In this document: one piece after another, positions 1-64,000 of the stretch
How positions within the stretch are numbered: the stretch's first letter is position 1
Layout of the letters: each line of letters opens with the position of its first letter
Assembly: GCA_041665325.1 (NCBI GenBank)
Contig: JBAYJB010000001.1
Span: forward strand, 61,824 to 125,823
Direction: 5' to 3'
DNA length: 64,000 nucleotides
DNA from: Minisyncoccota bacterium
GTDB lineage: Bacteria; Patescibacteriota; Minisyncoccia; Phycocordibacterales; PALSA-1337
Notes under the pieces: generated by a model
What the model saw: the letters and a program-made list of their open reading frames with translations, nothing else
Told to the model about the DNA's origin: nothing
Database searches by the model: none
Program-made: the position numbers and the translations under genes

Positions 1-318
1 TCCACAGGTCACGAAGACCATGTCGGCTCCTTTGACAGCCTCCTGGATCTCATCTCGTGTCTCTTCGGCGGCGCGTCGTCCGATCTCTGGATTCATGCCT
101 GTGCCGAGTCCACGGGTGATATTCTTGCCCATATGGATGCGCTTCTTGGTGAGGGAGCGGTGCAGATCCTGAGCGTCAGTATTGAAAGCGATGAAATCCA
201 CGCCCCTCACCTTGGAGCTGACCATGTGATTGAGGGCATTCTGGCCGGAACCCCCGATGCCGAGGACTTTGATGCGGGCGAAGGCTTCGATGGGAGGGGT
301 GATGTGGGGCATAGGTAG
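1..318 (-). CDS. ftsZ: Cell division GTPase FtsZ, N-terminal part; the gene continues beyond the window start
   Basis: The reverse-complement translation starts [30 protein letters not shown]... This contains the tubulin/FtsZ GGGTGxG-like glycine loop, and the gene sits downstream of ftsA on the same strand. Confidence 0.85.
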
Positions 319-418
319 TGGTTAGACGGCGGTTGATCGGTTAATGATGGTTTTCATATTAGCACATGAAGCACCGGGCGCAATAGCGCCTGTCTGCGCT
401 ATCGGTTATACTGGCCCG

Positions 419-796
419 ATGCGTATATACCTCTGGGCCATGTTCGTCCTCTTCCTGGTCATGGTTGGCAACATCGTCGGGATCACCAATCATCTGTATG
501 TCAGCATCGACTCATACGATATCTTCATGCATATCGCTGGCGGGCTCGGCATCGGCCTATTCGTAGCTGCCGCTCTGGAGCTCCATGCCCCGGGGGTTCT
601 GCGCACGAGGAGTATGGTCATCGGCGCCGTACTTGCTGCTGGGATCGCTTGGGAGCTTTTCGAGGTCTACTATGGGATCGCTGGGGCGCCGCTCGGCACC
701 AAGGCATACTGGGTCGACACGATCAAAGATCTGATCGACGACACCCTGGGAGGGTTCGTCGTAGCTTTCGTCCACGCGAGATTCCGGATGAGATGA
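419..796 (+). CDS. Hypothetical multi-TM membrane protein encoded antisense between ftsA and ftsZ
   Basis: ATG at 419 in frame with the listed ORF 344..796. There are three to four clear hydrophobic helices (MRIYLWAMFVLFLVMVGNIVGI.., IAGGLGIGLFVAAAL.., VIGAVLAAGIAW..). I recognise no homology. Confidence 0.35.
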   Translation: MRIYLWAMFVLFLVMVGNIVGITNHLYVSIDSYDIFMHIAGGLGIGLFVAAALELHAPGVLRTRSMVIGAVLAAGIAWELFEVYYGIAGAPLGTKAYWVDTIKDLIDDTLGGFVVAFVHARFRMR

Positions 797-808
797 ACGG
801 CCGGATCC

Positions 809-1990
809 TCAAGGCAAAAATTGTTTGAACCACCTCACGAGCATCTTCCAGAATTGTTTGATGACTTCCGGCCCGCGGTTGAGCTCCGGCCCGTCCTCGG
901 TAGACATGCCCCAGATGCACAGGCCGTAAGCCACTGCCCAGGTGGCGTCTTTGAACGAGGATTTGCCGTCCGCCGCCCCGATCGAGCCGATGCGGGAAGG
1001 CAGTTTGAGGGCGACCTTGGCCATGGTGCCGATAGCGTTCAAGCTGGAGCCGCCGCCGGTGATGACGATGCCGGCCGGCAGGAGGCCATTCCGGCCGATC
1101 TTCTTGAGATGGGCCTCGATGAGCTCGAAGATGTCCGAGAGCCGCGCGGCCACAATCTCCTCCAGCTTCTTTCTCGGGAATGAACTGCCGGTGATGGCGC
1201 CGATCTTGATCTGTTCGGCTTCTTCGAGCGGGACCTTGAGGCCGAGGGCGATGTCGTTGGTGATGTCGGTCGAGCCGATGGGGAAGACCTCGAGGGAGGT
1301 CGGGATATTGTTCTCGAAGACGGCGATCGAGACCGTCTCGGCGCCGATGTTGGCCAGGATGCATCCGGCGACTTTCTGGCTCTTCGACAGGGTCACGAAG
1401 CCGGCGGCTACGGGCGCGACCATGACATCCTCGACTTCAATACCGGCCTCGTTGACGGCGGCGATCGTGTCGGTCACATGGTGGTCGAGACAGGTGATGA
1501 AGAGCGTCTTCTGTTCGATCTTGTTGCCGGAGAGACCGAGCGGTGAGCCGAGCGCCGGTTCGCCGTCGATCTTGTATTGCAGCGGGATCTCATAGATGAT
1601 CCGGCGGTTGCCGATGGCAGTGCGGGGGATGTCCTTCTCGCTCTGCTCGCGGAGCTTGTCGAGGTCGAGCTCGGTGATCTCGGCATCGGCGCGCGAAGTC
1701 ATGACGCTTGTCGTGACGACCACGCTGCCGAGCCCGATGCCGCCGACGCCGACGAAGGCCTTCTTGACCTTGACTCCAGCCTTGTCCTCGGCGATCTTGA
1801 CGGCCCGACGGATGCTCTCGGACACATCGCGGACATTGGTGATATAGCCGTGGCGTACACCGCGCGACTCGGTCGAAGCGGTGGAGATGGCCTTGGGCAT
1901 GCCGCCGTCGGTGCGCTCGCGCATGTCGACGATGACCACCTTGACGAAGCTGGTCCCGATGTCGATGCCTGTGATGATATTTCTGGCCAT
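809..1990 (-). CDS. ftsA: Cell division protein FtsA (actin-like ATPase)
   Basis: 393 aa with typical FtsA N-terminus MARNIITGIDIGTSFVKVVI and the actin-fold motifs (VGVGGIGLG, IVITGGGS). It lies directly upstream of ftsZ. Confidence 0.9.
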   Translation of the reverse strand: MARNIITGIDIGTSFVKVVIVDMRERTDGGMPKAISTASTESRGVRHGYITNVRDVSESIRRAVKIAEDKAGVKVKKAFVGVGGIGLGSVVVTTSVMTSRADAEITELDLDKLREQSEKDIPRTAIGNRRIIYEIPLQYKIDGEPALGSPLGLSGNKIEQKTLFITCLDHHVTDTIAAVNEAGIEVEDVMVAPVAAGFVTLSKSQKVAGCILANIGAETVSIAVFENNIPTSLEVFPIGSTDITNDIALGLKVPLEEAEQIKIGAITGSSFPRKKLEEIVAARLSDIFELIEAHLKKIGRNGLLPAGIVITGGGSSLNAIGTMAKVALKLPSRIGSIGAADGKSSFKDATWAVAYGLCIWGMSTEDGPELNRGPEVIKQFWKMLVRWFKQFLP

Positions 1991-2371
1991 TTAGATTTTG
2001 AATCGCGCGCGGACTTTGGCTTCTATACGCTCCATTGTAGCGCCATGGTCGTATCCTTTCAAATGGACCAAGCCGTGGATAAAGAGGAAGGGCACGAAAT
2101 TGTCATAGCTCCGGTTGAATTTTTTTGCTTCCGCTCTCGTTGCGGAGGGGCAGATGTAGATCTCGCCGGACTTCCTGGATAGCGGAAAGCTCAAGATGTC
2201 CGTCGGACGGTCCTGGTTGCGATAAATCTTGTTGAGCTTCTTGATGTGCGTGGCTGTGACGATGGTCAAGCCGAGCTCATAATCTTTGCCGAGCACGGCC
2301 TCTTTCATGGCGCGAAAACTCGCGTGAGGGATGCTCGCGCGAGTCTGGTTAGTCATGGAAAAACTGGACAT
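1991..2371 (-). CDS. ybeY: rRNA maturation endoribonuclease YbeY
   Basis: HGLVHLKGYDH zinc-binding motif. The start MSSFSMTNQ.. is preceded by AGGAGA and overlaps the rpsU stop (TAATG). The longer ORF extension to 2707 is low-complexity and is rejected. Confidence 0.8.
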   Translation of the reverse strand: MSSFSMTNQTRASIPHASFRAMKEAVLGKDYELGLTIVTATHIKKLNKIYRNQDRPTDILSFPLSRKSGEIYICPSATRAEAKKFNRSYDNFVPFLFIHGLVHLKGYDHGATMERIEAKVRARFKI

Positions 2372-2619
2372 TATCTCCTGGCGCCTCTTTCCGGAGTGGC
2401 CGGGGCCTTGCCGAGTTTGATCAGTAGGGCCATCTCGGCGCGTCTCTTGAGGGTCTTCAAGGTCTTCTGTTTGACTTTGTATGGCGATTGCTTGCGGCCG
2501 CTGAAGCGGAGGCTCCTCATGCGGGGGATGACTCCGGATGATTGGACTTTCCTCGAAAAGCGGCGGACTACGCCTAGGGCATTCTCGCCTGGGTTGCGGG
2601 TGATCTCGACATTTATCAT
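2371..2619 (-). CDS. rpsU: 30S ribosomal protein S21
   Basis: 82 aa, MINVEITRNPGENALGVVRRFSRKVQSSGV..., basic. This matches the S21 pattern (V.VR..E..ALRRFKR). Confidence 0.75.
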   Translation of the reverse strand: MINVEITRNPGENALGVVRRFSRKVQSSGVIPRMRSLRFSGRKQSPYKVKQKTLKTLKRRAEMALLIKLGKAPATPERGARR

Positions 2620-2860
2620 AGGTTTTCAGGATAACATGGATGGGGGAGGCGTGCAAATAAGTGGCGGCGAATCGGGTCACGGCCCGAACCAGTCGTTTTT
2701 CTCTCAAAAATTTCTAAGACATTTTGCGAAAAACGTTGTCTAGTAACATGGGCTACATAAGGCTCGTTTGAAATTCATAAATATTATGCGACATAAAACA
2801 GGCCTTCAGTTTCTTCGAGGAAAAGAGACATTCCGATGAGGCGGGCAAATCCCTGTTTTG

Positions 2861-2889
2861 TTTACAGATAATAAAGATTCTGCTAGCAT
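2861..2889 (+). promoter_or_regulatory. Putative sigma70-like promoter (TTTACA-N17-TAGCAT) upstream of the Nudix gene
   Basis: Read directly from the sequence. An RBS AAAAGGAG lies 6 nt before the ATG at 2929. Confidence 0.3.
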
Positions 2890-2928
2890 CGCATCAGAAC
2901 AGAAACCTAAAATAAAAAGGAGCATGTC

Positions 2929-3459
2929 ATGCATGAAGCAACAGTATGCCATCTCCTTCGCGGAGATAACGGCAATACAGAAGTGTTGTTGGGAGAAAGA
3001 TCGGGATTATTCGCGAACAATAAGTGGAATGGTCCAGGCGGGAAGCTCAGAGGATCCGAAGGTGTTCGGCATTGTCTCAAAAGAGAGGTCAAGGAGGAAG
3101 TCGGTAGTACGATCGACCTCTCTTCAGTCGAGCATTTTGCCACTGTGGATTTTTACCACAAGTTCCTCATGGAACATCGTCTGGAATGGACGGTCCATTT
3201 TTTGACCGCAACCAGATGGACGGGCGAGCCTAGACCCCTCGATGGTTTCAACCGTCTTGAGTGGTGTCCTTACGATGATCTGCCCTATGATCGGCTGATG
3301 AGCGATCAGATCGCTTGGTTGCCGCTAGCCTTGAGGAGACAGCCAGGTAAATTGCTTCTCGGCGAGATATTCTATGCCGGCGACGAATCTAGCCCTGTCG
3401 AGCGGGGTACATTCAGATTCGTAGATTGGAAAGAGTATGCATTCAAAAGAAGATCTTGA
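2929..3459 (+). CDS. NUDIX hydrolase (MutT-like)
   Basis: Canonical Nudix box GGKLRGSEGVRHCLKREVKEEVG. Confidence 0.8.
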   Translation: MHEATVCHLLRGDNGNTEVLLGERSGLFANNKWNGPGGKLRGSEGVRHCLKREVKEEVGSTIDLSSVEHFATVDFYHKFLMEHRLEWTVHFLTATRWTGEPRPLDGFNRLEWCPYDDLPYDRLMSDQIAWLPLALRRQPGKLLLGEIFYAGDESSPVERGTFRFVDWKEYAFKRRS

Positions 3460-3498
3460 GTCACAGAGAAGGTTGTTCGAGCCTTCTCTTTTTGTTAT

Positions 3499-4770
3499 CT
3501 ATTTCCCCCAAAACGTCTTCTCGACCTTCTTCATATAATCAGCCAACTTCTCGAGCGGCACGACATCCTGCGAATAGGTGTCCACCTTGCGGACGATGGC
3601 GGTCTTGTCCATGGCCTCCTTCTTGCCCATGACGATGACATACGGGGTGTGATATCGCTCAACGGAAGAGACTTGAGCTCCGAGACGGTCTTTGGCGAGC
3701 GATAGGTAGAGGGGGATCTTGGCGAGGCGCAGCTGCTCCACAACCTGCAGGGAAGCAAGCTTTGATTCGCTGCCGAGTTGCACGAACGAAGCGATCGGGC
3801 GCTTGATCTTCTTGACAGTGTCGCGCAAATTCTGGTTGTTGCTCTTGATGAGGAGTGCCAAGCCGACGCCCTGGGTATCGCGGCGCAGTTCCAGCCTCTT
3901 GGCCAAGCCGTTGTATCGGACACCGATCCCCAGGATGTGGCTAGTCGATTTCGCCCCGGCCCCGGCGACGATAGCAAAGATCGTCTCCGTGCAGTATGAG
4001 CGATTGCCGATCAGGCCATTGTTGATGCTGTATGGGATGTTCAACTTCTCGAGATATTCTAGGACCTCCTCGAGGTGCCGGCGGCTGCCTTCCGAAAGGA
4101 AATCCATGGATCTCGGAGCGTGCTCATTGAGGGCCTTGCATCCGGCGTCGCGCGACGACAGGAGCTCGAATGGGTCGCGCTTGAGGATCTGGCGGCACTC
4201 CGGGCTCATGTCATTGATATGTTTGCGATAATAGCCGGTCAGCTCCCGGGTGAACCTGGTGATCGAATCGCGGTCGCCGACGCTATTGATCTCGACGGCC
4301 GTCTCCAGGTAGCCCTCTTCGGCGAGCATGGCTCGGCCAGCCTGGATGAGGGTGGCTTCGGCGATTGGCCCGGAAGTCCCCATGATCTCGAGATCGGCAT
4401 AACGATGGCAACCGGAGCGCTTGGTGGCGCCGCGATGCGGATCCTTGAAATAGAGGAGGACCGGCTGGGACCTGTCTTGCCACTTCTCACTCTCATATGT
4501 ACGGATCAGGGCAATCTTCTCCTCGACTCGCAAGGGCAGTCGTCCGTGGTCCTCGGTCTCATCGTCGACGAAGTCGCTATCGATGATACCCCGTGCGGCT
4601 TCAAGGTCGGCCTTCTCGATGGCCGGACTCTTGATCGGAGTGAATCCGTAATAGACCGCCACCTCGCCGATCTTGTCTAGATGTTCCACCGGCAAGAATT
4701 TAGAAGAAGCCGCCCGTGCGGCCTTCCTCTTTCTCACTAAAGAAGCATTGTTATTTGGTTTGGTCTTCAT
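3499..4770 (-). CDS. hisS: Histidyl-tRNA synthetase
   Basis: 423 aa with class II aaRS motifs and a HisRS-like anticodon-binding C-terminus (e.g. RYDLTVPLARY-like LPLRVEEKIALIRTYE..GRQ). Confidence 0.85.
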   Translation of the reverse strand: MKTKPNNNASLVRKRKAARAASSKFLPVEHLDKIGEVAVYYGFTPIKSPAIEKADLEAARGIIDSDFVDDETEDHGRLPLRVEEKIALIRTYESEKWQDRSQPVLLYFKDPHRGATKRSGCHRYADLEIMGTSGPIAEATLIQAGRAMLAEEGYLETAVEINSVGDRDSITRFTRELTGYYRKHINDMSPECRQILKRDPFELLSSRDAGCKALNEHAPRSMDFLSEGSRRHLEEVLEYLEKLNIPYSINNGLIGNRSYCTETIFAIVAGAGAKSTSHILGIGVRYNGLAKRLELRRDTQGVGLALLIKSNNQNLRDTVKKIKRPIASFVQLGSESKLASLQVVEQLRLAKIPLYLSLAKDRLGAQVSSVERYHTPYVIVMGKKEAMDKTAIVRKVDTYSQDVVPLEKLADYMKKVEKTFWGK

Positions 4771-5365
4771 GGTATTGGCCGGGGATCACCGCAAAGCTGT
4801 TTATCGGGATCAGTCGTACGATCGGCCGGCCGACGATGAACTTCTCGTCGAGAGGCCCCCAGACGCGGGAGTCGGAGCTCTGATTGCGGTTGTCGCCCAT
4901 AACGAAGTATTCGGTAGAGCCGAGCTTCGTGCCCGGCAGGGTCTCATGTGAATCATGGACGGCTTGGATATACGGTTCGGTCAAGGTCTTGGCCGCAGGT
5001 GCCGTCGAAGTTGCGGTGGACGATTCGGTGATGCTCACTTGGCCATCTTGTAAGCTCACAGTCTCACCGGGCAGGCCGATGATACGCTTGATATAGTAGA
5101 CACTCGGATTGTTGGGATATTCGAAAACGATGACATCGCCCCTTTGCGGCGCCTTGAAGTCATAGGTCAGACGGTCGACGATCAAGAATTGGCCGGAGGA
5201 GAAGGTCGGATCCATGGAAGCGCCGTTGACTACGAACGGTTCGGCGATGAAGTAGCGCACGGGTAGGGCGATCAGGAGGGCGACGACGATGACTTGGACC
5301 CATTCGCGCACATTGTGCCAAAATCCGGTCTTTTTCTGTGTCCCCTGGCCGTCTTCTAGCTGCAT
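4751..5365 (-). CDS. lepB: Signal peptidase I
   Basis: N-terminal TM segment, catalytic Ser region (NGASMDPTF) and GDNRNQSSDSR box. Confidence 0.85.
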   Translation of the reverse strand: MQLEDGQGTQKKTGFWHNVREWVQVIVVALLIALPVRYFIAEPFVVNGASMDPTFSSGQFLIVDRLTYDFKAPQRGDVIVFEYPNNPSVYYIKRIIGLPGETVSLQDGQVSITESSTATSTAPAAKTLTEPYIQAVHDSHETLPGTKLGSTEYFVMGDNRNQSSDSRVWGPLDEKFIVGRPIVRLIPINSFAVIPGQYHEDQTK

Positions 5366-5419
5366 AGTGGAGGCATTGTAGTCCTAATCTCCGATCGATG
5401 CAAGTTTTTGTATGTCATG

Positions 5420-5532
5420 TGGTGAGAATGGAGAAGTTGTTGAGGAGCACGGATATTTTCCTGCTGGAAAATTCCTCGTGCTCGCGCCAGTCGCGCTCGC
5501 AAGTCTCCTCAACAATTTCTCCATTCTCACCA
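5420..5532. repeat. Variable-stem/conserved-core palindromic element, copy 1 (28-bp arm + 56-bp core + 29-bp arm)
   Basis: The core CACGGATATTTTCCTGCTGGAAAATTCCTCGTGCTCGCGCCAGTCGCGCTCGCAAG is shared with 25742..25854 and 30941..31051. The arms TGGTGAGAATGGAGAAGTTGTTGAGGAG and CTCCTCAACAATTTCTCCATTCTCACCA are reverse complements except for one G/T position. Confidence 0.8.
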
Positions 5533-5558
5533 TTCTGCTTCCATGATAGACTTTTGCT

Positions 5559-6176
5559 ATGACTCACATCATCGTAGGGCTCGGTAATCCTGGAGAAGAA
5601 TACGAAACCACTCGGCACAATGTCGGGCGCATCGTCCTCGACTACATCCGTAAGCAGTTGGGTGATGAAGACTTCGTCTTCGACAAGAAGCTCAACGCTC
5701 TGGTAGCCGAAGGTAAGGCGGGGAAGGAGAAGATGGTTCTGGTTGCGCCGGAAACATTCATGAATAATTCCGGCAAGGCCGTCGGTCAGCTCATCAAGAA
5801 CAAGAAGGCCATGCCTGCCGGCAGGCAGGCCGCCGAGCGTCTCGTAGTCATATACGACGACTTCCAGCTGCCGATCGGCCGCATGAAGATCTCTTACAAC
5901 AAGAGCTCCGGTGGACACAATGGACTCGAGTCGATCATCAAGGCAGTCAAGACCGAAGCCTTCCCGCGTATCCGTATCGGTACAGCTCCGGCTAACTCGA
6001 AGGGCGATGCCAAGATACCGCACGGCGATGACAAGATCGAAAAGTTCATCTTGGGCAAATTCAAACCAGACGAGATCAAGGAGATAAAGAAAATAGCCAA
6101 GCTGGCTAGCGAAGCTGTAGAGATGATCGTCACAGAAGGCCGGGAGAAGGCGATGAGCGTATTCAACGGGAAGTAG
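5559..6176 (+). CDS. pth: Peptidyl-tRNA hydrolase
   Basis: MTHIIVGLGNPGEEYETTRHNVG is the Pth signature. Confidence 0.9.
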   Translation: MTHIIVGLGNPGEEYETTRHNVGRIVLDYIRKQLGDEDFVFDKKLNALVAEGKAGKEKMVLVAPETFMNNSGKAVGQLIKNKKAMPAGRQAAERLVVIYDDFQLPIGRMKISYNKSSGGHNGLESIIKAVKTEAFPRIRIGTAPANSKGDAKIPHGDDKIEKFILGKFKPDEIKEIKKIAKLASEAVEMIVTEGREKAMSVFNGK

Positions 6177-6199
6177 CAGGGAAGGCAAAAATCAGCAAT

Positions 6200-6231
6200 A
6201 AAAAAACGGGGGTCCCACAAGCGGACCCCCG
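6200..6231 (-). terminator. Intrinsic terminator (hairpin CGGGGGTCC..GGACCCCCG followed by T7 on the minus strand)
   Basis: The A7 tract on the plus strand corresponds to a U-tract on the minus strand. It lies about 290 nt downstream of the rpsA stop. Confidence 0.55.
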
Positions 6232-6522
6232 TAACCACTATACGGAACAACCAAACAGAAGATGATATAGAAGAACTTGAGAGGGGGACACCGGAGGCAG
6301 GATTTCGCGTCTCTGCCTCCGGGTCATGGCCAGCGGAGAAAAGGTCTCCCGCGGCGCTTCACCCTGTGCTCGCCGACGCGACGGAGTCGTGTCGTGATGG
6401 GCCCGGTGTCGTGAACACGGGCGGGTTGGTAGACCCCTGTCGAGCGGCTAGCTACGGACAATATACACCCTGACTCTAAAATAGTCAAGTCCTTGCCGCG
6501 CCTGTACCAGGCTGTATATCGG
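6232..6522 (-). ncRNA. GC-rich highly structured region between the rpsA stop and the distal terminator; candidate ncRNA or long structured 3'UTR
   Basis: Multiple hairpins (CCGGAGGCAG..CTGCCTCCGG; GCCCGGTGTCG..CACGGGC). The listed ORFs here (6324..6653) are low-complexity. I could find no match to RNase P, SRP or tmRNA motifs. Confidence 0.2.
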
Positions 6523-7779
6523 CTATTTCTCGCCGGTGTAGGATAGAGCCATCTTCTGGTCCTTGGGGTCAAAAAGGGTGATCTTGAAGGGATAGGTCTT
6601 GCCGAGCTCGAGAGACTTACGGAGCTTCTCCTCGGAGCCGAATTCCGAGACATGGACCAGGCCGGCTACGCCTTCCTCGACTGAGGCGAGCGCACCGTGC
6701 TTGTTGAACTTGATGATCACGCCGGTGACGGACATATCTTTCCTGTACTTGGAAGCGGCTTCGAGCCACGGGTTCGGCTTGAGCTGTTTGATGGAGAGGG
6801 AGATCTTGCCGTCCTTGATCTCGATGATCTTGGTGCGGATCTTTAGGCCCGTCTTCACGAAGTTGTGAGGATTATCCACGAGGCCCCAATCGATCTCGGA
6901 GATATGGACGAGGCCTTCGAGCCCCTCCTCGAGCTTGACGAAGACGCCGAAGTCCACGACGCCGGTGACTTGACCATCGACCTCATCGCCGATCTCGTAT
7001 TTGCTGACGATCTGCTCCTTTTCTTTGTGCTCGGAGCCCTTCTCGGAGAAGATGAGCTTGCCTTCCTTGGGGTCGGCCGTGATGATCTGGAGCGCCAGAC
7101 GGGTGCCGACGAGCTTTTTGAGCTCTTCGAGGATCTTGTCCTTGTCGCCGTCAGAAACGCGCGGATAATGCTCGGCCTTGAGCTGGGATGCCGGCAAGAA
7201 ACCGACGATGCCCTGCCATTCGACGAGCAAGCCGCCCTTGTTGGCTTCCTTGACCGGCAGATCGAGTGTGCGCTTCTCGCGGATAGCGGCTTCGGCCTCA
7301 TTCCAGATGAGGGCCTGGCGTGCTTCCTTGAGGGAAAGTTCGAAGTAGCCCTCCTTGTGAGTGTCGTCGACGATCTTGGCGGCTACGGTGTCGCCGATAT
7401 TGATCTTCTTGATGACATCGCGGGCGATGATGTATTCGCGGCCGTAGATGATGCCGGTGCCGAACGGTGCGAGGTCGATATAGACGGAAGCCTTGTCGAG
7501 AGCGATGACCGGGCCTTCGACCAAGTCGCCGATGGCCGGCGGATTCTTCATGGCTAGGATGAGAGGAGCCATGGGGCTGGCCTTCTGGGCGTCGGTAAAT
7601 TCCGGCTCGTCCTTCTTGACGGCCGGTTTGCTAGGGTCTCTTGGTTCTTTGATAACAGTCTTCTTGGCGTCTTCTTTGGCTTGTTCTGGCTTGATGGTAG
7701 CTTCCGAGGTTATCTTGCTTGGCGCGGCTTGCTCGGCCTCTTTGTGGCCGGTGAGGGTCTCTTTGAGTTTTTTGAACAT
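6523..7779 (-). CDS. rpsA: 30S ribosomal protein S1 (four S1 domains)
   Basis: 418 aa with repeated S1-domain patterns (G.V.G.V..I...G.FV.L..G..GL.H.SE). Confidence 0.9.
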   Translation of the reverse strand: MFKKLKETLTGHKEAEQAAPSKITSEATIKPEQAKEDAKKTVIKEPRDPSKPAVKKDEPEFTDAQKASPMAPLILAMKNPPAIGDLVEGPVIALDKASVYIDLAPFGTGIIYGREYIIARDVIKKINIGDTVAAKIVDDTHKEGYFELSLKEARQALIWNEAEAAIREKRTLDLPVKEANKGGLLVEWQGIVGFLPASQLKAEHYPRVSDGDKDKILEELKKLVGTRLALQIITADPKEGKLIFSEKGSEHKEKEQIVSKYEIGDEVDGQVTGVVDFGVFVKLEEGLEGLVHISEIDWGLVDNPHNFVKTGLKIRTKIIEIKDGKISLSIKQLKPNPWLEAASKYRKDMSVTGVIIKFNKHGALASVEEGVAGLVHVSEFGSEEKLRKSLELGKTYPFKITLFDPKDQKMALSYTGEK

Positions 7780-7942
7780 AATTTGTTCCGCGCGCCGGCC
7801 TCTGGGTTATGATAAAGAGGGCGGGATGACGCGGACTGGTTAAATAAGGAACTGGGAGACTATAGCGTATTATTGGCAGATTGTCTATTGCTGGGTTCCA
7901 GTAACCGGTTATCGGCGGCTATTACTCCCGTCAACTTCTCTG

Positions 7943-7965
7943 AAGTGACCGGAAAGTGGTCACTT
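7943..7965. promoter_or_regulatory. Perfect 8-bp inverted repeat AAGTGACC-N7-GGTCACTT in the divergent rpsA/MBL intergenic region, possibly an operator
   Basis: Palindrome read directly from the sequence. Confidence 0.2.
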
Positions 7966-8000
7966 TGAGGAAGGAGCAAGAAGGGTATCTATCACTGGGC

Positions 8001-8067
8001 CGTACTACTAGACCATACTTTTCATGTTTTGACTTAGAAATTTTTGAGCACCGGAGACATGCCACCT
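8001..8067 (+). repeat. Conserved intergenic motif, copy A (GACCATACTTTTCATGTTTTGACTTAGAAATTTTTGAGCACCGGAGACATGCCACC)
   Basis: Near-identical blocks occur at 9104..9160 and 49241..49314, with a partial copy at 17824..17850. Confidence 0.6.
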
Positions 8068-8158
8068 ACGCAAAAAATCAATAATAATCAAATCACCCCC
8101 CACCCCTTATTTGATTTATTCATTGAAACAGTCACGGTTCTTTGCTATGCTCGACTCA

Positions 8159-8790
8159 TGATCATCACCTATCTCGGCGGAGAATTCGTCAAAGTGCAGT
8201 TTGGGGACACCATCCTAGCCTTCAACCCAGTTTCCAAGGACTCGAAACTGCCGACCGCTAAGTTCGGGGCCGATATCGTGCTCTCCAGTCTCAACCATCC
8301 TGATATGAATGGCGTGGACCAAGTCTCATTCGGGGACAAGAAGGCCTTCGCGGTCACGGGCCCCGGCGAGTTCGAGATCAAGGGCGTCTTCATCAAGGGT
8401 CTGGCCTCCGAGTCTGGCTACGACGGCGAAAAGAGGATCAACACCATCTTCACGGTCGCCCTCGAGGGCATGAATATCTGCTATCTCGGCGCGGTCAACC
8501 AAGCAGAATTGCCGACGGAGGCCGATGAAGCCATCGACGGAGTCGACATCCTGTTCGTCCCGATCGGCGGCGATGGTGTGCTCGATCCGGCCAAGGCCTA
8601 CAAGCTCGCTGTCTCCATCGGTCCCAAGATCATCATTCCCATCCACTACGGAGATATGGGTGCCAAGGACTCTCTCAAGGTATTCCTCAAGGAGGCTGGG
8701 GAGAACCCCAAGCCCGAGGCCAAGTTGACCATCAGGAAGAAGGACCTGGAAGGGAAGGATGCCGATGTGGTGGTGCTCGAGAAGGAGTAG
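8159..8790 (+). CDS. MBL-fold metal-dependent hydrolase (UPF0173-like)
   Basis: MIITYLGGEFVKVQFGDTILAFNP.. N-terminus is typical of this family. The ORF-track start at 8044 lies inside the conserved motif and is rejected. Confidence 0.65.
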
Positions 8791-8802
8791 TATAATACCC
8801 GT

Positions 8803-9099
8803 ATGGCTATCGAAGCATATCTAGACAACCTCCGCACCAAGCCAGAGCATGTCCGCCGCCGTTTCGCTTTCTGGTGGGCGCTGGCTCTGACCGCGCTCAT
8901 CGCGATCTTCTGGTTCGGTTCGATCACCGGTTTCAGTTTGAGCAAGAATGCGGCCGTCGCCTCGGCTACCCAAAAGATCTCTTCTCCCAGTGCCGCTCTG
9001 GTAGCGGGGATCGGCTCGCTCGGCAAGGATGTCTGGGAGCTGGTCTTCGGACCGAAGAAGGTGGTCTATTCCGAAGTGGAGGTTCTGCCGGGGAAGTAA
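8803..9099 (+). CDS. Small hypothetical membrane protein
   Basis: 98 aa with one strong TM (FAFWWALALTALIAIFWFGSI). Confidence 0.35.
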   Translation: MAIEAYLDNLRTKPEHVRRRFAFWWALALTALIAIFWFGSITGFSLSKNAAVASATQKISSPSAALVAGIGSLGKDVWELVFGPKKVVYSEVEVLPGK

Positions 9100-9103
9100 C
9101 GAT

Positions 9104-9160
9104 ACCGTCTACATTACTGGACCATACTTTTGTGGTTTTGACTTAGAAATTTTGTGGAGA
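9104..9160 (+). repeat. Conserved intergenic motif, copy B
   Basis: CTGGACCATACTTTTGTGGTTTTGACTTAGAAATTTTGTGGAG. Confidence 0.6.
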
Positions 9161-9237
9161 AAATAGAACTCTGCCGACAACCCTTTATTTGAAAAGTATT
9201 TTAATAAAGCTTTCTCTCAAAACTCGCTAAAACCCCA

Positions 9238-9266
9238 TTGCAAAACACGCCATTTTTTGCTATAAT
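9238..9266 (+). promoter_or_regulatory. Consensus-like sigma70 promoter TTGCAA-N17-TATAAT for gyrA
   Basis: The -10 ends 10 nt before the gyrA ATG at 9277 and there is no SD, which implies a near-leaderless mRNA. Confidence 0.55.
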
Positions 9267-9276
9267 TGTCTGACGA

Positions 9277-11742
9277 ATGCCCAAGAAATCCGAGGAAAAA
9301 GCCCCTGAAAAAAAGCCGGTTCATACCGGCATTGTCGCGCGCTCGATCACGACCGAGATGCGCGAGTCCTTCCTCGACTATGCCATGTCGGTCATCACCG
9401 ACCGTGCGCTTCCAGACGTCCGTGACGGCCTCAAGCCGGTGCACCGCCGCATCCTCTACGCCATGCACCAGAATGGCCTCAACTATTCCGCCAAGTTCCG
9501 CAAGTCAGCCGTACCAGTGTCAGAGACCATGGGTAACTACCACCCTCATGGCGACGCCGCCATCTACGAGTCGCTGGTCAAGATGGCCCAGAATTTCACT
9601 ATGCGCTATCCGCTCATCCACGGCCAGGGCAACTTCGGCACGGTAGACGGTGATCCGGCTGCCGCCATGCGTTATACCGAAGCCAAGATGTCCCGTCTGG
9701 CCGCCGAGCTCCTGCGCGATATCGACAAGGACACCGTCAATCTTCGTCCCAACTACGATGGCACCAAGAAGGAGCCCGAAGTCCTGCCGACCGCCGTCCC
9801 GAATCTACTCTTGAATGGCACGCTCGGCATCGCCGTGGGTATGGCGACCAATGTCGCTCCGCATAACCTCCGCGAAGTCCTCGACGCTACTACCCATCTC
9901 ATCGACAATAAGGACGCGACCACCGAGGATATTCTCCAGTTCATCAAAGGCCCTGATTTCCCGCTCGGCGCCGTCGTCTACGGGGAGAAGGACATCCACC
10001 ATGCCTATACCACGGGTCGTGGCGGCATGACGGTACGCGGCGAAGCCGAGATCACCGAGGATAAGAAGGGTCAATATCAGATCATCATCACTTCGATCCC
10101 ATTCCGCGTCAACAAGAGCGAGCTCATCATGAAGATCGCCGACCTGGTGCGCGAGAAGGTCGTCGAGGGCGTACGTGCCCTGCGTGATGAGTCTGACAAG
10201 GACATGCGCATCGTGATCGACCTCAAGCAAGGTTCGTATCCCGAGAAGGTCCTCAACCTCCTCTACAAGCACACCCAGCTCGAGGAGACTTTCCATATGA
10301 ATACTGTGGCGCTCGTCCACGGTGTGCCGCAGACTCTGTCTTTGAAGTCGATCTTGCAAGAATTTGTGACGCACCGCATCGAGGTCATCCGCCGTCGCAC
10401 CCAGTTCGACCTCAATGCCGCAGAAGCCCGCGAGCACATCTTGCTCGGCCTCAAGAAAGCTCTCGACCATATCGACGAGATCATCAAGCTCATCCGCGCT
10501 TCCAATGACGTAGCCGATGCCAAAGCTGGCCTCATGAAGAAGTTCAAGTTCAGCGACCTCCAAGCCCAGGCCATCCTCGACATGCGCCTGCAGAAGCTGG
10601 CCGGCCTCGAGCGCAAGAAGGTCCTCGACGAGCTCAAGGAGGTCCAGGCCCTCATCGAAGACCTCAAGAGCATCCTGGGTAGCGACAAGCGCGTCCGTAC
10701 TATCATCAAGATTGAGCTTGCCGAGATCAGGGACAAGTATGGCGACGAGCGCCGCACCCGCATCGTCAAGCACTCCGTCAAGGAGTTCAACCCCGAGGAC
10801 CTCATCGCCGACGAAGAGTCCGTGCTGGTCCTCACCAAGGGCGGCTATATCAAGCGCACTGATCCGTCAGAGTACCGCAAGCAGAAGCGCGGCGGCGTCG
10901 GCGTCGTAGACCTCGACACCAAGGAAGAGGACTTCATCTCCCATATCATCTTCGCCACTACGCACAACGACCTTCTGTTCTTCACCGACAAAGGCAAGGC
11001 CTATCAGATCAAGATGTACGAGATCCCGGAGGGCAAGCGCGCCACCAAGGGCAAGTCGATCATGAATTTCCTGTCTCTTTCCGATGGCGAGCGCGTGACT
11101 TCGATCCTGCCGATGCCCAAGAACAAGAAGGAGGCCGAGGGTCTCTCTCTTATGATGGTCACCAAGGGTGGCACCGGCAAGAAGTCCGCCGCCAAGCATT
11201 TCAAGGATGTGCGCCGGAGCGGCCTCATCGCTATCACCCTCGACGCCGGTGATGAGCTCATCTCCGTGTCGTTCGTGACCAAGTCCGACGAGGTGGTCAT
11301 CGCTACCCGCGAAGGGCAGTCCATCCACTTCAAGGAGTCCGATGTCCGCGAGATGGGTAGGAATGCCGCCGGCGTGCGCGTCATGAAGCTCGAGAAGGAT
11401 AGTGTCATCTCGGCCGATGTCGTCTCCAAGGAAGCCAAGAATCCTTGCCTCTTCGTGATGGGCGCCAACGGCTATGGCAAGAAGACCGAACTTTCCGAAT
11501 ACAAAGTCCAGAACCGCGGCGGCTCCGGCATCCTCACTATGAATGTCACGCCCAAGACTGGTCCGCTCATGGCAGCCAAGGTGGTCACCGACGACGAGGA
11601 AGAGGTCGTGGCGATGTCCAAAAAGTCTCAAGTCATCCGCGTCGATCTCAAGGAGATCCCGACCTTGTCGCGCGCCACCCAGGGCGTGCGCGTCATGAAG
11701 CTCCGTGAAGGGGATTCGTTGGCGAGTCTGATCTGCTTGTAA
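9277..11742 (+). CDS. gyrA: DNA gyrase subunit A
   Basis: 821 aa with the active-site region [10 protein letters not shown] and a C-terminal beta-pinwheel repeat region. Confidence 0.95.
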
Positions 11743-11785
11743 TTTTCCTCATAAAATTGTCCCCATGTTGGGCTCAACAGCCATA

Positions 11786-11800
11786 TATTCATGGTAAAAT
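11786..11800 (+). promoter_or_regulatory. Extended -10 promoter TGgTAAAAT, 6 nt upstream of the ATG (leaderless arrangement)
   Basis: TGGTAAAAT at 11792..11800; the methyltransferase ATG is at 11807. Confidence 0.35.
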
Positions 11801-11806
11801 CTACCT

Positions 11807-12325
11807 ATGTTCTCCGAACCAGCCGTAAATCTGCTCAAATTGGGCTTGACTGACGGCTCAAAAGTCGTCGATCTTGGGGCTGGCAGTGGCTTCTATGCCC
11901 TCGAGGCGGCTAGGAGAGTCGGCTCCAGTGGCCGTGTCTATGCCGTGGATGTTCAGAAAGATCTCCTAGAGCGCCTGCGTTCTGCCGGCGCGGTCGAAGG
12001 ACTCCATAACATCGAGGTCGTTTGGGGCAATGCCGAGAAGATCGGCGGCACCAAGCTCCGCGAAGGTATCGCCGACCGCGTGATCGTCTCCAACATCCTC
12101 TTCCAGGTAGCCAACCTCGAAGATTTTGTCCTTGAAGTCAAACGCATCACCAAGCCCGGCGGCAAGATCCTAGTCGTCGACTGGAGCGGTATCACTCCTC
12201 TCTCGCCCAAGGCCATCGTGCCGCTAGAGAAGGCTCAGACTCTGTTCGAGAAGAACGGCTTCTCCCTGGAACAGTCCTGGAATGCCGGCGACCACCATTA
12301 CGGGTTGACTTTCAAGAAGAGCTGA
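11807..12325 (+). CDS. Class I SAM-dependent methyltransferase
   Basis: Motif I VVDLGAGSGFYALEAA. Confidence 0.75.
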   Translation: MFSEPAVNLLKLGLTDGSKVVDLGAGSGFYALEAARRVGSSGRVYAVDVQKDLLERLRSAGAVEGLHNIEVVWGNAEKIGGTKLREGIADRVIVSNILFQVANLEDFVLEVKRITKPGGKILVVDWSGITPLSPKAIVPLEKAQTLFEKNGFSLEQSWNAGDHHYGLTFKKS

Positions 12326-12338
12326 AAAAATAACTGAC

Positions 12339-13640
12339 ATGAAGATTTCCAAATTTCAATTGATCACCTTAGCCATCTTCGTCATCTGCATCATCGCGGG
12401 GGTGATCGCCTTCGCCACATTCAAAAACAGCAGTTCCAAGGATACGATCCCGCCGATCACCGTCTGGGGGACTTTCCCCAAGGCCACTTTCGAGCAGTAT
12501 GTCTCCAGGGTTAACAGCACTCTAGCCCTGCCGATCACCGCCGCTTATACCCAGAAGTCGACCGATGCCTTCCTGTCTGATTTCGTCTCGGCTCTGGCGC
12601 GCGGCTCCGGCCCGGACGCCGTGCTCATCCCGGCCGACATGATCCTACCGGCGCAGGATAAGCTCGCGCCTATCCCGTACTCCGTCATCCCACAGAGGAC
12701 CTTCCTCAATTCCTACATCGACGAGAGCGGCGTGTACCTCTCGGCCGACGGCGTCCTCGCCGTTCCGTTCATCACCGATCCCTTGGTCATGTTCTGGAAC
12801 AGAGACCTCTACAATGCCGCCGGCATCGCTCTGCCACCCAAGTCCTGGGACGAATTTACCGGCCTCAATCAGAAGCTGACGGTCAAGGACCAGAATGGTA
12901 CGATCACCCGGAGTGCTGTAGCCATGGGAGACTTCAGCAATATCACCAATGCCCGGGAGATCCTGGCCACGCTTTTCCTGCAGAGCGGCAACCCGATCAC
13001 AGCCATCGCTTCTGATGGTGCTCTGTCCAGCACCATCAACAATTCCGCCAAGGCCGACCCGACGGCGGCCATCCAGTTCTTCACGCGCTTCGTCGACCCG
13101 ACTGATACCAACTATTCCTGGAACCGCTCATGGCCCAATGCCAAGACGGCCTTCGTCTCCGGAAAGCTGGCGACATACTTCGGATTGGCCTCGGAACTGT
13201 CCGATATCCGCGCCAAGAATCCCAATCTGAATTTCGATGTGGCCGCGGTCCCGCAAGCCAAGCAGGGCAGCGTCAAGACGGTCTATGCTCGGCTCTACGG
13301 CCTATCCATCGTCAAAGCATCGAACAATATCAATGCCGCGTACGCTGTCATCTCCATCCTGACGGACCCGACCAACCTAGTCGAGGTATCCAAGCTGGCA
13401 TACCTGCCTTCCGTCTCCCGCCCAGTCATCGCCGCTGGTTTCGAGGACCCGTATATCACGCTCTTCAACCAGGCGGCTCTGATCAGCCGGACTTGGCTCG
13501 ATGCTGGACCGACGCAATCCAGTCAACTCTTTGCAGAGATGATCCAGAGCGTGACTAGCGGCAAGAAGGCTCCTTATCAAGCCATCCGAGACGCCGGCAG
13601 CCAGTATGATGTGCTCCTGCGCCAAGCGGTAGGGCAATAA
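12339..13640 (+). CDS. Extracellular solute-binding protein (ABC-type, family 1-like), membrane-anchored; no permease or ATPase adjacent
   Basis: 433 aa with N-terminal TM anchor and SBP-like periplasmic domain architecture. Confidence 0.6.
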   Translation: MKISKFQLITLAIFVICIIAGVIAFATFKNSSSKDTIPPITVWGTFPKATFEQYVSRVNSTLALPITAAYTQKSTDAFLSDFVSALARGSGPDAVLIPADMILPAQDKLAPIPYSVIPQRTFLNSYIDESGVYLSADGVLAVPFITDPLVMFWNRDLYNAAGIALPPKSWDEFTGLNQKLTVKDQNGTITRSAVAMGDFSNITNAREILATLFLQSGNPITAIASDGALSSTINNSAKADPTAAIQFFTRFVDPTDTNYSWNRSWPNAKTAFVSGKLATYFGLASELSDIRAKNPNLNFDVAAVPQAKQGSVKTVYARLYGLSIVKASNNINAAYAVISILTDPTNLVEVSKLAYLPSVSRPVIAAGFEDPYITLFNQAALISRTWLDAGPTQSSQLFAEMIQSVTSGKKAPYQAIRDAGSQYDVLLRQAVGQ

Positions 13641-13646
13641 TATAAT

Positions 13647-14087
13647 ATGAAGACTAAACTCATCATTCTCGCTCTCCTCGTCACGAACTTCATGCCAATG
13701 ATCGCGCCTTTGGTATCGGCCCAGAGCCAGGTGCCGGAGGTGAATATCAATGATGAGGGATTCAAACTGGTCATATGCGATGGCCCGGGAGGCCCGCTCG
13801 CCAAGAGCGACCCGAATTACAAGGTTTGTGACTTCCAGGCTCTGATGGATCAGGTCCAATATCTCATCAATGTCATGATCGTCCTCGGGGTGATCGGCGC
13901 GCTAGTGGGTTTTGCTTACTCCGGTTATCTCCATATCACGGGCGTTCCCGGCAACATCACCAAGGCCTGGGGGATATTCAAGAAAGTCGCCATCGGCTTC
14001 GTCATCATGCTCACGGCATGGTTCGTCGTTTATCAGATCCTAGAGTGGCTCACTGGCAATGCGGCCAACTATCTCGGCAATGGTTAA
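13647..14087 (+). CDS. VirB2/TrbC-like pilin family protein (paralog 1 of 6)
   Basis: Sec signal peptide (..APLVSA|QS), about 40-aa mature segment, then two long hydrophobic helices separated by a short polar loop. Confidence 0.6.
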   Translation: MKTKLIILALLVTNFMPMIAPLVSAQSQVPEVNINDEGFKLVICDGPGGPLAKSDPNYKVCDFQALMDQVQYLINVMIVLGVIGALVGFAYSGYLHITGVPGNITKAWGIFKKVAIGFVIMLTAWFVVYQILEWLTGNAANYLGNG

Positions 14088-14094
14088 AAATATC

Positions 14095-14571
14095 ATGAAG
14101 AACACCAACATCATCAAATATCTTGCAGGCGCGTTTTTACTCATCGTCCTACTTCTTGGTTCGAATAGTTTCGTCTTTGCCCAGGGCACAACCGTGACTC
14201 CCGTGTCTAATACAGGGAGTCAGACAGTGACACCAGGATCATCCGGCAGTTTCTCACTCCAGAATCCCTTGAGCAACAAATACAAGACTGTCGGGGGACT
14301 GGTTGGCGGCTTCATGGAATATTTCTCATATCTGGTCATCCTGTTCGCTGTCCTGGCGCTCATATATGTCGGCCTACAGTTCGTCCTGGCGCAAGGGAAA
14401 CCGGACAAGATGAAGGAGCTCAAGGGTTGGCTCGGCTGGATCATCGTCGGCGTGGCCATCGTGATAGGGGCGCGCATCCTGGTCAATGTGGTCATCAACA
14501 CCCTGCAGGCGACGGGCGCGGTGAACCCAAATGTTATTAACAGCGCGAACAATGCCCTGAAGAACCAGTAG
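14095..14571 (+). CDS. VirB2/TrbC-like pilin family protein (paralog 2)
   Basis: MKNTNIIKYLAGAFLLIVLLLGSNSFVFA|QG signal peptide followed by two hydrophobic helices (LVILFAVLALIYVGLQFVLA, WIIVGVAIVIGARILVNVVI). Confidence 0.6.
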   Translation: MKNTNIIKYLAGAFLLIVLLLGSNSFVFAQGTTVTPVSNTGSQTVTPGSSGSFSLQNPLSNKYKTVGGLVGGFMEYFSYLVILFAVLALIYVGLQFVLAQGKPDKMKELKGWLGWIIVGVAIVIGARILVNVVINTLQATGAVNPNVINSANNALKNQ

Positions 14572-14607
14572 TGCTAGTATTTAATCGTATTAATATATAT
14601 AAACATT

Positions 14608-15027
14608 ATGTTCAACAAGACTAAAACAGCATTATTGTCGATTTGTACCTTCTCACTTCCTGCTCTGGTTTCGGCTCAGGTAACGCTTGATCATGTGAGT
14701 GAAACTGGCGTGACAGTCCGCGGGGCTGTTGGCGGGACTACACTTAGCAGCATAATCGATATTATCATCTCGTATCTCGGCCAGATCCTCTTCCTCCTCA
14801 TGGCCTTGGCCGTGGTCATGTTCGTCTGGTATGTCATCAAATACTTCATCAGGGCTGATACAGACAAGAAGGAGGCCGGATCATATGTCATGTACAGCCT
14901 CATCGGCTTCTTCGTCATCCTCTCGCTCTGGGGCATCATCAATATCCTTGGCAACAGCTTCAACATCGGCAACGCGGATAACACTTCCGCGTCCTGGGCC
15001 AACTTCAAGAACCTAATGCCGAAATAA
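14608..15027 (+). CDS. VirB2/TrbC-like pilin family protein (paralog 3)
   Basis: Signal peptide ..PALVSA|QV and two TM helices. Confidence 0.6.
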   Translation: MFNKTKTALLSICTFSLPALVSAQVTLDHVSETGVTVRGAVGGTTLSSIIDIIISYLGQILFLLMALAVVMFVWYVIKYFIRADTDKKEAGSYVMYSLIGFFVILSLWGIINILGNSFNIGNADNTSASWANFKNLMPK

Positions 15028-15032
15028 CTGAT

Positions 15033-15395
15033 ATGAAGAAGATCACCACAGCGCTATTCATCATGTCCCCTTGGATGGTTTTTGCCCAAGACCGAGTCAC
15101 GGATGCCAATTCTCTGTTCGACAAGCTCACTGATCTGGGCAACATGGCGATCTGGCTGCTCATCGGCCTAGCCGTCGTCTTTATCGTCTGGAATTCCGTC
15201 TTGTTCATCTTTCACGCTGCGGATGATACCAACCGCGCCAAATATCGCAGTGCCATCCTCTGGGGGATAGTTGGTTTGTTCATCATCATGTCCATCTGGG
15301 GTTTGGTGGCTATCTTGAGCAATACTTTTGGTACATACAACGAGGATCATGCCGGCGGATTCTCCAAAGATGTGGATAGTCTCATCCTGAAATAG
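15033..15395 (+). CDS. VirB2/TrbC-like pilin family protein (paralog 4)
   Basis: MKKITTALFIMSPWMVFA|QDRVTDANSLFDKLT.. Close paralog of the 15511 gene (ILWGIVGLF.I.SIWGLV.ILSNTF). Confidence 0.65.
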   Translation: MKKITTALFIMSPWMVFAQDRVTDANSLFDKLTDLGNMAIWLLIGLAVVFIVWNSVLFIFHAADDTNRAKYRSAILWGIVGLFIIMSIWGLVAILSNTFGTYNEDHAGGFSKDVDSLILK

Positions 15396-15442
15396 CGCTC
15401 GGATCCGTAATCCACAGCCGCCTTCTGTTCGGCCCAGAAATC

Positions 15443-15494
15443 TGGTATAATCAGGCCAAGCTAAATTGTCGCATTAATTAGCAGTAGCTTAATA
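15443..15494 (+). promoter_or_regulatory. Promoter candidates for pilin paralog 5: extended -10 TGGTATAAT (15443..15451) and TTGTCG-N17-TTAATA (15466..15494)
   Basis: Both read directly from the sequence. Confidence 0.3.
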
Positions 15495-15510
15495 AATATC
15501 AATAATTAGT

Positions 15511-15870
15511 ATGAAAAAGCTCATCGCTACCCTCGCCGTTCTCGCTCCTTCGGTCGCCTTCGCCCAGCGCGCGGTCACCGACGTCAACTCTCTTAGCCAG
15601 AAATTGACAGGCATCGGCAATACGGTCATCGGCATCCTCATCGCCGTCGCCGTCATCTTCCTCATCGTCAATGTCGTCTTGTTCATCGTCAATGCTGGCG
15701 GTGATGATCGCAAGAAGTATCAGAGCGCCATCCTCTGGGGCATCGTCGGCCTGTTCGTCATCCTCTCGATCTGGGGCCTCGTCAACATCTTGAGCAACAC
15801 ATTCAACACTCAGAATCAGGCGCCGATCCAGGATTTCCCAACTAACCCATATCCGGTTCCGGTTCAATAG
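15511..15870 (+). CDS. VirB2/TrbC-like pilin family protein (paralog 5)
   Basis: MKKLIATLAVLAPSVAFA|QRAVTDVNSLSQKLT.. followed by two TM helices. Confidence 0.65.
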   Translation: MKKLIATLAVLAPSVAFAQRAVTDVNSLSQKLTGIGNTVIGILIAVAVIFLIVNVVLFIVNAGGDDRKKYQSAILWGIVGLFVILSIWGLVNILSNTFNTQNQAPIQDFPTNPYPVPVQ

Positions 15871-15894
15871 CATCTTCGTGGGGCGCGCCAATCC

Positions 15895-16188
15895 ATGTTT
15901 TCTCACTTCATAACTATAGCCCAAGCCGCGACTGATGACGCGGCTTTTGGCAAGGCGCTCGATCCGATCATCGCCAATATCGTCAATCCTCTGGTGATGC
16001 TGGCTTTCGCTGTAGCGGTCGTGGCCTTCGTCTACGGAGTGATCCAGATGATCATCCATGCGACCGACGCCCAACAGCACAAGAATGGGCGCTTGAGCAT
16101 GATCGGCGGCCTGATCGGCATGTTCATCATGTTCTCGGCCTGGGGCATCATCAATATCATCTCCAATACGGTCAAGGGGTTCCAGTAG
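15895..16188 (+). CDS. VirB2/TrbC-like pilin family protein (paralog 6); signal peptide not evident from this start
   Basis: The core is conserved (LVMLAFAVAVVAFVYGVIQM.., IGGLIGMFIMFSAWGIINIISNT) but the N-terminus lacks an obvious Sec signal. It may be degenerate or use another start. Confidence 0.45.
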   Translation: MFSHFITIAQAATDDAAFGKALDPIIANIVNPLVMLAFAVAVVAFVYGVIQMIIHATDAQQHKNGRLSMIGGLIGMFIMFSAWGIINIISNTVKGFQ

Positions 16189-16222
16189 GCCTGTAGATAT
16201 TTACTGGGCAAAATTTTGGAGC

Positions 16223-16262
16223 AAAAAAACGGGCCGCTGGAGTAAACTCCTGCGGCCCGTGT
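16223..16262. terminator. Intrinsic terminator hairpin CGGGCCGC..GCGGCCCG with flanking A7/T-rich tracts, between the convergent pilin array and the SPFH operon
   Basis: A7 tract upstream (U7 on the minus strand) and a T-rich stretch downstream. Confidence 0.55.
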
Positions 16263-16278
16263 GGTTTGTCCCCTTGCC

Positions 16279-16707
16279 CTAGGCTTTGGGGACGATCTTC
16301 CAGGCAACCTTGCCTGTCTTGATGGCTTGACCGGGCATTACGCGCCATTCCGTGACATTGGCAGGCGGTGTGACCAGTTTATTAGTCGTACCCTCCTTCC
16401 AGTTTCGCGGATAGAGCGTGTATACCTTGGCCGGATCCTTATCCAGCCGGATCTGCCACCAGACATCATCGGTCAACAGATTTCCGACAACGCTCTTGGT
16501 GTTGTCGAGACAGATCACTTCCTTCCACTGGGTATCGTCGATATCGACGACGCCGGAGGTGGGGGAGGTGGCGACAGCGGCTTTCCGCTGGGAGCTGTTC
16601 TCTAGGAGATCGGGGTTGCGGATGGCCACCCCGACGCCGTAGACGATGAGGCCTAACAGCATCACGATGGCTAGAACCTTCATGGGATTGTTGGTGGTAG
16701 TTTTCAT
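16279..16707 (-). CDS. Hypothetical membrane-anchored protein, translationally coupled to the SPFH gene (ATGA overlap)
   Basis: 142 aa with N-terminal TM (VLAIVMLLGLIVYGVGVAI). A role as an NfeD-like partner is speculative. Confidence 0.45.
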   Translation of the reverse strand: MKTTTNNPMKVLAIVMLLGLIVYGVGVAIRNPDLLENSSQRKAAVATSPTSGVVDIDDTQWKEVICLDNTKSVVGNLLTDDVWWQIRLDKDPAKVYTLYPRNWKEGTTNKLVTPPANVTEWRVMPGQAIKTGKVAWKIVPKA

Positions 16708-17756
16708 CTTCCACCTCCCGCGATAGCGCCGGCTCGCTCCGTCCGTGGCTCATGATCGGTGTTTCCGACACTGCCGACGTTGACGATGCGCCCGCCTTGG
16801 GTGATTGTGACCTTCTTGTCCTTGGCCAGTCGCTCGAACATGATCTCGTCGCGGCAAGCTTTGGCACTGACATCGGGAAGGCCCGCATCTGTGTAGAGCT
16901 TGATCCGGGCGACCGTCTGCTTGTTGATGGTCTCGGTCTCCTTGAGCTCCGAAACCTGCTGCAGCTCCTCGATGACCCGATCCTCGTCGGCGGTGATGAC
17001 CGCCGTATTGATCGGGGTGAGCTCCACCTGGATCTTCTTGATCTTGCCACCCAGTCCGCGCGTGTCGTCAAGCTCGTCGGTATCACCAATCTGCCTATGC
17101 GCCTTGATTCGGGTGAGAAGCTTGACGGCGATGGCTGTCGGATGAGTCTCGGCCCATTTGTATGTCCGAGCGTTCTTCTCATCTTCGGTCAACCCCTCCT
17201 CCTCACCCACTACAATCTCCTGAACACCGACGGCGATGATATCGTTGACCTGGGCCCAATAGCCATCGAAGCCACCGATATCGAACCATTCCCAGAGCTT
17301 GTGAGCCCCGGATCTACGGTCCTTTTCTGGGACGCAGCTCCTATCATCGTCTTCATCCGGCATCACACTGACTGACACCATCCCCTTCATCCTGACGTTG
17401 TCGTGACAGCGCACGCTCGTGATGGGGAACGACTTGTCCAATTTCTTGATGTCGAAGGCAGTGATGCCGATGATGTCGAAACCGAACGGGTTGAGGCCGA
17501 GGGTCAGACCCTCGACCTTGCAATAGGTGCGTTGCCCCAACACTGTCAGGACACCGACCTGTCTCGGCTTGTCTCCGTCGCCCGGCGACAGGATCCTGAA
17601 TCCGGAGGCGATCAAGCCGCCGGGGATAAGGATCAACAGACCAGACCAGAACCAGCCGGAGAAGAGCAGATCCCCACCGATCCCGAATGACAAAAGCATC
17701 AGGAGCAGTAGAGCACTGCAGTATCTGTTCATCAATCCAGTGAATGGATTTTTCAT
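16704..17756 (-). CDS. SPFH/band-7 (stomatin/prohibitin-like) domain membrane protein
   Basis: N-terminal TM segments and a band-7 core (GVLTVLGQRTYCKVEGLTL.. FPITSVRCHDNVRMKGMVSVSV). Confidence 0.6.
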   Translation of the reverse strand: MKNPFTGLMNRYCSALLLLMLLSFGIGGDLLFSGWFWSGLLILIPGGLIASGFRILSPGDGDKPRQVGVLTVLGQRTYCKVEGLTLGLNPFGFDIIGITAFDIKKLDKSFPITSVRCHDNVRMKGMVSVSVMPDEDDDRSCVPEKDRRSGAHKLWEWFDIGGFDGYWAQVNDIIAVGVQEIVVGEEEGLTEDEKNARTYKWAETHPTAIAVKLLTRIKAHRQIGDTDELDDTRGLGGKIKKIQVELTPINTAVITADEDRVIEELQQVSELKETETINKQTVARIKLYTDAGLPDVSAKACRDEIMFERLAKDKKVTITQGGRIVNVGSVGNTDHEPRTERAGAIAGGGR

Positions 17757-17823
17757 AACCTACCTTTTTCCGGATTGCTCCGGAGTTGCGGACCGCCCTC
17801 GAAGAGGGAAGCCCATTGTTTGT

Positions 17824-17850
17824 TGTTTTGACTTAAATTATGTCAATGAG
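17824..17850 (+). repeat. Partial copy of the conserved intergenic motif (TGTTTTGACTTAAATTATGTCAA)
   Basis: Shares GTTTTGACTTA with motif copies A to C. It also forms TTGAC-N9-GTCAA. Confidence 0.3.
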
Positions 17851-17969
17851 CACTCGTTGAGCACACACTGATTTCCACTACTTTGCTGCCTAGAATGATA
17901 TCATTTTATGGGCGGTTTGTCAATAGAGCAGGGCTAGGTTTAGGGCTTAGGTATGGCGCTATAATGACG

Positions 17970-17998
17970 AAAAAAAAGGCGTGCCGTGAGGCACGCCT
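17970..17998 (-). terminator. Intrinsic terminator (AGGCGTGCC-GTGA-GGCACGCCT + T8 on the minus strand) for gene 18002..18610
   Basis: The hairpin is immediately downstream of the stop codon on the minus strand. Confidence 0.6.
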
Positions 17999-18001
17999 TG
18001 T

Positions 18002-18610
18002 TCAATGTTTGTGTGAGTGCCTTCTCAAGCCCAGCTCGTGGGCTAAGAAGTTGTGACCCGCACATTCCCGATCGACTTCCTCGGTGAGAGAAAAGACGAT
18101 TTGCAGTGCCCGTTTCGGGCCGCTCGGGGGTTGATGTTGAATGTGCTGTGAATGTGCCAACAGAGCTGGATTGAGCGATTGGCCGACGGGAGAGTCGGGA
18201 CCTTTCGCCAAACTCCGCCCGAGAACGAGTGATACTTGGACCTCGTGCTTTTCAAGTGATCCCTTCTGGTGACGGGGCGGATCAGATTGACGATTGTTCG
18301 TCATCCGATGCCTATTGTGCCTTTTGGATAGTATCCGCGAAACACGGAAATAGACGGCCTCGCCTCGGGAAGCGATCTCCCGGGTGATGATCTCACCCAT
18401 AGCTTGGACGAAGAACCCGTGTTCATGCGGCCTGGTTGCGACGAGTGTCGAGTTCCTAACGAGTTCATCATCATCATGGGGATGTTGCTGACGATACCTC
18501 TTCAGGAACTCGATCTTGAACGCTATTCGCTTCACCCTGATTCGCTCGCTGACCCGATCAGCGAGGTCTTCTAGCCACTCAAGTTCATTGAACTGTCTTT
18601 GAGCATTCAT
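18002..18610 (-). CDS. Hypothetical protein (His/Arg-rich; no family recognised)
   Basis: Start chosen at MNAQRQFNELEW.., which lies downstream of an extended -10 (minus-strand CTGGTATAAT, plus 18636..18645). The longer ORF to 18721 would start upstream of that promoter. Confidence 0.45.
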   Translation of the reverse strand: MNAQRQFNELEWLEDLADRVSERIRVKRIAFKIEFLKRYRQQHPHDDDELVRNSTLVATRPHEHGFFVQAMGEIITREIASRGEAVYFRVSRILSKRHNRHRMTNNRQSDPPRHQKGSLEKHEVQVSLVLGRSLAKGPDSPVGQSLNPALLAHSQHIQHQPPSGPKRALQIVFSLTEEVDRECAGHNFLAHELGLRRHSHKH

Positions 18611-18747
18611 GAGTTGTAAAGTTTTAGCTAATACTATTATACCAGAAAATAGAGCATTGTCAAGTAAGCAGTGCATAATAAAAAAGCCTCGTGTGGCAGA
18701 CCCTGGGTAGGATCTGCACACACGAGGCTGGTTTGGATGCGTGTCCG

Positions 18748-20865
18748 TTAAGGACCGCGCCCGTTACTGCGTCGCCCACCGTTGTGAGAGGCGGGACCAT
18801 TGTTCCGGCCCGGAGCGGACCGGGATGGGCCGCCGCGGGGCTGGATGGTCGGCTGGCGAGGCGGCGAGTGTCTCGGGGTGTAGCCCCGATAACTGTTGCC
18901 GCCGTGCCGACTGTGCTGTGGGTATGAATACCCACGATGATGGCCAGGGCTGTAGCGGTAACCGTAACCGCTATTACCCCAACCATACTGCACGCCGACC
19001 GAACCGACGATCATCGGTGAGCTGGAGTAATATCCTCCAGTGTAACCGCCGTAGTAGGCCGCCGGTTGAGGTGCCTCATAGGCTTCCTCATAGACGACCT
19101 CTTGGATGACCTCCTCCGTCACTTGGGGCTCGCGGTATTGAAGCGCGACCTTGGGTTCGGGCGGGGGAGGAGTGACCTTCTGCTCGATGTTCACCGTGAC
19201 CTCCACTTTCTGCGGCTGCTGGTGATGCGGCCGGGGTTCTGGATCACACACCGGCGCGGGCGGCTTCGACTCGACGGCCTTTTGGAGGGGCAGTGAATCG
19301 TTGCCATAGACAGGCGGCGTTGCACCGGGAGGGAGCGGCGGCGGTTGCAAATGCTTCCGCTGCAATTCCTCCTGATCGATGCGCAGCCGGTTGAGGCTGT
19401 CCATGATCGCGGCTTGACCGGCCTTGAGGGCCGGATCATCGGAGGAGCTCCTCACTGTCTGCGCGGACTGGGTAGCCCGGGCGAACAGGAAGAACGCCGA
19501 CAACGCCACGACGGCCACGATGGCGAGGATGACCAGCCAGGCCGTGACATTGCTGTCGCGGCTCGACGGGGTCTTCGCCGGCTGGCTCGACGGGACTTCT
19601 GGAGAGGGCTTCGGTCCCGGCTTGTTGGCCAGCTCCGCCACCTTATTCTCGATCTCCTTGAGGCCGCCGATCATGGTCTCACCCTGTTTCTTGAGGCCGT
19701 CGACGCTGGTCTGCACATTGCCCACCCCCGTGATGACCTTGTCGGCCTTCCCGGAGAGGAGTTCGGTGCCACCAGCTACGGCTTCGCCGAGCTGGTCCAC
19801 GGACTCCTGGGTCGCCAGGATGGCGATCCGGGAGAGCACGAGATCCATCCTGCTCGGCGGCCTTGGGGCCGGGGGCGGGGTGGCGGGCTCGGTGGACGGT
19901 GCCGACGGCGGTGGCGTCGCTTTGGACGGCTGGGCCGCGGGCGGTTGCTCGACTTCGTCCCGCGGATCCGCGTGTTGGCGGACCCGGGGTTCCTGGGGCT
20001 TGATCTCGGCGACGTAATGGTCCGTCAGCACGAGCTGGTGCTCGACCGTCTCGCTGCGCTTGCCGTCGTTGCCGAGGGCAGTCGCTTTGATGGTGATCGT
20101 GCCGGTCTTGAGCAGGCCGGCCACCGGATTGAGTTTGCGCAGATGGCCGGTGATATACCGGGCACTGCCAACCTCGTGTTTATCGAGCGGGAACACCTGG
20201 TTCCCATCCTTGTCGACGCCGACGACCTCGAGGAATTTCGTGGTCACGGGATCGACGCGGATGGACAGGTTGAGGCCCCGGAGTTGGATGTCCGGCTTCT
20301 CGATCGTGATGTCCGGGCCTGAAGCCCGATCGCCACGACCCGCGTCCATGATCTCTCCGATGGTGGCCAGAGGAGCCGCCAGGGGAGCCGACGGTGTCTC
20401 CACGACCGGCACCGCCGGAACGACTTCCGCAACGGGTGCGGCCGCCGCTGTTGGGGCGACCACCGCCACAGGTGTGGCTTCGGTCGCCGGAGACAGTTCG
20501 CGCAGAACCTTGGCTTCGTCCGCGCTAAGCGCGAACTCGGCCCGGGCCGGCAGGCTGTCGCGGTATTTCTCGCCGTTGAAGGCGATGACCTCGACAACGT
20601 ATCTGCCCTCGAAGGCCTCGGCGAACGAACCCTTGAGGTTCATGAGATAGACGGCCGGGATATCCAGGCTGCCATCCTTGACCGGGAACGAGTTCTTTTC
20701 GGCTGGCCAGATCGAGACGTTAGCGATGATGTTCCGGACATTGATCCGGAATCCCCCACAATCAGGGGAGGACAAGTGGATCTTGAAGACCACTTCTCCG
20801 GTTGTTTCCCGAGAGACCATGATGGTCGGCGTCGGGAGCGCTTTCTTTTGTGATGACTTTGGCAT
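18748..20865 (-). CDS. Large hypothetical single-pass membrane protein with Pro-rich and Gly/Tyr/Arg-rich low-complexity regions
   Basis: 705 aa with a TM segment (WLVILAIVAVVALSAFFLF), PPxP-rich segments and a C-terminal YGGYTGGYY..GYGYRYSPGHHRGYSY..RGG tail. Confidence 0.55.
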   Translation of the reverse strand: MPKSSQKKALPTPTIMVSRETTGEVVFKIHLSSPDCGGFRINVRNIIANVSIWPAEKNSFPVKDGSLDIPAVYLMNLKGSFAEAFEGRYVVEVIAFNGEKYRDSLPARAEFALSADEAKVLRELSPATEATPVAVVAPTAAAAPVAEVVPAVPVVETPSAPLAAPLATIGEIMDAGRGDRASGPDITIEKPDIQLRGLNLSIRVDPVTTKFLEVVGVDKDGNQVFPLDKHEVGSARYITGHLRKLNPVAGLLKTGTITIKATALGNDGKRSETVEHQLVLTDHYVAEIKPQEPRVRQHADPRDEVEQPPAAQPSKATPPPSAPSTEPATPPPAPRPPSRMDLVLSRIAILATQESVDQLGEAVAGGTELLSGKADKVITGVGNVQTSVDGLKKQGETMIGGLKEIENKVAELANKPGPKPSPEVPSSQPAKTPSSRDSNVTAWLVILAIVAVVALSAFFLFARATQSAQTVRSSSDDPALKAGQAAIMDSLNRLRIDQEELQRKHLQPPPLPPGATPPVYGNDSLPLQKAVESKPPAPVCDPEPRPHHQQPQKVEVTVNIEQKVTPPPPEPKVALQYREPQVTEEVIQEVVYEEAYEAPQPAAYYGGYTGGYYSSSPMIVGSVGVQYGWGNSGYGYRYSPGHHRGYSYPQHSRHGGNSYRGYTPRHSPPRQPTIQPRGGPSRSAPGRNNGPASHNGGRRSNGRGP

Positions 20866-21074
20866 GTTGAAACCCTTTTGGGGCCTCCGGTTGTAAGCCT
20901 CTCGAACTAAGTCGATCAGCTTTGTTGATGTTTCCCCTGCGTAGCAGGGGGTTTATTGGGAGATTATGAGATTGTCAGAGACCCCGTTGCGCCATAAATA
21001 GCACAACTTTTGTATGGGCAGATTATATCATTCCATGGGCAAAAGTCAATAGTGGCCTCTATAGTTATTGCTTT

Positions 21075-21157
21075 GTGCCGGGGAGAGGACTCGAACCTCC
21101 AAGGATTGCTCCGCGTGGTCCTAAGCCACGTGCGTCTACCAATTTCGCCACCCCGGC
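21075..21157 (-). tRNA. tRNA-Leu (anticodon TAG)
   Basis: Cloverleaf read by eye: acceptor GCCGGGG/CCCCGGC, anticodon loop CTTAGGA, long variable arm, T-loop TTCGAGT. No encoded CCA. Confidence 0.8.
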
Positions 21158-21187
21158 GTTGCTTTCCGATTATAACACTATCTTCTG

Positions 21188-21260
21188 TGCGCCCAGTAGG
21201 GATCGAACCTACGACCTTATCCTTAAGAGGGATCTGCTCTACCAGCTGAGCTATGGGCGC
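21188..21260 (-). tRNA. tRNA-Lys (anticodon CTT)
   Basis: Acceptor GCGCCCA/TGGGCGC, D-arm GCTC-AGCTGGTA-GAGC, anticodon loop CTCTTAA, T-arm GTAGG-TTCGATC-CCTAC. Confidence 0.8.
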
Positions 21261-21392
21261 GAGCGAGAAGCAGAGGAAAAGCTAGCTTTTCCTCTGACTT
21301 CGAGCGAAGCGCCCACGCCGAGCGTAGCGAGGCTTGGGCGCACGGGAAGTTGTCAAACCACGTAAAACAAGCACTCCGCTAATGTAACAGAT

Positions 21393-21428
21393 TTAATCAT
21401 TCCTGTCATTCCCATTCTTGCACCGGAT
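21393..21428 (+). promoter_or_regulatory. Putative promoter for rpmF (TTGCAC-N16-TAATAC with a TGTG upstream element)
   Basis: Read directly from the sequence. Confidence 0.25.
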
Positions 21429-21452
21429 GCGAATGTGTGTAATACTACCACC

Positions 21453-21677
21453 ATGGTAAATCGAATGCGTGCCACGCGGTCTCACCGCGACAATAGACGC
21501 TCACATCACGCTCTAGATGCGGCGCGTGTTTCGAAATGCCAGAATTGCGGCGTCGCCCACAAGAGCCATGCGGTGTGCATGAGCTGTGGATGGTACAATG
21601 GCCGCAAGGTCCTCGACCTTACCATCAAGGCTTCCGCCAAGGCCAAGAAGGCCGCGGCTGCCGCGAAGAAGGTTTAG
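21453..21677 (+). CDS. rpmF: 50S ribosomal protein L32 (with Lys/Ala-rich C-terminal tail)
   Basis: MVNRMRATRSHRDNRRSHHALDAARVSKCQNCGVAHKSHAVCMSCGWYNGRKVL matches the L32 zinc-ribbon pattern. Confidence 0.8.
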   Translation: MVNRMRATRSHRDNRRSHHALDAARVSKCQNCGVAHKSHAVCMSCGWYNGRKVLDLTIKASAKAKKAAAAAKKV

Positions 21678-21792
21678 TAGTGTAGCTCCGTTGTCATCCT
21701 AGGATCGTGCATCAGGCATCGTGACTCGTCGTTATCCCTGATCTACGATTCTCACAATCTAACATCGTCAATCAATAGCTCTTTCAAACACC

Positions 21793-22695
21793 ATGGCCAA
21801 CCGCCACCTCTCCAGATCCATCGTCCTCCAATCGCTCTTCGAGTGGGATTTTTGCGGTGGCAAACTCAAGACCAAAGACATCATCAGCCGGAATAGCAAA
21901 GAATTCGCGCCCGGCCTGACGGACCTCGCCTTCGTCGAATCTCTCATCGACGGCATCATCGCCAAGAAGCCGGAGATCGACGCCATCATCGAGAAGGCCG
22001 CTCCCGATTGGCCGATAGACAAGATCTCGCCTGTAGACAGGAATGTGCTCCGCCTCGGCCTCTACGAACTGCTCTTTGCCGATCGCTCCGAGGTCCCGGC
22101 CAAGGTCGCCATCAACGAAGCCATCGAGCTAGCCAAGACTTTTGGCGGCGAGACTTCTGGCCGCTTCGTCAACGGCGTCCTCGGCGCTGTCTACAAAGAG
22201 CTCGGCGAGCCGGGCAAGGATGCCGTCTCATCCAAGAAGAAGAAAGCTCCCGAAGTGCCTTATGAGCAGATGATCGTCCAGCATCTCGGCGGGGCAGTCG
22301 TCTATGGCCGGAGCGGTCAGGAGATCTATCTGGCTTTCGTCCATGACATCTTCGGCCATTGGACGCTCTCCAAGGGTAAGATCCTCGAGGGAGTCGATCC
22401 CTCCGACGGCACTATCGCCAAGGTCAAGGAAGAGATCGGACTCACGGTCAAGATCATCGCCGACCTCGGCACCAACGAATACATCGCCAACGACCCCGAC
22501 CTCGGCAAGATCAGGAAGCAGGTACACTACTATCTCGCGGAAGCGCCGTTCGGCGACCTGACTCTGGCCAAGAAGCCTGGCCTCGACGACGCCAAATGGT
22601 TCAAGCTCGCCGACATTCTTGAGCTCAATTTCTATAACGACATCCTGCCGATCGTCACCAAGGCCGTGACGATACTCTCCGAACAGGAAAAGTAA
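21793..22695 (+). CDS. nusB: Transcription antitermination factor NusB fused to a C-terminal degenerate Nudix-fold domain
   Basis: The N-terminal 137 aa are NusB-like (LRLGLYELLF.. VNGVLGAV). The C-terminal 160 aa align to the Nudix box as KGKILEGVDPSDGTIAKVKEEIGL versus GGKIEMGETPEQAVVRELQEEVGI, with the RE pair replaced by AK. Confidence 0.7.
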   Translation: MANRHLSRSIVLQSLFEWDFCGGKLKTKDIISRNSKEFAPGLTDLAFVESLIDGIIAKKPEIDAIIEKAAPDWPIDKISPVDRNVLRLGLYELLFADRSEVPAKVAINEAIELAKTFGGETSGRFVNGVLGAVYKELGEPGKDAVSSKKKKAPEVPYEQMIVQHLGGAVVYGRSGQEIYLAFVHDIFGHWTLSKGKILEGVDPSDGTIAKVKEEIGLTVKIIADLGTNEYIANDPDLGKIRKQVHYYLAEAPFGDLTLAKKPGLDDAKWFKLADILELNFYNDILPIVTKAVTILSEQEK

Positions 22696-22703
22696 CCGCT
22701 CCC

Positions 22704-23405
22704 ATGACTACCATCAACTTCGAATCACTAGCTGAACATATCGGCGTGTCGATGGGCGACATCTCGCTCTTGCGTACGGCCTGCACGCACCGCTCGTACT
22801 TGAATGAGAATCGAGCCGCCGGGCTCGAGCACAATGAGCGCCTGGAATTCCTGGGCGATGCCGTCCTCGAGCTGGTGGTGACTAGCTATCTTTTCCGGAA
22901 ATACCCGACCAAGGCCGAAGGGACGCTGACGGCCTATCGTTCGGTTCTGGTCAACACAGTCAGTCTCATCAAGGTGGCCGAACGCATCGGCTTGAGAGAC
23001 TTCATCCTGCTCTCCAAGGGCGAATCCAAGGACAGCGGACGCGGCCGATCCGTGATCATCGCTAACGCGGTCGAGGCCATCATCGGCGCCATCTATCTCG
23101 ACCAGGGCTACAACGGTGCGGCCAACTTCATCGCCAATCACATCCTCGAGGTCATCGATATCGACAAGATCGTCGAGAGCAAATCATGGATCGATGCCAA
23201 GAGCCGCTTCCAGGAGGCGGCGCAGGACAAGGCCGGTCTGACACCGACCTACAAGACCATGAAGGAGGACGGGCCCGACCATGACAAGCATTTCACTCTG
23301 GGTGTGTTCCTCGGTAGCGTGCAAGTCGCTTCCGGCAGCGGACCGTCCAAGCAGGAGGCCGAGCAGAAGGCGGCCGAGAAGGCGCTTGAGGTCAAGGGGT
23401 GGTGA
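22704..23405 (+). CDS. rnc: Ribonuclease III
   Basis: ERLEFLGDAVLELVVTSYLF signature and a C-terminal dsRBD. Confidence 0.9.
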   Translation: MTTINFESLAEHIGVSMGDISLLRTACTHRSYLNENRAAGLEHNERLEFLGDAVLELVVTSYLFRKYPTKAEGTLTAYRSVLVNTVSLIKVAERIGLRDFILLSKGESKDSGRGRSVIIANAVEAIIGAIYLDQGYNGAANFIANHILEVIDIDKIVESKSWIDAKSRFQEAAQDKAGLTPTYKTMKEDGPDHDKHFTLGVFLGSVQVASGSGPSKQEAEQKAAEKALEVKGW

Positions 23406-23468
23406 TGTTGGGGTATTTTTGCGCTACAATTACCTGTACATCCCGAATACTGACTGCATACCTTTCTC

Positions 23469-25733
23469 ATGTATCTGAAATCCCTGGAACTATCCGGCTT
23501 CAAATCATTCGCCAAGAAGGCGACTCTTTCTTTTACCACGCCTATCACCGGCATCGTCGGGCCGAACGGTTCCGGTAAGTCCAATGTGGCAGAGGCCTTC
23601 CGCTTCGTCTTGGGCGAGCAGTCCATCAAGTCCCTGCGCGGCAAGCGCGGCGAAGACATGATCTGGAACGGCGGCGGGGAAGGTCCGACCAGCGCTGGTC
23701 GGTCCAATCGTGCCAACGTCAAACTCGTCTTCGATAATTCACGCAAGCTCTTCGAGACTATCGACTTCAGCGAAGTAGCCGTCGAACGCATCGTGCATCG
23801 CGACAACAGCAACGAATACCTCTTGAACGGCAGTCCGGTTCGTCTCAAGGACATCGTCGAACTCCTGGCCATCGCTCACATCGGCGCCACCGGTCACCAC
23901 ATCATCTCTCAAGGCGAGGCCGACCGCATCCTCTCCGCTTCGATCCGCGAACGCCGCGAGATGATCGAGGACGCCCTCGGCCTCAAGATCTACCAGTGGA
24001 AGAAGCTCGAGAGCATCCGCAAGCTCGAGAAGACCGAAGAGAACATGAAGCAGGTGGAGTCCCTGCGCCGCGAGATCGCCCCACATATCCGCTTCCTCAA
24101 GAAGCAGGTCGAGAAGATCGAGAAAGCCGAAGCCATGCGCAAAGACCTGATCACGATGTACCAGGAATATCTGGCGGCCGAGGATCATTATGTTCATACG
24201 GAGAAGGAGCGCCTGAATACAGAATTAGCCGACCCAAGGAAAGAGCTCGGCGAATTGGACAAGGAGTTGGAGCGGGCCAAGGATATTCTGACGGCTTCCA
24301 AGAATAAGGACCAGAAGAGCGATGAGGTCATCGCTCTCGAGGGTAAACTCGTTGCGATCCGGAGCGAGCGGGATGCCATCACACGCGAACTGGGACGGCT
24401 CGAGGGCGAGATCGGCGCCAACGAGCGTGCTATCGATAAAGAGAAAGAAAAACAGAAGCGCGACGAATTCAAGACCGTCTATCTCAAGGACCTAGAAGAT
24501 GTGGTTAGCACCATTGAATCATACAAGTCGATCGAGGATATCAAGAAGCTTTTCAATGAAATTGTAAACACTCTCCGCAGTTTTATCATTAAGCATCGTG
24601 GTTTGAATGATTCAGCGCTGATCGCTGATGCAACCAAGGAGATCGAATCTCTGCAAAAGGAAAAGAATAAACATGACGAAAAGCTCAGAGGAGTTGATCA
24701 ATCGGAATCCGAGTTTATCCACAAGTATGACGAGCTCAAAAAGACCATAGAGAAGGAGAAAGACACCAACCGCGATGCGGAAAAGGATGTCTTCCGCATC
24801 ATCGCGCGCCAGAATGAGATCCGCGGCACCATCTCACAGTTGACCACCGCGCTCAATGTGGTCATCCACGACGCCGGAATCCTCGAGCGAGACATGGGCG
24901 AGGCCGGCATATTGGCGGGCAGGGAGGCCATCAACTATACGCCGGTCCCAGCTTTCACCAAGACTGCTCCGCGCGAGACCCAAGAAGAGCGTCGCAGGCA
25001 GATCGAGAAGGTCAAAGTCCGCCTCGAAGATGCCGGCGCCGGTGGCGGCGCTGAAGTGCTGAAGGAGTACAGAGAGACCGAGGAGCGTGACGCATTCTTG
25101 GGAAGGGAACTCCTCGATCTTGAGAAGGCCAGCAAAGAGCTCTCGGTCCTGATCGCCGAGCTCGATATGCGCATCGATGTGGAATTCAAGACCGGCATCC
25201 TCAAGATCAACACGGAATTCAACAAATATTTCAACTTGATGTTCGGCGGCGGCCGAGCGGAGCTCAATGTGGTCAAGGAACCGAAGCGCCGCCGCAAGAG
25301 CGACGCGGATGACTTGAGCGAAGCGCTTGCCGGCGACGCATTAGAAAATCCTGATATCGAAGCAGAGGAGGAAGGCCCGGAAGGCTTGGAGGTCAATGTC
25401 AGTTTGCCGCGCAAGAAAGTTAAAGGCCTGATGATGCTCTCCGGCGGCGAGCGCGCCCTGACCTCGATCGCGCTCCTTTTCGCTATTTCTCAAGTTAATC
25501 CTCCGCCGTTCGTCATCCTCGACGAGACCGACGCCGCCCTCGACGAGGCTAATTCCCGCAAATACGGCGATATGATCGAAAATTTGTCGAAACATTCGCA
25601 ATTGATCCTGATCACCCACAACCGCGAGACCATGTCACGGGCCGGTGTGCTCTATGGCGTGACGATGGGTTCCGATGGCGCCTCCAAGTTGCTCTCACTA
25701 GCCTTTGAAGATGCCGTGAAAGTGGCGAAATGA
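23469..25733 (+). CDS. smc: SMC-family chromosome segregation ATPase (short, 754 aa)
   Basis: N-terminus LKSLELSGFKSF..GIVGPNGSGKSNVAEAFRFVLGEQSIKSLRG; C-terminus LSGGERALTSIALLFA..FVILDETDAALD. The coiled-coil region is shortened. Confidence 0.8.
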   Translation: MYLKSLELSGFKSFAKKATLSFTTPITGIVGPNGSGKSNVAEAFRFVLGEQSIKSLRGKRGEDMIWNGGGEGPTSAGRSNRANVKLVFDNSRKLFETIDFSEVAVERIVHRDNSNEYLLNGSPVRLKDIVELLAIAHIGATGHHIISQGEADRILSASIRERREMIEDALGLKIYQWKKLESIRKLEKTEENMKQVESLRREIAPHIRFLKKQVEKIEKAEAMRKDLITMYQEYLAAEDHYVHTEKERLNTELADPRKELGELDKELERAKDILTASKNKDQKSDEVIALEGKLVAIRSERDAITRELGRLEGEIGANERAIDKEKEKQKRDEFKTVYLKDLEDVVSTIESYKSIEDIKKLFNEIVNTLRSFIIKHRGLNDSALIADATKEIESLQKEKNKHDEKLRGVDQSESEFIHKYDELKKTIEKEKDTNRDAEKDVFRIIARQNEIRGTISQLTTALNVVIHDAGILERDMGEAGILAGREAINYTPVPAFTKTAPRETQEERRRQIEKVKVRLEDAGAGGGAEVLKEYRETEERDAFLGRELLDLEKASKELSVLIAELDMRIDVEFKTGILKINTEFNKYFNLMFGGGRAELNVVKEPKRRRKSDADDLSEALAGDALENPDIEAEEEGPEGLEVNVSLPRKKVKGLMMLSGGERALTSIALLFAISQVNPPPFVILDETDAALDEANSRKYGDMIENLSKHSQLILITHNRETMSRAGVLYGVTMGSDGASKLLSLAFEDAVKVAK

Positions 25734-25741
25734 TCATTATT

Positions 25742-25854
25742 GGAGCAATGTGACATGACAATCTCGAGACACGGATATTTTCCTGCTGGAAAATTCCTCG
25801 TGCTCGCGCCAGTCGCGCTCGCAAGTTCTCGAGATTGTCATGTCACATTGCTCC
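25742..25854. repeat. Variable-stem/conserved-core palindromic element, copy 2 (28-bp perfect arms + 57-bp core)
   Basis: The arms GGAGCAATGTGACATGACAATCTCGAGA and TCTCGAGATTGTCATGTCACATTGCTCC are perfect reverse complements. The core is identical to copy 1. Confidence 0.85.
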
Positions 25855-25892
25855 CTCATTGCATTCTGCTTGGTTCAAGGTAAACTACAGGC

Positions 25893-26648
25893 ATGAATGA
25901 CCTCTCCAAACAGCAACTTTTACTCCTGGCCCTTCTGGTCTCATTCGTGACTTCGCTCATGACGGGCATCGTCACGGTCTCACTCATGGACCAGGCGCCC
26001 CGGGGCGTGACACGGACTATCACCCAGGTTATCCAGCGCACGGTATCCAATTCCGTATCGAGCGAGGGCAACTCGGCGGCCGTCTCGATTGCCGTGGATG
26101 ACCAGGTGGCTGATGCCACTGCGGAAGTGGTTTCCTCGATCGTCCGTTTGCGTGATGGAGCTACCGGCCCTGTTGTCGGTTTGGGCATGATCGTCTCCGC
26201 GAGCGGCTCGATCATGGCCGACAAGAACATCATCGACAACCTCAACTACCCTCAGGCGGTCTTTGCCGACGGCACCGCGGCCCCGATCAGTGTCGTGCGT
26301 TTCCAAGTCGATGGTGATATCGCTTTTCTCATGCCGACTACGCCTCTCAAATCCCCGGTCAAACCAGTCAGATTCGCTGATCCGGTCCGTCTGGGCGCCA
26401 CGGTCTGGTCGCTGACTGGCGCTGCCACATACACTCTTTCCCAGGGTATCGTGAATGAACTTTCGCCGATTGGTACAGCCGGACTCGCCATCGTCAATAC
26501 CACGATCGAGCTCGATCAGGTCATGTCCGGCGCGCCGCTTTTCGATGCTTCCGGCGCCGTCATCGGTATAGAGACCAAATCATCTCATGGCTCCGCCGGC
26601 GCCTCCTTCTATCCAGTCCGCGAGGCTAGGAATGCCGTGCCGAAATAA
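25893..26648 (+). CDS. Membrane-anchored trypsin-like (S1C/HtrA-like) serine peptidase, divergent
   Basis: N-terminal TM segment and a chymotrypsin-fold-like region with a GDSGGP-like motif (VMSGAPLFDASGAVIGI). Confidence 0.45.
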   Translation: MNDLSKQQLLLLALLVSFVTSLMTGIVTVSLMDQAPRGVTRTITQVIQRTVSNSVSSEGNSAAVSIAVDDQVADATAEVVSSIVRLRDGATGPVVGLGMIVSASGSIMADKNIIDNLNYPQAVFADGTAAPISVVRFQVDGDIAFLMPTTPLKSPVKPVRFADPVRLGATVWSLTGAATYTLSQGIVNELSPIGTAGLAIVNTTIELDQVMSGAPLFDASGAVIGIETKSSHGSAGASFYPVREARNAVPK

Positions 26649-26731
26649 CAGACGCGAAGTGCAAGACATGCGGATTCGGAGACATAGTATTTCTTGATTT
26701 CATCACACTTTTGTAGTATTGTATAACTCCT

Positions 26732-29431
26732 ATGCCTCCGATCAGTAAGCTCACAACCAAGGCCCGGGAAGCCCTGAAGAGGGCCCATGAATTGGCCATC
26801 GAGCGCGGCCAGAATCACGTCAATCCAGTGCATCTTCTGTGCGCCCTCATCCTCCAAGAAGAGAGCATGGTGGCTTCCATTCTCGACAAGCTCGAGGTGG
26901 ATACCCCGATGCTCACTGACGTAGTCTTGGAGCACATCGAGTCCCCGGAAGGATCGAACGTGCTTTCACCTTCATACCAGATCTATCTCACGCCAGACCT
27001 GGCCCAGATCCTGGATAACTCTCTGCGCGTGGCCGGTACGCTCAAGGACGAATTTATCTCGACCGAACACCTCTTCTTGTCGATCTTCGACATCCCGTGC
27101 ATCGCTCGCGATGTCCTGGTACGCTTCAAGATCGAACGCGACAATGTGACCAAGATCGTCGAGGAGCTCAAGGCCAACCCGCAGACCAAGGACAATGAGC
27201 CCAAGAAGTTCCGCACCCTCTACAAGTATGCGCGTTCGCTCACCAAGCTGGCACGCGAGAACAAGCTCGATCCAGTCATCGGCCGCGACAATGAGATCAT
27301 GCGCATCATCCAGATCCTTTCGCGCCGCACCAAGAACAACCCGATACTGATCGGCGAGGCCGGCGTGGGCAAGACCGCCATCGTCGAGGGTCTAGCTCTG
27401 CGCATGTCGCAAGGGGATATCCCTGAATCTCTCAAGGACAAAGAGCTCGTCTCGCTCGACCTTGGCCAGCTCATCGCCGGCACCAAGTATCGCGGCGAAT
27501 TCGAAGAGCGTCTCAAGAATATCCTCAAGGAGATAGAGCGCGCCGAGGGCAGGATCATCCTATTCGTCGATGAGATCCACACCCTGGTCGGCGCTGGTGC
27601 CTCCGAGGGTTCGATGGACGCTTCGAACATGTTGAAGCCTGCCTTGGCCCGCGGTGAGTTGCGCGCCATTGGTGCCACCACCATCAAGGAATATCAGAAA
27701 TACATCGAGAAAGATCCGGCTCTGACGCGCCGCTTCCAGCCGGTCTTCGTCAACGAGCCATCGATCGAAGATGCCGTTTCCATACTGCGCGGCCTCAAAG
27801 AGAAGTACGAGCTCTATCACGGCGTACGCATCACCGATGATTCCATCATTGCGGCGGTGAACTTGGCCAGCCGCTATATCACCGACCGCTTCTTGCCCGA
27901 CAAGGTCGTCGACTTGATCGATGAGGCCTCTTCGTCCCTGCGTATCTCGCTCGAGAACATGCCGCCCGAGCTCGAGATCACCCGCCGCAAGATCATGCGC
28001 CTTGAGATCGAGCGCGAGGCTCTCAAGAAGGAGAATAGCAAAGAATCCAAGGCTCGCAGTACCAAGATCGAGCGGGAGGTCGCCGATCTGAAGGAGAGCA
28101 CTTCGGAGCTTGAGCTCAAGTGGAAGAATGAGAAGAACACCATCACCGATATCAAGAAGATCAAGAAGGAGCTGGAGGTCCTGCGCATCGAGGCCGACAT
28201 GGCTGAAGCCCGTCCGGACCTAGCCAAGGCCGCGGAACTGCGCTACGGCCGCATTCCAGGCCTGGAGAAGGATCTGGAGACCAGGAATAAGCGCCTCAAG
28301 AAGCTCCAGTCATCCCGCCGCATCCTCAAGGAAGAGATCACCGCCGAGGATATCGCCGGCGTGGTCTCGCGTTGGACAGGCATCCCAGTCTCACGCATGC
28401 TCGAGTCCGAAGCGTCCAAGCTCACTCGCATGGAGGCCGAGCTCAAGCGCCGCATCGTGGGGCAGGACGAGGCCGTCACCAAGATTTCTGACACCGTGCG
28501 CCGTTCGAGGGCCGGCATCGCCGACCAGAACCGGCCGATCGGCTCATTCATCTTCCTCGGACCGACTGGTGTGGGCAAGACCGAGCTTACTAAGGCTCTG
28601 GCCGAGTTCCTCTTCAATGACGAGAAGGCTCTGGTGCGCGTCGACATGTCCGAATTCATGGAGAAGCACTCCGTGTCTAAGCTCATCGGCGCGCCTCCGG
28701 GGTATGTCGGCTATGACGAGGCCGGCGGTCTGACCGAGACTATCCGCCACCGCCCGTATGCGGTCATCCTCTTCGACGAGATCGAGAAGGCCCATCCGGA
28801 AGTCTTCAATGTGCTCCTCCAGGTCCTCGACAACGGCCGCCTGACCGATAGTAAGGGACGTATCGTCAATTTTCGCAACACCATCATCATCATGACCTCC
28901 AATATCGGCGCCCAACACATCGAGCGTATGGAGAAGCTCGGCTTCGCCAAGACCCAAGGCAACCGCGACCGAGAGAACTACGCCGAAGCCAAGGACAAGA
29001 TCATGGCTTCGCTCAAGGATTATTTCCGCCCGGAATTCCTGAATCGCGTCGACGACACAGTGATTTTCGATATCCTCTCGCAGGAAGCCGTCCGCGAGAT
29101 CGTCAAGATCCAGGTGGCCGAGGTGGTCAAGCGCCTCGCCGACAAGCACATCGAGCTTATTCTCTCCTCGCCGGCTCTCGACTATCTGGCCAAGGAGGGC
29201 TACAACCCGCAGTACGGCGCTAGACCGCTCAAGCGTCTGATCCAGTCCAAGATCCTCACGCCGGTGGCCAACCTGCTCATCGGTCAGGAAGTAGCGAAGG
29301 GTGGGGCAGTCCTAGTTGGCGTCAAGGATGTCTTCGGCAAACCGGAGCTCAAGGATTTCACTTTCGAGGTGCGCAAGAAGCATAAGGGCGAGTCGCCGAT
29401 CATCGCTCACGAGGCTGTGGTGCAGAAGTAA
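26732..29431 (+). CDS. clpB: ATP-dependent chaperone ClpB
   Basis: Clp N-domain, two AAA+ modules ([15 protein letters not shown]; [15 protein letters not shown]) and a long coiled-coil M-domain. Confidence 0.9.
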
Positions 29432-29485
29432 TTGCGGAATCACCCGAATCATATTAGAATCAACACGGGTTCGTTCAAAGCACAT

Positions 29486-29568
29486 GCGCCGTTCGGATAG
29501 CGGCTATTCCAGGGGACTGTAAATCCCCGGCCTTTTAGGCATCGCTGGTTCGAGTCCAGCACGGCGCA
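29486..29568 (+). tRNA. tRNA-Tyr (anticodon GTA)
   Basis: Acceptor GCGCCGT/ACGGCGC, anticodon stem-loop GGGGA-CTGTAAA-TCCCC, long variable arm, T-arm GCTGG-TTCGAGT-CCAGC, discriminator A. Confidence 0.75.
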
Positions 29569-29588
29569 CAAATTCTTTCAATCATCTG

Positions 29589-30734
29589 TCAATCCACCAC
29601 TCTCTTTAAGGCTGCCGGGATATGGACGGCGATCTCGTAGGGGATAGTGTCACAGCGCCTGGCCATCGAACGGATGGAGTTGGCGTCGTCTGGCTCGCAG
29701 CTGATGACCGACACTTCCATGCCCACCTTGACGCCGACCACGGTGGTGACGTCGATGGTAGTGATATTCATGCTGATACGGCCAACGATCGGGCAAAACT
29801 CATTTTTGGGCCCGACCTGGATGGCGCCGATGCTCGAGAGGCGGCGGTCGATGCCCTCATAATATCCGACCGGAATAGTGGCAACCAGCATCTTCTTCTC
29901 CACCTTGAATGTCTTGCCGTAGCCGATGGTCTTGCCGGCCTCGAGCTTCTTCACGCCGGTGACGATAGTCTTCATGGCGAGCACGGGCTTGAGGTCGAGC
30001 CTGGCATTGAGGGCTGCGTTGTCGGACAGACCGTAGAGGCCGATGCCGAGGCGGGTGACATTGGCGGTGGTGCTGTCTGCGTACCGGGAGCCGTCGGTGG
30101 CGGCGGCGTGGACATATTTGATTGCAGGGAACACGGCCTTGAATGTCTTGACCGACTTATCCCAGACGCGGAGCTGGTCCTGGGTAAATGATTCGTCGGG
30201 ATTGTCGGCATCGCAGAGGTGCGTGGCTAGCCCGTCGAGCTTGATGCGGGGATTGTTCTGAAGAATATCAATGGCTGTGGGGATCTCTTCCGGCAATATG
30301 CCCTGCCTATGCATCCCTGTGTCGATCTTGATATGGGTATGGACGTCTCGACAGGTCGGAAGCAGGGCCTTGAGGGCGTCCAAACTGGCGATTGTAAAGG
30401 CCATTTCTGGGAGGTGCGACGAAGCTATCGTCTCCGGCCGAGTATAGCCGATGACGAGGAGCGGCGTCCTGATCCCTTTGGCCCGCAAGGCGATGGCCTC
30501 GAAATAAGAATCGACGACGAAGAAGGGGATGTGTCCGGCCTCCCGCAAGATGCCGGCTACCTCGATCAGGCCGTGGCCGTAGGCGTTGCTCTTCAACACT
30601 GGAGCGATCAGCGCGCCGTTCGCGTGCCCGGCGAATTCCCGTAGATTGTGGAGGAGGCGTTCTCGGGAGATGGAAACAGTGATGAGCGGCTCGTAAGGGA
30701 AGCGATGCCGCGAAAGCCAAGTAAACAATCTCAT
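29589..30734 (-). CDS. alr: Alanine racemase
   Basis: PLP-lysine motif AVLKSNAYGHGL; 381 aa fold I/TIM-barrel racemase pattern. Confidence 0.85.
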   Translation of the reverse strand: MRLFTWLSRHRFPYEPLITVSISRERLLHNLREFAGHANGALIAPVLKSNAYGHGLIEVAGILREAGHIPFFVVDSYFEAIALRAKGIRTPLLVIGYTRPETIASSHLPEMAFTIASLDALKALLPTCRDVHTHIKIDTGMHRQGILPEEIPTAIDILQNNPRIKLDGLATHLCDADNPDESFTQDQLRVWDKSVKTFKAVFPAIKYVHAAATDGSRYADSTTANVTRLGIGLYGLSDNAALNARLDLKPVLAMKTIVTGVKKLEAGKTIGYGKTFKVEKKMLVATIPVGYYEGIDRRLSSIGAIQVGPKNEFCPIVGRISMNITTIDVTTVVGVKVGMEVSVISCEPDDANSIRSMARRCDTIPYEIAVHIPAALKRVVD

Positions 30735-30784
30735 GTTTGCATTATGTCTTACAATACGCTATATTACAACCTCAATTCACCCAT

Positions 30785-30940
30785 ATGTCACAAGACCAAC
30801 TGATCCAAATCAAGAATAAAGAGACCGGTGAGACCTACTGGACCCGCAAGAACCGCAAGAAGGTCGAGCGCAAGATCGAACTCAAGAAATACTCGGCCAA
30901 GCTCCGTAAGCACGTGGTCTTCAAGGAGGCTAAGAAATAA
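30785..30940 (+). CDS. rpmG: 50S ribosomal protein L33
   Basis: TGETYWTRKNRKKVERKIELKKYSAKLRKHVVFKEAKK matches L33 (..Y.T.KN......KLELKK.....R.HV.FKE.K). Confidence 0.8.
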   Translation: MSQDQLIQIKNKETGETYWTRKNRKKVERKIELKKYSAKLRKHVVFKEAKK

Positions 30941-31051
30941 GCACCGAGAGAACATGACCTCGAACTGCACGGATATTTCCCTGCTGGGAAATTCCTCGTG
31001 CTCGCGCCAGTCGCGCTCGCAAGGCAGTTCGAAATCATGCTCTCTCGGTGC
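30941..31051. repeat. Variable-stem/conserved-core palindromic element, copy 3 (27-bp arms + 57-bp core)
   Basis: The arms GCACCGAGAGAACATGACCTCGAACTG and CAGTTCGAAATCATGCTCTCTCGGTGC pair with three transition mismatches. The core hairpin carries compensatory changes (ATTTCCC-TGCT-GGGAAAT versus ATTTTCC-TGCT-GGAAAAT in copies 1 and 2). Confidence 0.8.
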
Positions 31052-31072
31052 TATACTAGCGACGGCACGTAC

Positions 31073-31143
31073 GGGCGATTAGTTAAGTGGCATAACTGCG
31101 GTCTCCAAAACCGCTGTCCGAGGTTCGATTCCTCGATCGCCCG
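31073..31143 (+). tRNA. tRNA-Trp (anticodon CCA)
   Basis: Acceptor GGGCGAT/ATCGCCC, anticodon stem-loop GCGGT-CTCCAAA-ACCGC, T-arm CGAGG-TTCGATT-CCTCG, discriminator G. Confidence 0.75.
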
Positions 31144-31246
31144 CATATTGACTTTAACCACTAATATGTGGTAATATACAGGTGCATTATTAAGGTAGTG
31201 TTGCTACAATAAAACACAACTTTTAAAGTTTTAAATATAAATTCAT

Positions 31247-31708
31247 ATGAATAAAACACACATCTACGCAGTGGTCGCCATGGCTCTCATCGCCACCGTC
31301 TTGATCGGCGGTTCGACTCTATTCCAGGATCTCGGTCAATCAGGCGTCGCTGGTACGGAGCCAATCGGCAACACCGGTGGCATCAGCACGGTCGCCGAGG
31401 GTACCCAGCAGGCCGCCGCGGTGGCCATGGCCGTCAAGGTCGGCCAGCCGGAGACTATCAAGTGGGATCAGACTGCCTTTCCTTCGGCCGATGTGAAGAT
31501 CCTCATCGTCAGGAAGACCGGCGTCGACCCTGTGAGCTATGAGCCAATCCGCACACTCGCGGCTTCCGCGCCGAATACCGGTTCGATCGTCTGGACTCCT
31601 TCGGCTGTCGAGCTCGGCAGTGATATCTATGTCCAGGTCGGCTGTGTCGCCTCTACCGTCGCTTGCAGCGCCACTATCTCGCCTTCGCCGCTAACAGTCA
31701 ATAAATAA
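31247..31708 (+). CDS. Hypothetical secreted or membrane-anchored protein
   Basis: 153 aa with N-terminal TM or signal (YAVVAMALIATVLIGG), followed by terminator hairpin GCCGCC-GTAG-GGCGGC + T4 at 31732..31752. Confidence 0.45.
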   Translation: MNKTHIYAVVAMALIATVLIGGSTLFQDLGQSGVAGTEPIGNTGGISTVAEGTQQAAAVAMAVKVGQPETIKWDQTAFPSADVKILIVRKTGVDPVSYEPIRTLAASAPNTGSIVWTPSAVELGSDIYVQVGCVASTVACSATISPSPLTVNK

Positions 31709-31761
31709 AGCCCAGTTTTGTGGGAACATGAGCCGCCGTAGGGCGGCTTTTGTTATGTTGG

Positions 31762-31802
31762 TTATCCACAGGTACACCTTGCAGGTGAACGATAGTTCAC
31801 CT
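31762..31802 (+). promoter_or_regulatory. LexA (SOS) box AGGTGAACGATAGTTCACCT, preceded by a perfect DnaA-box-like 9-mer TTATCCACA
   Basis: GAAC-N4-GTTC with extended perfect 8-bp arms at 31783..31802, matching the Gram-positive-type LexA consensus CGAACnnnnGTTCG. It lies 55 bp upstream of the small ORF and lexA operon. TTATCCACA is at 31762..31770. Confidence 0.55.
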
Positions 31803-31856
31803 ATGATGTAGGTATCAAGGCTACGGCCTGAATTACCAGTTTTTAACATCATCACT

Positions 31857-32063
31857 ATGAGCAAGTACGAGATAGCTAGGTCGCTCCGCAAGGAGATCAG
31901 GAGGATCAATCGTGTCATCGATATGAAGATCATCCAGGGCCTGCCATATTACAACGAATCCCGCCGCCACAGATTCCTGACTTCACAGCTCAAGCATCTG
32001 GTGCCGGAACGGCTCGGCTGGTTCAGCCGACCGATGAGCTTCGCCAGCCTTTTCATGTTCTAA
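31857..32063 (+). CDS. Small basic hypothetical protein immediately upstream of lexA
   Basis: 68 aa, Arg/Lys-rich, stop 1 nt before the lexA start. Confidence 0.3.
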   Translation: MSKYEIARSLRKEIRRINRVIDMKIIQGLPYYNESRRHRFLTSQLKHLVPERLGWFSRPMSFASLFMF

Positions 32064-32064
32064 T

Positions 32065-32634
32065 ATGAGCATGTCATCCTACAAGGACAAGATCTTCGGT
32101 TTCTATCAGGACCATCGGCGCATGCCGAGCTATGCGGAGATCATGAAGCTCGTCGGTTTCAAGTCCAAGAATGCCGTCTATAAGCTGGTCGGCAAGCTCC
32201 TCGATGAGGGGGCGGTCCTCAAGGACGCGACTGGACGCCTCATCCCGACCAACCTCTTTGGCGAGATCCCACTCCTCGGGCTCGTCGAGGCCGGTTTCCC
32301 GACGGCGGCCGATGAAGTCAATCTCGACACCATGACACTCGACAGCTATCTCGTCGAGCGCAAGGAGCAGACCTACCTCCTCAAGGTCAAGGGCGACTCG
32401 ATGATCGACGCCGGCATCCAGGAGGGCGACTTAGTGTTGGCCGAGCGCGGCCGCGAACCTCGAGTGGGCGACATCGTGATCGCCGAGGTGGACGGGGGCT
32501 GGACCATGAAGTATTACCGCAAGAAGGGCAGTCAGGTCTACCTCGAGCCGGCCAACAAGGCCTACAAGAATATATACCCGGAGCAGGATCTCAACATTGC
32601 GGCAGTGGTCAAGGGGGTGGTCAGGAAGTATTGA
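32065..32634 (+). CDS. lexA: LexA repressor (S24 peptidase with N-terminal wHTH)
   Basis: HTH (YAEIMKLVGFKSKNAVYKLV), cleavage-site region (VEAGFPTAAD) and Ser/Lys dyad region (KVKGDSMIDAGIQEGDLVL ... W.MKYY.K). Confidence 0.8.
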   Translation: MSMSSYKDKIFGFYQDHRRMPSYAEIMKLVGFKSKNAVYKLVGKLLDEGAVLKDATGRLIPTNLFGEIPLLGLVEAGFPTAADEVNLDTMTLDSYLVERKEQTYLLKVKGDSMIDAGIQEGDLVLAERGREPRVGDIVIAEVDGGWTMKYYRKKGSQVYLEPANKAYKNIYPEQDLNIAAVVKGVVRKY

Positions 32635-32681
32635 CACCTGGTTGCGGGAGGCGTAGAAATAGTGCAAACCCAGAACAAACT

Positions 32682-33161
32682 ATGAAAAATAGAATAACTT
32701 CCGCGGTGGCAGTTTACGTGGTGTTGATGAACGATCACGATGAAGTCTTGCTCGCCCTGCGTGCCAATACTGGGTACCAGGATGGGGTGTGGCAGACCCC
32801 GGCCGGGCATGTCGAGATGGGCGAACTGCCGATCGAGGCCACCATCCGTGAGACCCTCGAAGAGGTCGGCATCCGGCTGACTGCGCTCGACCTCAAGCTG
32901 GTCCATGTCTCAGCCAGGCCTAAGCATGATGAGACGGGTAACCGCATCGATCTGTTCTTCCATGCCACGCATTGGGCCGGCGAGGTTGCCAATATGGAGC
33001 CACACAAGTGTGCCGAACTTCGCTGGTCTAAGCTCTCGGAACTGCCGGATAACATGACTCCGCATGTGCGGACCGGCATCATGAAGGGGCTCAATGGCGA
33101 ACTCTACTCGGAGTTCACGCTCGAACAGATGAAGAAGCTGCCCATCTACGGGCTAGTTTGA
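32682..33161 (+). CDS. NUDIX hydrolase
   Basis: Nudix box GHVEMGELPIEATIRETLEEVGI. Confidence 0.8.
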   Translation: MKNRITSAVAVYVVLMNDHDEVLLALRANTGYQDGVWQTPAGHVEMGELPIEATIRETLEEVGIRLTALDLKLVHVSARPKHDETGNRIDLFFHATHWAGEVANMEPHKCAELRWSKLSELPDNMTPHVRTGIMKGLNGELYSEFTLEQMKKLPIYGLV

Positions 33162-33176
33162 TCCAGTTCACCCATC

Positions 33177-33205
33177 GGGGCGGAAGCGATTCCGCCCCTT
33201 TTTGT
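33177..33205 (+). terminator. Intrinsic terminator GGGGCGGAAGCGATTCCGCCCC + T5 (module T1, copy a)
   Basis: A near-identical copy is at 34665..34693. Confidence 0.7.
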
Positions 33206-33306
33206 TGTATATGATCTGCCTTGCTTTTTCCTTGGATGCTAAGTAGTCTGCTTACAGACAAACCAATTTAGTATAACTGAACCCCAAAACCCAAAAGGAG
33301 CACATC

Positions 33307-34647
33307 ATGCCAACCAACGGCATCTCAACAGCCTCAAGCAAGCTCATCCGTGGCAGCACCTGGTCGATCATCAAGATCGAAGGGGCGGCCACAAATCAAA
33401 ATCGTGTGGAAGGCAAGGTCACCCTGTATAACTCCTCCGACCGGTCAAGTGATGTGAACGCCTGGACCGCTGTCAGGCACGGCACTGATCAGTGGGCCAT
33501 CACAGGCCAAGGCGCGCGCATGTCTACCGGCGAGCGAGTGCGCTCGCCATTCACATATCCGTTCGTTCTTATGAAGTCTGTCAATGACGATGTGAGGGCG
33601 GAACTGTCGCACTGGATACGCATCAACGGTAAGGCTCTCTTCAAACAAGGGTCCGAGTTGTATGACAGGAGGGTGCATGCATCCTCATCGGGCAATGGCA
33701 GGCTTCCTTCAAACGGAGATCTGCCGCTTACGGACACGTTGTCCAGTCAGCAGGCGACCGCCGCTGTCAATGCAACCGGGAGACTCGAAGTCATCGAAGT
33801 GCTAGTCTCGGAGATCCAGCCGTTCGAGGGTCAACCCCGTGAAGAATTCACCAAATCCGACTTGAGAGAGATCAGGGAGAGCCTGAGGCAGGAGGGCCAA
33901 CAGCAGATCATCTTCGTCACTCCGGTCAGCGGTGTGAGGGGGAAGAGATGGGAGCTTGTCGACGGCGAGCGCCGTTACCGCGGCGCCGTGGCGGCCGGTA
34001 TCCGGACCCTGACCGCCGTGGTCAAGCGCTTCAAGAACAAGGATGAGCAATTCTGGAGCTCATTCACCATGAATTGGAATCGGCGTGATCATACCCCGTA
34101 TGAGAATATCCGAGCTGTCGAACGGGCTATGAAGTCCGGCAAGACGGTTGCCCAGATTCGCACCGCCACCGGCCGTTCGGACTGCTGGGTCTATCAGAAC
34201 CTGCAGTTGCAAAATCTGGATCGCTCACTGCGCGCGCTTATGAAGCAGTCAGTCCCCAAAAGCGACCGCATGTCGTTCGGCATCGCCAACAGGCTTTCGC
34301 GGGTGCCGAGGGCCGAGGACCAGCTGCGTATCTGGAATGTGGCCAAGCAACAGCTCACTCCCAGCCTGCGCAAGCTCAAGGTGGATCAGCTGACTGCGGT
34401 CATCCTGGACAAACTGCCTCAGAAGGGCCGTAAGCGCAAACCTAGCGATAACGGGGTGCGAATCCTGCGTTGCCTACAGACGGCCGAAGCCGACCAGACC
34501 TTCATCAGTCGGACCACGGAAGAGGACCTGCGGGCATTCATGATGAATACCACCATGGACTTCAACCGCAGCGATCTTCTTCCTCGCGTCAGGGCGGTTG
34601 CCGCCGCCTGGGTGGAGCTCGCCAAGCGGGTCAGAAAGCTCAAGTGA
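33307..34647 (+). CDS. ParB/Srx-fold nuclease-like protein with HTH and N-terminal extra domain (not the partition ParB)
   Basis: ParB N-domain motifs (IEVLVSEIQPFEGQPR.. GVRGKRWELVDGERRYRGAVAAG) and an HTH (KTVAQIRTATGRSDCWVYQNLQL). Confidence 0.6.
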   Translation: MPTNGISTASSKLIRGSTWSIIKIEGAATNQNRVEGKVTLYNSSDRSSDVNAWTAVRHGTDQWAITGQGARMSTGERVRSPFTYPFVLMKSVNDDVRAELSHWIRINGKALFKQGSELYDRRVHASSSGNGRLPSNGDLPLTDTLSSQQATAAVNATGRLEVIEVLVSEIQPFEGQPREEFTKSDLREIRESLRQEGQQQIIFVTPVSGVRGKRWELVDGERRYRGAVAAGIRTLTAVVKRFKNKDEQFWSSFTMNWNRRDHTPYENIRAVERAMKSGKTVAQIRTATGRSDCWVYQNLQLQNLDRSLRALMKQSVPKSDRMSFGIANRLSRVPRAEDQLRIWNVAKQQLTPSLRKLKVDQLTAVILDKLPQKGRKRKPSDNGVRILRCLQTAEADQTFISRTTEEDLRAFMMNTTMDFNRSDLLPRVRAVAAAWVELAKRVRKLK

Positions 34648-34664
34648 CTCAGTAAGCATAGTTC

Positions 34665-34693
34665 GGGGCGGAAGCAATTCCGCCCCTTTTTTG
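34665..34693 (+). terminator. Intrinsic terminator GGGGCGGAAGCAATTCCGCCCC + T6 (module T1, copy b)
   Basis: Duplicate of 33177..33205 with a single mismatch in the loop. Confidence 0.7.
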
Positions 34694-34805
34694 TTGACAA
34701 GTTTTGAATACCTTGTAATGTCAGAAGCGAATCGTCCTTTGCAAACACGTCTGCATCTGGATTGAAGGTTCACTGTTAGTCAACAATAAATAGGAGATTG
34801 TTATC

Positions 34806-35525
34806 ATGAGCCCAAAAAAGCTCGATCTGTCCGCGTTCAGGATCCATGACCTCGCCGAAGCCCTCGACCAGAACTCATGTGTGATCAAACTGTGTCTTTG
34901 GGGCCCGTACCCCAATGTCGAGACCGGTTCTATCGATGACATCAAAACCATCGATGAGGCACGCAAGATGATGCGCAAAGCGCAATCCCGTGAGCGCCGC
35001 CGGCTCATCGCGAAGAAGTGGTTCGGACTGTGCACCTGCATGTCCGAGCTCCAAGGGCCATTCAGTGACTTTGGCTCTCCCGACCTCTATCATGACGACG
35101 ACCTCCGTCATTTCCGAGATACTCGCGCGAATGAGATGGCCGATAGCGCCATCAACAGTGATGATTTTGGGCTGATTTACGAGTGCTGGAGAGCCAGTCC
35201 TCACGGCTTCATCCAGGACAAGCTAACCTTGGCACTTCTCGAGAAGAGCCGTATCGTCTGTTGGGGCATGCTTGTGATCGATAATCTCGAGAAGACAGGT
35301 CGTATCCACAGCGAATCAACGCAGTGGATATACTGGGCCTTCATGCAGAAGATGGCAGAACTGGCTGACCGGAAACAGGCTAAGGAGCTTCTCGATGTCA
35401 TCCAGAGGCACCGCCGCTTCGATCACGAGAACCCGACAGTCTCCTTTCTTGTGCAGAAAGTGGCAACTGCTTATCGGCATAAGTTCTTCGGACCCATCTT
35501 ACGCGAAGGCGGCGTCGAGGTTTGA
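34806..35525 (+). CDS. Hypothetical protein (239 aa); C-terminus ..PILREGGVEV shared with gene 35912..36517
   Basis: No recognisable family. The 3' end and terminator form repeat module T2a (35493..35562). Confidence 0.45.
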   Translation: MSPKKLDLSAFRIHDLAEALDQNSCVIKLCLWGPYPNVETGSIDDIKTIDEARKMMRKAQSRERRRLIAKKWFGLCTCMSELQGPFSDFGSPDLYHDDDLRHFRDTRANEMADSAINSDDFGLIYECWRASPHGFIQDKLTLALLEKSRIVCWGMLVIDNLEKTGRIHSESTQWIYWAFMQKMAELADRKQAKELLDVIQRHRRFDHENPTVSFLVQKVATAYRHKFFGPILREGGVEV

Positions 35526-35532
35526 ATTGTTC

Positions 35533-35562
35533 AGGGGCGCTCCCACGGGCGCCTCTTTTTTG
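35533..35562 (+). terminator. Intrinsic terminator (GC hairpin GGGGCGCTCCCACGGGCGCC + T6), module T2 copy a
   Basis: A duplicate is at 36537..36567. Confidence 0.6.
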
Positions 35563-35577
35563 TTATACAATCAACGT

Positions 35578-35811
35578 ATGAAGGAAAAACTCATCACGGT
35601 GAGGGTCTCCGCTGGATCGCGTAGCGAATCTGTCGAGCGATTGGCCGCCGATATCTACAAAGTCCATGTTCGCACAGTACCCGAGAAGGGGAAGGCCAAT
35701 AAGCGCGTCCTTGAGCTTATCGCCGAGCATTTTGGCGTGGCGAAGTCGCGGTTGGAGATTGTGAGAGGAGGGGTGGGCAGGGAGAAGAAGATCAGGATTG
35801 ACATGGCCTAG
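35578..35811 (+). CDS. DUF167 (YggU-like) family protein
   Basis: MKEKLITVRVSAGSRSESVERLA..VHVRTVPEKGKANKRVLELIAEHFGVAKSRLEIVRGGVGREKKIRI is the characteristic DUF167 pattern. Confidence 0.6.
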   Translation: MKEKLITVRVSAGSRSESVERLAADIYKVHVRTVPEKGKANKRVLELIAEHFGVAKSRLEIVRGGVGREKKIRIDMA

Positions 35812-35911
35812 TTAAAATCGTATTTTAACTCCAGCTGCTCATTAAAAGAGTTGGTCAAGTTCCAACCGCTTGCGCATGAAGCGCGAGAACAGTGGCGGCT
35901 AAGGAGTACCC

Positions 35912-36517
35912 ATGAAAAATGACCTCAAGTTCAAGAAGACTACGCGTATCAGCTGGAACAGCTGGAACGACGGCACACCCGATAGAGATGCCTTTCCTGT
36001 GCCTCTGACATTGTCAAAAATACCGTTAGCGGCACGTGGATCATTCCTCGGTTTTGATATTCGCTCGTCTGTCTATCTCCACGGAGCGACCGTAGAGGCA
36101 ATCAGCGGAAAGCTTGGCAAGATCAATATAGTGATCGCTGCCCATCACAATGACAGGCCGCTTGGTGCCGGTGATCTTGTCAGTATTGCAAAGGGTTTGG
36201 CTACGCTCAACTCCGATATCTTGGAGTACCGAGGATTTCCTCTGAATAACCAAGGACCGTTCTTATTCGACTTGCGGGTTCCGAACGGCGCCGGATTCTG
36301 CGAGACTGCGGTCGAGCATGTCTCCAAAATCGTCACATTCCTTGGTGTCACAGGTGATCGTTGGTTCAGACATGCCATCAAGATTAAGCAATCGACGCTC
36401 GTTCTCGTGAAAGGGAACTGGATCGAATACGAGGATTATCTCGTCGGGAAGTTCCCGATCCGTCTGCCTAACTGCGCCGGAGAGCCCATCTTGCGTGAAG
36501 GCGGCATCGAAGCTTGA
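35912..36517 (+). CDS. Hypothetical protein (201 aa); C-terminus ..PILREGGIEA shared with gene 34806..35525
   Basis: No recognisable family. The 3' end and terminator form repeat module T2b (36486..36567). Confidence 0.45.
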   Translation: MKNDLKFKKTTRISWNSWNDGTPDRDAFPVPLTLSKIPLAARGSFLGFDIRSSVYLHGATVEAISGKLGKINIVIAAHHNDRPLGAGDLVSIAKGLATLNSDILEYRGFPLNNQGPFLFDLRVPNGAGFCETAVEHVSKIVTFLGVTGDRWFRHAIKIKQSTLVLVKGNWIEYEDYLVGKFPIRLPNCAGEPILREGGIEA

Positions 36518-36536
36518 AGTGTGATTTGGATCGTTC

Positions 36537-36567
36537 AGGGGCGCTCTCACGGGCGCCTCTTTTTTGT
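36537..36567 (+). terminator. Intrinsic terminator, module T2 copy b
   Basis: GGGGCGCTCTCACGGGCGCC + T6. Confidence 0.6.
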
Positions 36568-36585
36568 TTGTGCTAGGATTCTTGC

Positions 36586-36909
36586 ATGCCACTCATCAAT
36601 CTAGAATATGACAAGGAGATAGTTTCAGACGGGGATATTAGGATTCTATCTCAAGCTGTTCGTGACATTGTTTCAGAAACTACGGGCATAGAAGACGTCT
36701 TTGTCTATGCCAATGCTTCACAGATACGTATCAGAGTCGCTCCAGTAGAGATATTTGTCAGGATGACAGCCAAGAAGATCAAGAATGAAGACGAACTTAT
36801 AGGTACTATTAAATCTAAACTTAAGGAATGGAAACAAGGCTCCCGTTTTAAGCACCCGATAAATTTGACTCTAATACCCATGAATTGGAAGGTTGAGATA
36901 GGGATATAA
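36586..36909 (+). CDS. Hypothetical protein, possibly tautomerase-superfamily-like (starts Met-Pro); AT-rich gene
   Basis: MPLINLEYDKEIVSDGDIRILSQAVRDIV.. The Pro1 and length resemble 4-OT-like proteins, but the assignment is weak. Confidence 0.3.
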   Translation: MPLINLEYDKEIVSDGDIRILSQAVRDIVSETTGIEDVFVYANASQIRIRVAPVEIFVRMTAKKIKNEDELIGTIKSKLKEWKQGSRFKHPINLTLIPMNWKVEIGI

Positions 36910-36914
36910 CCAAC

Positions 36915-37499
36915 ATGTCCCTCACCCTCATCTTCGAAGCCCATGGCACGACATCTGATAACGAAGCCCACCTATCGTCGGGCTGGTATGATGTGGCCCT
37001 ATCTCCCAAGGGCGAACAGCAGTCGCGGGAGATGGGCGAGCGTTACAGGGACGACCATTTCGACGCCATATTCTGCTCGGACTTACAGCGGGCCTGGAGA
37101 AGCGCAGAGATTGCATTTTGTAAGAATAAAGTTGGAAAGCTTGTTACAGACAATGATTTTCTTAAGGCGGAATGTAAGTTTCCAATAATAACCGATGCGC
37201 GCCTGCGTGAATGCAATTATGGCGACCTGACGCAGAAACCGAGCGAGCTCGTGGACGCGGAGAAGACGAAGCGGATCAGCGTGCCATTCCCGAACGGCGA
37301 GAGCTACGAGGAGACCAATGCTCGGATGAAGTCGTTCCTAGAAGACCTGAAGAGGGACTATGACGGCAAGAGGGTCATGGTCATCGGCCACCGCGCGACG
37401 CAGTACGGCATCGAGGCGTATGTCAATGGTATGACCGTCGAAGAATGTCTGGCCAAACCATTCAAATGGGAGCCGGGGTGGGTTTACAAAATCAAATAG
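36915..37499 (+). CDS. Histidine phosphatase superfamily (phosphoglycerate mutase-like) protein; its 3' end forms att-like repeat copy 0
   Basis: LIFEAHGTTSDNEAHL (degenerate RHG motif) and VMVIGHRATQYGIE (second His motif). Confidence 0.55.
   Translation: MSLTLIFEAHGTTSDNEAHLSSGWYDVALSPKGEQQSREMGERYRDDHFDAIFCSDLQRAWRSAEIAFCKNKVGKLVTDNDFLKAECKFPIITDARLRECNYGDLTQKPSELVDAEKTKRISVPFPNGESYEETNARMKSFLEDLKRDYDGKRVMVIGHRATQYGIEAYVNGMTVEECLAKPFKWEPGWVYKIK
37458..37499 (+). repeat. att-like repeat R3, copy 0 (3' end of phosphatase gene: CCATTCAAATGGGAGCCGGGGTGGGTTTACAAAATCAAATAG)
   Basis: Related copies are at 38206..38249 and 38971..39028. Confidence 0.55.
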
Positions 37500-37513
37500 G
37501 GTAAACTATCGGT

Positions 37514-38068
37514 GTGAATCCCGAAAAGAAACAGTTACAGAATATTGCTTTTGTTGATGGCCAGAATCTCCATCTTGGTACAAGGGGGAACTCTTGGGCC
37601 ATTGATCACATAAAGTTCAGAACATACCTCAAAGAGAAATATAAGATTGACGAGGCCTATTATTTCCTCGGTTTTATATCTACAGGTGAACAGGATCTTT
37701 ACGATAGGCTTCAAAAAGCTGGATTTATACTTAGTTTTCGTGAGCACCCAGCAAATCTGAAGGGTAGTAAGAAGGGAAATGTTGATTCAGATATCATTTT
37801 TAGCCTTATGAAGAAGCTAGTTGAGAATGAGCCGTTTGATAAAGCCTTCATCATATCGGGTGATGGGGATTATAAAAAATTAGTCGATTTTCTCATAAAA
37901 AGAGTTAAATTTGGGAAAATGCTTTTTCCAAACAATGGTAATGCATCATCACTTTATAAAGCGTTAGGTGGTGAATACTTCGATTTTCTTGATTCTCCGG
38001 ATGTGAGGGCAAAGATTGAATATACCCATGTATCGCGTAGTGCTCCCATAATGAAAAAGGCCCCTTAG
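37514..38068 (+). CDS. NYN-domain (LabA/DUF88, PIN-like) protein; GTG start; AT-rich
   Basis: IAFVDGQNLHLGTRG.. and FIISGDGDYKKLVDFL are the NYN signature. Confidence 0.65.
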   Translation: MNPEKKQLQNIAFVDGQNLHLGTRGNSWAIDHIKFRTYLKEKYKIDEAYYFLGFISTGEQDLYDRLQKAGFILSFREHPANLKGSKKGNVDSDIIFSLMKKLVENEPFDKAFIISGDGDYKKLVDFLIKRVKFGKMLFPNNGNASSLYKALGGEYFDFLDSPDVRAKIEYTHVSRSAPIMKKAP

Positions 38069-38205
38069 GTATTGCACCGTTCGGGTCCTTCTTCGTAGTT
38101 ATACATGACGAATATACCCGTTTTATATTACAAAGTCAAGTTTTGTGGGTGTGGATTATTTCGCTATTTAAAGGCTAGAATATGTAGGTATCCACACTAG
38201 GCCGA

Positions 38206-38249
38206 GATTTCAAATGGCAGCTGTGGTGGAAGTATGAGGTGAGGTAACG
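38206..38249 (+). repeat. att-like repeat R3, copy 1 (GATTTCAAATGGCAGCTGTGGTGGAAGTATGAGGTGAGGTAACG)
   Basis: Shares TTCAAATGGCAGC.G.GGTGG..TATGA..TGAGGTAA with copy 2 and TTCAAATGG.AGCCGGGGTGGGT with copy 0. Confidence 0.55.
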
Positions 38250-38334
38250 TCCTTGCATTTTGGTCTAATCTGTGGTTTCATCATTCATGAACTTAGCTGA
38301 AGAATTTAACCAATGGAAAAGGAGATATAGCTCT

Positions 38335-38919
38335 ATGAAAATGTCAGATTTCGCGGCTGTAACAGCCGTAGACCCACACGAGGAAACTGCGTTAGCTTAC
38401 CAGTATCCCCTTCCTCTAATCAGGACGAACTTCGTCAAACGTTTCCTCCTGAAGCGTGGTATACCTGCCAACGAGTATTATCACATGGATGTGTTCGACT
38501 GTGCTCGCAGCCCGCAATCACATGTAGGTCCATTCGTGAACGCGATCGATTTCTTGGTGCCTGACGGCACGATCGTGCTTGCGGCGCGTGATGGAGCGAT
38601 CATCGACATCAAAGAGGATTCTTCCGAATGGGGGGACAATCCCCGGTTCCGCGATAAGCTCAACTACGTGACTGTTGATCACGGAAATGGCGAGTTCTCG
38701 CAGTACTGCCACCTACGCAAAGGATCGGTCGCGGCTCTCGGTCTCAGTCTCAATCGGCTTGTCTCGGCCGGCCAGCAGATCGCCGTGGTTGGCAAAACCG
38801 GCTGGACCGATCGAGATCACCTGCACTTCATCGTCTTCAAGAAGGTTGAGGGCGGCGATGGCTTCAAGAGTCTGAAGATTCAATTCATCGGTAGTACCGA
38901 TTTTGACCCAAGCGTCTAA
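38335..38919 (+). CDS. M23 family (LytM-like) metallopeptidase
   Basis: HxxxD (HMDVFD), VTVDHGNGEFSQYCHL, GKTGWTDRDHLHF. The start at 38335 has an AAGGAG RBS 10 nt upstream. The longer ORF from 38272 overlaps repeat copy 1. Confidence 0.7.
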   Translation: MKMSDFAAVTAVDPHEETALAYQYPLPLIRTNFVKRFLLKRGIPANEYYHMDVFDCARSPQSHVGPFVNAIDFLVPDGTIVLAARDGAIIDIKEDSSEWGDNPRFRDKLNYVTVDHGNGEFSQYCHLRKGSVAALGLSLNRLVSAGQQIAVVGKTGWTDRDHLHFIVFKKVEGGDGFKSLKIQFIGSTDFDPSV

Positions 38920-38970
38920 GGGTCGATCCAACCACTCTCCCGGGTGACTGTAATGGTCATCCGGTTTTTT

Positions 38971-39028
38971 ATTCAAATGCATTTCAAATGGCAGCCGGGG
39001 TGGGTGTATGAATTGAGGTAATAAAACC
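38971..39028 (+). repeat. att-like repeat R3, copy 2 (ATTCAAATGCATTTCAAATGGCAGCCGGGGTGGGTGTATGAATTGAGGTAATAAAACC)
   Basis: Includes an internal partial duplication, ATTCAAATG. Confidence 0.55.
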
Positions 39029-39090
39029 TAAAACTCGGTTCGTTTGATTTAAATAAAAGTTATCGTTATACGTTTCTCAAATATCCTTAT

Positions 39091-39118
39091 TTGACATAAG
39101 AAGTATGAGGAATATAAT
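39091..39118 (+). promoter_or_regulatory. Consensus sigma70 promoter TTGACA-N16-TATAAT driving the AT-rich three-gene operon
   Basis: Both hexamers are perfect. The ATG at 39150 is about 25 nt downstream of the predicted TSS. Confidence 0.6.
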
Positions 39119-39149
39119 ATAACAATAACTATAAATATACTCTAACAAC

Positions 39150-39536
39150 ATGGCGTTAAAAGACCTAATACAAAATACAAATTCAACAGAGAAGGATTTA
39201 GAAAATATTCTAAAGAGTAGAGTAAAACTGCTCAAGATCAATGACCTTTACTCTGTCCACATAGAAAGGTCATTTTCTAAGACATTGGATCAAAAAAACA
39301 AAATTCTTTTCTATTTGGCAGGCAAACTAGCTTGGCAAATCTTAGAGAAGAATCAGATTTGGGTAAAACCAAAGGAGTTAGAATCTGAGCTTGGTATTAG
39401 TGGGGGTACAATAAGACCAAGTCTCCTTGCTTTCAAAAAGCATAAGTTTGTTGAGTATAACAAGAAAGATAAAGGCTATCGATTAACAGGAGTTGGTTTG
39501 TCTGAGCTTATAAAGTTCCAAGAGGAGCTTGAGTAA
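39150..39536 (+). CDS. Hypothetical winged-helix (wHTH) protein, gene 1 of the AT-rich operon
   Basis: 128 aa. PKELESELGISGGTIRPSLLAFKKHKFVEYNKKDKGYRLTGVGLSEL resembles MarR/ArsR-type wHTH. About 33% GC. Confidence 0.45.
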   Translation: MALKDLIQNTNSTEKDLENILKSRVKLLKINDLYSVHIERSFSKTLDQKNKILFYLAGKLAWQILEKNQIWVKPKELESELGISGGTIRPSLLAFKKHKFVEYNKKDKGYRLTGVGLSELIKFQEELE

Positions 39537-39541
39537 ATATC

Positions 39542-39970
39542 ATGGATAACGAAACGCTAAAAGAGATAAACAAAAAGCTTGATAAGATACTTTTTATTCT
39601 TGGTGGGCAAGTAAAAGAACCTATGAGAAGTAGGAGCCCCTCATCAGTAAAGTCACTACAAAAAGGTACTACTTTTGACGCGCACACCATTAACTTTAAT
39701 CAAAATAATCGGGCATTTTTCAAAAAATATATTGGAGACATGACCGGTCCAGAGAAGTATACTCTGACCTTGGCTTTTTGCGCAAAAGGGAAAATAGGTC
39801 TACCTGTAGAATCAGAAAAAATAAATAACCTCTGGAATAAACTGTTTGTAATTTTCGGAGGTAAGCTAACTTCACGTACTTATGCGACTAGGGCAAAAGA
39901 AAAGGGTTGGATCGACTCTAATAAGCATGGTGAATATTTTCTAAGAGATCAGTGGGCAGCGATATTCTAA
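39542..39970 (+). CDS. Hypothetical protein, gene 2; carries a domain paralogous to the N-terminus of gene 3
   Basis: MTGPEKYTLTLAFCAKGKIGLPVESEKINNLWNK...YATRAKEKGWID aligns with MTGEEKFLALGVIISQEKIDLDISASDVRSKWSK...YYRAESKGWVI of the next gene. Confidence 0.45.
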   Translation: MDNETLKEINKKLDKILFILGGQVKEPMRSRSPSSVKSLQKGTTFDAHTINFNQNNRAFFKKYIGDMTGPEKYTLTLAFCAKGKIGLPVESEKINNLWNKLFVIFGGKLTSRTYATRAKEKGWIDSNKHGEYFLRDQWAAIF

Positions 39971-39977
39971 GTAAACC

Positions 39978-40742
39978 ATGTTTGATTATAAACACAAAAG
40001 TTTATTAGCTTTATTAAGCGGACTACCCTTAGATTCAATGACTGGGGAAGAAAAGTTCCTTGCGTTAGGAGTGATAATTTCTCAGGAAAAGATTGATCTC
40101 GATATCTCTGCTTCAGATGTAAGGAGTAAGTGGTCTAAGGGTTTACTTGGGAAATATAATCCAGGTTATTACTACCGGGCCGAATCAAAAGGGTGGGTAA
40201 TTCCCGATGATGCAGAGCATAATAAGTTTATTGTTACCCCTGAGGGTTTTAAACATCTTAAAACCACCATAGGCCATGAAGAGAAAGACGAACTACTAAA
40301 TCCAAAAGAAGTAAGAAAGACAGGTAAACTTTTTATTTTCAACAAATCAAGCGCGTACAGCTTCGATAAGTTTATTAGGAATATTCTAAAAAATGCTAAA
40401 AGTAGGGTTTTAATAGCAGATTCATATGTAGATGAGACAATATTTGATAATCATCTTGAAACTTTACCCAACGACCTAATTATAAAAGTCCTCTTTATGA
40501 ATGACTCTGGCTCATTCGGCGCAAGAATGAAAAGATTCAAGGTTCAATTTAAGAAATCAGATTTCAAAAAGTATAAAGATTTACACGATAGATTTATTAT
40601 TGTAGATGATATTGCTTATATTATAGGGCCATCAATAAAAGATGCTGCGGCCAATAGCCCAGCAATTGTTGTGGGTCTTAATCAACAGGAAACTTTGCTC
40701 ATTAGTAATTTTTTTAGCGACATTTGGAAATTAGGCAAATAG
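39978..40742 (+). CDS. Hypothetical two-domain protein, gene 3: N-terminal domain shared with gene 2, plus a C-terminal PLD-like (HKD-variant HxR..D..GPS) putative nuclease domain
   Basis: The C-terminal ..KYKDLHDRFIIVDDIAYIIGPSIKD fits HxK-x4-D-x6-G(S)xN with K replaced by R, and there is a preceding RVLIADSYVD strand. This is an inference from motif spacing only. Confidence 0.4.
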   Translation: MFDYKHKSLLALLSGLPLDSMTGEEKFLALGVIISQEKIDLDISASDVRSKWSKGLLGKYNPGYYYRAESKGWVIPDDAEHNKFIVTPEGFKHLKTTIGHEEKDELLNPKEVRKTGKLFIFNKSSAYSFDKFIRNILKNAKSRVLIADSYVDETIFDNHLETLPNDLIIKVLFMNDSGSFGARMKRFKVQFKKSDFKKYKDLHDRFIIVDDIAYIIGPSIKDAAANSPAIVVGLNQQETLLISNFFSDIWKLGK

Positions 40743-40768
40743 ATTTTGTTTGCTGATATACTGTCAGC

Positions 40769-41923
40769 ATGGAACCCCTCGCCAACAAAATACGACCACA
40801 GACGCTCAAGACCTTCGTCGGTCAGGAGCATCTGGTCGGTCCGGGCAAGCCTCTGCGCAAAGCTATCGAGGACAAGCATCTCTTCTCGTTCATCTTCTGG
40901 GGGCCGCCAGGAGTCGGCAAGACCACGCTCGCCCGCATCTATGCCCGTGCCCTCGATGCCCGGCTCTATGAGCTCTCGGCCGTCTCGGCGGGCAAGGACG
41001 ACATCCGCAAGATCGTGGAGGCGCCGGATACGCTCATGGATGCTCGGCCCAAGGTCCTATTCCTCGACGAGATCCACCGCTTCAACAAGGCTCAGCAGGA
41101 CTTCCTGTTGCCGTATGTGGAGTCGGGCAAGCTGACCCTCATCGGCGCTACGACCGAGAATCCTTCGTTTGAGATCATATCGGCTCTCTTGTCGCGCTGT
41201 AGGGTATTCGTGCTCAAGTCCTTGTCCGAGGAAGACCTCCGGGCCATCGTGAAGAGCACCAAGCTAAAGGTGCCCAAGGAGGCTCTGGAATGGCTGGTGG
41301 CACTCGCGAACGGCGATGCCAGGATCGCCATCACGGCTCTCGAGAATTGCGAGCGCCTCTACGGCGCGGTCACGCTCGCTCACCTCAAGGATACCTTCGA
41401 GCACGCCTTCATCCGCTTCGACAAGAAGGGCGAGGAGCACTACGACACTATTTCTGCGTATATAAAGAGTATGAGGGCTGGCGATGCTGATGCGGCTCTT
41501 TACTACCTCGCACGAATGATTGAGGGCGGTGAAGATCCGAAGTTTATAGCTAGGAGGATGGTCATATTTGCCTCGGAGGACATCGGACTGGCTCAGCCGA
41601 CGGCGCTGGTAGTCGCCAATGCTGTCTTTGCGGCCGTCGATGTCATCGGCATGCCTGAAGCGCAGATCAATCTGGCGCATGGCACGGCCTACTTGGCTCT
41701 AGCCGCCAAAGACCGTAGCGCTCATGACGGCTATTTCGAGGCCCTCGATGATGTGAAGAAGACGGGGAACTTGCTTGTGCCTCTCAAGATCAGGAATGCA
41801 CCGACCAAGCTCATGAAGGAGATGGGTTATGGCAAAGACTATAATAAGTACGATAAGAGCGGATATCTACCGGAGAAACTGAAAGGGAAGAGGTATCTAA
41901 AGACGAAAAAGAAGGGGGATTGA
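40769..41923 (+). CDS. rarA: Replication-associated recombination protein A (MgsA/RarA AAA+ ATPase)
   Basis: [46 protein letters not shown]. Confidence 0.85.
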
Positions 41924-42006
41924 CATACTGGTTTATTGTGTGAGAGGGTGTATTCAAATCACACGGGTGATCTTTCCAACCAAGGACTCTCAACCCAAAA
42001 CTAGCC

Positions 42007-42387
42007 ATGAATACACACTTCACTCGGGCTACGCCCGACCGGTTGGGGGCGCATGTCAATGCTAGCTTCAGCCAACCGGCCTACGAGAAAACCCTTTCTT
42101 TCGCTGTGCGTTGGGCCTTCCTATCGGAAGCCTGGCTCAATGAGAAGATGGGTGATCTCGAAGAGATCTTCCCGCTCACAGCTGAGGATGCCGATCCGCT
42201 GAAGGTCATCTCGGTCACCATGCTCGATCATGCGGCTAAGGTGATCATGCCGGACATCTGGATCCACGGCCACCGTCTAGCGCATTGGTACAAGAGCCCC
42301 GCCGGTCAGCAGTTCATGAATGACTTCGTGGGCAATCGTCCGGCCTTCATCAACGATGTTCCGGTCGTGTTTCCGCCGGCACCTTGA
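42007..42387 (+). CDS. Hypothetical protein (paralog pair member 1)
   Basis: FAVRWAFLSEAWLNEKMG and WYKSPAGQQFMNDFVGNRPAFIND align with the next gene. It is followed by a terminator-like hairpin near 42395..42440. Confidence 0.45.
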   Translation: MNTHFTRATPDRLGAHVNASFSQPAYEKTLSFAVRWAFLSEAWLNEKMGDLEEIFPLTAEDADPLKVISVTMLDHAAKVIMPDIWIHGHRLAHWYKSPAGQQFMNDFVGNRPAFINDVPVVFPPAP

Positions 42388-42533
42388 TCAGGGATGATAT
42401 GTTCACTCCCTCGGCCTGCACAACTTGTTGCGGGCCTTTTTGTTTGACAAACTGTGTTGTTTATGGGAGATTGCAGTCTGAATCGTACGGATGATTCTTG
42501 ATAATTTGCCTGAAAACCCTCAACCCTAAGGTT

Positions 42534-42923
42534 ATGTTAAAACCAAACCCGATCGCCAGATTCACCCGCCACAAGGAAAACATTTGGCGTAATTATGTGC
42601 AGTTGAGCGCTCGCGACGAAACCCTCGTCCCGGTGCTCGAATTCGCGGCCCGCTGGGCCTGTGGCATGGAACGGCGGTTGGATCACTTCGGTGAACCCCT
42701 CGACAAATCAGCTGTCGCTCAAGCCACCACAGCTGACCCGGAATCGCTCACGCCCGACATGCTCGACATGGTCGTGCATATCCTGTGGGAAGTTGATTGG
42801 CTTTACGCCAGGATGCTGGTGATGTGGTATCGCACGCCGATTGGCCAGGACTTCCGTGTCTCGCTCGACAACGCTCGTCCGGCAGTCGTGACAATCCAAC
42901 CCTCAACAAGCCCCGCATCATGA
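42534..42923 (+). CDS. Hypothetical protein (paralog pair member 2)
   Basis: FAARWACGMERRLDHFG and WYRTPIGQDFRVSLDNARPAVVTI. ATG at 42534 is preferred over the TTG at 42498. Confidence 0.45.
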   Translation: MLKPNPIARFTRHKENIWRNYVQLSARDETLVPVLEFAARWACGMERRLDHFGEPLDKSAVAQATTADPESLTPDMLDMVVHILWEVDWLYARMLVMWYRTPIGQDFRVSLDNARPAVVTIQPSTSPAS

Positions 42924-43255
42924 CACCTATTCTCGTACCATTTACGCCTACGGTTACTAAGCGGCAGATCGTCACCAAGACTCCCATCGAGCTCGGCCTC
43001 GATCCGACTGCCACCAAGTTCTCCAAGAAGTCAGTCGAGGACGCTGCCATGCTCCAAGGATTAATCCTGGCTACCGGATTGGACATCCATCACTTCGGCA
43101 AAAATGGCGAGCAGGTGTGCGCTGTGCGGCACTGGGTTGAAGGCGGTGCATATCTTTTTGTCGATGAATCCGGATGTCCGTGCGTTGGGGTATGCTTCGG
43201 GGAAATGATCTTTCCTAAAGAAGCCGCCATCATGTTCATTGAGGAAATCCCTTGA
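42920..43255 (+). CDS. Hypothetical protein (111 aa)
   Basis: ATG at 42920 (MTPILVPFTPTV..) overlapping the previous stop. No recognised family. Confidence 0.35.
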   Translation: MTPILVPFTPTVTKRQIVTKTPIELGLDPTATKFSKKSVEDAAMLQGLILATGLDIHHFGKNGEQVCAVRHWVEGGAYLFVDESGCPCVGVCFGEMIFPKEAAIMFIEEIP

Positions 43256-43306
43256 CCATTGCCAGGATTTCCATCTCGGGGCCCGTTCGAAAGTTCGGGC
43301 TCTTTT

Positions 43307-44215
43307 TTATTGGCAGAGTTTGATGAGCGCCTTCAGATCGACTGGTTGATACACCCAGGTGATCCTCTTATCTTTTTTAAACCAAGTCATCTGGCGCTTG
43401 GCGTACTGCCAGATCTTGGTCGAGAGCTCATCGATGAGATGCTCCAAAGTGAATTTGTTGTCGAGGTATTGAGCGAGATAGCGGTACTCGAGGCCGAGCT
43501 CGTCCATGCGCTCGGAAGTGAGACCCGAACCCTCTGGTGGGGCGGCCATGAGTTTTCGTGCTTCGTCTGGCATGCCGTGCTCCAAGCGTTTGACCAGGCG
43601 GTCGAAGATGCGGTTCTTGAGCTGGGTGTTGGACATGGTCAGGCCGATCTGGATCGCTTCATACTTCGGCTCCGCCGGCTTCTCGATCGGCGGCACATAG
43701 CCCAATTTGTTCGCGATGATGATCGCTCTGGAGAGGCGGCGTTTGTTCTTCAGATCGATAGTCAGGGCCCGTTTCGGGTCCAACTTTTTGAGCATTTCAA
43801 ATAATTCCTCGACCGGTTTCTCTTCTAAGGCTTTCTGTTCCTCGGTGTCGGCCTCGACTTCCGGGAAGCCTAGATTGTCCACAAGTGTCGAGATATAGAA
43901 TCCCGTGCCGCCGCAGACGATGGGCAGTTTGCCGCGTTTCAGGATGTCATCTATAGCTTGCTCTGCTGCGCGTTTCCAGTCCATGGCTGTAAATCGATCC
44001 TGTGGATCGGCTATATCGAGGCAGTGGTGCGGTACGCCCCTCATCTCGGCCAGTGTGATCTTGCCCGTGCCGATGTCGAGGCCCTTGTAGACTTGGCGTG
44101 AATCAGCCGAGATCACTTCGCCGCCGAGTTTGAGGGCCAGCTCCACAGCGATGTCGCTTTTGCCGATGGCGGTGGGCCCTAGGATGACCAAGATGCGTGG
44201 GAGTTGATTTTTCAT
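43307..44215 (-). CDS. miaA: tRNA dimethylallyltransferase
   Basis: P-loop ILVILGPTAIGKSDIAVELA ... ISADSRQVYKGLDIGTGK. Confidence 0.9.
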   Translation of the reverse strand: MKNQLPRILVILGPTAIGKSDIAVELALKLGGEVISADSRQVYKGLDIGTGKITLAEMRGVPHHCLDIADPQDRFTAMDWKRAAEQAIDDILKRGKLPIVCGGTGFYISTLVDNLGFPEVEADTEEQKALEEKPVEELFEMLKKLDPKRALTIDLKNKRRLSRAIIIANKLGYVPPIEKPAEPKYEAIQIGLTMSNTQLKNRIFDRLVKRLEHGMPDEARKLMAAPPEGSGLTSERMDELGLEYRYLAQYLDNKFTLEHLIDELSTKIWQYAKRQMTWFKKDKRITWVYQPVDLKALIKLCQ

Positions 44216-44236
44216 CAGAGTTAAGTAATATCAGTT

Positions 44237-44557
44237 ATGGCGTTCGTTTGCAATCGAAACTTCAACCCCATTCGTCTTATGTTGCTCGCTCCCGGTTCGC
44301 TCACACCTACTAATAGTATTGGTCACGGAGGAAGGGATCTCATGCTCCCACTCCCGGCGGCACCGAAATCAGCTCCTGATCCGGCTATCGCCCGCGATCG
44401 TATCATCGCGCTCAAGAATCGCGGCCAGCTCATCAAGGGCAGCCTGGATTTCTTCACGGTCAAGGACCACGCCGGCTTCATCGCGCAGTTCGAAAGTGCG
44501 CTGGCCAAGGCGCGTGCCGCCCTCAAGGAGATCGATCCGGATCACCTCATCCCGTGA
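44237..44557 (+). CDS. Hypothetical protein (106 aa), followed by terminator CGCCCGCACCA-CTTGTT-TGGTGCGGGC + T5
   Basis: ORF with a downstream intrinsic terminator at 44586..44615. Confidence 0.3.
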   Translation: MAFVCNRNFNPIRLMLLAPGSLTPTNSIGHGGRDLMLPLPAAPKSAPDPAIARDRIIALKNRGQLIKGSLDFFTVKDHAGFIAQFESALAKARAALKEIDPDHLIP

Positions 44558-44631
44558 TTCTTGATGGAGTTGCTGTCGTCACCTCGCCCGCACCACTTGT
44601 TTGGTGCGGGCTTTTTGTATGTGCACACAAA

Positions 44632-45141
44632 TCATTCCTTTTGCATGGAAATTTCTTTGATAAATTCCAAGCTATTTCTACAAACTCTAGTGACAAACTT
44701 TCTTTTTCCAGTTTTCTGAACGGAGCTCTGAGTCGTACTCCTGTACCCCAGGCTATCGATCATGATTTGCACATCCTGAGAAAGTCCGTGGATGATGGTG
44801 GTAAAATTTGCGTAAGTATATGATCTATCTTTATAAACCGACCCGTCAGTTTCAAATAAGCCTCGTAAGCAATTACGAACATATTCCTTTTTGCCAAATA
44901 CCCACGCAGGAACCCTGATGTTCTGTTCAAACTTTGAACCAGCAAGAGCCTTCCAACCCAGAATTGCTTCCAGCTCATTCGAATATACACATACATTGGA
45001 AAGATTGCCATTTCCAATAGCGAAACCTATGACATAGGCAGTGTTTGAACTACGGTGATCCATTGTGCCAGAGGCGGGACTTGCACCCGCAAGCCTTTCG
45101 GCGACCGATTTTGAGTCGATTGTGTTTGCTAATTTCACCAC
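44632..45141 (-). CDS. Free-standing LAGLIDADG-family homing-endonuclease-like protein (motif 1 degenerate, motif 2 intact); GTG start
   Basis: YVIGFAIGNGNLS (acidic residues replaced) and NCLRGLFETDGSVYKD (canonical). The motifs are only about 56 aa apart, so the N-terminal half looks truncated or degenerate. Confidence 0.55.
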   Translation of the reverse strand: MVKLANTIDSKSVAERLAGASPASGTMDHRSSNTAYVIGFAIGNGNLSNVCVYSNELEAILGWKALAGSKFEQNIRVPAWVFGKKEYVRNCLRGLFETDGSVYKDRSYTYANFTTIIHGLSQDVQIMIDSLGYRSTTQSSVQKTGKRKFVTRVCRNSLEFIKEISMQKE

Positions 45142-45186
45142 TCTGGCCTAGGCACAGTCTACAATAACTTATGTTAAAATACACGC

Positions 45187-46200
45187 ATGTCCGCCGCATA
45201 TGAGAACAACGCTGTCTTCTGGGTCGAGGTCGGCAAGATCGCCCCGAACCCATATCAGCCCAGGCAGGAATTCGACCAGGCCAAGCTCCGCGACCTCGCC
45301 GAGTCCATCCGCATGTACGGCGTCCTCCAGCCGCTCATCGTCACGCGCAAGGAAGTCTATCGCGAGGATGGCGGCATGGGCGTCGAGTATGAGCTCATCT
45401 CCGGCGAGCGCCGCCTGCGCGCCGCTAAGCTGGCTAGCCTTGTCCAAGTACCGGTACTCATCCGGAATGGTGAGGAGAGCGCTCGCGTCAAGCTAGAGAT
45501 CGCCATCATCGAGAATCTCCAGCGTGAGGACCTCAACCCGGTAGATCGGGCGCGCTCCTTTGACCGCTTGGCCAACGAATTCAAGCTCAAGCAGTCCGAG
45601 ATCGCCATCAAGGTAGGCAAGAGCCGTGAATACGTCTCGAACTCTCTGCGCATCCTCGCTCTGCCGCCCGAGATGGTCATGGCTCTAGAGGAGGGTAAGA
45701 TCTCCGAAGGGCATACCCGCCCACTCCTCATGTTGACCGATCGCAAGGCCGAGCAGGAAGTGCTCTTCCGGGAGATCATCCTGAAGAAGCTCACCGTCCG
45801 CGAGGCCGAGTCATTGTCGCGCCGCGTGGCCGTCGATCGCATCCGCAACAAGGCCAAGTACCTCGACCCGGTTATCATCGAGATGGAGAAATCATTTACC
45901 GAATCCCTCGGCACCCGCGTGCGCATCGAAAAGAACAAGGAGGGTGGCACGGTCACCATCGATTTCTTCTCGCCAGACGATCTGCGGGCCATCTTAGAAA
46001 AAATGCATCCGATGATGCCTGTCGTCTCCGCAGGCGGGAGCAGTGCTCCGCGAGGAGGAGGCGTAGCCGAGGATCGAGCGGATGTACTGCTGCCGCCGAG
46101 AGGAGACGGTGATGCTGCGCCGGTAGATGACCGCGCTCCTTCTGACGCCACCAAGGAAGACAACCAGGACCTCTACTCGCTCAAAGATTTCTCCATATAA
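45187..46200 (+). CDS. parB: Chromosome partitioning protein ParB
   Basis: IAPNPYQPRQEF..LAESIRMYGVLQPLIV..ELISGERRLRAAKLA plus HTH and C-terminal dimerisation region. No parA adjacent. Confidence 0.85.
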   Translation: MSAAYENNAVFWVEVGKIAPNPYQPRQEFDQAKLRDLAESIRMYGVLQPLIVTRKEVYREDGGMGVEYELISGERRLRAAKLASLVQVPVLIRNGEESARVKLEIAIIENLQREDLNPVDRARSFDRLANEFKLKQSEIAIKVGKSREYVSNSLRILALPPEMVMALEEGKISEGHTRPLLMLTDRKAEQEVLFREIILKKLTVREAESLSRRVAVDRIRNKAKYLDPVIIEMEKSFTESLGTRVRIEKNKEGGTVTIDFFSPDDLRAILEKMHPMMPVVSAGGSSAPRGGGVAEDRADVLLPPRGDGDAAPVDDRAPSDATKEDNQDLYSLKDFSI

Positions 46201-46245
46201 AAAAGCCGCGCTGTGCGAGCGCGGCGGGGATACTGGAGGGCTTGT

Positions 46246-46731
46246 TTAGCAAGCGGTGGCTGAAGCTCTTTGCAGGGCAAAAAGGTCGCTGATCATCGTC
46301 TCGACGAGTGCCGCTCGCACTTGGTTTGAACTAAGCGGCTTATGCAAGGTGCACGAACCGAGCTCGCGGAGTTCCCGAGCATTGTAGTTCATGAATGATG
46401 CCGCCATGAAGATCACCTTGGCCGGGTGCCTGCGCCTCTGAAGAGAGCGGGCCATGTCGATCCCTTCACGGCCACCACCCAAGCCGATGAGGATAATATC
46501 CGGATGATAGCTCGTATTCATCAGAGCGAAGGCATCACTGACATTGACCACAGTTTGGATCTCTTGCACACATCTCTGCGGTTCCACATTCCTCTGACCG
46601 TCTTGTTCTGCGCCGTCTTGCTTCTCGACATCAGTCGGTTTGATCAAAAGCTTCAAGAGAAGCTCGCGGGTGGCGGGCTCGCCGTCGACTACCAACAATT
46701 TCAATGCTTTGAGCAGGTCGTTTGCAGGCAT
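46246..46731 (-). CDS. Stand-alone response-regulator receiver (CheY-like) domain protein with an insertion
   Basis: LKLLVVDGEPATREL...PDIILIGLGGG..KVIFMAAS is the receiver-domain pattern. Confidence 0.5.
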   Translation of the reverse strand: MPANDLLKALKLLVVDGEPATRELLLKLLIKPTDVEKQDGAEQDGQRNVEPQRCVQEIQTVVNVSDAFALMNTSYHPDIILIGLGGGREGIDMARSLQRRRHPAKVIFMAASFMNYNARELRELGSCTLHKPLSSNQVRAALVETMISDLFALQRASATAC

Positions 46732-46819
46732 GCTAACTTCCTCCGGGGTTATGGGTTGAGATTATTGAGAACAAAAAACATACTACCGAATAGAATAGTC
46801 GCACCTTTGGGTTTGCAAA

Positions 46820-49081
46820 TCAAGCGGCCTTTTTCTTGAAACCGCGAGTTTTCTTGGGGACGGCGAGCATCTCGAGCGCGCGGGCCATAGTGATAGTGTA
46901 GACATCGTCGGGCACCTTGATCGAACGGAAATCAGTGCCGGCGACTACATATGGGCCAAAGCGGCCGATCGAGGCAGTCACACCGTTGCCAGTCTTCGGG
47001 TCAGTGCCAAGGAGGCGCGGCACACTCAAGTACTTGAGTGCCTCGGCGACGGTCACCGTCGATGGGTCTGTGCCACGCGGGATCGAAGCCATCTTTGGTT
47101 TGACGACAGCCGATTCCGCAGAGGGTACTGGTGTGGTTAAATCCTTTGCCTTCTTTACCTTTTTAACTTTCTTCACCTTCGGCGGCTTCACACCCAGTTG
47201 GACATACGGTCCAAATCGGCCATTCAAGACGAATATCGGCAGACCGGTCGTCGGATCGTTGCCGATCGGCTCGTCCTTCTTGAATTCGTGACCATCGAGC
47301 GTCAGCGCGCCGTCACATTCCGGATACTTAGTGCATGACAGGAATTTGCCGTTGCGTCCGAGCTTGATCTCAAGGGGAGTCGAGCCACACTTGGGACACT
47401 TCCACTTCGGGTCGGCGGCGCCGAGGTTGGTGGCCTTGGCCAGCTTGTCCTTGGACAGGACTTCCTTGTGGAAAGGTCCATAGAACTCCGACAGAGTCTT
47501 GAGGTATGTGCGCGAGCCCTCGGCGATCTCGTCGAGCTTATTCTCCATGTCGGCCGTGAATGAGTCGCTGATATAAGTAGGGAAATATTCCTCGAGGAAT
47601 GAAGAGACGACGTCGCCGGTGTCAGTCGGTCGGAGTGAGCGGTTCTCCTTGGTGACATAGCCGCGATCCTCGATGGTCTTACAGATCGAAGCGTATGTCG
47701 AAGGGCGTCCGATACCGCGCTTCTCGAGCTCCTTGATAAGCCCTGCCTCGGTATATCGGCCCGGTGGCTGAGTCTGCTTCTCCTGTGCATCGATGGAGTC
47801 GAGCTTGAGTGCCTCGCCCTTGGCGCATTTTGGTAGAGTAACTTCCTCGCCGTTGGATTCCGGGTCGGCCTTGAGCCAGCCGGCCGCCAGGACGCGCGAG
47901 CCGGTGGCTTCGAATGCCGGCAGGGAGTCGTCATTGATATTGGCGATGATCTTGCTCCTGGCCATGACGGCGTCGATCATCTGCGAAGCCACAGTGCGCT
48001 GCCAGATCAGACGGTAGAGCTTCTTTTGTTCCTCGGTATGACCGGCATTGTCCTTGTTGAAATGGGTCGGGCGGATGGCTTCGTGCGCTTCCTGGGCATT
48101 CTTGCTTTTGGTAGCGTATTTGCGGAATTGGATATGTCCCTTGCCGTATTTCTTCTCAACGACCGGACCGATCTGGTCAAGGGCCTGCTGGGAGAGGTTG
48201 GTCGAATCGGTGCGCATATAGGTGATATAACCGGCCTCGTAGAGCTTCTGTGCCAGCGACATCGTCCATGAAGGGGCAAAGCCGAGCCGGGTGCTGGCTG
48301 TCTGCTGAAGTGTGGAAGTGATGAAGGGAGCTTTGGGCTGGCGCTTCTGCTCGGACTCCTCGACGTCTACTATATGCCAATCGTTGGCGCGGGCTTTGTC
48401 GAGGATGGCGTCTACCTCCTTCTTGTCGCGCGGTTCTTTGGAGCAAGTGAGGGCGAGCGGGACGCTCGCGGCGGTCTGCCACATACCGGCGATGACCCAG
48501 TAAGTCTCGGGCTGGAAGGCGCGGATCTCCCGTTCGCGTTCCATGATGATGCGCAAGGCGGGGGACTGGACGCGCCCGGCCGAGAGGCCGTAACGGACCT
48601 TCTTCCAGATCAGACCGGAGAGATCGTAACCGACCAAGCGGTCGAGGACGCGGCGGGCCTCCTGGGCCTCGACGAGCTTTTCGTCCACAGCTCGCGGATG
48701 CCCCATGGCTTCGTGCACGGCCTTCTCGGTGATCTCGTGGAAGGCCACGCGCTCGATCTTCTTCTTGACGCTGGCGCCGAGGCGGTCCTTGAGGACTTCG
48801 GAGATATGCCAAGCGATGGCTTCGCCCTCGCGGTCCGGGTCGGTCGCCAGGATGATCTCGTCGGCTCCGGCGGCTTCTTTGGCGATGTCGGCAATGATCA
48901 GCTCTTTCTTGGCCACGACCTCATAGTGTGGCACGAACCCTGCTTCGATATCGATGGCTTTCTTGGCGGACTTGGGGAGGTCGCGGATATGGCCGACCGA
49001 GGCACGTACGACGAAACCGTCTCCGAGATATTTGGAGATGGTCTTGGATTTCGACGGCGACTCGACGATGACCAGTTTCAT
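46820..49081 (-). CDS. topA: DNA topoisomerase I
   Basis: TOPRIM N-terminus (MKLVIVESPSKSKTISKYLG), active-site Tyr region, Zn-ribbon CPKCGS, Lys-rich C-terminus. Confidence 0.9.
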   Translation of the reverse strand: MKLVIVESPSKSKTISKYLGDGFVVRASVGHIRDLPKSAKKAIDIEAGFVPHYEVVAKKELIIADIAKEAAGADEIILATDPDREGEAIAWHISEVLKDRLGASVKKKIERVAFHEITEKAVHEAMGHPRAVDEKLVEAQEARRVLDRLVGYDLSGLIWKKVRYGLSAGRVQSPALRIIMEREREIRAFQPETYWVIAGMWQTAASVPLALTCSKEPRDKKEVDAILDKARANDWHIVDVEESEQKRQPKAPFITSTLQQTASTRLGFAPSWTMSLAQKLYEAGYITYMRTDSTNLSQQALDQIGPVVEKKYGKGHIQFRKYATKSKNAQEAHEAIRPTHFNKDNAGHTEEQKKLYRLIWQRTVASQMIDAVMARSKIIANINDDSLPAFEATGSRVLAAGWLKADPESNGEEVTLPKCAKGEALKLDSIDAQEKQTQPPGRYTEAGLIKELEKRGIGRPSTYASICKTIEDRGYVTKENRSLRPTDTGDVVSSFLEEYFPTYISDSFTADMENKLDEIAEGSRTYLKTLSEFYGPFHKEVLSKDKLAKATNLGAADPKWKCPKCGSTPLEIKLGRNGKFLSCTKYPECDGALTLDGHEFKKDEPIGNDPTTGLPIFVLNGRFGPYVQLGVKPPKVKKVKKVKKAKDLTTPVPSAESAVVKPKMASIPRGTDPSTVTVAEALKYLSVPRLLGTDPKTGNGVTASIGRFGPYVVAGTDFRSIKVPDDVYTITMARALEMLAVPKKTRGFKKKAA

Positions 49082-49240
49082 TGCGGCTAAGTATTACACG
49101 ATAAGCGGCGAAAGTGCAAAAAACTGTCAAGAATTGGTGCCGGTTTTTTGGCCGGTCGGCGGGGAAGAGTATCTCCCCGGCTCAAAAAACTGAAGGCCAT
49201 TTTTGTGTCGTATAATATTTCCTCGTTTCAAACGACCCTT

Positions 49241-49314
49241 ACGTAGTCTATGTTATCAGACCATATTTTTCGGGTTTTGACTTAGAAATTTTTGAGGCCC
49301 GGAGACATACCTCA
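49241..49314 (+). repeat. Conserved intergenic motif, copy C (CAGACCATATTTTTCGGGTTTTGACTTAGAAATTTTTGAGGCCCGGAGACATACCTC) in the dprA-topA intergenic region
   Basis: Same orientation as copies A and B, although here it is antisense to the flanking genes. Confidence 0.55.
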
Positions 49315-49373
49315 TCGGGGATTTGGCATGCACCCTTTCGTCTGCCGCAGTGTGCGTTGTGGTGTTCGCGGCA

Positions 49374-50342
49374 TCAGATTGTTTTTGCCATCCCATCCTC
49401 GGTCTTGATTAGCCCTTCAAGCTCCAAGTAAGAGAGCTTTTCACTGAGCACCTCAGGCTTCACAGCCATCATATCTAACAATTCCTCCAGAGGGGTCTCT
49501 TCTCTCGCAAGCAGGGTATATATCCTCTTAGACAGTTCATCCAACGAATCCTTCCTGTCCTCGATGAGTTTGGCCTTGCGTTCCGCCGCTTCGGTATCGG
49601 ATATATCGAAACCGAGCTCCATGAGTACATCTTCTGCTGATCTGATGAGAGCCGCCCCTCCTCTGATGAGCATATGCGGCCCGTATGAATTATCGGCATT
49701 GATCGGGCCGGGGACGGCATAGACATCACGGTGACACTTCTCGGCATGCTGGGCAGTCATGAGCGACCCCGAACGATATGCTGCTTCGACTACCAGAGTG
49801 GCATGAGACAATCCGGCCATGACCAGATTACGCGCAGGAAATGCCCATTTATTCGTGGGGTAACCAACCTCCCATTGCGATACTACCGCGCCGCCCTGCT
49901 CGACGATACGCTTGGCCAGTATCGTGTGCATTGAAGGATAGATCTGATCCCAGGCCAGGGTTGAACCAGGGAAGGCTATGCAGTGCAACCCAGCTTCGAG
50001 ACCGGCCATGTGAGCGATACTGTCGATACCGATGGCCAGACCGGAAACAATGCTGATAGGATAGCCACGCAGGCCGCTCACGACCTTGTAGACAGCATCA
50101 CGGCCATAAGTACTCCATTTACGGGAGCCGACGATGCACAGATATTTGCGGCCCGGCTCATCCGGATCGCTATCGTCAGGCGCTGGGAAGCGCCCTCTAT
50201 AATAGAGCCTAGCTGGCGGTCCCTTCATATTCTCAAGCGTTATCGGATACGAGCCTCTACGGATCATTTTGATCTCATCCATGTCGATGTGCGCTGGCAG
50301 GTGCGCGGCTAAGGTAATAAAAAATGGCGCCTCTCGGGCCAT
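49374..50342 (-). CDS. dprA: DNA processing protein DprA (Smf)
   Basis: Rossmann-like DprA core ..LCIVGSRKWSTYGRDA.. SGLAIGIDSIAHMAGLEAG. Confidence 0.8.
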   Translation of the reverse strand: MAREAPFFITLAAHLPAHIDMDEIKMIRRGSYPITLENMKGPPARLYYRGRFPAPDDSDPDEPGRKYLCIVGSRKWSTYGRDAVYKVVSGLRGYPISIVSGLAIGIDSIAHMAGLEAGLHCIAFPGSTLAWDQIYPSMHTILAKRIVEQGGAVVSQWEVGYPTNKWAFPARNLVMAGLSHATLVVEAAYRSGSLMTAQHAEKCHRDVYAVPGPINADNSYGPHMLIRGGAALIRSAEDVLMELGFDISDTEAAERKAKLIEDRKDSLDELSKRIYTLLAREETPLEELLDMMAVKPEVLSEKLSYLELEGLIKTEDGMAKTI

Positions 50343-50433
50343 TGCGACCCGCCTATCATAGCACTTTTTTTATCGGTCAAGTATTGCTATGATTAACGGA
50401 CCGCGCGAAACTGCCGGGCCATCGCTAATCCAC

Positions 50434-51699
50434 ATGCTAGACATCAAATTCATCCGCGAAAATAAAGACCTCATCATGGCTGGCGCCAAGAAGAAGCACA
50501 TCGCCTTCGACGTGGCCGAGCTCATCTCCTTCGACGACAAGCGCCGTGCGCTCATGCTGACCGCCGAGACCAAGCGCGCCGAACAGAACGTCGCCAGCAA
50601 CAAGATCGCCAACACCCTGGCCGAAGATGCCCGTACCCGCCTCATCGGTGAGATGAAACTCGTGAAGGCCGACCTCGAACGCTCCGAGAACGAGCTCAAG
50701 GAAGTCATGAAAGTCTGGCAAGACTTGATGCTCCGCGTACCCAACATCCCGGATATGTCAGTGCCCGAGGGTGCAAGCGACGCCGACAATCAGGTTATGA
50801 AGACTTGGGGAGATCAGACCAAGTTCGACTTTGAACCAAAGGATCATATCGAGATCATGAATAAGCTTGGCATACTGGATCTTGAACGCGGCCAGAAAGT
50901 CCACGGCTTTCGTGGATATTATCTGACAGGAGACGCTGTGAAGTTATGCTTCGCAATCTGGAGCTACGCCTTGGATTTCTTCAGCAAGAAAGGTTTTAAT
51001 CCTGTCATGCCACCAATGGTTGTTCGTAAGATCAATTTCTATGGTACGGGACATTTACCTGCTGATGTCGACGATTATTACACGACGCAGGATGGTGACG
51101 GTCTCATTGCCACAGCAGAGATCCCACTCATGGGTCTCCATTCCGATGAAGTGTTGGATATAAAGGACTTGCCCAAGAAGTATCTTGGATTTTCTGCTTG
51201 TTTCAGACGCGAGGCCGGCGCGCACAGCAAAGATGTCAAAGGCCTCATCCGCGTCAATGAGTTCTACAAATTCGAACAGCTCATTCTCTGTGAAGCTAGT
51301 CATGACACTTCTGTAAAATTCCATGAAGAACTTAATCGAAATACAGAGGAGTTCATCGAATCGCTCGGCATCCCATACCATACCGTCAACGCTTGTACGG
51401 GCGATCTGGGCAGGGGTCATGTCAAAATGTATGACATAGAGTTGTGGGTACCCAAGGAGGGTAAATATCGAGAGATTTCCTCAGCTTCCTACTTCCATGA
51501 TTTTCAATCTCGCCGTTGCAACATCCGCTACAAGGACGCCGAAGGCAAGCTCAAGTACTGCCACTCTCTGAACGCCACCGCCATCCCGACCCCGCGCATC
51601 CTGGTCTCGCTCATCGAGAATTTCCAGCAGGCCGACGGCTCCATCAAAGTGCCTGAAGTGCTCGTCAAATATCTGGGTAAGGACACCATCGGCAAATGA
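50434..51699 (+). CDS. serS: Seryl-tRNA synthetase
   Basis: N-terminal coiled-coil arm (MLDIKFIREN..) and class II motifs (FRREAG..; GRGHVKMYDIELWVP). Confidence 0.9.
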   Translation: MLDIKFIRENKDLIMAGAKKKHIAFDVAELISFDDKRRALMLTAETKRAEQNVASNKIANTLAEDARTRLIGEMKLVKADLERSENELKEVMKVWQDLMLRVPNIPDMSVPEGASDADNQVMKTWGDQTKFDFEPKDHIEIMNKLGILDLERGQKVHGFRGYYLTGDAVKLCFAIWSYALDFFSKKGFNPVMPPMVVRKINFYGTGHLPADVDDYYTTQDGDGLIATAEIPLMGLHSDEVLDIKDLPKKYLGFSACFRREAGAHSKDVKGLIRVNEFYKFEQLILCEASHDTSVKFHEELNRNTEEFIESLGIPYHTVNACTGDLGRGHVKMYDIELWVPKEGKYREISSASYFHDFQSRRCNIRYKDAEGKLKYCHSLNATAIPTPRILVSLIENFQQADGSIKVPEVLVKYLGKDTIGK

Positions 51700-52610
51700 A
51701 TGTTCCTAGCCGACTACAAAGCCACTCGACTCAATCAAGCTCTTTTGCCAGAAAGAGGAAACAACGGCACATCATAGGGTGGGGCGCCGGTGCAATCTGC
51801 GTCATCACTTGGCTATACATCTTGGCGCGCTTGTCATATGTGGCGGCATTCGCTATCACCGATATCCACATCTACAGCGCTGATCGCAGTCTCGCGCCAA
51901 CCGTAGAGGAAGCCGCTCATGATATCCTCGGGGGCGCCTATCTAGGATTATTTTCCAAATCCAATAGCCTCATATATCCGAAGAGAGCTCTCTTGAGCGC
52001 CATAGCTTCTTCGTCTCTCCGGATCGGCGCAGTCTCTATGGCTCGCGACGGCTGGCACGGCCTCAATATCTCCGTTTCAGAGCGGCCCGCGGCTGGCATC
52101 GTCTGCCCGAGCCTGCCCAGCTTCGATGAACGGGGCGTGCTCATCCGGGACGAAGATTGCTTCTTTGTCGACGATGACGGTCTGATCTTCCAGCGCGTTC
52201 CCGGAGACGACCACGGCGTATACAACCGTTATTACACTCCGGCCCTGCCGGACGACGCTTCTATCATCGGCTTGCTCGCCACCTCGACGTCCAAGTTCAA
52301 GGCTCTACAGACATTGTTCAACACCACCAAGTCAGCCGGGATCGTGTCGCGAGCCATGCTCATCAAAGACAGCGGTGAATACGAGCTATACGCCGACAAT
52401 CCGGTCGGCGGTGAGACCGGCACATCGAGCCACAAAGGGCCGGTGGTCATATACCTGAGCGACAGGGTTCCGCTTGAGATCGAGATAGACAATCTGGTGC
52501 AATTCTGGAAGAAGATGGTCGAAAAGGCCCGGGTTGCCCGAGCGCGGCTCGAATGGAGTGAGATCAAACTCCAATACCCGCCAAATGTCTTCTGGGTGGA
52601 TACAAAGTGA
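51696..52610 (+). CDS. FtsQ/DivIB-like cell division protein (single TM + POTRA-like region), divergent
   Basis: TM segment (IIGWGAGAICVITWLYIL) followed by ITDIHIYSADRSL...HGLNISVSERPAAGIVC, resembling FtsQ POTRA. The assignment is tentative. Confidence 0.4.
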   Translation: MNVPSRLQSHSTQSSSFARKRKQRHIIGWGAGAICVITWLYILARLSYVAAFAITDIHIYSADRSLAPTVEEAAHDILGGAYLGLFSKSNSLIYPKRALLSAIASSSLRIGAVSMARDGWHGLNISVSERPAAGIVCPSLPSFDERGVLIRDEDCFFVDDDGLIFQRVPGDDHGVYNRYYTPALPDDASIIGLLATSTSKFKALQTLFNTTKSAGIVSRAMLIKDSGEYELYADNPVGGETGTSSHKGPVVIYLSDRVPLEIEIDNLVQFWKKMVEKARVARARLEWSEIKLQYPPNVFWVDTK

Positions 52611-53587
52611 TGAGACAATTCTTTACAATCCTCTTTGGAGGCCTCATAGCCATCGCGACCGGCCTCATCCTAGTCTGGGGGCTATTACAGGCCGGACAAT
52701 GGTTCTCGACGAATATCCTCGGCCTGGACGGTGCTCGCGGCTCCTCATCCGTGGCCGCCGCTGGCATAGCCTCCGGAGCTCTGACGGACCAGAGCACTAT
52801 CTCCGGATTGACCAGGATCATCCGCTATACCGCTTCGGAGGAGGAAGACCTGATCAACAAGACTGCCTTGGCCTTGCCCTCGGGCGCCGACAGCCGGATC
52901 ACCGCCGAGGCCTACATCGTCAAGGATCTGACGACGGGCACGGAAGTAGCGCAATACAACCAAGAGCGGCTGCTGCCGGTGGCTTCACTGACCAAGCTCG
53001 TCACGGCCATGGTCGCCCGGAAATATATCCCCGCTGATGCGCGCATCACGCTCACGGCCGAGGTCATATCCACTTACGGCAATACAGCGCTCTTCCGAGT
53101 TGGGGAGACTTTTGCCGCGAGCGACCTCCTGTATCCGTTGCTCATGGTCTCTTCGAACGACGCCGCCGAGGCCTACGCGCGCCATTTTGGCCGAAAGCAG
53201 TTCGTCCAAGCCATGAATGACTTCGTGCAATCGATCGGTGCCTATCGGACGGTCTTCGAGGATCCTTCCGGACTTTCGCCGCGCAATCAGTCGACGGCTG
53301 TCGATATGGCCATCATCATCGATTGGATCCGCCTTCACGATCCGGAGATCATCTCGATCACAGACCAGAAGAGCAAGACTGTGCGCAACCACACATGGGT
53401 CAACCCGACGCACTTCCTATCCTGGTCATACTATCGCGGCGGCAAGAATGGCTATACGGACGAAGCTGATCGCACTTCGGTCGGACTCTTTGCCATCGGC
53501 CGCAGTCAGGACACCTACGCGGTGGTTGTCCTCGGGAGCGACGACCGCGACGGCGATGTGATAAAGCTACTTAACAAGATCAGATGA
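52607..53587 (+). CDS. D-alanyl-D-alanine carboxypeptidase (S11 peptidase, PBP5-like)
   Basis: SxxK (ASLTKLVTA), SxN (VSSNDAAEA), KTG-like (GGKNGYT). Confidence 0.7.
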   Translation: MMRQFFTILFGGLIAIATGLILVWGLLQAGQWFSTNILGLDGARGSSSVAAAGIASGALTDQSTISGLTRIIRYTASEEEDLINKTALALPSGADSRITAEAYIVKDLTTGTEVAQYNQERLLPVASLTKLVTAMVARKYIPADARITLTAEVISTYGNTALFRVGETFAASDLLYPLLMVSSNDAAEAYARHFGRKQFVQAMNDFVQSIGAYRTVFEDPSGLSPRNQSTAVDMAIIIDWIRLHDPEIISITDQKSKTVRNHTWVNPTHFLSWSYYRGGKNGYTDEADRTSVGLFAIGRSQDTYAVVVLGSDDRDGDVIKLLNKIR

Positions 53588-54537
53588 AGGACTTCTGGAC
53601 AAAACTACCTCGGCCGTTGTTCGTCTTGGCACCCATGGCCAATGTCACCGACAGTGCCTTCCGCAAGCTCATCGCCAAATACGGCAAGCCGGATGTGACG
53701 TGGACGGAATTCGTCTCGGCTGATGGCCTGATCTCGGCGGGCGGCAAGAGACTGCTCGTCGATCTCGAGTACTCCAACGCCGAGCGGCCGATCGTGGCCC
53801 AGCTCTTCACTGGCCATCCCGCAGTCATGAAGAAAGCGGCCGCGCTGGTGAAGAAACTCAAGTTCGATGGTCTAGACATCAACATGGGCTGTCCGGACCG
53901 GTCGGTTGAGAAGCAGGGAGGCGGTGCGGCTATGATCAAGGATCCGAAGAAGGCCATCGAAGTCATCGAGGCGGCTCGTGAAGGTGCAAAGGGGTTGCCT
54001 GTCTCCGTGAAGACGCGTTTGGGGTATAACAAAGTCGATTTTGATTGGATTAAAATTATGCTTGAATTGAAGTTGCCGGCCCTGACCATCCACCTTCGCA
54101 CGCGCAAGGAGATGTCTGATGTCCCAGCGCATTGGGAACTGATGCCGGCTATCGTCAAACTGCGCGACGAGATCAGCCCGAAGACTCTCATCATAGGCAA
54201 TGGCGATGTGGAGTCGTTGGCTGATGGCCAGGCCAAGATCAAGCGCTCCGGGTGCGATGGCGTGATGATCGGCCGTGGCATATTCGGCACGCCGTGGTTA
54301 TTTGAGAAGAAAGCGAAGCAGAGGACGCCTGCCGAACGCTTGAAGGTGATGGTCGAGCATGCCAAATTGTTCGAGAAGAAATTCAAGGGCATCAAGAACT
54401 TCGCCATCATGCGCAAGCACTTCAAGGCCTATGTCTCCGGCTGGGAGGGGGCCAAGGAATTGCGCGTCAAACTGATGGAAACAGAGGATGCCCGAGATGT
54501 CGCATCTGTGGTAAAACAATACCTCGACGCATGTTAA
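53584..54537 (+). CDS. dus: tRNA-dihydrouridine synthase
   Basis: LAPMANVTDSAFRKL.. GLDINMGCPD..IGNGDV (FMN-binding TIM barrel). Confidence 0.85.
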   Translation: MKDFWTKLPRPLFVLAPMANVTDSAFRKLIAKYGKPDVTWTEFVSADGLISAGGKRLLVDLEYSNAERPIVAQLFTGHPAVMKKAAALVKKLKFDGLDINMGCPDRSVEKQGGGAAMIKDPKKAIEVIEAAREGAKGLPVSVKTRLGYNKVDFDWIKIMLELKLPALTIHLRTRKEMSDVPAHWELMPAIVKLRDEISPKTLIIGNGDVESLADGQAKIKRSGCDGVMIGRGIFGTPWLFEKKAKQRTPAERLKVMVEHAKLFEKKFKGIKNFAIMRKHFKAYVSGWEGAKELRVKLMETEDARDVASVVKQYLDAC

Positions 54538-54546
54538 TATAGATAT

Positions 54547-55563
54547 ATGCCCGTCCTCTACCGCACATACCGCCCGCAGAAATGGTCCGAAGTGATGGGC
54601 CAGGCCGACATCGTGGAGACTCTCAAGGATTCCGTTGAGAACAAGCGCACGGCCCACGCATATCTCTTTTCCGGCTCTCGCGGCACCGGCAAGACCACCG
54701 TGGCTCGTATCATGGCCAAGGCCCTGGGCACGGCCGACGAGGACATCTTCGAGATCGACGCCGCCTCCAATCGCGGTATCGACGACATCCGCGCCTTGCG
54801 CGAACATGTCTCGGTGCGACCATTCTCGTCCGCTTTCAAAGTCTATATCATCGACGAGGTGCATATGCTCTCCAAAGACGCCTGGAACGCGCTCTTGAAG
54901 ACGCTCGAGGAGCCGCCGACACATGTGGTCTTCATCCTGGCTACGACCGAGCTCGACAAAGTACCGGAGACGATCGTTTCGCGTTGTCAGACATTTACAT
55001 TCAAGAAGCCAGGCAGGGAAGTTGTTAGGAAACAAGTATTGATGGTCGCTAAGGCCGAAGGGTATGAATTGGATGCCGGAGCTTCAGATCTAATCGCTCT
55101 TTTAGGCGACGGTTCGTTCCGCGATGCCCTAGGAATGCTTGAGAAGGTCTTCGCAGCCAGTTCCGGCAAGAAGATCGCTCGTGCGCAGGTCGAATCCATC
55201 ACCGGTGCCCCGCGGGCCGGGCTCGTCAACAACTTCATCGAACACTTCATCGCCAAGCAAGGGGACGCTGCTCTGGGAGTGCTCGCTAAGGCCGAAGAGG
55301 ATGGGATCTCCTTGAATACCTTCATCACCCTGGTCCTCGAGAAGACGCGTTTCATCTTGCTTGTGCAACATTCCAAGTCCGCCGAAGCTTCCGTGAAGGA
55401 ACGCGTCTCGCCGGACGACTGGGAATTCATCGCCAAGGAGGCAGGGAAGAAGTTCCTCACGCCCGTCATGCTCTCCATGATCCTCGAAGCCGCCGAAGGC
55501 ACCCAACGCGCTCGCATCGAGCAGCTGCCCCTCGAGTTGGCTGTAGTCAAGATCTGTGGTTAA
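54547..55563 (+). CDS. dnaX: DNA polymerase III subunit gamma/tau (short form)
   Basis: YRPQKWSEVMGQADIVETLKDSVENKRTAHAYLFSGSRGTGKTTVARIMAKAL; SRC motif region. Confidence 0.85.
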   Translation: MPVLYRTYRPQKWSEVMGQADIVETLKDSVENKRTAHAYLFSGSRGTGKTTVARIMAKALGTADEDIFEIDAASNRGIDDIRALREHVSVRPFSSAFKVYIIDEVHMLSKDAWNALLKTLEEPPTHVVFILATTELDKVPETIVSRCQTFTFKKPGREVVRKQVLMVAKAEGYELDAGASDLIALLGDGSFRDALGMLEKVFAASSGKKIARAQVESITGAPRAGLVNNFIEHFIAKQGDAALGVLAKAEEDGISLNTFITLVLEKTRFILLVQHSKSAEASVKERVSPDDWEFIAKEAGKKFLTPVMLSMILEAAEGTQRARIEQLPLELAVVKICG

Positions 55564-55584
55564 ATGAAGGTCCTCGTTATTCTT

Positions 55585-55655
55585 TGCGGGATCGTCTAAT
55601 GGTAGGACACGAGCCTTTGAAGCTTGTTATCTTGGTTCGAATCCAAGTCCCGCAG
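55585..55655 (+). tRNA. tRNA-Gln (anticodon TTG)
   Basis: U1:A72 acceptor (TGCGGGA/TCCCGCA), discriminator G, anticodon loop CTTTGAA, T-arm CTTGG-TTCGAAT-CCAAG. Confidence 0.7.
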
Positions 55656-55658
55656 CAC

Positions 55659-55686
55659 TTGACAAAAATATTGGGTATGCTATGAT
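55659..55686 (+). promoter_or_regulatory. Consensus sigma70 promoter TTGACA-N16-TATGAT immediately after tRNA-Gln
   Basis: Perfect -35 and a 5/6 match at -10. Confidence 0.5.
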
Positions 55687-55692
55687 ATCCAC

Positions 55693-55796
55693 GAACTCAA
55701 CAAAGGACACCCGTGACGAATCACAAGAGCTTCACACGCTCGCAATACGACGATTCGTAGTGTGAGCATCAACCCCGGCTAACGCTGGGGTTTTTT
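55693..55796 (+). ncRNA. Candidate small RNA (about 100 nt) bounded by the promoter at 55659..55686 and terminator CCCCGG-CTAACG-CTGGGG + T6; no ORF
   Basis: Internal hairpins (ACGAATC..GATTCGT; GCTTCACAC..GTGTGAGC). No start codon or ORF of meaningful length. Confidence 0.35.
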
Positions 55797-55805
55797 CTTT
55801 GCTAA

Positions 55806-55858
55806 AATAGGTTCCAACTTCGTACCAAACCGCCAGCAAGAAAGAAAATTGTATAATT
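55806..55858 (+). promoter_or_regulatory. Promoter-like module R1 (GTTCCAACTTCGTACCAAACCGCCAGCAAG..N..TATAAT), duplicated at 55949..56002
   Basis: Two copies share GTTCCAACTTyGTwCCArACsGCCrGCAA followed by TATAAT. Copy 1 precedes a 26-codon ORF (55863..55943). Copy 2 sits 6 nt before the ATG at 56009. Confidence 0.3.
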
Positions 55859-55948
55859 TATTATGAAGAATAATAATTACACGGGCGTCAGTATAGGGCA
55901 AGCATATATAGGCTTAACTGTTTTAAGTGTTCATGCTTATTAGAAAAT

Positions 55949-56002
55949 GCGTTCCAACTTTGTTCCAGACGGCCGGCAAATACTTCCAAGTTCGGATATA
56001 AT
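55949..56002 (+). promoter_or_regulatory. Promoter-like module R2 (duplicate of R1) with -10 TATAAT at 55997..56002; leaderless start for gene 56009
   Basis: See the R1 entry. Confidence 0.3.
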
Positions 56003-56008
56003 AAATTC

Positions 56009-56539
56009 ATGAGCAAAAAACTTCTTGGATTGTTCCTCGTCGCGGTGATCATAACGGGAGTTTTCTATGTATATAATCGCCCTCGTCAGACGAACCAGGC
56101 AGGCCTGGCATCGAGTTATAAGGATGCCGAATATATGATCGAAGATCAAAGAGTAAAGCTTGATGAGGGTATTACCGAATTTGGCAATGAGCTTTTCACC
56201 GACCTGGACGGCGATGGTCGGGAAGACATCGCATTTATCATCACCCAAGAACGCGGCGGTTCAGGCGTCTTCTTCTATGCCGTAGCCGCGCTAAATACTG
56301 ACCATGGTTATGTTGGGTCGGACGGATACCTCCTCGGTGACAGGATAGCACCACAGAGCACAAATCCTAGTCAGAATCCGCGCCATAAGTACGTTGTGGT
56401 ATTCAATTATGCCGACCGCGCTCTCGGTGAATCGATGGTCACAAATCCCTCCGTAGGCAAGAGCGCATATTTGAAGCTTGATCCTGCCAGTATGCGATGG
56501 GGAATTGTCATGCCTGATTTCGAAGGAGAGTCACGGTAG
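56009..56539 (+). CDS. Hypothetical secreted or membrane-anchored protein
   Basis: 176 aa with N-terminal TM (LLGLFLVAVIITGVFYV). Confidence 0.45.
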   Translation: MSKKLLGLFLVAVIITGVFYVYNRPRQTNQAGLASSYKDAEYMIEDQRVKLDEGITEFGNELFTDLDGDGREDIAFIITQERGGSGVFFYAVAALNTDHGYVGSDGYLLGDRIAPQSTNPSQNPRHKYVVVFNYADRALGESMVTNPSVGKSAYLKLDPASMRWGIVMPDFEGESR

Positions 56540-56562
56540 ATTTTTCGACATATGCTATCATA

Positions 56563-57411
56563 ATGATCGTGAAAACACGCGGTTTTACTCTCATAGAGCT
56601 TCTCGTGGTCATCTCCATCATTGGCATGTTGTCGGCGGTCGTGCTGGCCTCCATCCAATCAGTAAGGGATAAGGCCAGAGTTGGTGTTGGGCAGTCATTC
56701 TCCGGGCAGGTATACCGATCAACCGGCGATATGGCCGTCGGTATGTGGGATTTCAACCAGGGATCCGGTAATGCTATCGATGGATCGATATATGGGAACA
56801 ATGGGACCATGACCGCCGGAGCGACTTATAATACGATCACACCTAACGGTAGTGGATATTCCATTTTGTTCAACGGAACAACCGGGGTCATCGATGTGCC
56901 GTATTCGTCTAGACTTGCTCCCACTGGAGCTGTGACATTCAGCGCCTGGATAAGGCCCGCAAACATCACGTCTGGGCAACATATGACCATAGTCTCGAAG
57001 ACCCAGGGTGGCGGCTACCAGCTTTCGCTCAACGAACCATCCTACTGTCCGAACGCCATCTGCGCTCTAGTCCATGTAGGGGGTTATCACGCCGTATCGT
57101 ACCCACTCTCCGGTATCGCAATCAACAAGTGGTATCACATCCTCGCTACGTATGATGGTGATATTCTATCTCTCTATCTGGACGGCAAACGCGTCGCAAC
57201 CAACGCCACGCCGAGTGGATCGATATCCTATTCAGTCAACAATTCTATCTGTATCGGTGGAGAGCCGAACATAACCTGCACCGAAGGAGTCTATTTCAGC
57301 GGTCACATCGACGACGTGCGCGTATATGCCAAGGCCCTCACCGCCAGCGAAGCGGGCAAGCTGTACGCGGAGACAGCACCTAAATATATATTTGCTAGAA
57401 TATACCCATGA
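56563..57411 (+). CDS. Type IV pilin/pseudopilin with C-terminal LamG-like (concanavalin A-like) domain
   Basis: Class III signal (prepilin) motif RGFTLIELLVVISIIGMLSAVVLASI. The C-terminal LSLYLDGKRVATNATPSGSI..GHIDDVRVYAKALTASEAGKLY is LamG-like. Confidence 0.65.
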   Translation: MIVKTRGFTLIELLVVISIIGMLSAVVLASIQSVRDKARVGVGQSFSGQVYRSTGDMAVGMWDFNQGSGNAIDGSIYGNNGTMTAGATYNTITPNGSGYSILFNGTTGVIDVPYSSRLAPTGAVTFSAWIRPANITSGQHMTIVSKTQGGGYQLSLNEPSYCPNAICALVHVGGYHAVSYPLSGIAINKWYHILATYDGDILSLYLDGKRVATNATPSGSISYSVNNSICIGGEPNITCTEGVYFSGHIDDVRVYAKALTASEAGKLYAETAPKYIFARIYP

Positions 57412-58337
57412 ATAAACCACCTCTCACAATATTCGGTTTGGGAAGGATGGGCGCGCAGATCGCACGCAGACTGCACAAGAAAGGATTCGGGGTCACGGCC
57501 TGGAATCGGTCAGCGGGGCCGGCCGGCTTGGTCCGCAAGTCTGGAGTATTTGCCACTAGCGACCTAGCTGAAGCCGTGAATAAGACCGGCAGTCCGCGAA
57601 TATTCTGGGTTATGTTGCCGCACGCTATTGTAGACGATTTCATTTTTGGCAAAGATCAGCTCGGGAGATTCTTGAGGAAAGGTGACATCGTCATTGACGG
57701 TGGGAACTCTTTTTATAAGGATTCAATGCGCCGTGGTGCCAGACTGGAGAAGCGTGGCATACACTTCTTCGATTGCGGGACCTCCGGCGGTATCTGGGGA
57801 GAGAAGAATGGCTTTGCCCTGATGATCGGCGGCTCGAAAGCTAAGTGGAAGAGCGTCGAACCGATCATGAGGGCGCTCTCAGCTGGGGATAACTACGCGT
57901 ATCTGGGCCGTGCTGGCGCTGGGCACTTCACCAAGATGGTCCACAATGGCATCGAATACGGCATGATGGAGGCCATAGGCGAGGGATATGCTGTCTTGGA
58001 AGCCAGCCGCTTCGACCTCGATCTGGCCGCCGTGACCCGAGTATACCAACAGGGCTCGGTCGTGCGGAGCTGGCTCATCGACCTCTGCCGCGACATCTTC
58101 GAGCACGAGGATATCCGCTCGACATCTGGTAGAATAGACGCTACCGGCGAAGGTGAATGGACGGTCAAGGCCGGCAAGGAGCTCGGCGTGGATGTCAGAG
58201 TGATCGCCGATGCCCTCAAGGTACGCCGAGAGTCAGCTGACCCCAAGAATCAAAAGAAATTCTCAAACAAAATAGTTGCTTTATTGCGTAAGCAGTTCGG
58301 AGGACATGCAATTCATTCAAACAAAAAATCCCGATAA
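57408..58337 (+). CDS. gnd: 6-phosphogluconate dehydrogenase (decarboxylating)-like NAD(P)-binding protein, short form
   Basis: MNKPPLTIFGLGRMGAQIARRLHKKGFGVTAWNRS (Rossmann) ..GGSKAKWK..HNGIEYGMMEAIGEGY. Confidence 0.7.
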   Translation: MNKPPLTIFGLGRMGAQIARRLHKKGFGVTAWNRSAGPAGLVRKSGVFATSDLAEAVNKTGSPRIFWVMLPHAIVDDFIFGKDQLGRFLRKGDIVIDGGNSFYKDSMRRGARLEKRGIHFFDCGTSGGIWGEKNGFALMIGGSKAKWKSVEPIMRALSAGDNYAYLGRAGAGHFTKMVHNGIEYGMMEAIGEGYAVLEASRFDLDLAAVTRVYQQGSVVRSWLIDLCRDIFEHEDIRSTSGRIDATGEGEWTVKAGKELGVDVRVIADALKVRRESADPKNQKKFSNKIVALLRKQFGGHAIHSNKKSR

Positions 58338-59001
58338 GGGCATAGAAGAGATGGCCGGCCGGATGACGGCCGCGCTCCACGCTGGACGGAAAGTTTTCTG
58401 GCTCGTCTGCGGCGGCTCGAATATCCCGCTAGCTGCTTCGGCCATTACTATCATTGCTGGCGAATGTTCCGACAGAGAGCTGGCCAATCTCACCGTTGGT
58501 CAGACAGATGAACGCTACGGCCCGGTCGGACACGAGGATTCCAACTGGAGGCAGATGGCCGACAACGGCTTCACGTTCGACCATGTCGGCACTTTGTCAT
58601 TCCTGATAGGCAAGTCGCTGGCCGAGACAGCGGCGACATATTCCTTGAAGTTCGACGAGATATCTGGCGCCATTGCGGGTGCCAGGGGTCTCGTCATCGC
58701 CCAGTTCGGCGTCGGACCGGACGGGCATGTGGCCGGCATACTCCCGCACTCGCCGGCTGTCACCGATATCTCGCTCATTTCCGGCTATGAGGGCCAGCCC
58801 TACACCAGACTGACCTTGACGCCTATGGCTTTCAAGAGGATCGATGTCGCATACACATTCGTATTTGGCGATTCGAAACGGCAGGCCATCAAGAGCCTCT
58901 GCGAACAAGATCGGCCGATAGCCGAGGAGCCCTGCCAGCTCCTCAAGACCATCCCGGAATCATTCTTATACAGCGACTTGATACCGCCACATGCTGACTA
59001 A
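58306..59001 (+). CDS. pgl: 6-phosphogluconolactonase-like (NagB/Pgl fold)
   Basis: GRKVFWLVCGGSNIP..QTDERYGPVGHEDSN. Adjacent to gnd. The start is uncertain (ATG at 58306 or later). Confidence 0.55.
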   Translation: MQFIQTKNPDKGIEEMAGRMTAALHAGRKVFWLVCGGSNIPLAASAITIIAGECSDRELANLTVGQTDERYGPVGHEDSNWRQMADNGFTFDHVGTLSFLIGKSLAETAATYSLKFDEISGAIAGARGLVIAQFGVGPDGHVAGILPHSPAVTDISLISGYEGQPYTRLTLTPMAFKRIDVAYTFVFGDSKRQAIKSLCEQDRPIAEEPCQLLKTIPESFLYSDLIPPHAD

Positions 59002-59767
59002 CCTCACAGCTATCATCCTCGGCGCTGTCGAGGGTCTGACCGAATTCCTGCCGATCTCGTCGACGGCGCATCTCACGCTCACAGCGCAGATCATGGGTCT
59101 CGACCAATCCGCCTTCGTGAAGACCTTCGAGATCGCCATACAGAGCGGGGCTATCTTGGCGGTCATCGTGCTGTATTGGCGCAGATTCCTCGATGTCGCA
59201 GTCTTGAAGAGAGTGTTGGCGGCTTTCATCCCCACGGCGATCATCGGCCTCATTTTATACAAACTAGTCAAGGAATATCTGATCGGGAATATAGCCGTGA
59301 CTCTCTGGGCGCTGGCGATCGGCGGCCTTGCGCTCATCGTATTTGAAAAGTGGTTCAAAACCAAGCCGGAATCAGATATGAGCGATATTCGCAGTTTGAG
59401 TTATGGAAAATCAGCCCTGATCGGCCTCGTTCAAGCTATCTCGATTATTCCAGGCGTTTCCCGATCTGCAGCGACCATCATCGGAGGTCTTTTTTGTGGC
59501 TTGAGCAGGGAAGCAGTCGTGGAATTCTCGTTCCTCTTGGCTGTGCCGACGGTTCTGGCGGCTACCGGATTGGATCTGTTCAGGAGCGCCGGCGATTTTC
59601 ATTCTAGCGACTTCGGCTTGCTCGCCATCGGCTTCATCGCCGCCTTTGTAGCTGCAATCTTGGCAATCAAATTCCTGCTGAACTATCTCAAGAAGCACAC
59701 CTTCACCGGCTTCGGTGTCTACCGGATACTCGTCGTCCTCATCTTTGTGGTTGTCCTATACCTTTAG
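58991..59767 (+). CDS. uppP: Undecaprenyl-diphosphatase (BacA/UppP)
   Basis: ILGAVEGLTEFLPISSTAHL ... PGVSRSAATIIGGL. Confidence 0.85.
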   Translation: MLTNLTAIILGAVEGLTEFLPISSTAHLTLTAQIMGLDQSAFVKTFEIAIQSGAILAVIVLYWRRFLDVAVLKRVLAAFIPTAIIGLILYKLVKEYLIGNIAVTLWALAIGGLALIVFEKWFKTKPESDMSDIRSLSYGKSALIGLVQAISIIPGVSRSAATIIGGLFCGLSREAVVEFSFLLAVPTVLAATGLDLFRSAGDFHSSDFGLLAIGFIAAFVAAILAIKFLLNYLKKHTFTGFGVYRILVVLIFVVVLYL

Positions 59768-60559
59768 GAACTCGTCTAACGCCTGGGAAATCTCCGAAAA
59801 ATTGTTGAGGATGGTAACGTGACGTGCGCCGGGCAACGTGATCAGCCGTGATCCGTGGATCTTTCGGATGCCTTGCACGGAATTATCATATGGCACCATT
59901 GAGTCCTTAGTACCGTGGATGAGAAGGATCGGGACTTTGATATCTCCCAACTGCTTCTCGCGATCAAATCGATACAGATGTTTCAGGGTATACAGATATG
60001 GCCACAAGCCGGTATTGAACACATCTCTGGTGATGCGTCTTAGATTCCAGTCTCCGGTGTTCAAATATCGCGCATAGTCCACATGCCCACCTCTCTTATC
60101 GGATAACACGAAGAGGTTTGCGATGTTCGTGATCCATCCGATGAGAGGGAAGAATAGTCGGACCGGGCGATTCTTCCTAATATATATGTCGGGGCTCAAG
60201 AAGACCGCCGACCTCGCCCTCCCCGGATTCGAGAGCATGAATTCCAGAGCAACCGCCGCGCCGAACGAATGCGCAATCAGAACAAATGTCTCTATGGATA
60301 GGTGGCTCAACAATGCCTTCAGATCATCGGCAAACAAGCTGATGTCATAATCCTTGTATACCTTGGGCCGGAATGATTTGCCATGACCACGTAAATCGAA
60401 AGTGACAATATTGTACCTGTCGCCAAAATAATCCTCATACCGCCACCAGGCGGATGAGCTACCGGAGAGGCCGTGCACGAAGACCAGAGTCTCTCGTTCT
60501 TTCGAGAATTGATTTGTCCTGTAGTACAGACCCCTTTCTGTCAGATATGATTCGTTCAT
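59756..60559 (-). CDS. Alpha/beta-fold hydrolase
   Basis: LVFVHGLSGSSSAWW.. nucleophile elbow IAHSFGAAVA. Confidence 0.75.
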   Translation of the reverse strand: MNESYLTERGLYYRTNQFSKERETLVFVHGLSGSSSAWWRYEDYFGDRYNIVTFDLRGHGKSFRPKVYKDYDISLFADDLKALLSHLSIETFVLIAHSFGAAVALEFMLSNPGRARSAVFLSPDIYIRKNRPVRLFFPLIGWITNIANLFVLSDKRGGHVDYARYLNTGDWNLRRITRDVFNTGLWPYLYTLKHLYRFDREKQLGDIKVPILLIHGTKDSMVPYDNSVQGIRKIHGSRLITLPGARHVTILNNFSEISQALDEFLKV

Positions 60560-60562
60560 AAG

Positions 60563-61072
60563 TTATATCCGATACATCGGCCTCACAAATAGCAAAAATA
60601 TATTAGCAACTCCAAAAACAATAGCTAAGAACCAGGAAGTCAAAACCTCATAGCCGAAGAATGTTCCGCAGACAGCAATGAGACACATGAGCACGCCGGT
60701 GGCATCAATCCACGTCTTATTCTTAAGCAGCCGAGGATGATCTATGACTCTTTTTAGCAAGACATATTTGAATGTAGCCACAACGAAGACAATCGTAAGG
60801 ATTGATGTAAATAATAGGGCGTTTCGTAAGCCGTAAGCAAGCAAGGCATACAAAACAACCAGCAAGGCATCCATAAGATTTTGCACGTGATCACTCATGG
60901 GTGTTAATTGTGCAAAAAGTTTAATTGAGAAATAAGTATTTACTATAAGTATAAGAAAAAATATAGACAACGGAGTGAGAATATCAGATGTTTGCTTGGA
61001 TATCATAAGACCAACGATAAAAAAAACCGTAAATGCCGCACAGGTTAAAAAGGCCTTGAGATCAGGTTTCAT
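60563..61072 (-). CDS. Hypothetical multi-TM membrane protein (AT-rich gene within the glycosyltransferase cluster)
   Basis: 169 aa with five or six hydrophobic segments. GC is markedly lower than in the flanking genes. Confidence 0.45.
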   Translation of the reverse strand: MKPDLKAFLTCAAFTVFFIVGLMISKQTSDILTPLSIFFLILIVNTYFSIKLFAQLTPMSDHVQNLMDALLVVLYALLAYGLRNALLFTSILTIVFVVATFKYVLLKRVIDHPRLLKNKTWIDATGVLMCLIAVCGTFFGYEVLTSWFLAIVFGVANIFLLFVRPMYRI

Positions 61073-61078
61073 GATGAG

Positions 61079-61804
61079 CTATATCCTCACATCTTTATGC
61101 TTTTTGGTAAAGGGTTTGCCGAATAGGACCGGCCACAAAAAATTGAGCATGTAGACGGCGTTGGCCCTGATCAATCCCTCATCCTGGAATCGCCGGCTCG
61201 AAGTGTGCAGATAGAAATCCATACGGAATAGCACCTTGCCATGTTTGTGAATGCGACGAGCGATATCAGTGTCTTCGCCGTAGAATTCGATGCTCGTATC
61301 GAAACCTCCCATAGCGATGAGCGCATCTTTTCTGGCTACGAAATTACCGCCAAGGATCATGTAGCCGACCAGCCGATATGCCAAGGGCGCGGAGAGATAC
61401 CACAATGATTGCATGACCATGTTCTTCCAGCGGGCACCGTCGTGATAACGGTACGGCCCGCTCAAGGCGACGATATCCGGATAGCGAGACAAAGTCTTCT
61501 CCAGGGTGTCGAACCAAGATGGCTGCATCCGAGTGTCGGCGTCGATGTAGGCCAGCATATCGCCAGTCGCCGCATCGAGGCCGTATTGGCGGGCGTGCGT
61601 CAGACCCTTGCGCGCTCCATAGACCACTTTGACCGACGGATATCGCGAACACACAAGGGCTGTTCCGTCGGTGCTGGCATTATCGACCACGATAACCTCG
61701 TGGAAACGTCCTTTGGCGCTTTTCAGAGCATGTTCGAGACAAGCTCCGATATGTTTTTCCTCGTTATACGCGGGTATGACGAGACTGATCTTTGGTTTTG
61801 CCAT
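61079..61804 (-). CDS. Family 2 glycosyltransferase
   Basis: ISLVIPAYNEEKHIGACLEHAL..VIVVDNASTDGT..DADT. Confidence 0.8.
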   Translation of the reverse strand: MAKPKISLVIPAYNEEKHIGACLEHALKSAKGRFHEVIVVDNASTDGTALVCSRYPSVKVVYGARKGLTHARQYGLDAATGDMLAYIDADTRMQPSWFDTLEKTLSRYPDIVALSGPYRYHDGARWKNMVMQSLWYLSAPLAYRLVGYMILGGNFVARKDALIAMGGFDTSIEFYGEDTDIARRIHKHGKVLFRMDFYLHTSSRRFQDEGLIRANAVYMLNFLWPVLFGKPFTKKHKDVRI

Positions 61805-61814
61805 ATATTAGGGG

Positions 61815-62537
61815 CTAACGCACCACCTTCCACTCCTTGGCGTGGGCCTTATCGAAGAGTATGACCCAGACGGTATTCAGCGTCCAGTCCCAGAGGAGTT
61901 TGGTCCATCCGATCTTATGGGCCCGCCGTCCGGTGTGATACACGACCAGGGTGTGGTCATAGTAAGTCCGTCCGATCTTCGAAAGGCGCAGGAACATATC
62001 AGCGTCTTCGCGCGTGATCAGGTCTTCACGAAAACCCTTGACCCTATCGAAGGCCGTACGCGGCATGATCTGCATCTCTCCGCCCGACTCGCCGCGGTGA
62101 AGCTTGTTGTTCTGCAGCCACTTACTGAAATTGAGCACCCCGAAGAAGAACCTATCCGCTAAGGTTTCCATCTCCGGTAACACCCTGATCTTTGGCGTCA
62201 CAGCCACAATCCTTGGGTCTTTGGTGAATATGTTCAATGCTTGGGCAAAGAATTTATCAGGATCAAGAATATAGCAATCAGCATCCATAAAAGCGATAAA
62301 ATCACCGGTAGCCACGGCCGCCCCGGCATTCCTGCCCTCTGCAATATTCTGGCGCTCCGGCTTGTCGTGGACGATCACTTTGTCGGCGTATTGCCCGGCG
62401 ATCTCGGCAGTCCGATCTTTACTCTTACCATCGGAGATAATGATCTCATGTGGAAGTGTGAACTTTGATTGCAATCGCTTCAGTACGTCGGCGATGACGC
62501 TCTCTTCATTCAATGTGGGGATGATGATGGATAGCAT
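61815..62537 (-). CDS. Family 2 glycosyltransferase
   Basis: LSIIIPTLNEESVIADVL..IIISDGKSKDRT..DADCY. Confidence 0.8.
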   Translation of the reverse strand: MLSIIIPTLNEESVIADVLKRLQSKFTLPHEIIISDGKSKDRTAEIAGQYADKVIVHDKPERQNIAEGRNAGAAVATGDFIAFMDADCYILDPDKFFAQALNIFTKDPRIVAVTPKIRVLPEMETLADRFFFGVLNFSKWLQNNKLHRGESGGEMQIMPRTAFDRVKGFREDLITREDADMFLRLSKIGRTYYDHTLVVYHTGRRAHKIGWTKLLWDWTLNTVWVILFDKAHAKEWKVVR

Positions 62538-62546
62538 TATTGTATC

Positions 62547-63158
62547 TTAGGGATTGTTGGGAATAGAGATCCTCTCTACGCGCCCCTTGAGGTACAGCCA
62601 GTAGCGATAGATCGCCACAAGAGCGATGATACCACCGACCACGAGCGACACCTGTCCGTCCCATCGGTCAATCTTGATATAGGCCTCGCTAAAATAGAAC
62701 CCGGCAGCTAGAAGTGTCCCGGTCCAGATGAATTGGCCGAGTAGATTGACGAAGAGATACATCTTGAAGGGGATCCTGACCATGCCAGCGGTCATGAGCG
62801 TCACGATGGCGAAGCCGAAACCGTTGGTGATCTTCGACAGGAAGAGGACGTAGTTCTTGTAACGGTGGAAGAGTGTGGTCATGATCTCGATCTTGTGTTC
62901 GGTGATACCGAAATATTTACCGAAGCGCGCGACGAAGCGATGACCATAGATACGGCCGACATGATACCAGATGGTGTCGCCCACCAAGTCGCCGACCATG
63001 AGCGCAATATATATCGGTATATAGTGGAGATAGCCGAGACGCAAGAGCACGCCAAAAATAACCGCCAGGAGCGGTCCCTGGAGGAAGGCCAAGAAGATGA
63101 TCAGTAGGTATATGAGCAGGTTATGCTCGAGGGCGAACCCGACGATCCATTGGAGCAT
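62547..63158 (-). CDS. DedA/SNARE-associated (VTT-domain) membrane protein
   Basis: ..MVGDLVGDTIWYHVGRIYGHRFVARFGKYFGITEHKIE.. matches the DedA family pattern. Confidence 0.65.
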   Translation of the reverse strand: MLQWIVGFALEHNLLIYLLIIFLAFLQGPLLAVIFGVLLRLGYLHYIPIYIALMVGDLVGDTIWYHVGRIYGHRFVARFGKYFGITEHKIEIMTTLFHRYKNYVLFLSKITNGFGFAIVTLMTAGMVRIPFKMYLFVNLLGQFIWTGTLLAAGFYFSEAYIKIDRWDGQVSLVVGGIIALVAIYRYWLYLKGRVERISIPNNP

Positions 63159-63252
63159 GGGAGTATTCTAGCATCACTCGAAGCCAAACAAAAAGCCGCA
63201 CCCAGAGGATGCGGCTCGGAACGATGAGTGAGTGTGAGCAGGTCTGCCGATA

Positions 63253-63789
63253 TCAGGCGGCGCAGGGCATCTTGTAGCCAAGCCGGTTGTGGAGACGGCT
63301 ACGGGGGTACAGGCTCTTATCCACCTGCTTTACCGGACCATAGAGGTGGTTCTTGAGCAGGCGAGCCAACTCGCGTTCGATGGCCTTGAACTTGGCATGC
63401 ATGTTGAGGCAGAGCGCCGTGATGCCGCTGTCATCCAAGAGCTTCTTGAAATGCTTCGTCAGGGGCCTCGACGGTCCGAGCTTCACACAGAACAGGAAAG
63501 TCCGAAGCCCTTTCCTGCAGGCCATGGTCACCGAGAAGTCAGCGAGCACATGCTCAGAACGCTGAAGCCGACGAAAATAGACGATCTTGTGGTCAAGCCC
63601 GTAGGATGACGGGTATCGGCGCAGGATTTCGAGAGCACCTTCGATACGCCTCATGGCGGTTTCGATGATGCTGTAGGTAAAGTCTTTGTTCATCAGACGA
63701 TGGCGAGTTTTCATCTTTTGGGTTATATAGTTGTTGCTGTACGGGGATATACCGTCTTGTAATCTATCATTATGATATAATTTGTCCAC
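63253..63789 (-). CDS. Hypothetical protein
   Basis: 178 aa ORF, basic, no recognisable family. Confidence 0.35.
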   Translation of the reverse strand: MDKLYHNDRLQDGISPYSNNYITQKMKTRHRLMNKDFTYSIIETAMRRIEGALEILRRYPSSYGLDHKIVYFRRLQRSEHVLADFSVTMACRKGLRTFLFCVKLGPSRPLTKHFKKLLDDSGITALCLNMHAKFKAIERELARLLKNHLYGPVKQVDKSLYPRSRLHNRLGYKMPCAA

Positions 63790-63808
63790 TAACCCTTAAC
63801 ACAATCAT

Positions 63809-64000
63809 ATGAAGAAAACCCGCGTAGCGATAAACGGTTTCGGTAGGATCGGCAGAGCCTTCCTCAAGGTCGCCCGTAGCCGCCAGGAGATCGAGGTCGT
63901 GGCCGTCAATGACCTTGGTAACATCCAGAATTTCGCTTACCTGCTCAAGTATGACACGGCCTACGGCGTCAGCCCCTTCGATGTCAGCGTCAATGAGAAG
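63809..64000 (+). CDS. gap: Glyceraldehyde-3-phosphate dehydrogenase, N-terminal part (continues beyond the window)
   Basis: MKKTRVAINGFGRIGRAFLKVA..VVAVNDL is the NAD-binding signature. Confidence 0.85.
   Translation, partial: MKKTRVAINGFGRIGRAFLKVARSRQEIEVVAVNDLGNIQNFAYLLKYDTAYGVSPFDVSVNEK

Follow-up and report, generated by a model that had tools for sequence, protein, structure and literature searches.

Rickettsia, a host-dependent lineage with reduced genomes, carries palindromic repeats of ~100-150 bp for which no transposase is known (PMC10969869). These Rickettsia palindromic elements (RPEs) are intergenic and, unusually often, are also found in frame in unrelated housekeeping genes, where they are translated as peptide insertions (PMC10969869). 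An RPE family corresponds to one conserved peptide, and its sequence is conserved along the element. Classical MITEs are non-coding, multi-copy repeats of less than ~300 bp that are variably present between relatives, have sequence-conserved terminal inverted repeats that are bound by a transposase, and generate a target-site duplication. The attC sites of integrons are recognised through the fold of one DNA strand; their arms differ and are imperfectly complementary, and unpaired features carry the strand information. REP/REPIN-RAYT systems and IS200/IS605-derived PATEs involve single-stranded DNA hairpins, leave no target duplication, and have an orientation that is linked to the replication strand.

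In the 64-kb stretch of Patescibacteria (CPR) DNA analysed here (the window), a sequence search found three 113-bp elements, all on the plus strand as written, at positions 5420-5532 (copy 1), 25742-25854 (copy 2) and 30940-31052 (copy 3). Each consists of a 56-nt core (5448-5503, 25770-25825 and 30968-31023, respectively) between inverted arms (5420-5447 and 5505-5532; 25742-25769 and 25827-25854; 30940-30968 and 31024-31052). The core occurs three times in the window, always on the plus strand, against a chance expectation of zero; the cores of copies 1 and 2 are identical and that of copy 3 differs by two mismatches. The arms are 28 nt long and 96% complementary in copy 1, 28 nt and 100% complementary (28/28) in copy 2, and 29 nt and 90% complementary, with three transition mispairs, in copy 3, and they are the top three inverted repeats by length in the window. 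The initial annotation had described three copies with a near-identical core and copy-specific inverted arms; we found its positions again and re-measured core and arms. Its report that ATTTTCC/GGAAAAT is replaced by ATTTCCC/GGGAAAT in the inner hairpin (P2) of copy 3, a mutually compensating double change, was borne out by the core comparison. A covariance model scored the copies at 128, 129 and 121 bits and, with filters off, detected no further copies in the window. The copies are assigned to the minus strand because the mispair pattern indicates that it is the folded one.

Copy 1 is located between two divergently transcribed genes, that of a signal peptidase S26 (4751-5365, minus strand) and pth (5559-6176, plus strand). 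Copy 2 starts 8 nt past the stop of an SMC-like gene (23469-25733), and copy 3 adjoins the rpmG (L33) stop at 30940 and lies 20 nt upstream of tRNA-Trp (31073). The window also encodes RNase III (22704-23405), and these neighbourhoods are as first annotated. Two public contigs terminate inside window copies, and an exact-protein look-up showed that the public contig with the SMC-like gene of copy 2 (L114) breaks off within the element. Intrinsic terminators were considered and rejected: the 28-bp stems are followed by TTCTGCTTCC, CTCATTGCAT and ATACTAGCG, with no U/T run, and copies of the family are also found in ORFs and divergent spacers.

About 200 copies of the element were recovered from Patescibacteria/CPR genomes and metagenomes. 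The exact 21-mer of the P3 hairpin had matches in at least 113 genome stretches, with about 80 full elements among the matches listed, and a P2-only pattern identified 120 additional metagenome stretches. Among the matches listed, all true ones were in CPR MAGs, and the hosts included Saccharibacteria, Nomura-, Taylor- and Giovannonibacteria, Parcubacteria/Paceibacterota, Minisyncoccia and unclassified MAGs. Elements range from ~95 to 135 bp, with an outer stem (P1) of 20-40 bp, and the core is almost invariant between CPR classes. Several copies can occur on one contig, for example five within 13 kb (L138). Searches of Rfam returned only tRNAs at the gathering score and no family for the element, and in E-value mode the only hits, which scored far under the threshold, were miRNA models that match long hairpins generically. 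Phage and plasmid records contained no match to the element, a scan of viral contigs with three patterns gave a single chance match, and a 43-aa element-encoded peptide yielded no candidates in the protein database. The family is phylum-wide and probably specific to Patescibacteria, and a literature search, by core sequence and peptide among others, turned up no description of it.

Both strands can form a long stem that ends in two hairpins (z-scores relative to shuffles, -9.6 to -12.6), giving a three-way junction of P1, P2 and P3. In copy 2, P2 occupies 25773-25797 (assigned to the minus strand; as written, GGA.ATTTTCC-TGCT-GGAAAAT-TCC) and P3 occupies 25801-25823 (likewise minus; TGC-TC-GCGC-CAGTC-GCGC-TC-GCA). 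The equivalents are 5451-5475 and 5479-5501 in copy 1 and 30971-30995 and 30999-31021 in copy 3. In about 180 independent copies, all three helices covaried. Paired cells amounted to 87-91%, as compared to 38-53% when the partners were slid, and the covariation score was 0.60-0.66, a level reached by 0 of 500 shuffles, as compared to 0.10-0.19 with slid partners. Every P1 column contained all four Watson-Crick pair types, and G·U pairs were rare in the arms (a few percent of stem cells). In P2, nine of ten pairs were changed on both sides and 97% of cells were paired (67 copies); in the inner helix of P3, all four pairs covaried and 97.8% of cells were paired in copies found with a P2-only anchor. 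P3 also contains a conserved 2x2 internal loop, TC/TC, which corresponds to tandem G·A on the minus strand; variants retain this motif and the P3 loop, and covarying helices bracket it. At one site in TsaD, the arms of six copies are divergent in sequence yet still pair, and two of these copies (L147 and L151) differ by two double compensatory changes. The initial annotation had proposed a three-way junction in which pairing, including that of a long outer stem, is kept despite sequence divergence, a proposal that the larger alignment supports in P1, P2 and P3, with arms that pair across the family.

The two strands do not fold equally well. For the arms alone, the minus-strand fold was better in 49:18 and 56:19 copies in two counts. 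In P1 cells of the strand as written, A·C exceeded G·T (108 versus 62 and 121 versus 70) and C·T exceeded G·A (102 versus 40 and 155 versus 10), and tandem TC/TC occurred 14 times and GA/GA not at all. All three mispairs of copy 3 are A·C on the plus strand, i.e. G·U/T on the minus strand, and its minus-strand fold, computed as RNA, is 10.9 kcal/mol more stable. Only on the minus strand do the mismatched positions read as G·T wobbles and tandem G·A pairs, and it is thus probably the minus-strand fold that is preserved. The strand written in the initial annotation probably differs, therefore, from the strand whose fold is preserved.

Thirty-four of 187 non-redundant copies (about 18%) sit within long ORFs, and the remainder, i.e. 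most, are intergenic. Host genes with in-frame copies include dnaE, infB, tsaD, recG, tgt and iscS, and the Pfam domains flanking the insertions were DnaE, RecG, TsaD, UvrD, IF-2, Tgt, MnmA and PheT, as well as class-V aminotransferase, ComEC, Dus and KsgA. In-gene copies occur in both orientations and five reading frames, and in the class-V aminotransferase copies of either orientation occupy the same protein loop. The host frame was open across arms and core in all in-gene copies detected, a sample selected as ORF-spanning; the six diverged TsaD copies all have an open frame, and a remnant without half of the element is still in frame. The window variant has all six frames open, as do about 1-2% of shuffles; this was discarded as a designed property, being found in only 12/80 and 5/117 natural copies. 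At the orthologous TsaD site, P3, which was not used in the search behind this figure, is 89% identical between lineages, as compared to 67-69% for the flanking essential-gene codons. In Tgt, a truncated remnant has kept P3 almost intact.

A related Saccharibacteria genome (L090), whose syntenic genes are 67-81% identical to those of the window, is filled at a site where the window is empty and empty where the window is filled; in particular, the element is absent from the site corresponding to the copy 1 spacer. At the empty orthologous site in the window, neither arm is present. The surplus residues of RecG and TsaD relative to the canonical proteins, which we take to be represented by the E. 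coli sequences, cover both the arms and the core. The element inserts as one piece, arms together with core. The suggestion in the initial annotation that the element enters pre-existing hairpin loops is refuted by these filled and empty sites, by the interrupted proteins, and by the finding of no empty long hairpins in the window. Single MAGs contain near-identical full copies, arms included, at separate loci, and arm sequence is conserved only within such recent bursts; arms of different copies have degenerate motifs in common, and those at one orthologous site are homologous. No direct repeats indicative of target-site duplication were seen beside 23 sharply bounded copies. A TCGCTC-like motif that recurs on both sides of copies, and is strand-specific in arm zones, was dropped as a target duplication and may instead be a tandem-G·A continuation of the stem. 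When the flanking ORFs were compared all against all, no cluster had more than four members, and there was no conserved neighbour gene or orthologous cis-element. A larger shared repeat in BP5.bin30 was considered as an autonomous parent and rejected, as its ~350 nt are too short for a transposase gene. No transposase was present in the low-GC island of the window. Nor did the analysis, which also covered neighbouring genes and the BP5.bin30 repeat, reveal a recombinase, an autonomous parent or an excision footprint, and we therefore infer mobility from the distribution of copies alone.

Overall, orientation relative to host transcription was 50:38 (not significant); the bias was 37:17 for copies between co-directional genes and ran in the opposite direction, 13:21, for copies within ORFs. 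This lack of a link between orientation and host transcription makes a strand-specific RNA that acts in cis, or an intron, unlikely. Orientation tracked local GC skew (104:55, p=2e-4), which is confounded with gene orientation. By this bias the folding strand falls on the C-rich strand, and it would be the leading-strand template if local GC skew reflects replication direction.

Judged by their described features, RPEs resemble this element in being short palindromes that are both intergenic and in frame in housekeeping ORFs, here in hosts confirmed by Pfam. They differ in belonging to an unrelated phylum and in their conserved peptide, whereas the CPR element conserves only its central ~56 nt, a covarying three-way junction with tandem G·A, leaves its arms free, and uses five frames. 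It is best read as functionally akin to RPEs with the architecture inverted, the centre being conserved and the arms free. Similar to MITEs such as Correia/NEMIS, ERIC, BOX and RUP, it is small, non-coding, multi-copy and hairpin-forming, shows presence/absence polymorphism, may be co-transcribed and breaks assemblies; in contrast to classical MITEs, its termini are variable and no target duplication was seen. With attC it has in common a strand-specific fold that prevails over sequence, divergent complementary arms and unpaired features that mark the strand, but attC has conserved outer boxes (R''/R', RYYYAAC/GTTRRRY) around a variable centre, the inverse of the CPR element, and flanks cassettes beside an integrase, whereas CPR copies are dispersed, also within ORFs, and have no conserved ends. 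HUH/Y1 systems are a plausible mechanistic analogue for the strand-specific fold and GC-skew bias. However, REP/REPIN stems are sequence-conserved and extragenic, while CPR stems vary and 18% of copies are within genes; the ends of PATEs are not mutual inverted repeats; and no HUH gene linked to the element was found among neighbouring genes. The orientation bias reported for IS200/IS605 elements has the opposite sign, a point against the mobile-element reading unless that of the CPR element reflects survivorship. The view of the initial annotation that the repeats are unlike MITEs, REPs and attC sites in their defining features thus agrees with these comparisons.

It is possible that the repeats are domesticated sites that serve the host. 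The core, as a cruciform or single-stranded DNA, would then be a candidate site at which a CPR protein, such as a nucleoid, replication, repair or recombination factor, binds or is loaded; selection would act at each locus, and the mobile look would be secondary. Consistent with this, P3 is better conserved than the flanking codons at the orthologous TsaD site (89% versus 67-69%) and survives in a truncated remnant, arm pairing persists at orthologous sites, the core hardly varies between CPR classes, and orientation is correlated with GC skew, a behaviour shared with some motifs of chromosome architecture. We nevertheless consider such a role unlikely, since positions are mostly unshared between genomes and neighbour genes form almost no clusters, presence varies between relatives, near-identical copies come in bursts within single MAGs, and interiors of essential genes are hard to see as designed locations; moreover, the orientation bias is weak (65:35), and gene conversion among dispersed cores could mimic constraint. 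Somewhat less probable still is a functional structured RNA, whose transcribed double-stranded stem and junction would act in cis as a signal for RNase III processing, stability or termination, or would bind a protein. Every helix shows strong covariation, many copies begin within 20 nt of a co-oriented stop codon, orientation is biased 37:17 between co-directional genes, RNase III is encoded in the window, and Correia elements provide a precedent for a repeat cleaved by RNase III (PMC10969869). As a general function, however, the dedicated ncRNA or RNase III substrate raised in the initial annotation is not supported, in view of the use of both orientations (50:38, and 13:21, reversed, within ORFs), even in one loop of the class-V aminotransferase, of the five frames and of the rarity of G·U (a few percent of stem cells). 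The strand with RNA-friendly mispairs (G·U and tandem G·A) is less often co-transcribed in intergenic copies, no U-tract follows the stems of the three window copies, Rfam offers no match, and, within the mRNA of dnaE, infB or tsaD, a perfect 28-37-bp dsRNA would be detrimental and not beneficial.

An intron-like intervening sequence, excised with the stem joining its boundaries so that the host protein is unaffected, would account for copies within essential genes and for an outer stem that juxtaposes the element ends. Patescibacteria are unusually intron-rich, in a study that concerns group I introns only (PMC13011429). We regard excision as very improbable, because the host frame stays open across every in-gene copy (copies selected as ORF-spanning), including all six diverged TsaD copies and the half-element remnant, because both orientations and five frames are used in genes and most copies are intergenic, and because the element resembles neither group I nor group II introns nor any ribozyme in Rfam. 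We give even less credence to movement of the core by itself, into pre-existing hairpin loops or with arms arising as an inverted duplication of the target, although arms that are copy-specific and often perfectly complementary might suggest it. Neither arm is found at the orthologous site that is empty in the window, arm-encoded residues are extra in RecG and TsaD relative to the canonical proteins, the window has no other long hairpins, degenerate motifs are common to different arms while orthologous-site arms are homologous, and whole elements are repeated with their arms within MAGs.

On balance, the repeats are probably a non-autonomous, structure-defined mobile palindromic DNA element of the MITE or 'palindromic element' kind, specific to Patescibacteria. 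The inserted unit would be the whole ~95-135-bp palindrome, with a conserved centre of ~56 nt formed by P2 and P3, including the tandem G·A, and a P1 that may have any sequence provided that it pairs. Movement or recognition would proceed via folded single-stranded DNA, here the minus strand, and a putative trans-acting enzyme may read the junction core and hairpin shape rather than terminal sequences, by analogy with HUH/Y1 transposases and integron integrases, which act on folded DNA. Recognition of this kind would leave the core conserved phylum-wide while the arms drift, and selection for mobility would maintain arm complementarity. Template-switching during replication 'perfects' quasi-palindromes and is proposed as an added contributor to this complementarity. 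In-gene copies would simply be translated as loop insertions of ~32-40 residues. Among the options in the initial annotation, a hairpin DNA site for a recombinase or HUH enzyme appears to be the most plausible mechanism. The constancy of P3 at TsaD, together with the Tgt remnant, argues against a purely selfish, inert insert, which should decay, and points either to constraint in situ, through a function for the host or of the nucleic acid, or to gene conversion between copies. More tentatively, the element may represent a new class of strand-specific, shape-recognised mobile DNA (a three-way junction with sheared tandem G·A and a putative CPR enzyme) and have a core that is also constrained after insertion, a combination that we consider possible rather than probable. 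If true, such constraint would mean that the element has been co-opted to serve the chromosome or RNA biology of CPR bacteria.

CPR bacteria represent much of bacterial diversity, and very few mobile elements have been recognised in their tiny genomes. A repeat that spans the phylum, with dozens of copies per megabase implied by three per 64 kb, is therefore a notable part of their genome dynamics. It breaks metagenome assemblies, and its insertions in dnaE, infB, tsaD, recG and tgt are a source of protein-loop insertions; since these go unrecognised, annotated proteins carry unexplained extra segments. With free ends and a conserved centre, the element inverts the logic of transposable elements, an architecture that implies that one strand is recognised by its folded junction, and that points to a putative enzyme. 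It also offers a clean natural case in which a stem of 20-40 bp has evolved by compensatory change over the long term at orthologous loci.

The element occurs three times in the window, at 5420-5532, 25742-25854 and 30940-31052 (copies 1, 2 and 3), and the placement of these copies in the initial annotation was exact: the 56-nt core was found three times on the + strand (5448-5503, 25770-25825 and 30968-31023), with none expected by chance. The cores of copies 1 and 2 are identical, while that of copy 3 carries two substitutions, which change ATTTTCC/GGAAAAT to ATTTCCC/GGGAAAT and preserve the pair, so that the compensated double change already reported for its inner hairpin was confirmed. The arms, which are 28, 28 and 29 nt long in copies 1, 2 and 3 and 96, 100 and 90% complementary, are the three longest inverted repeats of the window. 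Both strands fold into a long stem (P1) topped by two hairpins (P2 and P3), with z-scores of -9.6 to -12.6. The neighbours of copy 1 are a signal-peptidase gene (minus strand) and pth (plus strand), copy 2 lies 8 nt past an SMC-like gene, and copy 3 lies between rpmG and the tRNA-Trp gene; the window also contains an RNase III gene (22704-23405). A covariance model run with filters off found zero additional copies within the window.

Other features of the window were also recorded. The 9-mer ATTCTGCTT is present 0-10 nt after copies 1 and 2 (5531-5540 and 25863-25872), just 5' of the next gene, and could be a coincidence, a motif of the promoter or RBS region, or a piece of a longer ancestral unit. 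An imperfect palindrome at 16218-16271 (26-nt arms, 77% complementary, 2-nt loop) gave weak, sub-threshold matches to the element model, and looks like an ordinary hairpin rather than a family member. Two public contigs end within copies, L114 (window 20469-25806, SMC-like gene) inside copy 2 and L116 (window 5478-7068, pth) inside copy 1, showing that the element breaks short-read assemblies. The stretch from 36000 to 42000, with a GC content of 0.41-0.48 versus ~0.55 elsewhere, encodes a histidine phosphatase, an NYN-domain protein, an M23 peptidase, an MgsA-type AAA+ ATPase and several ORFs that match no Pfam family. This stretch may have been acquired, and it showed no transposase.

Nothing resembling the element was found in Rfam, and no description of it was found in literature searches that included the element sequence itself among the queries. 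Scanning one genome per species with the 21-mer GCTCGCGCCAGTCGCGCTCGC yielded at least 113 stretches, with ~80 complete elements among the matches listed. The MAGs carrying these elements were labeled Saccharibacteria, Nomura-, Taylor- and Giovannonibacteria, Parcubacteria/Paceibacterota, Minisyncoccia, 'Patescibacteria group' or unclassified, and the remaining matches listed were chance matches in high-GC genomes. A metagenome scan with a P2-only pattern, which left P3 free to vary, added at least 120 further stretches, and the model picked up extra copies at these loci that had diverged further, as many as five in 13 kb. No copy was found in phage and plasmid records, and a scan of 2.9 million viral contigs with three patterns gave one chance match only. 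The element is a large family limited to Patescibacteria (CPR). The sole non-CPR label among the true matches listed was that of the MAG 'uncultured Gammaproteobacteria bacterium binchicken_co38_723', the source of four copies (L040, L048, L080 and L100); this label may be wrong, or the contigs may be mis-binned. Within a tRNA cluster, a core-only copy occupies a ~300-nt spacer between the tRNA-Thr and tRNA-Tyr genes (L155, 1680-1983).

The structural proposal of the initial annotation, a three-way junction with conserved pairing, is correct and now has a basis of ~180 independent sequences. RNAalifold predicted the three-way junction from 67 non-redundant copies. All four Watson-Crick pair types occur at every column of the 25 modelled pairs of P1, and both-sided changes were found at nine of the ten pairs of P2. 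In the 67-copy alignment, one pair of P3 varies and the rest are invariant, because the search pattern sat in this hairpin. Paired cells in the same alignment amounted to 87.2%, versus 38-51% when partners were slid, and the covariation score was 0.60, versus 0.14-0.19 with slid partners (0 of 500 shuffles matched the observed values). In the metagenome set, the P3 inner helix covaried at four of four pairs with 97.8% of cells paired, in an alignment that was fitted to the model and thus biased toward pairing. Versions of this helix included GCGC/GCGC, GGCT/AGCC, GCTT/AAGC, GCTC/GAGC, GGCC/GGCC and others; a P3 base pair in this set had U-A exchanged for A-U, and both the TC/TC internal loop (2x2) and the C(A)GTC loop were retained in P3. 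Some variants carry an additional hairpin, either between P2 and P3 or within P3.

Mispairs in P1 were strongly strand-asymmetric. A·C cells exceeded G·T cells (108 vs 62; 121 vs 70), and C·T/T·C exceeded G·A/A·G (102 vs 40; 155 vs 10); isolated mismatches in ungapped arms comprised 68 A·C and 21 G·T. The most frequent tandem mismatch was TC opposite TC (14 cases), and GA opposite GA did not occur. Read on the complementary strand, these mismatches correspond to G·T(U) wobbles and to tandem G·A in Y-GA-R context, which are the most stable non-canonical combinations, and the TC/TC loop of P3 becomes GC-GA-GC/GC-GA-GC on the minus strand. When a neutral loop was put in place of the core, the minus-strand arms folded better in 49 copies against 18 and in 56 against 19 (sign-test values of 2e-4 and 2e-5), with a similar outcome using DNA parameters. 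In bacteria, mutation typically favours C to T on the G-rich strand, and this bias would raise G·T on the + strand; by this reasoning, which is not a computed result, the observed + strand mispairs run opposite to expectation. G·U pairs occupied a few percent of stem cells, which we consider low for stems so variable. From the mispairs and the arm folding, we conclude that the preserved fold probably belongs to the minus strand of the window, the complement of the strand written out in the initial annotation.

Comparison of filled and empty sites revealed the unit of insertion. The window is syntenic at 67-81% identity with L090, a contig of a Saccharibacteria MAG, which indicates that the window derives from a related Saccharibacterium. 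In L090, a stop codon is directly followed by a full copy (6822-6949), and the orthologous window site (11741-11787) has a 14-nt spacer only; the length difference of ~118 nt equals the arms plus the core. Copy 1 of the window is missing from the corresponding L090 spacer. In RecG (L089) and TsaD (L147), the residues encoded by the two arms plus the core come on top of the canonical motif spacing of the E. coli proteins. Thus, the arms travel with the core, and these observations rule out that the arms were target copies or pre-existing hairpins; insertion into hairpin loops had been suggested initially, and no empty long hairpins are present within the window. No target duplication was visible beside 23 sharply bounded copies. 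Neighbouring genes were almost never common to different genomes, indicating that most element positions are lineage-specific, and near-identical full-length copies occurred in bursts (n=5 in BP5.bin30; n at least 8 in SRP150892_co2_467).

In BP5.bin30 (L002, L009, L033, L036 and L109), the element lies within a composite repeat of ~350 nt that is non-coding. Between L002 and L009, the arm segments farthest out, AATCCTCA / AAGCATCA, which are not complementary, are exchanged with core orientation unchanged, as expected if the core can be inverted in place via recombination between the arms. Elsewhere, copies of different subfamilies abut in opposite orientation with an overlap of a few bases (L207 1699-1947, L138 2314-2560, L152 4723-4957 and L144 1036-1284), which could mean that one copy inserted into or next to another, or that existing copies are preferred targets.

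Long ORFs contained 34 of 187 non-redundant copies. Pfam domains were identified on both sides of the insert in DnaE, RecG (two sites), TsaD, UvrD/PcrA, an AddA-like helicase-nuclease, a class-V aminotransferase (IscS/NifS-like), PheT, IF-2, Tgt (two sites), MnmA, ComEC, Dus and KsgA. The host frame is open across the arms and core of such copies, which were found in both orientations and in five of six frames; one aminotransferase loop hosts copies in opposite orientations. Overall, host transcription followed the element + strand 50 times and the minus strand 38 times, which was not significant, and flank GC skew was positive on the element + strand in 104 versus 55 cases (p = 2e-4), an orientation bias that puts the folding strand on the C-rich strand.

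Shared insertion sites allowed the fate of resident copies to be followed. In TsaD, six metagenome contigs have a copy at the same position, and four of the six have arms that are recognisably homologous but different, with pairing retained, including two double compensatory changes between L147 and L151. Identity at this site was 67-69% in the host flanks, 64-68% in the arms and 89% in P3, which here lay outside the search pattern. Two Tgt genes with 71% amino-acid identity by tblastn have two insertion sites in common (L012 2850-3090 and 3220-3450; L192 1040-1260 and 1330-1560). At one of them, L192 has an in-frame remnant (1379-1499) that keeps P3 and the 3' arm, whereas the 5' arm is gone along with half of P2. 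The other site holds, in L012 (~2890-3030), a palindrome that escaped the model because it is divergent (arms GGAAGTTC/GAACTTCC; GACTCC-TACT-GGAGTC as inner hairpin), which makes the superfamily broader than detected. Together, the TsaD and Tgt comparisons show that copies are long-lived and decay by deletion, with the core kept better than inert DNA predicts. Either selection or gene conversion could underlie this excess conservation of the core in resident copies.

Four findings are as expected of a palindromic DNA element that is mobile but non-autonomous: it is distributed patchily and by lineage, it inserts as a single unit, any orientation and frame is tolerated, and host transcription has no bearing on it. 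The same findings speak against a terminator, an intron or a dedicated RNA gene, and the structured ncRNA that the initial annotation had entertained loses ground for these reasons. For the mobile element, termini that are free but paired, a junction conserved across the phylum and strand-specific non-canonical pairs indicate that the recognised feature is the shape of one folded strand together with the junction core. By analogy with HUH/Y1 transposases or the integron integrase, an enzyme would read folded single-stranded DNA. Template-switching during replication that perfects quasi-palindromes, as proposed in work on quasi-palindrome mutagenesis, may help to maintain arm complementarity. 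A distinct mechanism or a co-opted function is less likely than not, but a serious possibility.

Functionally, the Rickettsia palindromic element (RPE) comes closest: this palindromic repeat belongs to a bacterium with a reduced genome, is often inserted in frame into housekeeping genes, and is without a known transposase (PMC10969869). In RPEs, MITEs and REPs, however, the ends or stems are conserved, and at attC sites the outer boxes are conserved while the centre varies, whereas the present element is the inverse, with a conserved centre and free arms. We class it with the small palindromic mobile repeats, to which it brings a new, inverse architecture.

Follow-up and report, generated by a model that had tools for sequence, protein, structure and literature searches.

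A short interspersed repeat with a conserved bipartite core in the intergenic spacers of a Candidatus Paceibacterota lineage

The recurring motif described here is the conserved core of a short, non-coding interspersed repeat. It was recognised in a 64 kb stretch of DNA (the window) from a metagenome genome of Candidatus Paceibacterota (Parcubacteria, candidate phyla radiation, CPR), an uncultured lineage. The repeat occupies at least nine distinct intergenic loci in one species-level lineage, represented by the window, conspecific contigs and two JGI metagenomes; the loci searched cover about 170 kb of the lineage. Copies A, B, C and E lie in the window, and copies F, I, A', G and H elsewhere in the same lineage. 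The copies and their extents can be delimited directly, syntenic sites in relatives are empty, and members of the species differ from each other at two loci. In our tentative reading, the repeat could well be a dispersed, non-autonomous element specific to this lineage, with a bipartite core that is constrained at the sequence level as a putative protein recognition site on DNA. The family is of an ordinary kind among bacterial genome features and not a new system.

The three copies noticed in the initial sequence-only reading share a 34-nt pattern, GACCATAYTTTTNNNGTTTTGACTTAGAAATTTT, which occurs exactly and in the same orientation, as had been described, at 8011-8044, 9120-9153 and 49259-49292 (all plus strand). 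It had no match in 100 shuffles, so the three copies are not due to chance. The proposed unit of about 65 bp was too short, as the true units extend well beyond it (Table 1). Copy E is a true fourth copy in the window that had gone unreported, while the truncated copy suggested at 17824-17850 did not survive: this stretch (17813-17850, plus strand) has only GTTTTGACTTA in common with the family, reaches an nhmmer E-value of 0.4 and was not recovered by later, larger models either.

Table 1. Copies of the repeat and their parts. Positions refer to the window; the ends of copies A, B and C are approximate.
Feature	Position	Strand	Context or locus	Support or remark
Copy A, full-length A-type	7913-8115	+	divergent S1/MBL spacer	
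A-type hairpin GAAGTGACC-GGAAAGT-GGTCACTTT	7943-7967	+	copy A	present in A, A' and H
Core of copy A	7997-8050	+		nhmmer core model E 1.1e-16; exact pattern match
3' module of copy A, CCTTATTTGA	8105-8114	+		
Copy B, 5'-truncated	9100-9208	+	directly behind the stop codon of ORF98 and 5' of the ancestral gyrA promoter	
Core of copy B	9106-9159	+		nhmmer E 6.3e-14; exact pattern match
3' module of copy B, CTTTATTTGA	9183-9192	+		
Copy C, long C-type	49181-49313	+	dprA-topA spacer	nhmmer E 2.1e-23
Core of copy C	49245-49297	+		nhmmer E 1.9e-15
Copy E, C-type	about 2654-2826 (homology ~2685-2826); core 2701-2754	-	upstream of rpsU(S21)-ybeY-ftsA-ftsZ, divergent from a NUDIX gene	nhmmer E 2.5e-29
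3' module of copy E, CTTATTTG	2654-2661		overlap with the rpsU -35 element	
Copy F			L014/L045	
Copy I			L035, rnc-smc spacer	
Copy A'			L051/L055, secA-linked	
Copy G			L032/L052	
Copy H			L033/L053	

The elements are about 110-205 nt long, full ones about 135-205 nt, and consist of a left module (of two unrelated kinds), the core, a right extension (of two kinds) and the 3' module CCYYTTATTTG. The invariant core is TWAYYAGACCATRYTTTT-N3-GTTTTGACTTAGAAATTTTTGA, two blocks around a free 3-nt spacer, and has no internal dyad symmetry, which bears out the earlier observation. Constraint on it is uneven: among the nine copies, TG.CTTAGAAATTTT is kept in all nine and GTTTT.A. in eight, the 3-nt block between the core blocks takes eight different triplets, and the 13 nt upstream are about 55-80% conserved. 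The A-type left module starts with CGGCGKCTATYAC and carries a perfect 9-bp hairpin, which is folded in the minimum-free-energy structures of A and A'; its 5' end, CGGCGGCTATTAC, is identical in, and defined by, two independent unrelated contexts. The C-type left module contains CTGAAGGCC...TGTCGYATAAT...CAAACGAGCCTT. Either left module (A-type or C-type) is found with either right extension (type 1 or type 2), so that all four pairings occur, and copies A and C have the right extension TGAGnnCCGGAGACATRCC in common. In A, B and E, 40-85 nt separate the core from the 3' module downstream of it. Of the five YTTATTTG in the 64 kb, three follow a core on its own strand at this distance.

Copies are homologous strictly in register, between -119 and +28 relative to the core, and their flanks are unrelated. 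Of copy A, 135 nt (7913-8047) are 87% identical to A' in an unrelated setting, and 113 nt of copy C match copy E at 78% identity. Several copies lack their 5' part and lie flush against the stop codon of the preceding gene. B, F and G share the 3' portion and are variable or truncated on the 5' side, H has an internal deletion, and the ends of C-type and truncated copies are not sharp. The orientation of the copies is unrelated to neighbouring genes, and relative to the downstream gene it is mixed (five or six co-oriented, three or four convergent). Copy C is antisense to both neighbours, as first noted, being placed between topA (46820-49081) and dprA (49374-50342), both on the minus strand. 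The distance of about 80 bp between copy B and the gyrA promoter also holds, the core ending 85 bp upstream of TTGCAA-17-TATAAT (9238-9266). The open reading frame start at 8044, inside copy A, is an artefact, as had been suspected: the gene is called at 8158-8790, and its product has 210 aa in all relatives.

The element is absent from four syntenic spacers in the relatives examined, and those spacers are shorter. The relatives compared have a GyrA 88-89% identical to that of the window at three spacers and a SecA 77% identical at the fourth. The ORF98-gyrA spacer measures 69-94 bp in relatives, with 69-93 bp in L015 and L018, versus 177 bp in the window; aligned to these two, copy B is an insertion of about 109 nt, both loci keeping the 3' end of ORF98 and the gyrA promoter. 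The S1-MBL spacer is 202 bp in a relative with an 88% identical GyrA versus 378 bp in the window. The rpsU-hisS spacer is 44 bp in L015, and the spacer downstream of secA is 27 bp in L056. A search of about 115 kb of loci from relatives returned no copy. Conservation in related genomes, a check proposed at the outset, holds for conspecific strains, which carry the motif, and does not extend to these relatives (GyrA 88-89%, SecA 77% identical). The relatives have small repeats of their own, for example at 7-63 and 12741-12797 of L023.

Differences are also seen within the species, other regions of which are represented by L055 and L051 (98.5% identical). Copy I, in the rnc-smc spacer of L035, is missing from the window at the same locus. 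In L014, a strain with a 99% identical GyrA, the entire segment holding E and the NUDIX gene is replaced, and a different copy, F, is present there. Two of the polymorphic loci border on recombined segments that vary between strains, so the elements may simply have come along with imported DNA.

Taken together, the nine insertion loci in one lineage, the empty syntenic sites in relatives and the mosaic modular structure support the small dispersed repeat that the sequence-only reading had listed among its options; with nine distinct loci found in the roughly 170 kb examined, the motif is not a generic repeat occurring hundreds of times. A non-autonomous DNA element would spread, or have spread, via duplicative insertion or recombination. 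Copies would have entered intergenic spacers, and once the 3' end of secA, after the split from the relatives examined, and modules would have been reshuffled between copies.

Like miniature inverted-repeat elements (MITEs; Correia/NEMIS, RUP, Rickettsia palindromic elements), the family consists of small, non-coding, multi-copy, non-autonomous spacer repeats that occasionally sit in gene ends and are present or absent between genomes, including the window itself for copy I. The element at secA, copy A', replaces the last codons of this gene and supplies the SecA tail RRLSLPSTSLK (stop), where relatives have QRLMAGKK (stop), which resembles the in-frame insertions of Rickettsia palindromic elements. 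However, MITEs are defined by terminal inverted repeats and target-site duplications, and neither was found. An all-against-all blastn-short comparison of the nine copies with 300-nt flanks on both strands returned direct in-register homology only, the complementarity of A/U runs at the ends of C and E being low-complexity. No target-site duplication was seen at the filled and empty sites of B and I or in the two A-type contexts, a comparison whose power is limited by divergence of the empty sites. In addition, the most conserved part here is internal, near the 3' side, and not at both termini. No transposase, recombinase or reverse transcriptase was found beside any copy in the annotated neighbourhoods.

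BOX elements of Streptococcus pneumoniae (boxA-boxB-boxC) are similar in being non-coding, intergenic, about 100-200 nt long, built of variously combined modules, restricted to one lineage, placed in either orientation to genes and devoid of an associated transposase or clear target duplications. They are described as folding into stable secondary structures, with over 100 copies per genome. The present family, compared here by description and with no relationship in sequence expected, differs in having a hairpin only in the A-type left module, an unstructured core and nine loci. REP/BIME sequences are likewise intergenic, multi-copy, often just 3' of genes and arranged as mosaics, but a REP is an imperfectly palindromic unit (20-40 nt) that IHF or gyrase often binds and that RAYT transposases mobilise; the core here lacks dyad symmetry, and no RAYT-like gene was seen. 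The asymmetric ends, the common 3' portion with a variable or truncated 5' side, and the lack of inverted repeats and target duplication recall one-ended or 5'-truncating DNAs (IS91/ISCR rolling-circle, IS200/IS605-derived palindrome-associated and retroposed copies). This is a resemblance in pattern only, as the loci examined hold no gene for a Rep/HUH protein, a Y1 transposase or a reverse transcriptase, and no conserved subterminal hairpin is present at both ends. Besides the family described here, a second, hairpin repeat family is present in the same window.

A role in protein recognition is our best guess for the strong conservation of the core. The two invariant blocks with their free 3-nt spacer would be held by selection on primary sequence as the recognition site of a DNA-binding protein, which may be the propagation machinery of the element or a host protein that co-opted it. 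A binding array for a nucleoid or replication protein linked to gyrA and topA, as first considered, finds no support in that form, since other copies adjoin unrelated genes (rpsU, secA/NUDIX, PPIase, an ECF sigma factor gene and rnc); the association with gyrase and topoisomerase is thus coincidental. The repeat could also be an immobile host chromosomal site, a bipartite, non-palindromic target of an architectural, segregation, replication-termination or global regulatory protein. Two invariant blocks around a free spacer are a pattern typical of protein sites, TWGACY is present twice at an interval of 20 bp, and a ParB gene lies 3 kb from copy C in DNA where no canonical parS was detected (see below). 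The GC skew changes sign near 8.4 kb, with E (minus strand) to the left and A, B and C (plus strand) to the right. Asymmetric replication terminator (Ter-like) sites would fall into two opposed orientation groups around the terminus; the comparison here covers four sites of an incomplete genome. Such a host site is nevertheless unlikely: relatives with the same genes and synteny do without it, about 100 nt of subfamily-specific sequence are co-duplicated with the copies, and their distance to neighbouring promoters is inconsistent (48-85 bp). The orientation pattern of the four copies has a P of about 0.25-0.5, and beyond 17 kb the skew is mixed. ParB/HTH proteins bind palindromes, of which the site has none. 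A narrower form, in which the 44-nt core is a polar architecture site (a non-canonical centromere or loading site, or a fork-trap) for a protein specific to this CPR lineage and the surrounding modules hitch-hike, is very improbable.

Two known classes of chromosomal site were considered and rejected as identities of the repeat. A canonical parS (the 16-bp palindrome TGTTNCACGTGAAACA) was detected neither in the window (up to three mismatches) nor in the other loci examined (up to two), and the core, not being palindromic, is no parS. For a dif/Xer site, with two inverted 11-bp arms and a 6-8-bp centre, or an element integrating by way of Xer, the best weight-matrix match in 74 kb is ATGTCGCATAATATTTATGAATTTCAAA, in the left module of copy E. 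It scores 18.5 bits versus 32-41 for real dif sites, about 0.4 such matches are expected by chance, its XerD arm matches poorly, and the site is missing from C and I.

The repeat might instead act as RNA, either as a multi-copy small RNA gene or as a cis-acting element; the conserved AU-rich core would then be a single-stranded seed or a stretch bound by protein. The A-type 5' hairpin is stable and is kept in A, A' and H through one-sided changes (U-G for U-A), and two A-to-G changes in the left arm of copy E would retain G-U pairs with the UUUUUGAG end. C-type copies have TATAAT/CATAAT about 70 nt upstream of the core, and five of the nine copies lie just 3' of a co-oriented gene and could thus be 3'-UTR elements. 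However, the RNAalifold consensus over the nine copies has 0 pairs (the near-invariant core gives little power), C and E fold with z-scores of -0.6 and -1.2, and orientation relative to the downstream gene is mixed. Consensus scans found no sigma-70-type promoter in the cores of A, B and E or in the dprA-topA spacer holding C; the genes neighbouring the copies have clear TTGnnn-17-TAnnnT promoters. No terminator (hairpin and U-run) follows the core in forward orientation. A gathering-threshold Rfam scan of the window returned tRNAs only, and at E-values up to 10 over A, B, E and C there was no match on the elements. An RNA function is accordingly improbable, and the small RNA gene family once suggested finds no support in the shared part, which lacks promoter, terminator, consensus structure and Rfam match.

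That the repeat encodes a small peptide (forward ..LLDHTFxVLT (stop), reverse M..(L/I)KNF (stop)) is hardly credible. C and E do have 11-codon ATG reading frames that stop at the TAG in the core, and ATG frames of 5-25 codons that end at its TAA run on the reverse strand of A, C, F, A' and I. Yet the forward frame lacks a start codon in A, B, F, G and H and is broken by an in-frame TGA in A', and the reverse frame has no start in B, G and H. Differences between C and E fall 11/7/8 on codon positions 1/2/3, the invariance of the core covers all third positions, and no reading frame is consistent across copies.

The copies could finally be neutral, functionless relics of a segmental duplication, for instance of the secA 3' end and the downstream spacer, that are alike through recency or gene conversion. 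The stretch common to A and A' starts in the secA coding sequence (RRL...), four of the five A versus A' differences there are synonymous in the secA frame, H has the same relic with a two-codon deletion, and the mosaic structure is as expected from gene conversion. In relatives, however, the secA codons there differ at six of nine bases, which makes the element a likelier source of the stretch than native secA. The core is the same in C-type copies despite their different left module. Moreover, uniform neutral decay cannot produce an invariant block of 14-19 nt beside a saturated 3-nt block and flanks diverged by 20-45%. We therefore consider this origin of the copies unlikely.

The genomes of CPR bacteria are very small and streamlined, and one would not expect interspersed repeats to be frequent there. 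A limited literature search found no account of such repeats in Patescibacteria. On its own, the repeat family opens no long-standing question. Together with the second, hairpin family, it shows that short elements come and go in CPR spacers between species and between strains. One insertion has given SecA a different C-terminus, and a promoter is displaced by another. The family can be used to type strains and to mark assembly breakpoints in metagenomes, and the bipartite 44-nt core may serve as a probe for a DNA-binding or mobilising activity in this uncultured lineage.

The sequence-only reading had described a motif present in three copies, and this holds: an exact 34-nt pattern recurs at three positions on the plus strand (copies A, B and C), while 100 dinucleotide-preserving shuffles gave 0 matches. 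The truncated fourth copy that it placed at 17824 had to be abandoned. This site shares only GTTTTGACTTA with the others, reaches E = 0.4 against the three-copy profile and is missed by larger models. The genuine fourth copy, E, lies on the minus strand. It was found by the three-copy profile with an E-value of 1.4e-6, and a four-sequence model raises its significance to 2.5e-29. Copies C and E can be aligned over 113 nt with 78% identity. The open reading frame start at 8044, which overlaps copy A, is an artefact, as had been suspected, since the MBL-fold gene is called at 8158 and its product has 210 aa in all relatives.

The GyrA of the window is identical to an NCBI protein assigned to a Candidatus Paceibacterota MAG and occurs on ENA metagenome contigs (ERZ27249449). 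Outside the window, the distribution of the family is narrow. The invariant 19-mer of the core gives only 12 single matches in unrelated taxa among the GTDB species representatives, which is chance level. In the JGI metagenomes it occurs at 29 loci, comprising about 20 AT-rich chance matches and nine true homologues, in which the flanking core sequence also matches. A secA locus (L055) that shares its ENA sample with L014, a contig of a conspecific strain, is 98.5% identical to L051. This rules out a second species as the source of L051–L053, which thus represent other regions of one species-level lineage. The distinct loci total nine (A, B, C, E/F, I, A', G and H). No copy was found in about 115 kb from relatives (L015–L018, L023–L025 and L056), whose GyrA is 88–89% identical or, for L056, whose SecA is 77% identical. 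Around copy H, a two-strain sliding-window comparison revealed low divergence, but it is equally low elsewhere and is therefore not evidence of constraint.

Copies of the repeat, promoters of adjoining genes and other features; positions refer to the window unless a locus (L number) is named
Feature	Position	Strand	Context or remark
Copy A, 34-nt match	8011-8044	+	S1 (-) / A / MBL-fold (+)
Copy B, 34-nt match	9120-9153	+	ORF98 (+) / B / gyrA (+)
Copy C, 34-nt match	49259-49292	+	topA (-) / C / dprA (-)
Copy E	~2685-2826	-	rpsU-like/ybeY/ftsA/ftsZ (-) / E / NUDIX (+)
Full A-type element	7913-8115		~200 nt
Copies A + B	L054		JGI 19-mer scan
Copy F	L045		also on ENA contig L014 (strain with 99% identical GyrA)
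Copy I	L035		JGI 19-mer scan
Copy A'	L051		JGI 19-mer scan
Copy G	L032, L052		JGI 19-mer scan
Copy H	L033, L053		JGI 19-mer scan
A-type insertion in last secA codons	L055 3217-3250 (= L051 6674-6709, minus strand)
rpsU-hisS islet	2659-3500		versus L014 1605-2766
rnc-smc islet	23404 onward		versus L035 1-3135
gyrA promoter			TTGCAA-17-TATAAT, sigma-70-type
MBL promoter			TTGAAA-17-TATGCT, sigma-70-type
NUDIX promoter			TTTACA-17-TAGCAT, sigma-70-type
S1 promoter			TAGACA-17-TATAGT, sigma-70-type
Second repeat family	5420-5532, 25742-25854, 30940-31052	+	unrelated to copies A–I
57-nt repeat of a relative	L023 7-63, 12741-12797		two hairpins
ORF98-gyrA spacer of a relative	L025 1824-2526		703 bp
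S1-MBL spacer of a relative	L018 8354-8905		552 bp
S24 peptidase gene	32065-32634		no copy upstream
ParB_N-domain protein gene	33307-34647
parB	45187-46200
LAGLIDADG_3 ORF	44632-45141	-	169 aa, Pfam E 1.6e-10
tRNA-Leu(caa)	45065-45147	-	apparently intact
Low-GC island	~36400-40400		GC 0.36-0.50 vs ~0.55 elsewhere
Repeated 3' gene ends, family D6	37459, 38207, 38981
Hairpin pair, family D14	33175-33203 / 34663-34691		97% identity
Hairpin pair, family D9	35521-35564 / 36525-36568		93% identity
Regions compared for promoters	9238-9266, 23405-23468		with gyrA upstream regions of L015, L018, L025

The lineage acquired the elements after it had split from the examined relatives, and conspecific strains differ at two loci. 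The ORF98-gyrA spacer measures 177 bp in the window and 69–94 bp in syntenic relatives, and the alignment places an insertion of about 109 nt, corresponding to copy B, between two conserved features, the 3' end of ORF98 and the promoter of gyrA. The S1-MBL spacer has 378 bp, compared with 202 bp in L015, and this extra DNA agrees with the length of the full A-type element. Between rpsU and hisS, L015 has a spacer of 44 bp, and other genes are found there in L023 and in L014. The 5' end of the A-type element is identical across two unrelated contexts. One of these is the end of secA, where the insertion falls within the final codons and the reading frame enters the element, with the stop codon falling within the 5' arm of the A-type hairpin. 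The SecA tail reads ...EEHRRLSLPSTSLK, the protein ending in ...KKCGALDTEEHRRLSLPSTSLK in L055 and L051, as opposed to ...EEHQRLMAGKK or ...CHGAGK in relatives. In the relative L056, secA is followed by a 27-bp spacer and a different gene.

The differences between strains lie in two variable islets in genomes that are otherwise 97.5–99.6% identical. In the rpsU-hisS islet, the window carries copy E and a NUDIX gene, whereas L014 carries two small ORFs of unknown function and copy F. Between rnc and smc, the window has a 63-nt spacer, while L035 harbours copy I past the rnc stop codon, together with an adjoining gene without a blastn match to the smc of the window, although its first ~50 nt do align with the smc start. 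Both islet break points coincide with the right-hand edge of an element copy.

Homology between the copies is always in register and spans positions -119 to +28, counted from the C of CTTAGAAATTTT; beyond these limits, the sequences are unrelated. The element consists of four parts: a left module, the shared core, a right extension and a 3' module. The common core is TWAYYAGACCATRYTTTT-N3-GTTTTGACTTAGAAATTTTTGA. Across the nine copies, TG.CTTAGAAATTTT is invariant and GTTTT.A. is kept in eight, copy E being the sole deviant, while the three-base block between them shows eight different triplets and the 13 nt upstream are only about 55–80% conserved. Two left modules exist, similar in length but unrelated to each other. 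The A-type (A, A' and H, the latter with a 17-nt deletion) starts with CGGCGKCTATYAC; within it, GAAGTGACC/GGTCACTTC form a perfect 9-bp hairpin, and GGAGGAGCAAGAAGGG comes next. Copies C, E and I have the C-type, which contains CTGAAGGCC..TGTCGYATAAT..CAAACGAGCCTT. In B, F and G the left side is truncated; B begins directly after the stop codon of the preceding gene, G about 20 nt past such a codon. The right extension is either TGAGnnCCGGAGACATRCC (A, C and, with a 9-nt deletion, F) or of the A-rich GAGAAAA type (B, E, I, A' and H). All four combinations of left and right parts occur, so the family is a mosaic. The 3' module, CCYYTTATTTG, follows 40–85 nt past the core in A, B, E, A' and I; three of the five YTTATTTG sequences in the 64-kb window are the 3' modules of A, B and E.

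Several functions can be set aside. The motif is not the promoter of the adjoining genes, as the sequence-only reading had already argued, since these have their own sigma-70-type promoters near their start codons. The TTGACT of the core lacks a -10 box at 16–18 nt, TAGAAA lacks a -35 box, and scans for consensus promoters found none in the cores of A, B and E or in the spacer holding C. No terminator lies 3' of the core in forward orientation; in reverse orientation, a hairpin with a T-run occurs at E, I and G, but its sequence varies and it partly belongs to the neighbouring genes. The suggested link to gyrA and topA is coincidental, as other copies adjoin rpsU, secA/NUDIX, PPIase, ECF sigma factor and rnc genes. 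Nor is a NUDIX link tenable, the two proteins encoded next to E and A' being only 29% identical. Copy C is indeed antisense to both its neighbours, and over the family the copies have no fixed orientation towards the downstream gene, which speaks against a strand-specific action. Mini-ORFs exist on both strands of some copies, but starts are missing or stops present in others, and the substitutions between C and E (11/7/8 on codon positions 1/2/3) show no third-position bias. No parS (up to 3 mismatches) is present in the window, and no copy lies upstream of the S24 peptidase gene, as a LexA/SOS box would. The window is enriched in DnaA-like boxes, but the only copy overlapped is B, by one near-match (9153–9161). 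A dif/Xer site or Xer-integrating element was rejected because the PWM match, located in copy E's left module, does not exceed chance level.

An origin as a classical mobile element is equally unsupported. Terminal inverted repeats and target duplications are absent, and no gene for a transposase, recombinase or reverse transcriptase adjoins any copy. The two core blocks are not mutual inverted repeats, which excludes two IS ends abutting across a 3-bp spacer. An integron attC and a cassette bounded by A and B were rejected, since relatives keep the MBL-ORF98 unit without repeats. Searches of phages and plasmids by blastn gave no meaningful matches, and the only 19-mer match in IMG/VR has unrelated flanks.

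According to the data, the copies form a family of small non-coding elements that are modular, interspersed and specific to one lineage. Their conservation is very uneven, with long invariant blocks next to a saturated 3-nt spacer and diverged modules. Neutral segmental duplicates are retained as an alternative, but this unevenness argues for selection on the primary sequence rather than for recency alone. An RNA element is likewise retained. The A-type hairpin is the only stable fold; RNAalifold predicts 0 pairs over the family, the fold z-scores of C and E are -0.6 and -1.2, Rfam gives no match even at E-values up to 10, and a tRNA-like anticodon loop around the variable triplet is precluded by flanks that are both T-rich and cannot pair. 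As the core has no pairing potential, it is most simply read as a candidate site on DNA that a protein recognises. The recognising protein could move the element or be a host factor. The 5' truncation, the asymmetric ends and the lack of target duplication resemble a one-ended or retro-type mobilisation, for which no enzyme was found. A host architectural site is the third alternative kept. It would fit the change of GC-skew sign near 8.4 kb, which separates E from A, B and C, but this pattern consists of four sites only, and past 17 kb the sign of the skew is mixed.

Over L020 and the window (about -9600 to 17400), 18 successive 1-kb intervals up to ~8.4 kb all have a positive skew, whichever strand the genes are on; the next 9 kb are negative, after which the sign is mixed. 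The change near the divergent S1/MBL spacer may mark a replication terminus, an origin or the boundary of an inversion; the search for a dif site gave nothing convincing. The window encodes two ParB-family proteins, and the canonical parS, TGTTNCACGTGAAACA, is also absent (up to 2 mismatches) from ~280 kb of loci of the species and its relatives. Adjoining parB is a free-standing LAGLIDADG_3 homing-endonuclease-like ORF, which abuts and, as an ORF, overlaps tRNA-Leu(caa). The low-GC island, with three tandem related genes whose 3' ends are repeated, may be foreign DNA or DNA that evolves fast. Terminator-like hairpins with T-runs occur as two pairs, the nearly identical members of each lying 1.0–1.5 kb apart, which suggests that a gene was duplicated together with its terminator or that terminator repeats were recruited. 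Promoters of the clade have a T-tract and an extended -10 in common (TTTTTGCTATAAT / TTTTTGCGCTACAAT) and lie so close to the start codon that leaderless or almost leaderless mRNAs are probable.

A second, unrelated repeat family is more striking. Its 57-nt centre, CACGGATATTTTCCTGCTGGAAAATTCCTCGTGCTCGCGCCAGTCGCGCTCGCAAGT, is 95–100% identical among three copies and is flanked by a near-perfect inverted repeat of 28–29 nt whose sequence is completely different in each. The predicted hairpins reach -65 to -70 kcal/mol (z-scores -9 to -12), and the inner one shows a compensatory change from ATTTTCC/GGAAAAT to ATTTCCC/GGGAAAT. Such a conserved loop on a variable long stem is unusual; the family is absent from Rfam, which gave only microRNA-like chance matches. 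Its first copy is also an insertion, as the S26-Pth spacer has 193 bp in the window versus 66 bp in L015. Relatives carry unrelated small repeats and lineage-specific insertions of their own in the same spacers as the window, such as S1-MBL and ORF98-gyrA, so that these spacers look like insertion hot spots throughout the clade.

Among known repeats, modular intergenic elements such as the pneumococcal BOX elements are closest to the family of copies A–I. The likeness to MITEs and to REP/BIMEs is looser: tests for the features that define them, terminal inverted repeats with target duplications and a palindromic unit, respectively, were negative. The family is therefore filed only as a general "small interspersed intergenic repeat". 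The finding is real, though of an ordinary kind. It is of interest chiefly because such elements occur in a streamlined CPR genome, the gene content of the window (tandem T4SS-pilin genes, many small housekeeping operons) fitting Parcubacteria/CPR, and because the sharply defined 44-nt core provides a handle for experiments.

Follow-up and report, generated by a model that had tools for sequence, protein, structure and literature searches.

Patescibacteria account for a large share of bacterial diversity. A survey of these bacteria found 441 arrays of VirB2 genes, with 2-11 genes each, in 383 assemblies (Quinonero-Coronel et al. 2025, PMC12102498). Among the 1,948 assemblies that contain both pilins and VirB4, the pilins lie away from virB4 in 813, or about 40% (PMC12102498). 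The T4SS cluster of Southlakia epibionticum ML1, SEML1_0006-0019, includes an array of six pilin genes (Wang et al. 2023, PMC10633639), and the bacterium cannot grow as an epibiont without this array (PMC10633639; PMC12857230). The Patescibacteria T4SS with VirB2-like pilins is the first T4SS for which, in Southlakia, a requirement in growth was demonstrated. So far, filaments have not been observed in Patescibacteria, and only a "potential to elaborate conjugative pili" has been described (PMC12857230).

Here we consider an array in a window of 64 kb, the whole stretch of DNA that was analysed, from a member of the CPR/Patescibacteria. The CPR affiliation given by the initial annotation is upheld, the organism being a Candidatus Paceibacterota bacterium of the class Paceibacteria. 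Arrays of this kind have already been published (PMC12102498; PMC10633639; PMC12857230), and the locus is an ordinary new example. What appears to be new, judging from the sequences compared, is a set of six fixed, non-interchangeable copies that always stands behind a gene for a solute-binding protein (SBP).

Six pilin-like genes and their neighbours

Positions 13647-16188 hold six consecutive ORFs on the plus strand, pil1 to pil6, that encode small VirB2-type pilin-like membrane proteins. These and the surrounding features are listed below, with PF18895 (T4SS_pilin) scores to be read against the gathering cutoff of 26.6 bits.

11807..12325, plus strand: class I SAM-dependent methyltransferase, 172 aa (Pfam Methyltransf_31/11/25)
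12339..13640, plus strand: membrane-anchored extracellular SBP (SBP_bac_1, carbohydrate-type), 433 aa (PF01547, 68 bits; PF13416)
13647..14087, plus strand: pil1, 146 aa (PF18895, 31.0 bits)
14095..14571, plus strand: pil2, 158 aa; longest ORF, from 14059, 170 aa (PF18895, 33.2 bits)
14608..15027, plus strand: pil3, 139 aa (PF18895, 30.9 bits)
15033..15395, plus strand: pil4, 120 aa (PF18895, 47.1 bits)
15478..15506, plus strand: promoter-like site TTAGCA-17-AATAAT from a consensus scan, such sites being no more frequent in the region than by chance
15511..15870, plus strand: pil5, 119 aa (PF18895, 38.9 bits)
15895..16188, plus strand: pil6, the terminal and shortest paralog, 97 aa (PF18895, 40.0 bits)
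16279..16707, minus strand: single-pass membrane protein, 142 aa, convergent, positional partner of the SPFH gene
16704..17756, minus strand: SPFH-superfamily (stomatin/prohibitin/flotillin) membrane protein, 350 aa, convergent (assigned by family profile)

All six proteins exceed the PF18895 cutoff (30.9-47.1 bits, Pfam HMMs), in agreement with the tandem array of six VirB2/TrbC-like paralogs first proposed for the locus, and on these profile matches we assign them to the VirB2/TrbC superfamily as pilin-like proteins. Nearly all homologues carry precomputed PF18895 matches. A protein identical to pil5 is entered at NCBI as "pilin [Candidatus Paceibacterota bacterium]", and pil5 has 337 homologues, the best 120 of which are 57-100% identical. 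Pairwise identity between paralogs is 26-36%, with the exception of pil4 and pil5 (52%), and hhalign of orthogroup against orthogroup indicates mutual homology at 89-99.8% probability (99.8% for the pil3 and pil5 orthogroups). The family HMM recovers exactly these six in the 64-kb window, with no seventh copy. For five of the six (not pil1), the best NCBIfam match is NF045849, "Mbov_0395 family pilin-like conjugal transfer protein", at 20-35 bits against a cutoff of 40. The type IV pilin N-terminal methylation motif G↓F/MxxxE (PF07963, N_methyl) is absent from all six (Pfam). A T4P-type pseudopilin is encoded elsewhere in the window (56563-57411).

The comparison with PF04956 (TrbC/VirB2) and with solved pilins that had been suggested for these proteins gave a mixed picture. 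pil2 passes PF04956 (28.9 bits; cutoff 27.9), but pil5 reaches only 13.3 and the other four have no match. Many pil2 orthologues also carry PF04956, one of them being named "TrbC/VirB2 family protein" at NCBI, and pil2 appears to be the paralog nearest to classical TrbC/VirB2. Solved pilins were not recovered by sequence or fold search of solved structures: the sequence search, run with profiles of the paralogs and of the pil5 orthologues, gave chance membrane-protein matches only (E > 0.05), and the fold searches gave generic helical hairpins only. As a reference set we took six annotated VirB2/TrbC genes located between virB1 and virB3 (the Agrobacterium VirB2 sequence used gives 99% in tblastn to annotated virB2). 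By hhalign, the orthogroups align with these six in register and weakly (P = 0.001-0.2, probability at most 21%). The A-x-A↓Q cleavage motif is invariant in the alignment of these proteins from virB1-virB2-virB3 operons as well.

In pil1-pil5, an N-terminal signal peptide ending in V/A-x-A and followed by Gln (from sequence and hydropathy; cleavage is predicted) precedes two hydrophobic helices with a short K/R-rich loop between them (from hydropathy and alignment). The AlphaFold model of pil5 has a signal-peptide helix and a hairpin of helices 25-60 and 67-100 (pLDDT 72). The pil1 signal peptide ends VSA↓Q and is followed by a long exposed N-terminal part with two conserved Cys (CDGP...C.F in the orthogroup consensus), and the exposed N-terminal segments of pil1-pil3 differ across species in both length and sequence. 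The common architecture first described, with leader, two helices and charged loop, therefore holds for pil1-pil5, but its polar segment of 35-40 aa does not, as the segment before helix 1 has ~40-45 aa in pil1 and pil2 only and ~18-25 aa in pil3-pil5. Similarly, the ILWGIVGLF..SIWGL..IL.NTF motif is found literally in pil4 and pil5 and not in the other four. The last paralog was said to have lost its signal peptide, but pil6 has a leader of 11 residues (MFSHFITIAQA) ending A-x-A (A-Q-A), and a leader of 8-13 residues ending small-x-A is conserved among pil6 orthologues, which does not support a recent decay. There is no longer in-frame start for pil6, because the pil5 TAG sits 24 nt upstream in the same frame.

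The SBP, which has weak MalE/UgpB-type NCBIfam similarity, is encoded by a gene that stops 6 nt before pil1. In all related loci with enough upstream sequence, the SBP gene lies directly 5' of pil1 (median gap 4 nt), and in one of them (L096) its stop overlaps the pil1 start. It had been described as an orphan flanking the array. The family assignment is correct, and in the related loci examined no gene for an ABC permease or ATPase lies within 10 kb, but the SBP gene shares a conserved operon with the pilins and is not an incidental flank. The methyltransferase gene precedes the SBP gene in 75 related loci (median gap 4 nt) and is the first gene of a tightly packed, conserved block of methyltransferase, SBP and pilins; its functional tie to the pilins is putative. 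Within the block, a wider gap is conserved in relatives ahead of pil5 (median 87-97 nt, compared with 4-14 nt for the other intergenic gaps), and the site at 15478..15506 may be an internal promoter for pil5-pil6.

Downstream, the convergent 142-aa protein has no Pfam, NCBIfam or PDB match, and its homologues occupy the same slot on the minus strand, 51-167 nt past pil6, in 34 loci. The 350-aa protein beside it has no Pfam match even at E=10, and its SPFH membership becomes visible only with a family profile. This profile, from 29 positional homologues, matches solved SPFH proteins (PH stomatin 7.4e-7, prohibitin 3e-5, QmcA 5e-4) over about 160-230 residues, in keeping with the original SPFH-like assignment. 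The SPFH gene is in the same position in 35 loci. Farther along the window, the ORF at 32065-32634 was considered as a signal peptidase or TraF-like peptidase and rejected, as it is LexA.

Orthogroups, synteny and selection

For comparison we used 80 related species-level genomes, scanned with the pil5 orthologue alignment as query; the relatives are Taylorbacteria, Parcubacteria and Minisyncoccia MAGs. The order gyrA-methyltransferase-SBP-pil1-pil2-pil3-(pil4)-pil5-pil6 is collinear in 79 of the 80. At least 80 species have the array in the interval bounded by gyrA and nusB-rnc-smc, and synteny in the clade extends over the whole region, with rpsA and gyrA at one end and smc at the other. Every array position best matches the same window paralog across the 80 loci. 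Given the fixed order and the position-matched paralogs, we conclude that the paralogs are ancient, non-redundant orthogroups. Identity across species within an orthogroup (39-54%) is above that between paralogs (26-36%), and pil5 is the most conserved (mean cross-species identity 54%). Five-gene arrays without pil4 are found in 45 related loci and six-gene arrays in 23, and pil4 is a lineage-restricted duplicate of pil5.

The initial annotation saw diversifying selection here, and this is not borne out. Apart from the separate orthogroups in 79 of 80 genomes and the higher identity of orthologues, the gene-wide dN/dS of the pilins is 0.30-0.47 (about 0.3-0.5), with 0.27 for the SBP and 0.09 for GyrA; these ratios are rough only, as synonymous divergence is 1.2-1.7, near saturation, and they are gene-wide rather than site-specific. 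The six genes thus look to be under purifying selection rather than diversifying variants. The lower GC noted for the array is real (0.50-0.51 compared with 0.55-0.57) but is not a sign of anything unusual, since GC3 (0.67-0.77) is near that of the neighbouring genes (0.70-0.80) and like the rest of the genome. We ascribe the lower GC to hydrophobic amino-acid content because the drop is mainly in first codon positions.

T4SS genes and possible functions

As first reported, the window holds no VirB4, VirD4, VirB6 or other T4SS machinery among its 45 other ORFs scanned with Pfam, a set with all ORFs of 250 aa or more, apart from those nested inside larger annotated genes. VirB4, VirB6, VirB3 and VirB8 are likewise absent within 10 kb of the array in all 80 related loci, and a VirD4-like gene upstream of the array in one locus (L045) is the single exception to the T4SS-free surroundings. 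A VirD4-like coupling ATPase (P0221), above the cutoffs for T4SS-DNA_transf, TrwB_AAD_bind and DUF87, is very probably encoded outside the window on the same 305,491-bp contig as the array, since its contig agrees with that of pil5 both in length, to the base pair, and in the organism name given at NCBI. In one relative the array and this ATPase share a contig of 469,573 bp. Given that this ATPase family is widespread in Patescibacteria, rarely near virB4 and dispensable in Southlakia, it is weak evidence for a working T4SS. One genome with the same syntenic array (L036) is scored VirB4-positive in Table S1 of the published survey, as are 14 of the 23 Taylorbacteria MAGs listed there (PMC12102498). 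VirB4 was not detected in the other nine, including all four with GC of at least 49% (PMC12102498), and MAG incompleteness may or may not be the cause.

We consider it probable that this chromosomal Paceibacteria operon encodes six distinct VirB2/TrbC-superfamily subunits, as this class's version of the known Patescibacteria VirB2 pilin arrays, and that they serve a T4SS encoded elsewhere. Sec would insert the precursors and signal peptidase I would cut them, and the resulting hairpins would lie pooled in the membrane, their two termini exposed on the outer face and the charged loop on the cytoplasmic side. A T4SS of Gram-positive type (MPF-FATA-like), driven by VirB4 and encoded elsewhere in the genome, would then extract the pilins. 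They would be assembled into a single heteromeric structure, either an extracellular filament or a conduit that spans the wall, which would serve in host-cell contact.

Because the copies are non-interchangeable, they probably have different structural roles. We suspect that pil5 is the major subunit, since it is the most conserved and stands behind its own intergenic gap. pil1-pil3, with longer and more variable exposed N-termini, are likely minor or adaptor subunits, and pil6, with its short leader, may be specialised for the base or for initiation. The SBP, co-transcribed with the pilins, could bind a ligand or the host surface at this same structure. All that is said here on the roles of single paralogs, on an internal promoter and on what the SBP does is inference. 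Testable predictions are stoichiometric co-expression, pil5 as the major subunit, co-localisation of the SBP, and strict or absent co-occurrence with VirB4.

A T4SS-independent envelope module would also account for a constant complement of five or six subunits, none of them redundant, as expected of a defined complex. Six two-helix proteins (12 membrane helices) would form a hetero-oligomeric membrane or wall complex with the co-transcribed SBP; a variant might be an uptake channel in place of an ABC permease, or an adhesion platform, and the convergent SPFH pair might act as a scaffold. The close junction of SBP and pil1 (a gap of 4-6 nt or an overlap in every related locus reaching far enough upstream), the lack of both ABC permease/ATPase and T4SS genes within 10 kb, the constant detachment of the array from T4SS genes in the clade and the nine Taylorbacteria MAGs with VirB4 undetected all favour such a module. 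We nevertheless find it unlikely, as the family is defined by T4SS clusters and elsewhere embedded in them (PMC10633639; PMC12102498), a VirB2-like permease has no known precedent, and the SBP-pilin link is known from this clade alone. The adjacency of SBP and pilins may also reflect low rearrangement rather than function, because the whole rpsA/gyrA-smc region is syntenic. It is quite unlikely, too, that the array has been uncoupled from the T4SS in this Paceibacteria clade as a self-contained surface or membrane machine with the SBP and perhaps the SPFH pair, whether a 12-helix assembly or a VirB4-free filament, for host-ligand capture or uptake. If correct, it would give VirB2-like proteins a new use.

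The low identity between paralogs and the variable exposed N-terminal segments of pil1-pil3 could instead suggest interchangeable versions of one pilin, for surface variation or host matching under diversifying selection; surface variation was suggested for the paralogs in the published survey (PMC12102498) and has been offered for Bartonella and Anaplasma VirB2 paralogs. This is very unlikely given one orthogroup per position in a conserved order, orthologues across species more alike than paralogs within a genome, the dN/dS values above and the high identity of the best pil5 homologues; invertible or recombination repeats are not needed to explain the data. The fixed, ordered set of non-redundant subunits points to one heteromeric structure and not to antigenic variants. 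The sub-cutoff NF045849 matches would fit an ICE remnant with Mycoplasma-type (Mbov_0395 family) genes, but no integrase, relaxase, VirB4 or repeat boundaries were found at the locus, and we rejected this highly improbable origin on the uniform synteny between gyrA and nusB-rnc-smc and the native GC3. The possibility raised at the outset, of unrelated two-helix membrane proteins (holins or bacteriocin-immunity proteins) with pilin-like topology only, is hardly credible either. Weak Pfam holin matches (E = 0.005-0.5) and the generic hairpins of the fold searches agree with it, but those matches are far below their own cutoffs while all six proteins exceed that of PF18895, cleavable signal peptides are atypical of holins, no lysin or bacteriocin gene is adjacent, and a holin or phage origin was rejected on a PHROGs search without matches.

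Comparison with known systems

Like Agrobacterium VirB2 and RP4 TrbC (PF04956), the proteins described here are small, with an A-x-A↓Q leader and two helices around a short basic loop, and pil2 falls within the same Pfam family. Unlike them, five of the six are below the PF04956 cutoff with weak profile similarity to alphaproteobacterial VirB2, the host is monoderm, there are six paralogs instead of one, no virB1 or virB3 is adjacent and no TraF-type cyclase was seen. The Mbov_0395 family of Mycoplasma ICEs also consists of small two-helix proteins, from a monoderm T4SS of the MPF-FATA lineage, but matches to it stay below the cutoff and the locus here is not on a mobile element. Bartonella and Anaplasma phagocytophilum resemble this locus in having several divergent VirB2 copies in tandem in a host-dependent bacterium. 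Surface variation for immune evasion is the function proposed for their paralogs, whereas those here form stable orthogroups in fixed order under apparent purifying selection.

The closest likeness is to the Patescibacteria VirB2 arrays, in the same phylum, with tandem small PF18895/PF04956 proteins and Sec-type leaders. Such arrays are defined as 2-11 PF18895/PF04956 genes, in tandem or one gene apart, with low mutual identity (PMC12102498), and here six stand in tandem. Their identity of 26-52% compares with published values of 25% on average and 54% at most (PMC12102498). The published arrays are most abundant in Microgenomatia and Saccharimonadia (PMC12102498), whereas this one belongs to Paceibacteria. 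Southlakia also has six genes per array, but the array here is neither in nor near a T4SS cluster, and it is for the Southlakia array that essentiality was demonstrated. Positional orthology over about 80 species, as shown here, was not reported in the survey (PMC12102498). Unlike the published Patescibacteria arrays, this one shares its operon with genes for an SBP and a methyltransferase, and in a large Paceibacteria clade the pilin set is always apart from T4SS genes and welded to the SBP gene.

The six pilin genes

The interval 13647-16188 is occupied by six consecutive plus-strand ORFs, and all six proteins score above the curated Pfam cutoff of PF18895 (T4SS_pilin; 30.9-47.1 bits versus 26.6), which confirms the tandem array of six pilin paralogs proposed in the initial annotation. 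The second protein also passes the Pfam cutoff of PF04956 (TrbC/VirB2; 28.9 versus 27.9). The top NCBIfam match, the Mycoplasma-ICE 'Mbov_0395 pilin-like conjugal transfer protein', scores 20-35 bits, under its cutoff of 40. A scan of the 64-kb window with a family HMM recovered exactly these six genes, and the identical pil5 protein in NCBI is named 'MAG: pilin [Candidatus Paceibacterota bacterium]'. Judged by sequence, membership in PF18895 is solid.

Pilin genes of the array (window positions)
13647-14087, plus strand: pil1, 146 aa; PF18895 above cutoff
14095-14571, plus strand: pil2, 158 aa (longest ORF, from 14059, 170 aa); PF18895 and PF04956
14608-15027, plus strand: pil3, 139 aa; PF18895 above cutoff
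15033-15395, plus strand: pil4, 120 aa; PF18895 above cutoff
15511-15870, plus strand: pil5, 119 aa; PF18895 above cutoff
15895-16188, plus strand: pil6, 97 aa; PF18895 above cutoff

In the alignment, the signal peptides of pil1-pil5 end in V/A-x-A followed by Gln. After the leader, alignment and hydropathy place two hydrophobic helices with a K/R-rich loop between them. The AlphaFold model of pil5 (mean pLDDT 72) has a leader helix at residues 3-16 and a hairpin formed by helices 25-60 and 67-100. Pairwise identity among the paralogs in the window is 26-36%, with the exception of pil4 and pil5 (52%). In pil1 orthologues the exposed N-terminal segment has two conserved cysteines (CDGP...C.F), a pair that suggests a disulfide; a DsbA-like thioredoxin gene lies just downstream of the locus in some relatives (12236-13063 in L004).

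The sixth copy was thought to have lost its signal peptide, a view that is not borne out. The pil6 leader is only MFSHFITIAQA because the same-frame pil5 TAG lies 24 nt upstream of the pil6 ATG (15868-15897), and a search between the two codons found no other start. All pil6 orthologues have a like leader of 8-13 residues ending in small-x-A, and the short leader is an old, conserved trait. Hypothetical read-through of the pil5 TAG into pil6 would yield a four-helix fusion protein.

Conservation of the array and its neighbours

On its upstream side the array adjoins genes for a methyltransferase (MT) and a solute-binding protein (SBP), and two convergent genes lie downstream.

Genes flanking the array (window positions)
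11807-12325: SAM methyltransferase (MT), upstream side of the array
12339-13640: membrane-anchored SBP_bac_1 protein (SBP), ending 6 nt before pil1
Downstream of pil6, convergent: 142-aa protein, no Pfam match
Downstream of pil6, convergent: 350-aa protein, SPFH by family profile

Neither downstream protein has a Pfam match, even at E=10. The earlier SPFH call for the 350-aa protein is nevertheless right, since a profile built from 29 positional homologues picks up SPFH proteins of solved structure (PH stomatin, 7.4e-7; prohibitin, 3e-5; QmcA, 5e-4); the relationship is seen only with the family profile.

Scanning GTDB species representatives with a pil5 orthologue alignment confirmed 236 loci. 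Eighty were fetched, and every ORF in them was labelled by its best-matching window protein (phmmer), except the L015 SBP ORF, which has ambiguous bases and was left out of the automated labelling. The closest loci, on one-genome-per-species GTDB contigs, come from Taylorbacteria, Parcubacteria, Paceibacterota and Minisyncoccia MAGs, with pil5 identity of at most 71%, and the source organism is a Paceibacteria-class Patescibacterium. The recurring order is gyrA - MT - SBP - pil1 - pil2 - pil3 - (pil4) - pil5 - pil6, with pilin labels ascending in 79 of the 80 loci. In 45 loci the array comprises five genes, in 23 it comprises six, and pil4 is a lineage-restricted duplicate of pil5. Wherever a locus reaches far enough upstream, the gene immediately before the first pilin gene encodes the SBP. 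On the downstream side, the 142-aa gene has a convergent homologue at its position in 34 loci and the 350-aa gene in 35.

The genes are packed as an operon, with median gaps of 4 nt (MT-SBP and SBP-pil1), 5 nt (pil1-pil2), 14 nt (pil2-pil3) and 8 nt (pil5-pil6); in L096 MT overlaps SBP, and SBP overlaps pil1, by 4 nt in each case. The gap before pil5 is larger (median 87-97 nt). In the window it contains a promoter-like TTAGCA-17-AATAAT; across the region, the number of such sites does not exceed the chance level. Several loci (L033, L044, L065, L069, L076, L078 and L084) have an extra minus-strand T4SS_pilin-like ORF between gyrA and MT; the window is without one.

The initial annotation took paralog divergence and lower GC as signs of diversifying selection. 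Mean cross-species identity within orthogroups (pil1 40%, pil2 39%, pil3 46%, pil5 54%, pil6 44%) exceeds paralog identity inside the window, and the orthogroups are fixed and homologous to one another (hhalign probability 89-99.8%). Nei-Gojobori dN/dS ratios, with dS near saturation, are 0.30-0.47 for the pilins, 0.27 for SBP, 0.18 for MT and 0.09 for GyrA, indicating purifying selection. Identities and ratios argue against interchangeable diversifying variants and favour a long-established group of non-redundant subunits. Nor does the array's GC stand out as an oddity: the deficit lies mainly at first codon positions and GC3 is 0.67-0.77 versus 0.70-0.80 in nearby genes, so it reflects amino-acid composition and not foreign origin. 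Our own addition is modest, namely the positional orthology of the six pilins and the invariant SBP linkage across a large Paceibacteria clade.

In relatives, the minus strand has, ~1-3 kb beyond pil6, an ORF that varies widely (466-987 aa) and in L064 includes an fn3 domain. In the window this position is taken by a 705-aa ORF (18748-20865, minus strand; GC 0.64) that is Pro/Ala-rich, with a central membrane helix, a Gly/Tyr/Arg-rich C-terminus and no match in a Pfam search. It is a fast-evolving large envelope protein encoded beside a conserved array, and may take part in interaction with the host.

Possible secretion partners and mechanism

Pfam scanning of 45 other window ORFs, including all ORFs of 250 aa or more except those lying inside a larger annotated gene, matched only housekeeping genes: FtsA, an aminoacyl-tRNA-synthetase-like protein (anticodon-binding domain), ribosomal protein S1, GyrA, NusB-NUDIX, RNase III, SMC, ClpB, alanine racemase, ParB, TopA, DprA, SerS, Dus and DnaX. 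No VirB4, VirD4 or VirB6 was among them, as the initial annotation had stated. Elsewhere in the window, two ParB_N-domain proteins are encoded at 33307-34647 and 45187-46200 (+), one being a canonical ParB and the second, of 446 aa, having only the N-terminal domain of ParB. The 36000-41000 segment (GC 0.34-0.49 versus ~0.55 elsewhere) encodes a histidine phosphatase, an NYN-domain protein, a Peptidase_M23 and two ORFs without a Pfam match (39542-39970 and 39978-40742), and may be an acquired island. The protein encoded at 56563-57411 (plus strand) combines a type IV (pseudo)pilin, including the N-terminal methylation motif, and a Laminin_G_3 lectin-like domain in one fused chain; it belongs to a type IV pilus system distinct from the VirB2-like array and not related to it.

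A search for T4SS genes within 10 kb of the array in related loci found none, save in L045, where a VirD4-like ATPase of 922 aa (126-2894, plus strand) lies directly upstream of the MT-SBP-pilin block. Used as a search seed, it led to an orthologue, P0221 (919 aa, 75% identical; 'DUF87 domain-containing protein [Candidatus Paceibacterota bacterium]'), whose contig matches the NCBI contig with the identical pil5 exactly in length (305,491 bp) and also in organism name. P0221 passes the cutoffs for T4SS-DNA_transf, TrwB_AAD_bind and DUF87, and is absent from the window. One relative carries both the array and a P0221-type ATPase on a single 469,573-bp contig, and the source genome very probably encodes this coupling-protein-type ATPase outside the window. 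The family comprises ~920-aa VirD4/TraG-like proteins with a 500-residue N-terminal DUF8128 domain and without N-terminal membrane helices (59-100% identity among the 120 homologues listed); in another relative the gene follows giant Laminin_G/fn3 surface proteins. Such an ATPase is weak evidence for a working T4SS, because the family is ubiquitous in Patescibacteria, seldom near virB4 and dispensable in Southlakia.

According to Table S1 of PMC12102498, VirB4 is present in the L036 genome (Taylorbacteria RIFCSPHIGHO2_12_FULL_45_16), whose array shows the same synteny. In that table VirB4 was detected in 14 of 23 Taylorbacteria MAGs; the nine without a detection include, by name, all four with at least 49% GC, and window GC is 55%. 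Missing VirB4 may be due to MAG incompleteness or real loss.

We suggest that the pilin precursors would be inserted by Sec and cut by signal peptidase, giving a membrane pool of hairpins, which a VirB4-driven Gram-positive-type T4SS encoded elsewhere could extract and polymerise. In Paceibacteria, a VirB4-driven T4SS has been reported near dnaA/dnaN. The product may be one heteromeric filament or wall-spanning conduit assembled at host contact. Its major subunit would be pil5; pil1-pil3, with N-termini that are variable and presumably exposed, would serve as minor subunits or adaptors, and pil6 would have a specialised part. SBP may act at the same surface. The main rival explanation, that SBP and the pilins form a module independent of a T4SS, seems to us unlikely.

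Relation to VirB2 and to published arrays

The Agrobacterium VirB2 query was 99% identical to annotated virB2, and the reference alignment comprised six annotated VirB2/TrbC proteins, each encoded between virB1 and virB3. A-x-A-Q at the leader cleavage site is invariant among the six. When compared by hhalign, this alignment and the window family are in register over helix 1, loop and helix 2, with a weak match (P = 0.001-0.2, probability at most 21%). Searches of solved structures with the pilins, by sequence and by fold, were uninformative, and a PHROGs search gave no holin match. The deeper link to VirB2/TrbC rests on pil2 and its orthologues passing PF04956, on shared topology and on the cleavage motif; together with PF18895 membership of all six proteins, these support the VirB2/TrbC-type assignment made initially.

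A PF04956 and PF18895 survey of 3,035 Patescibacteria genomes (Quinonero-Coronel et al. 2025; PMC12102498) found VirB2-like pilins in 1,948 VirB4-containing assemblies, near virB4 in only 1,135. In Southlakia epibionticum, a T4SS cluster that includes a series of pilin genes is essential by Tn-seq (Wang et al. 2023; PMC10633639). Given these reports, the array belongs to a published kind, already described in Patescibacteria.
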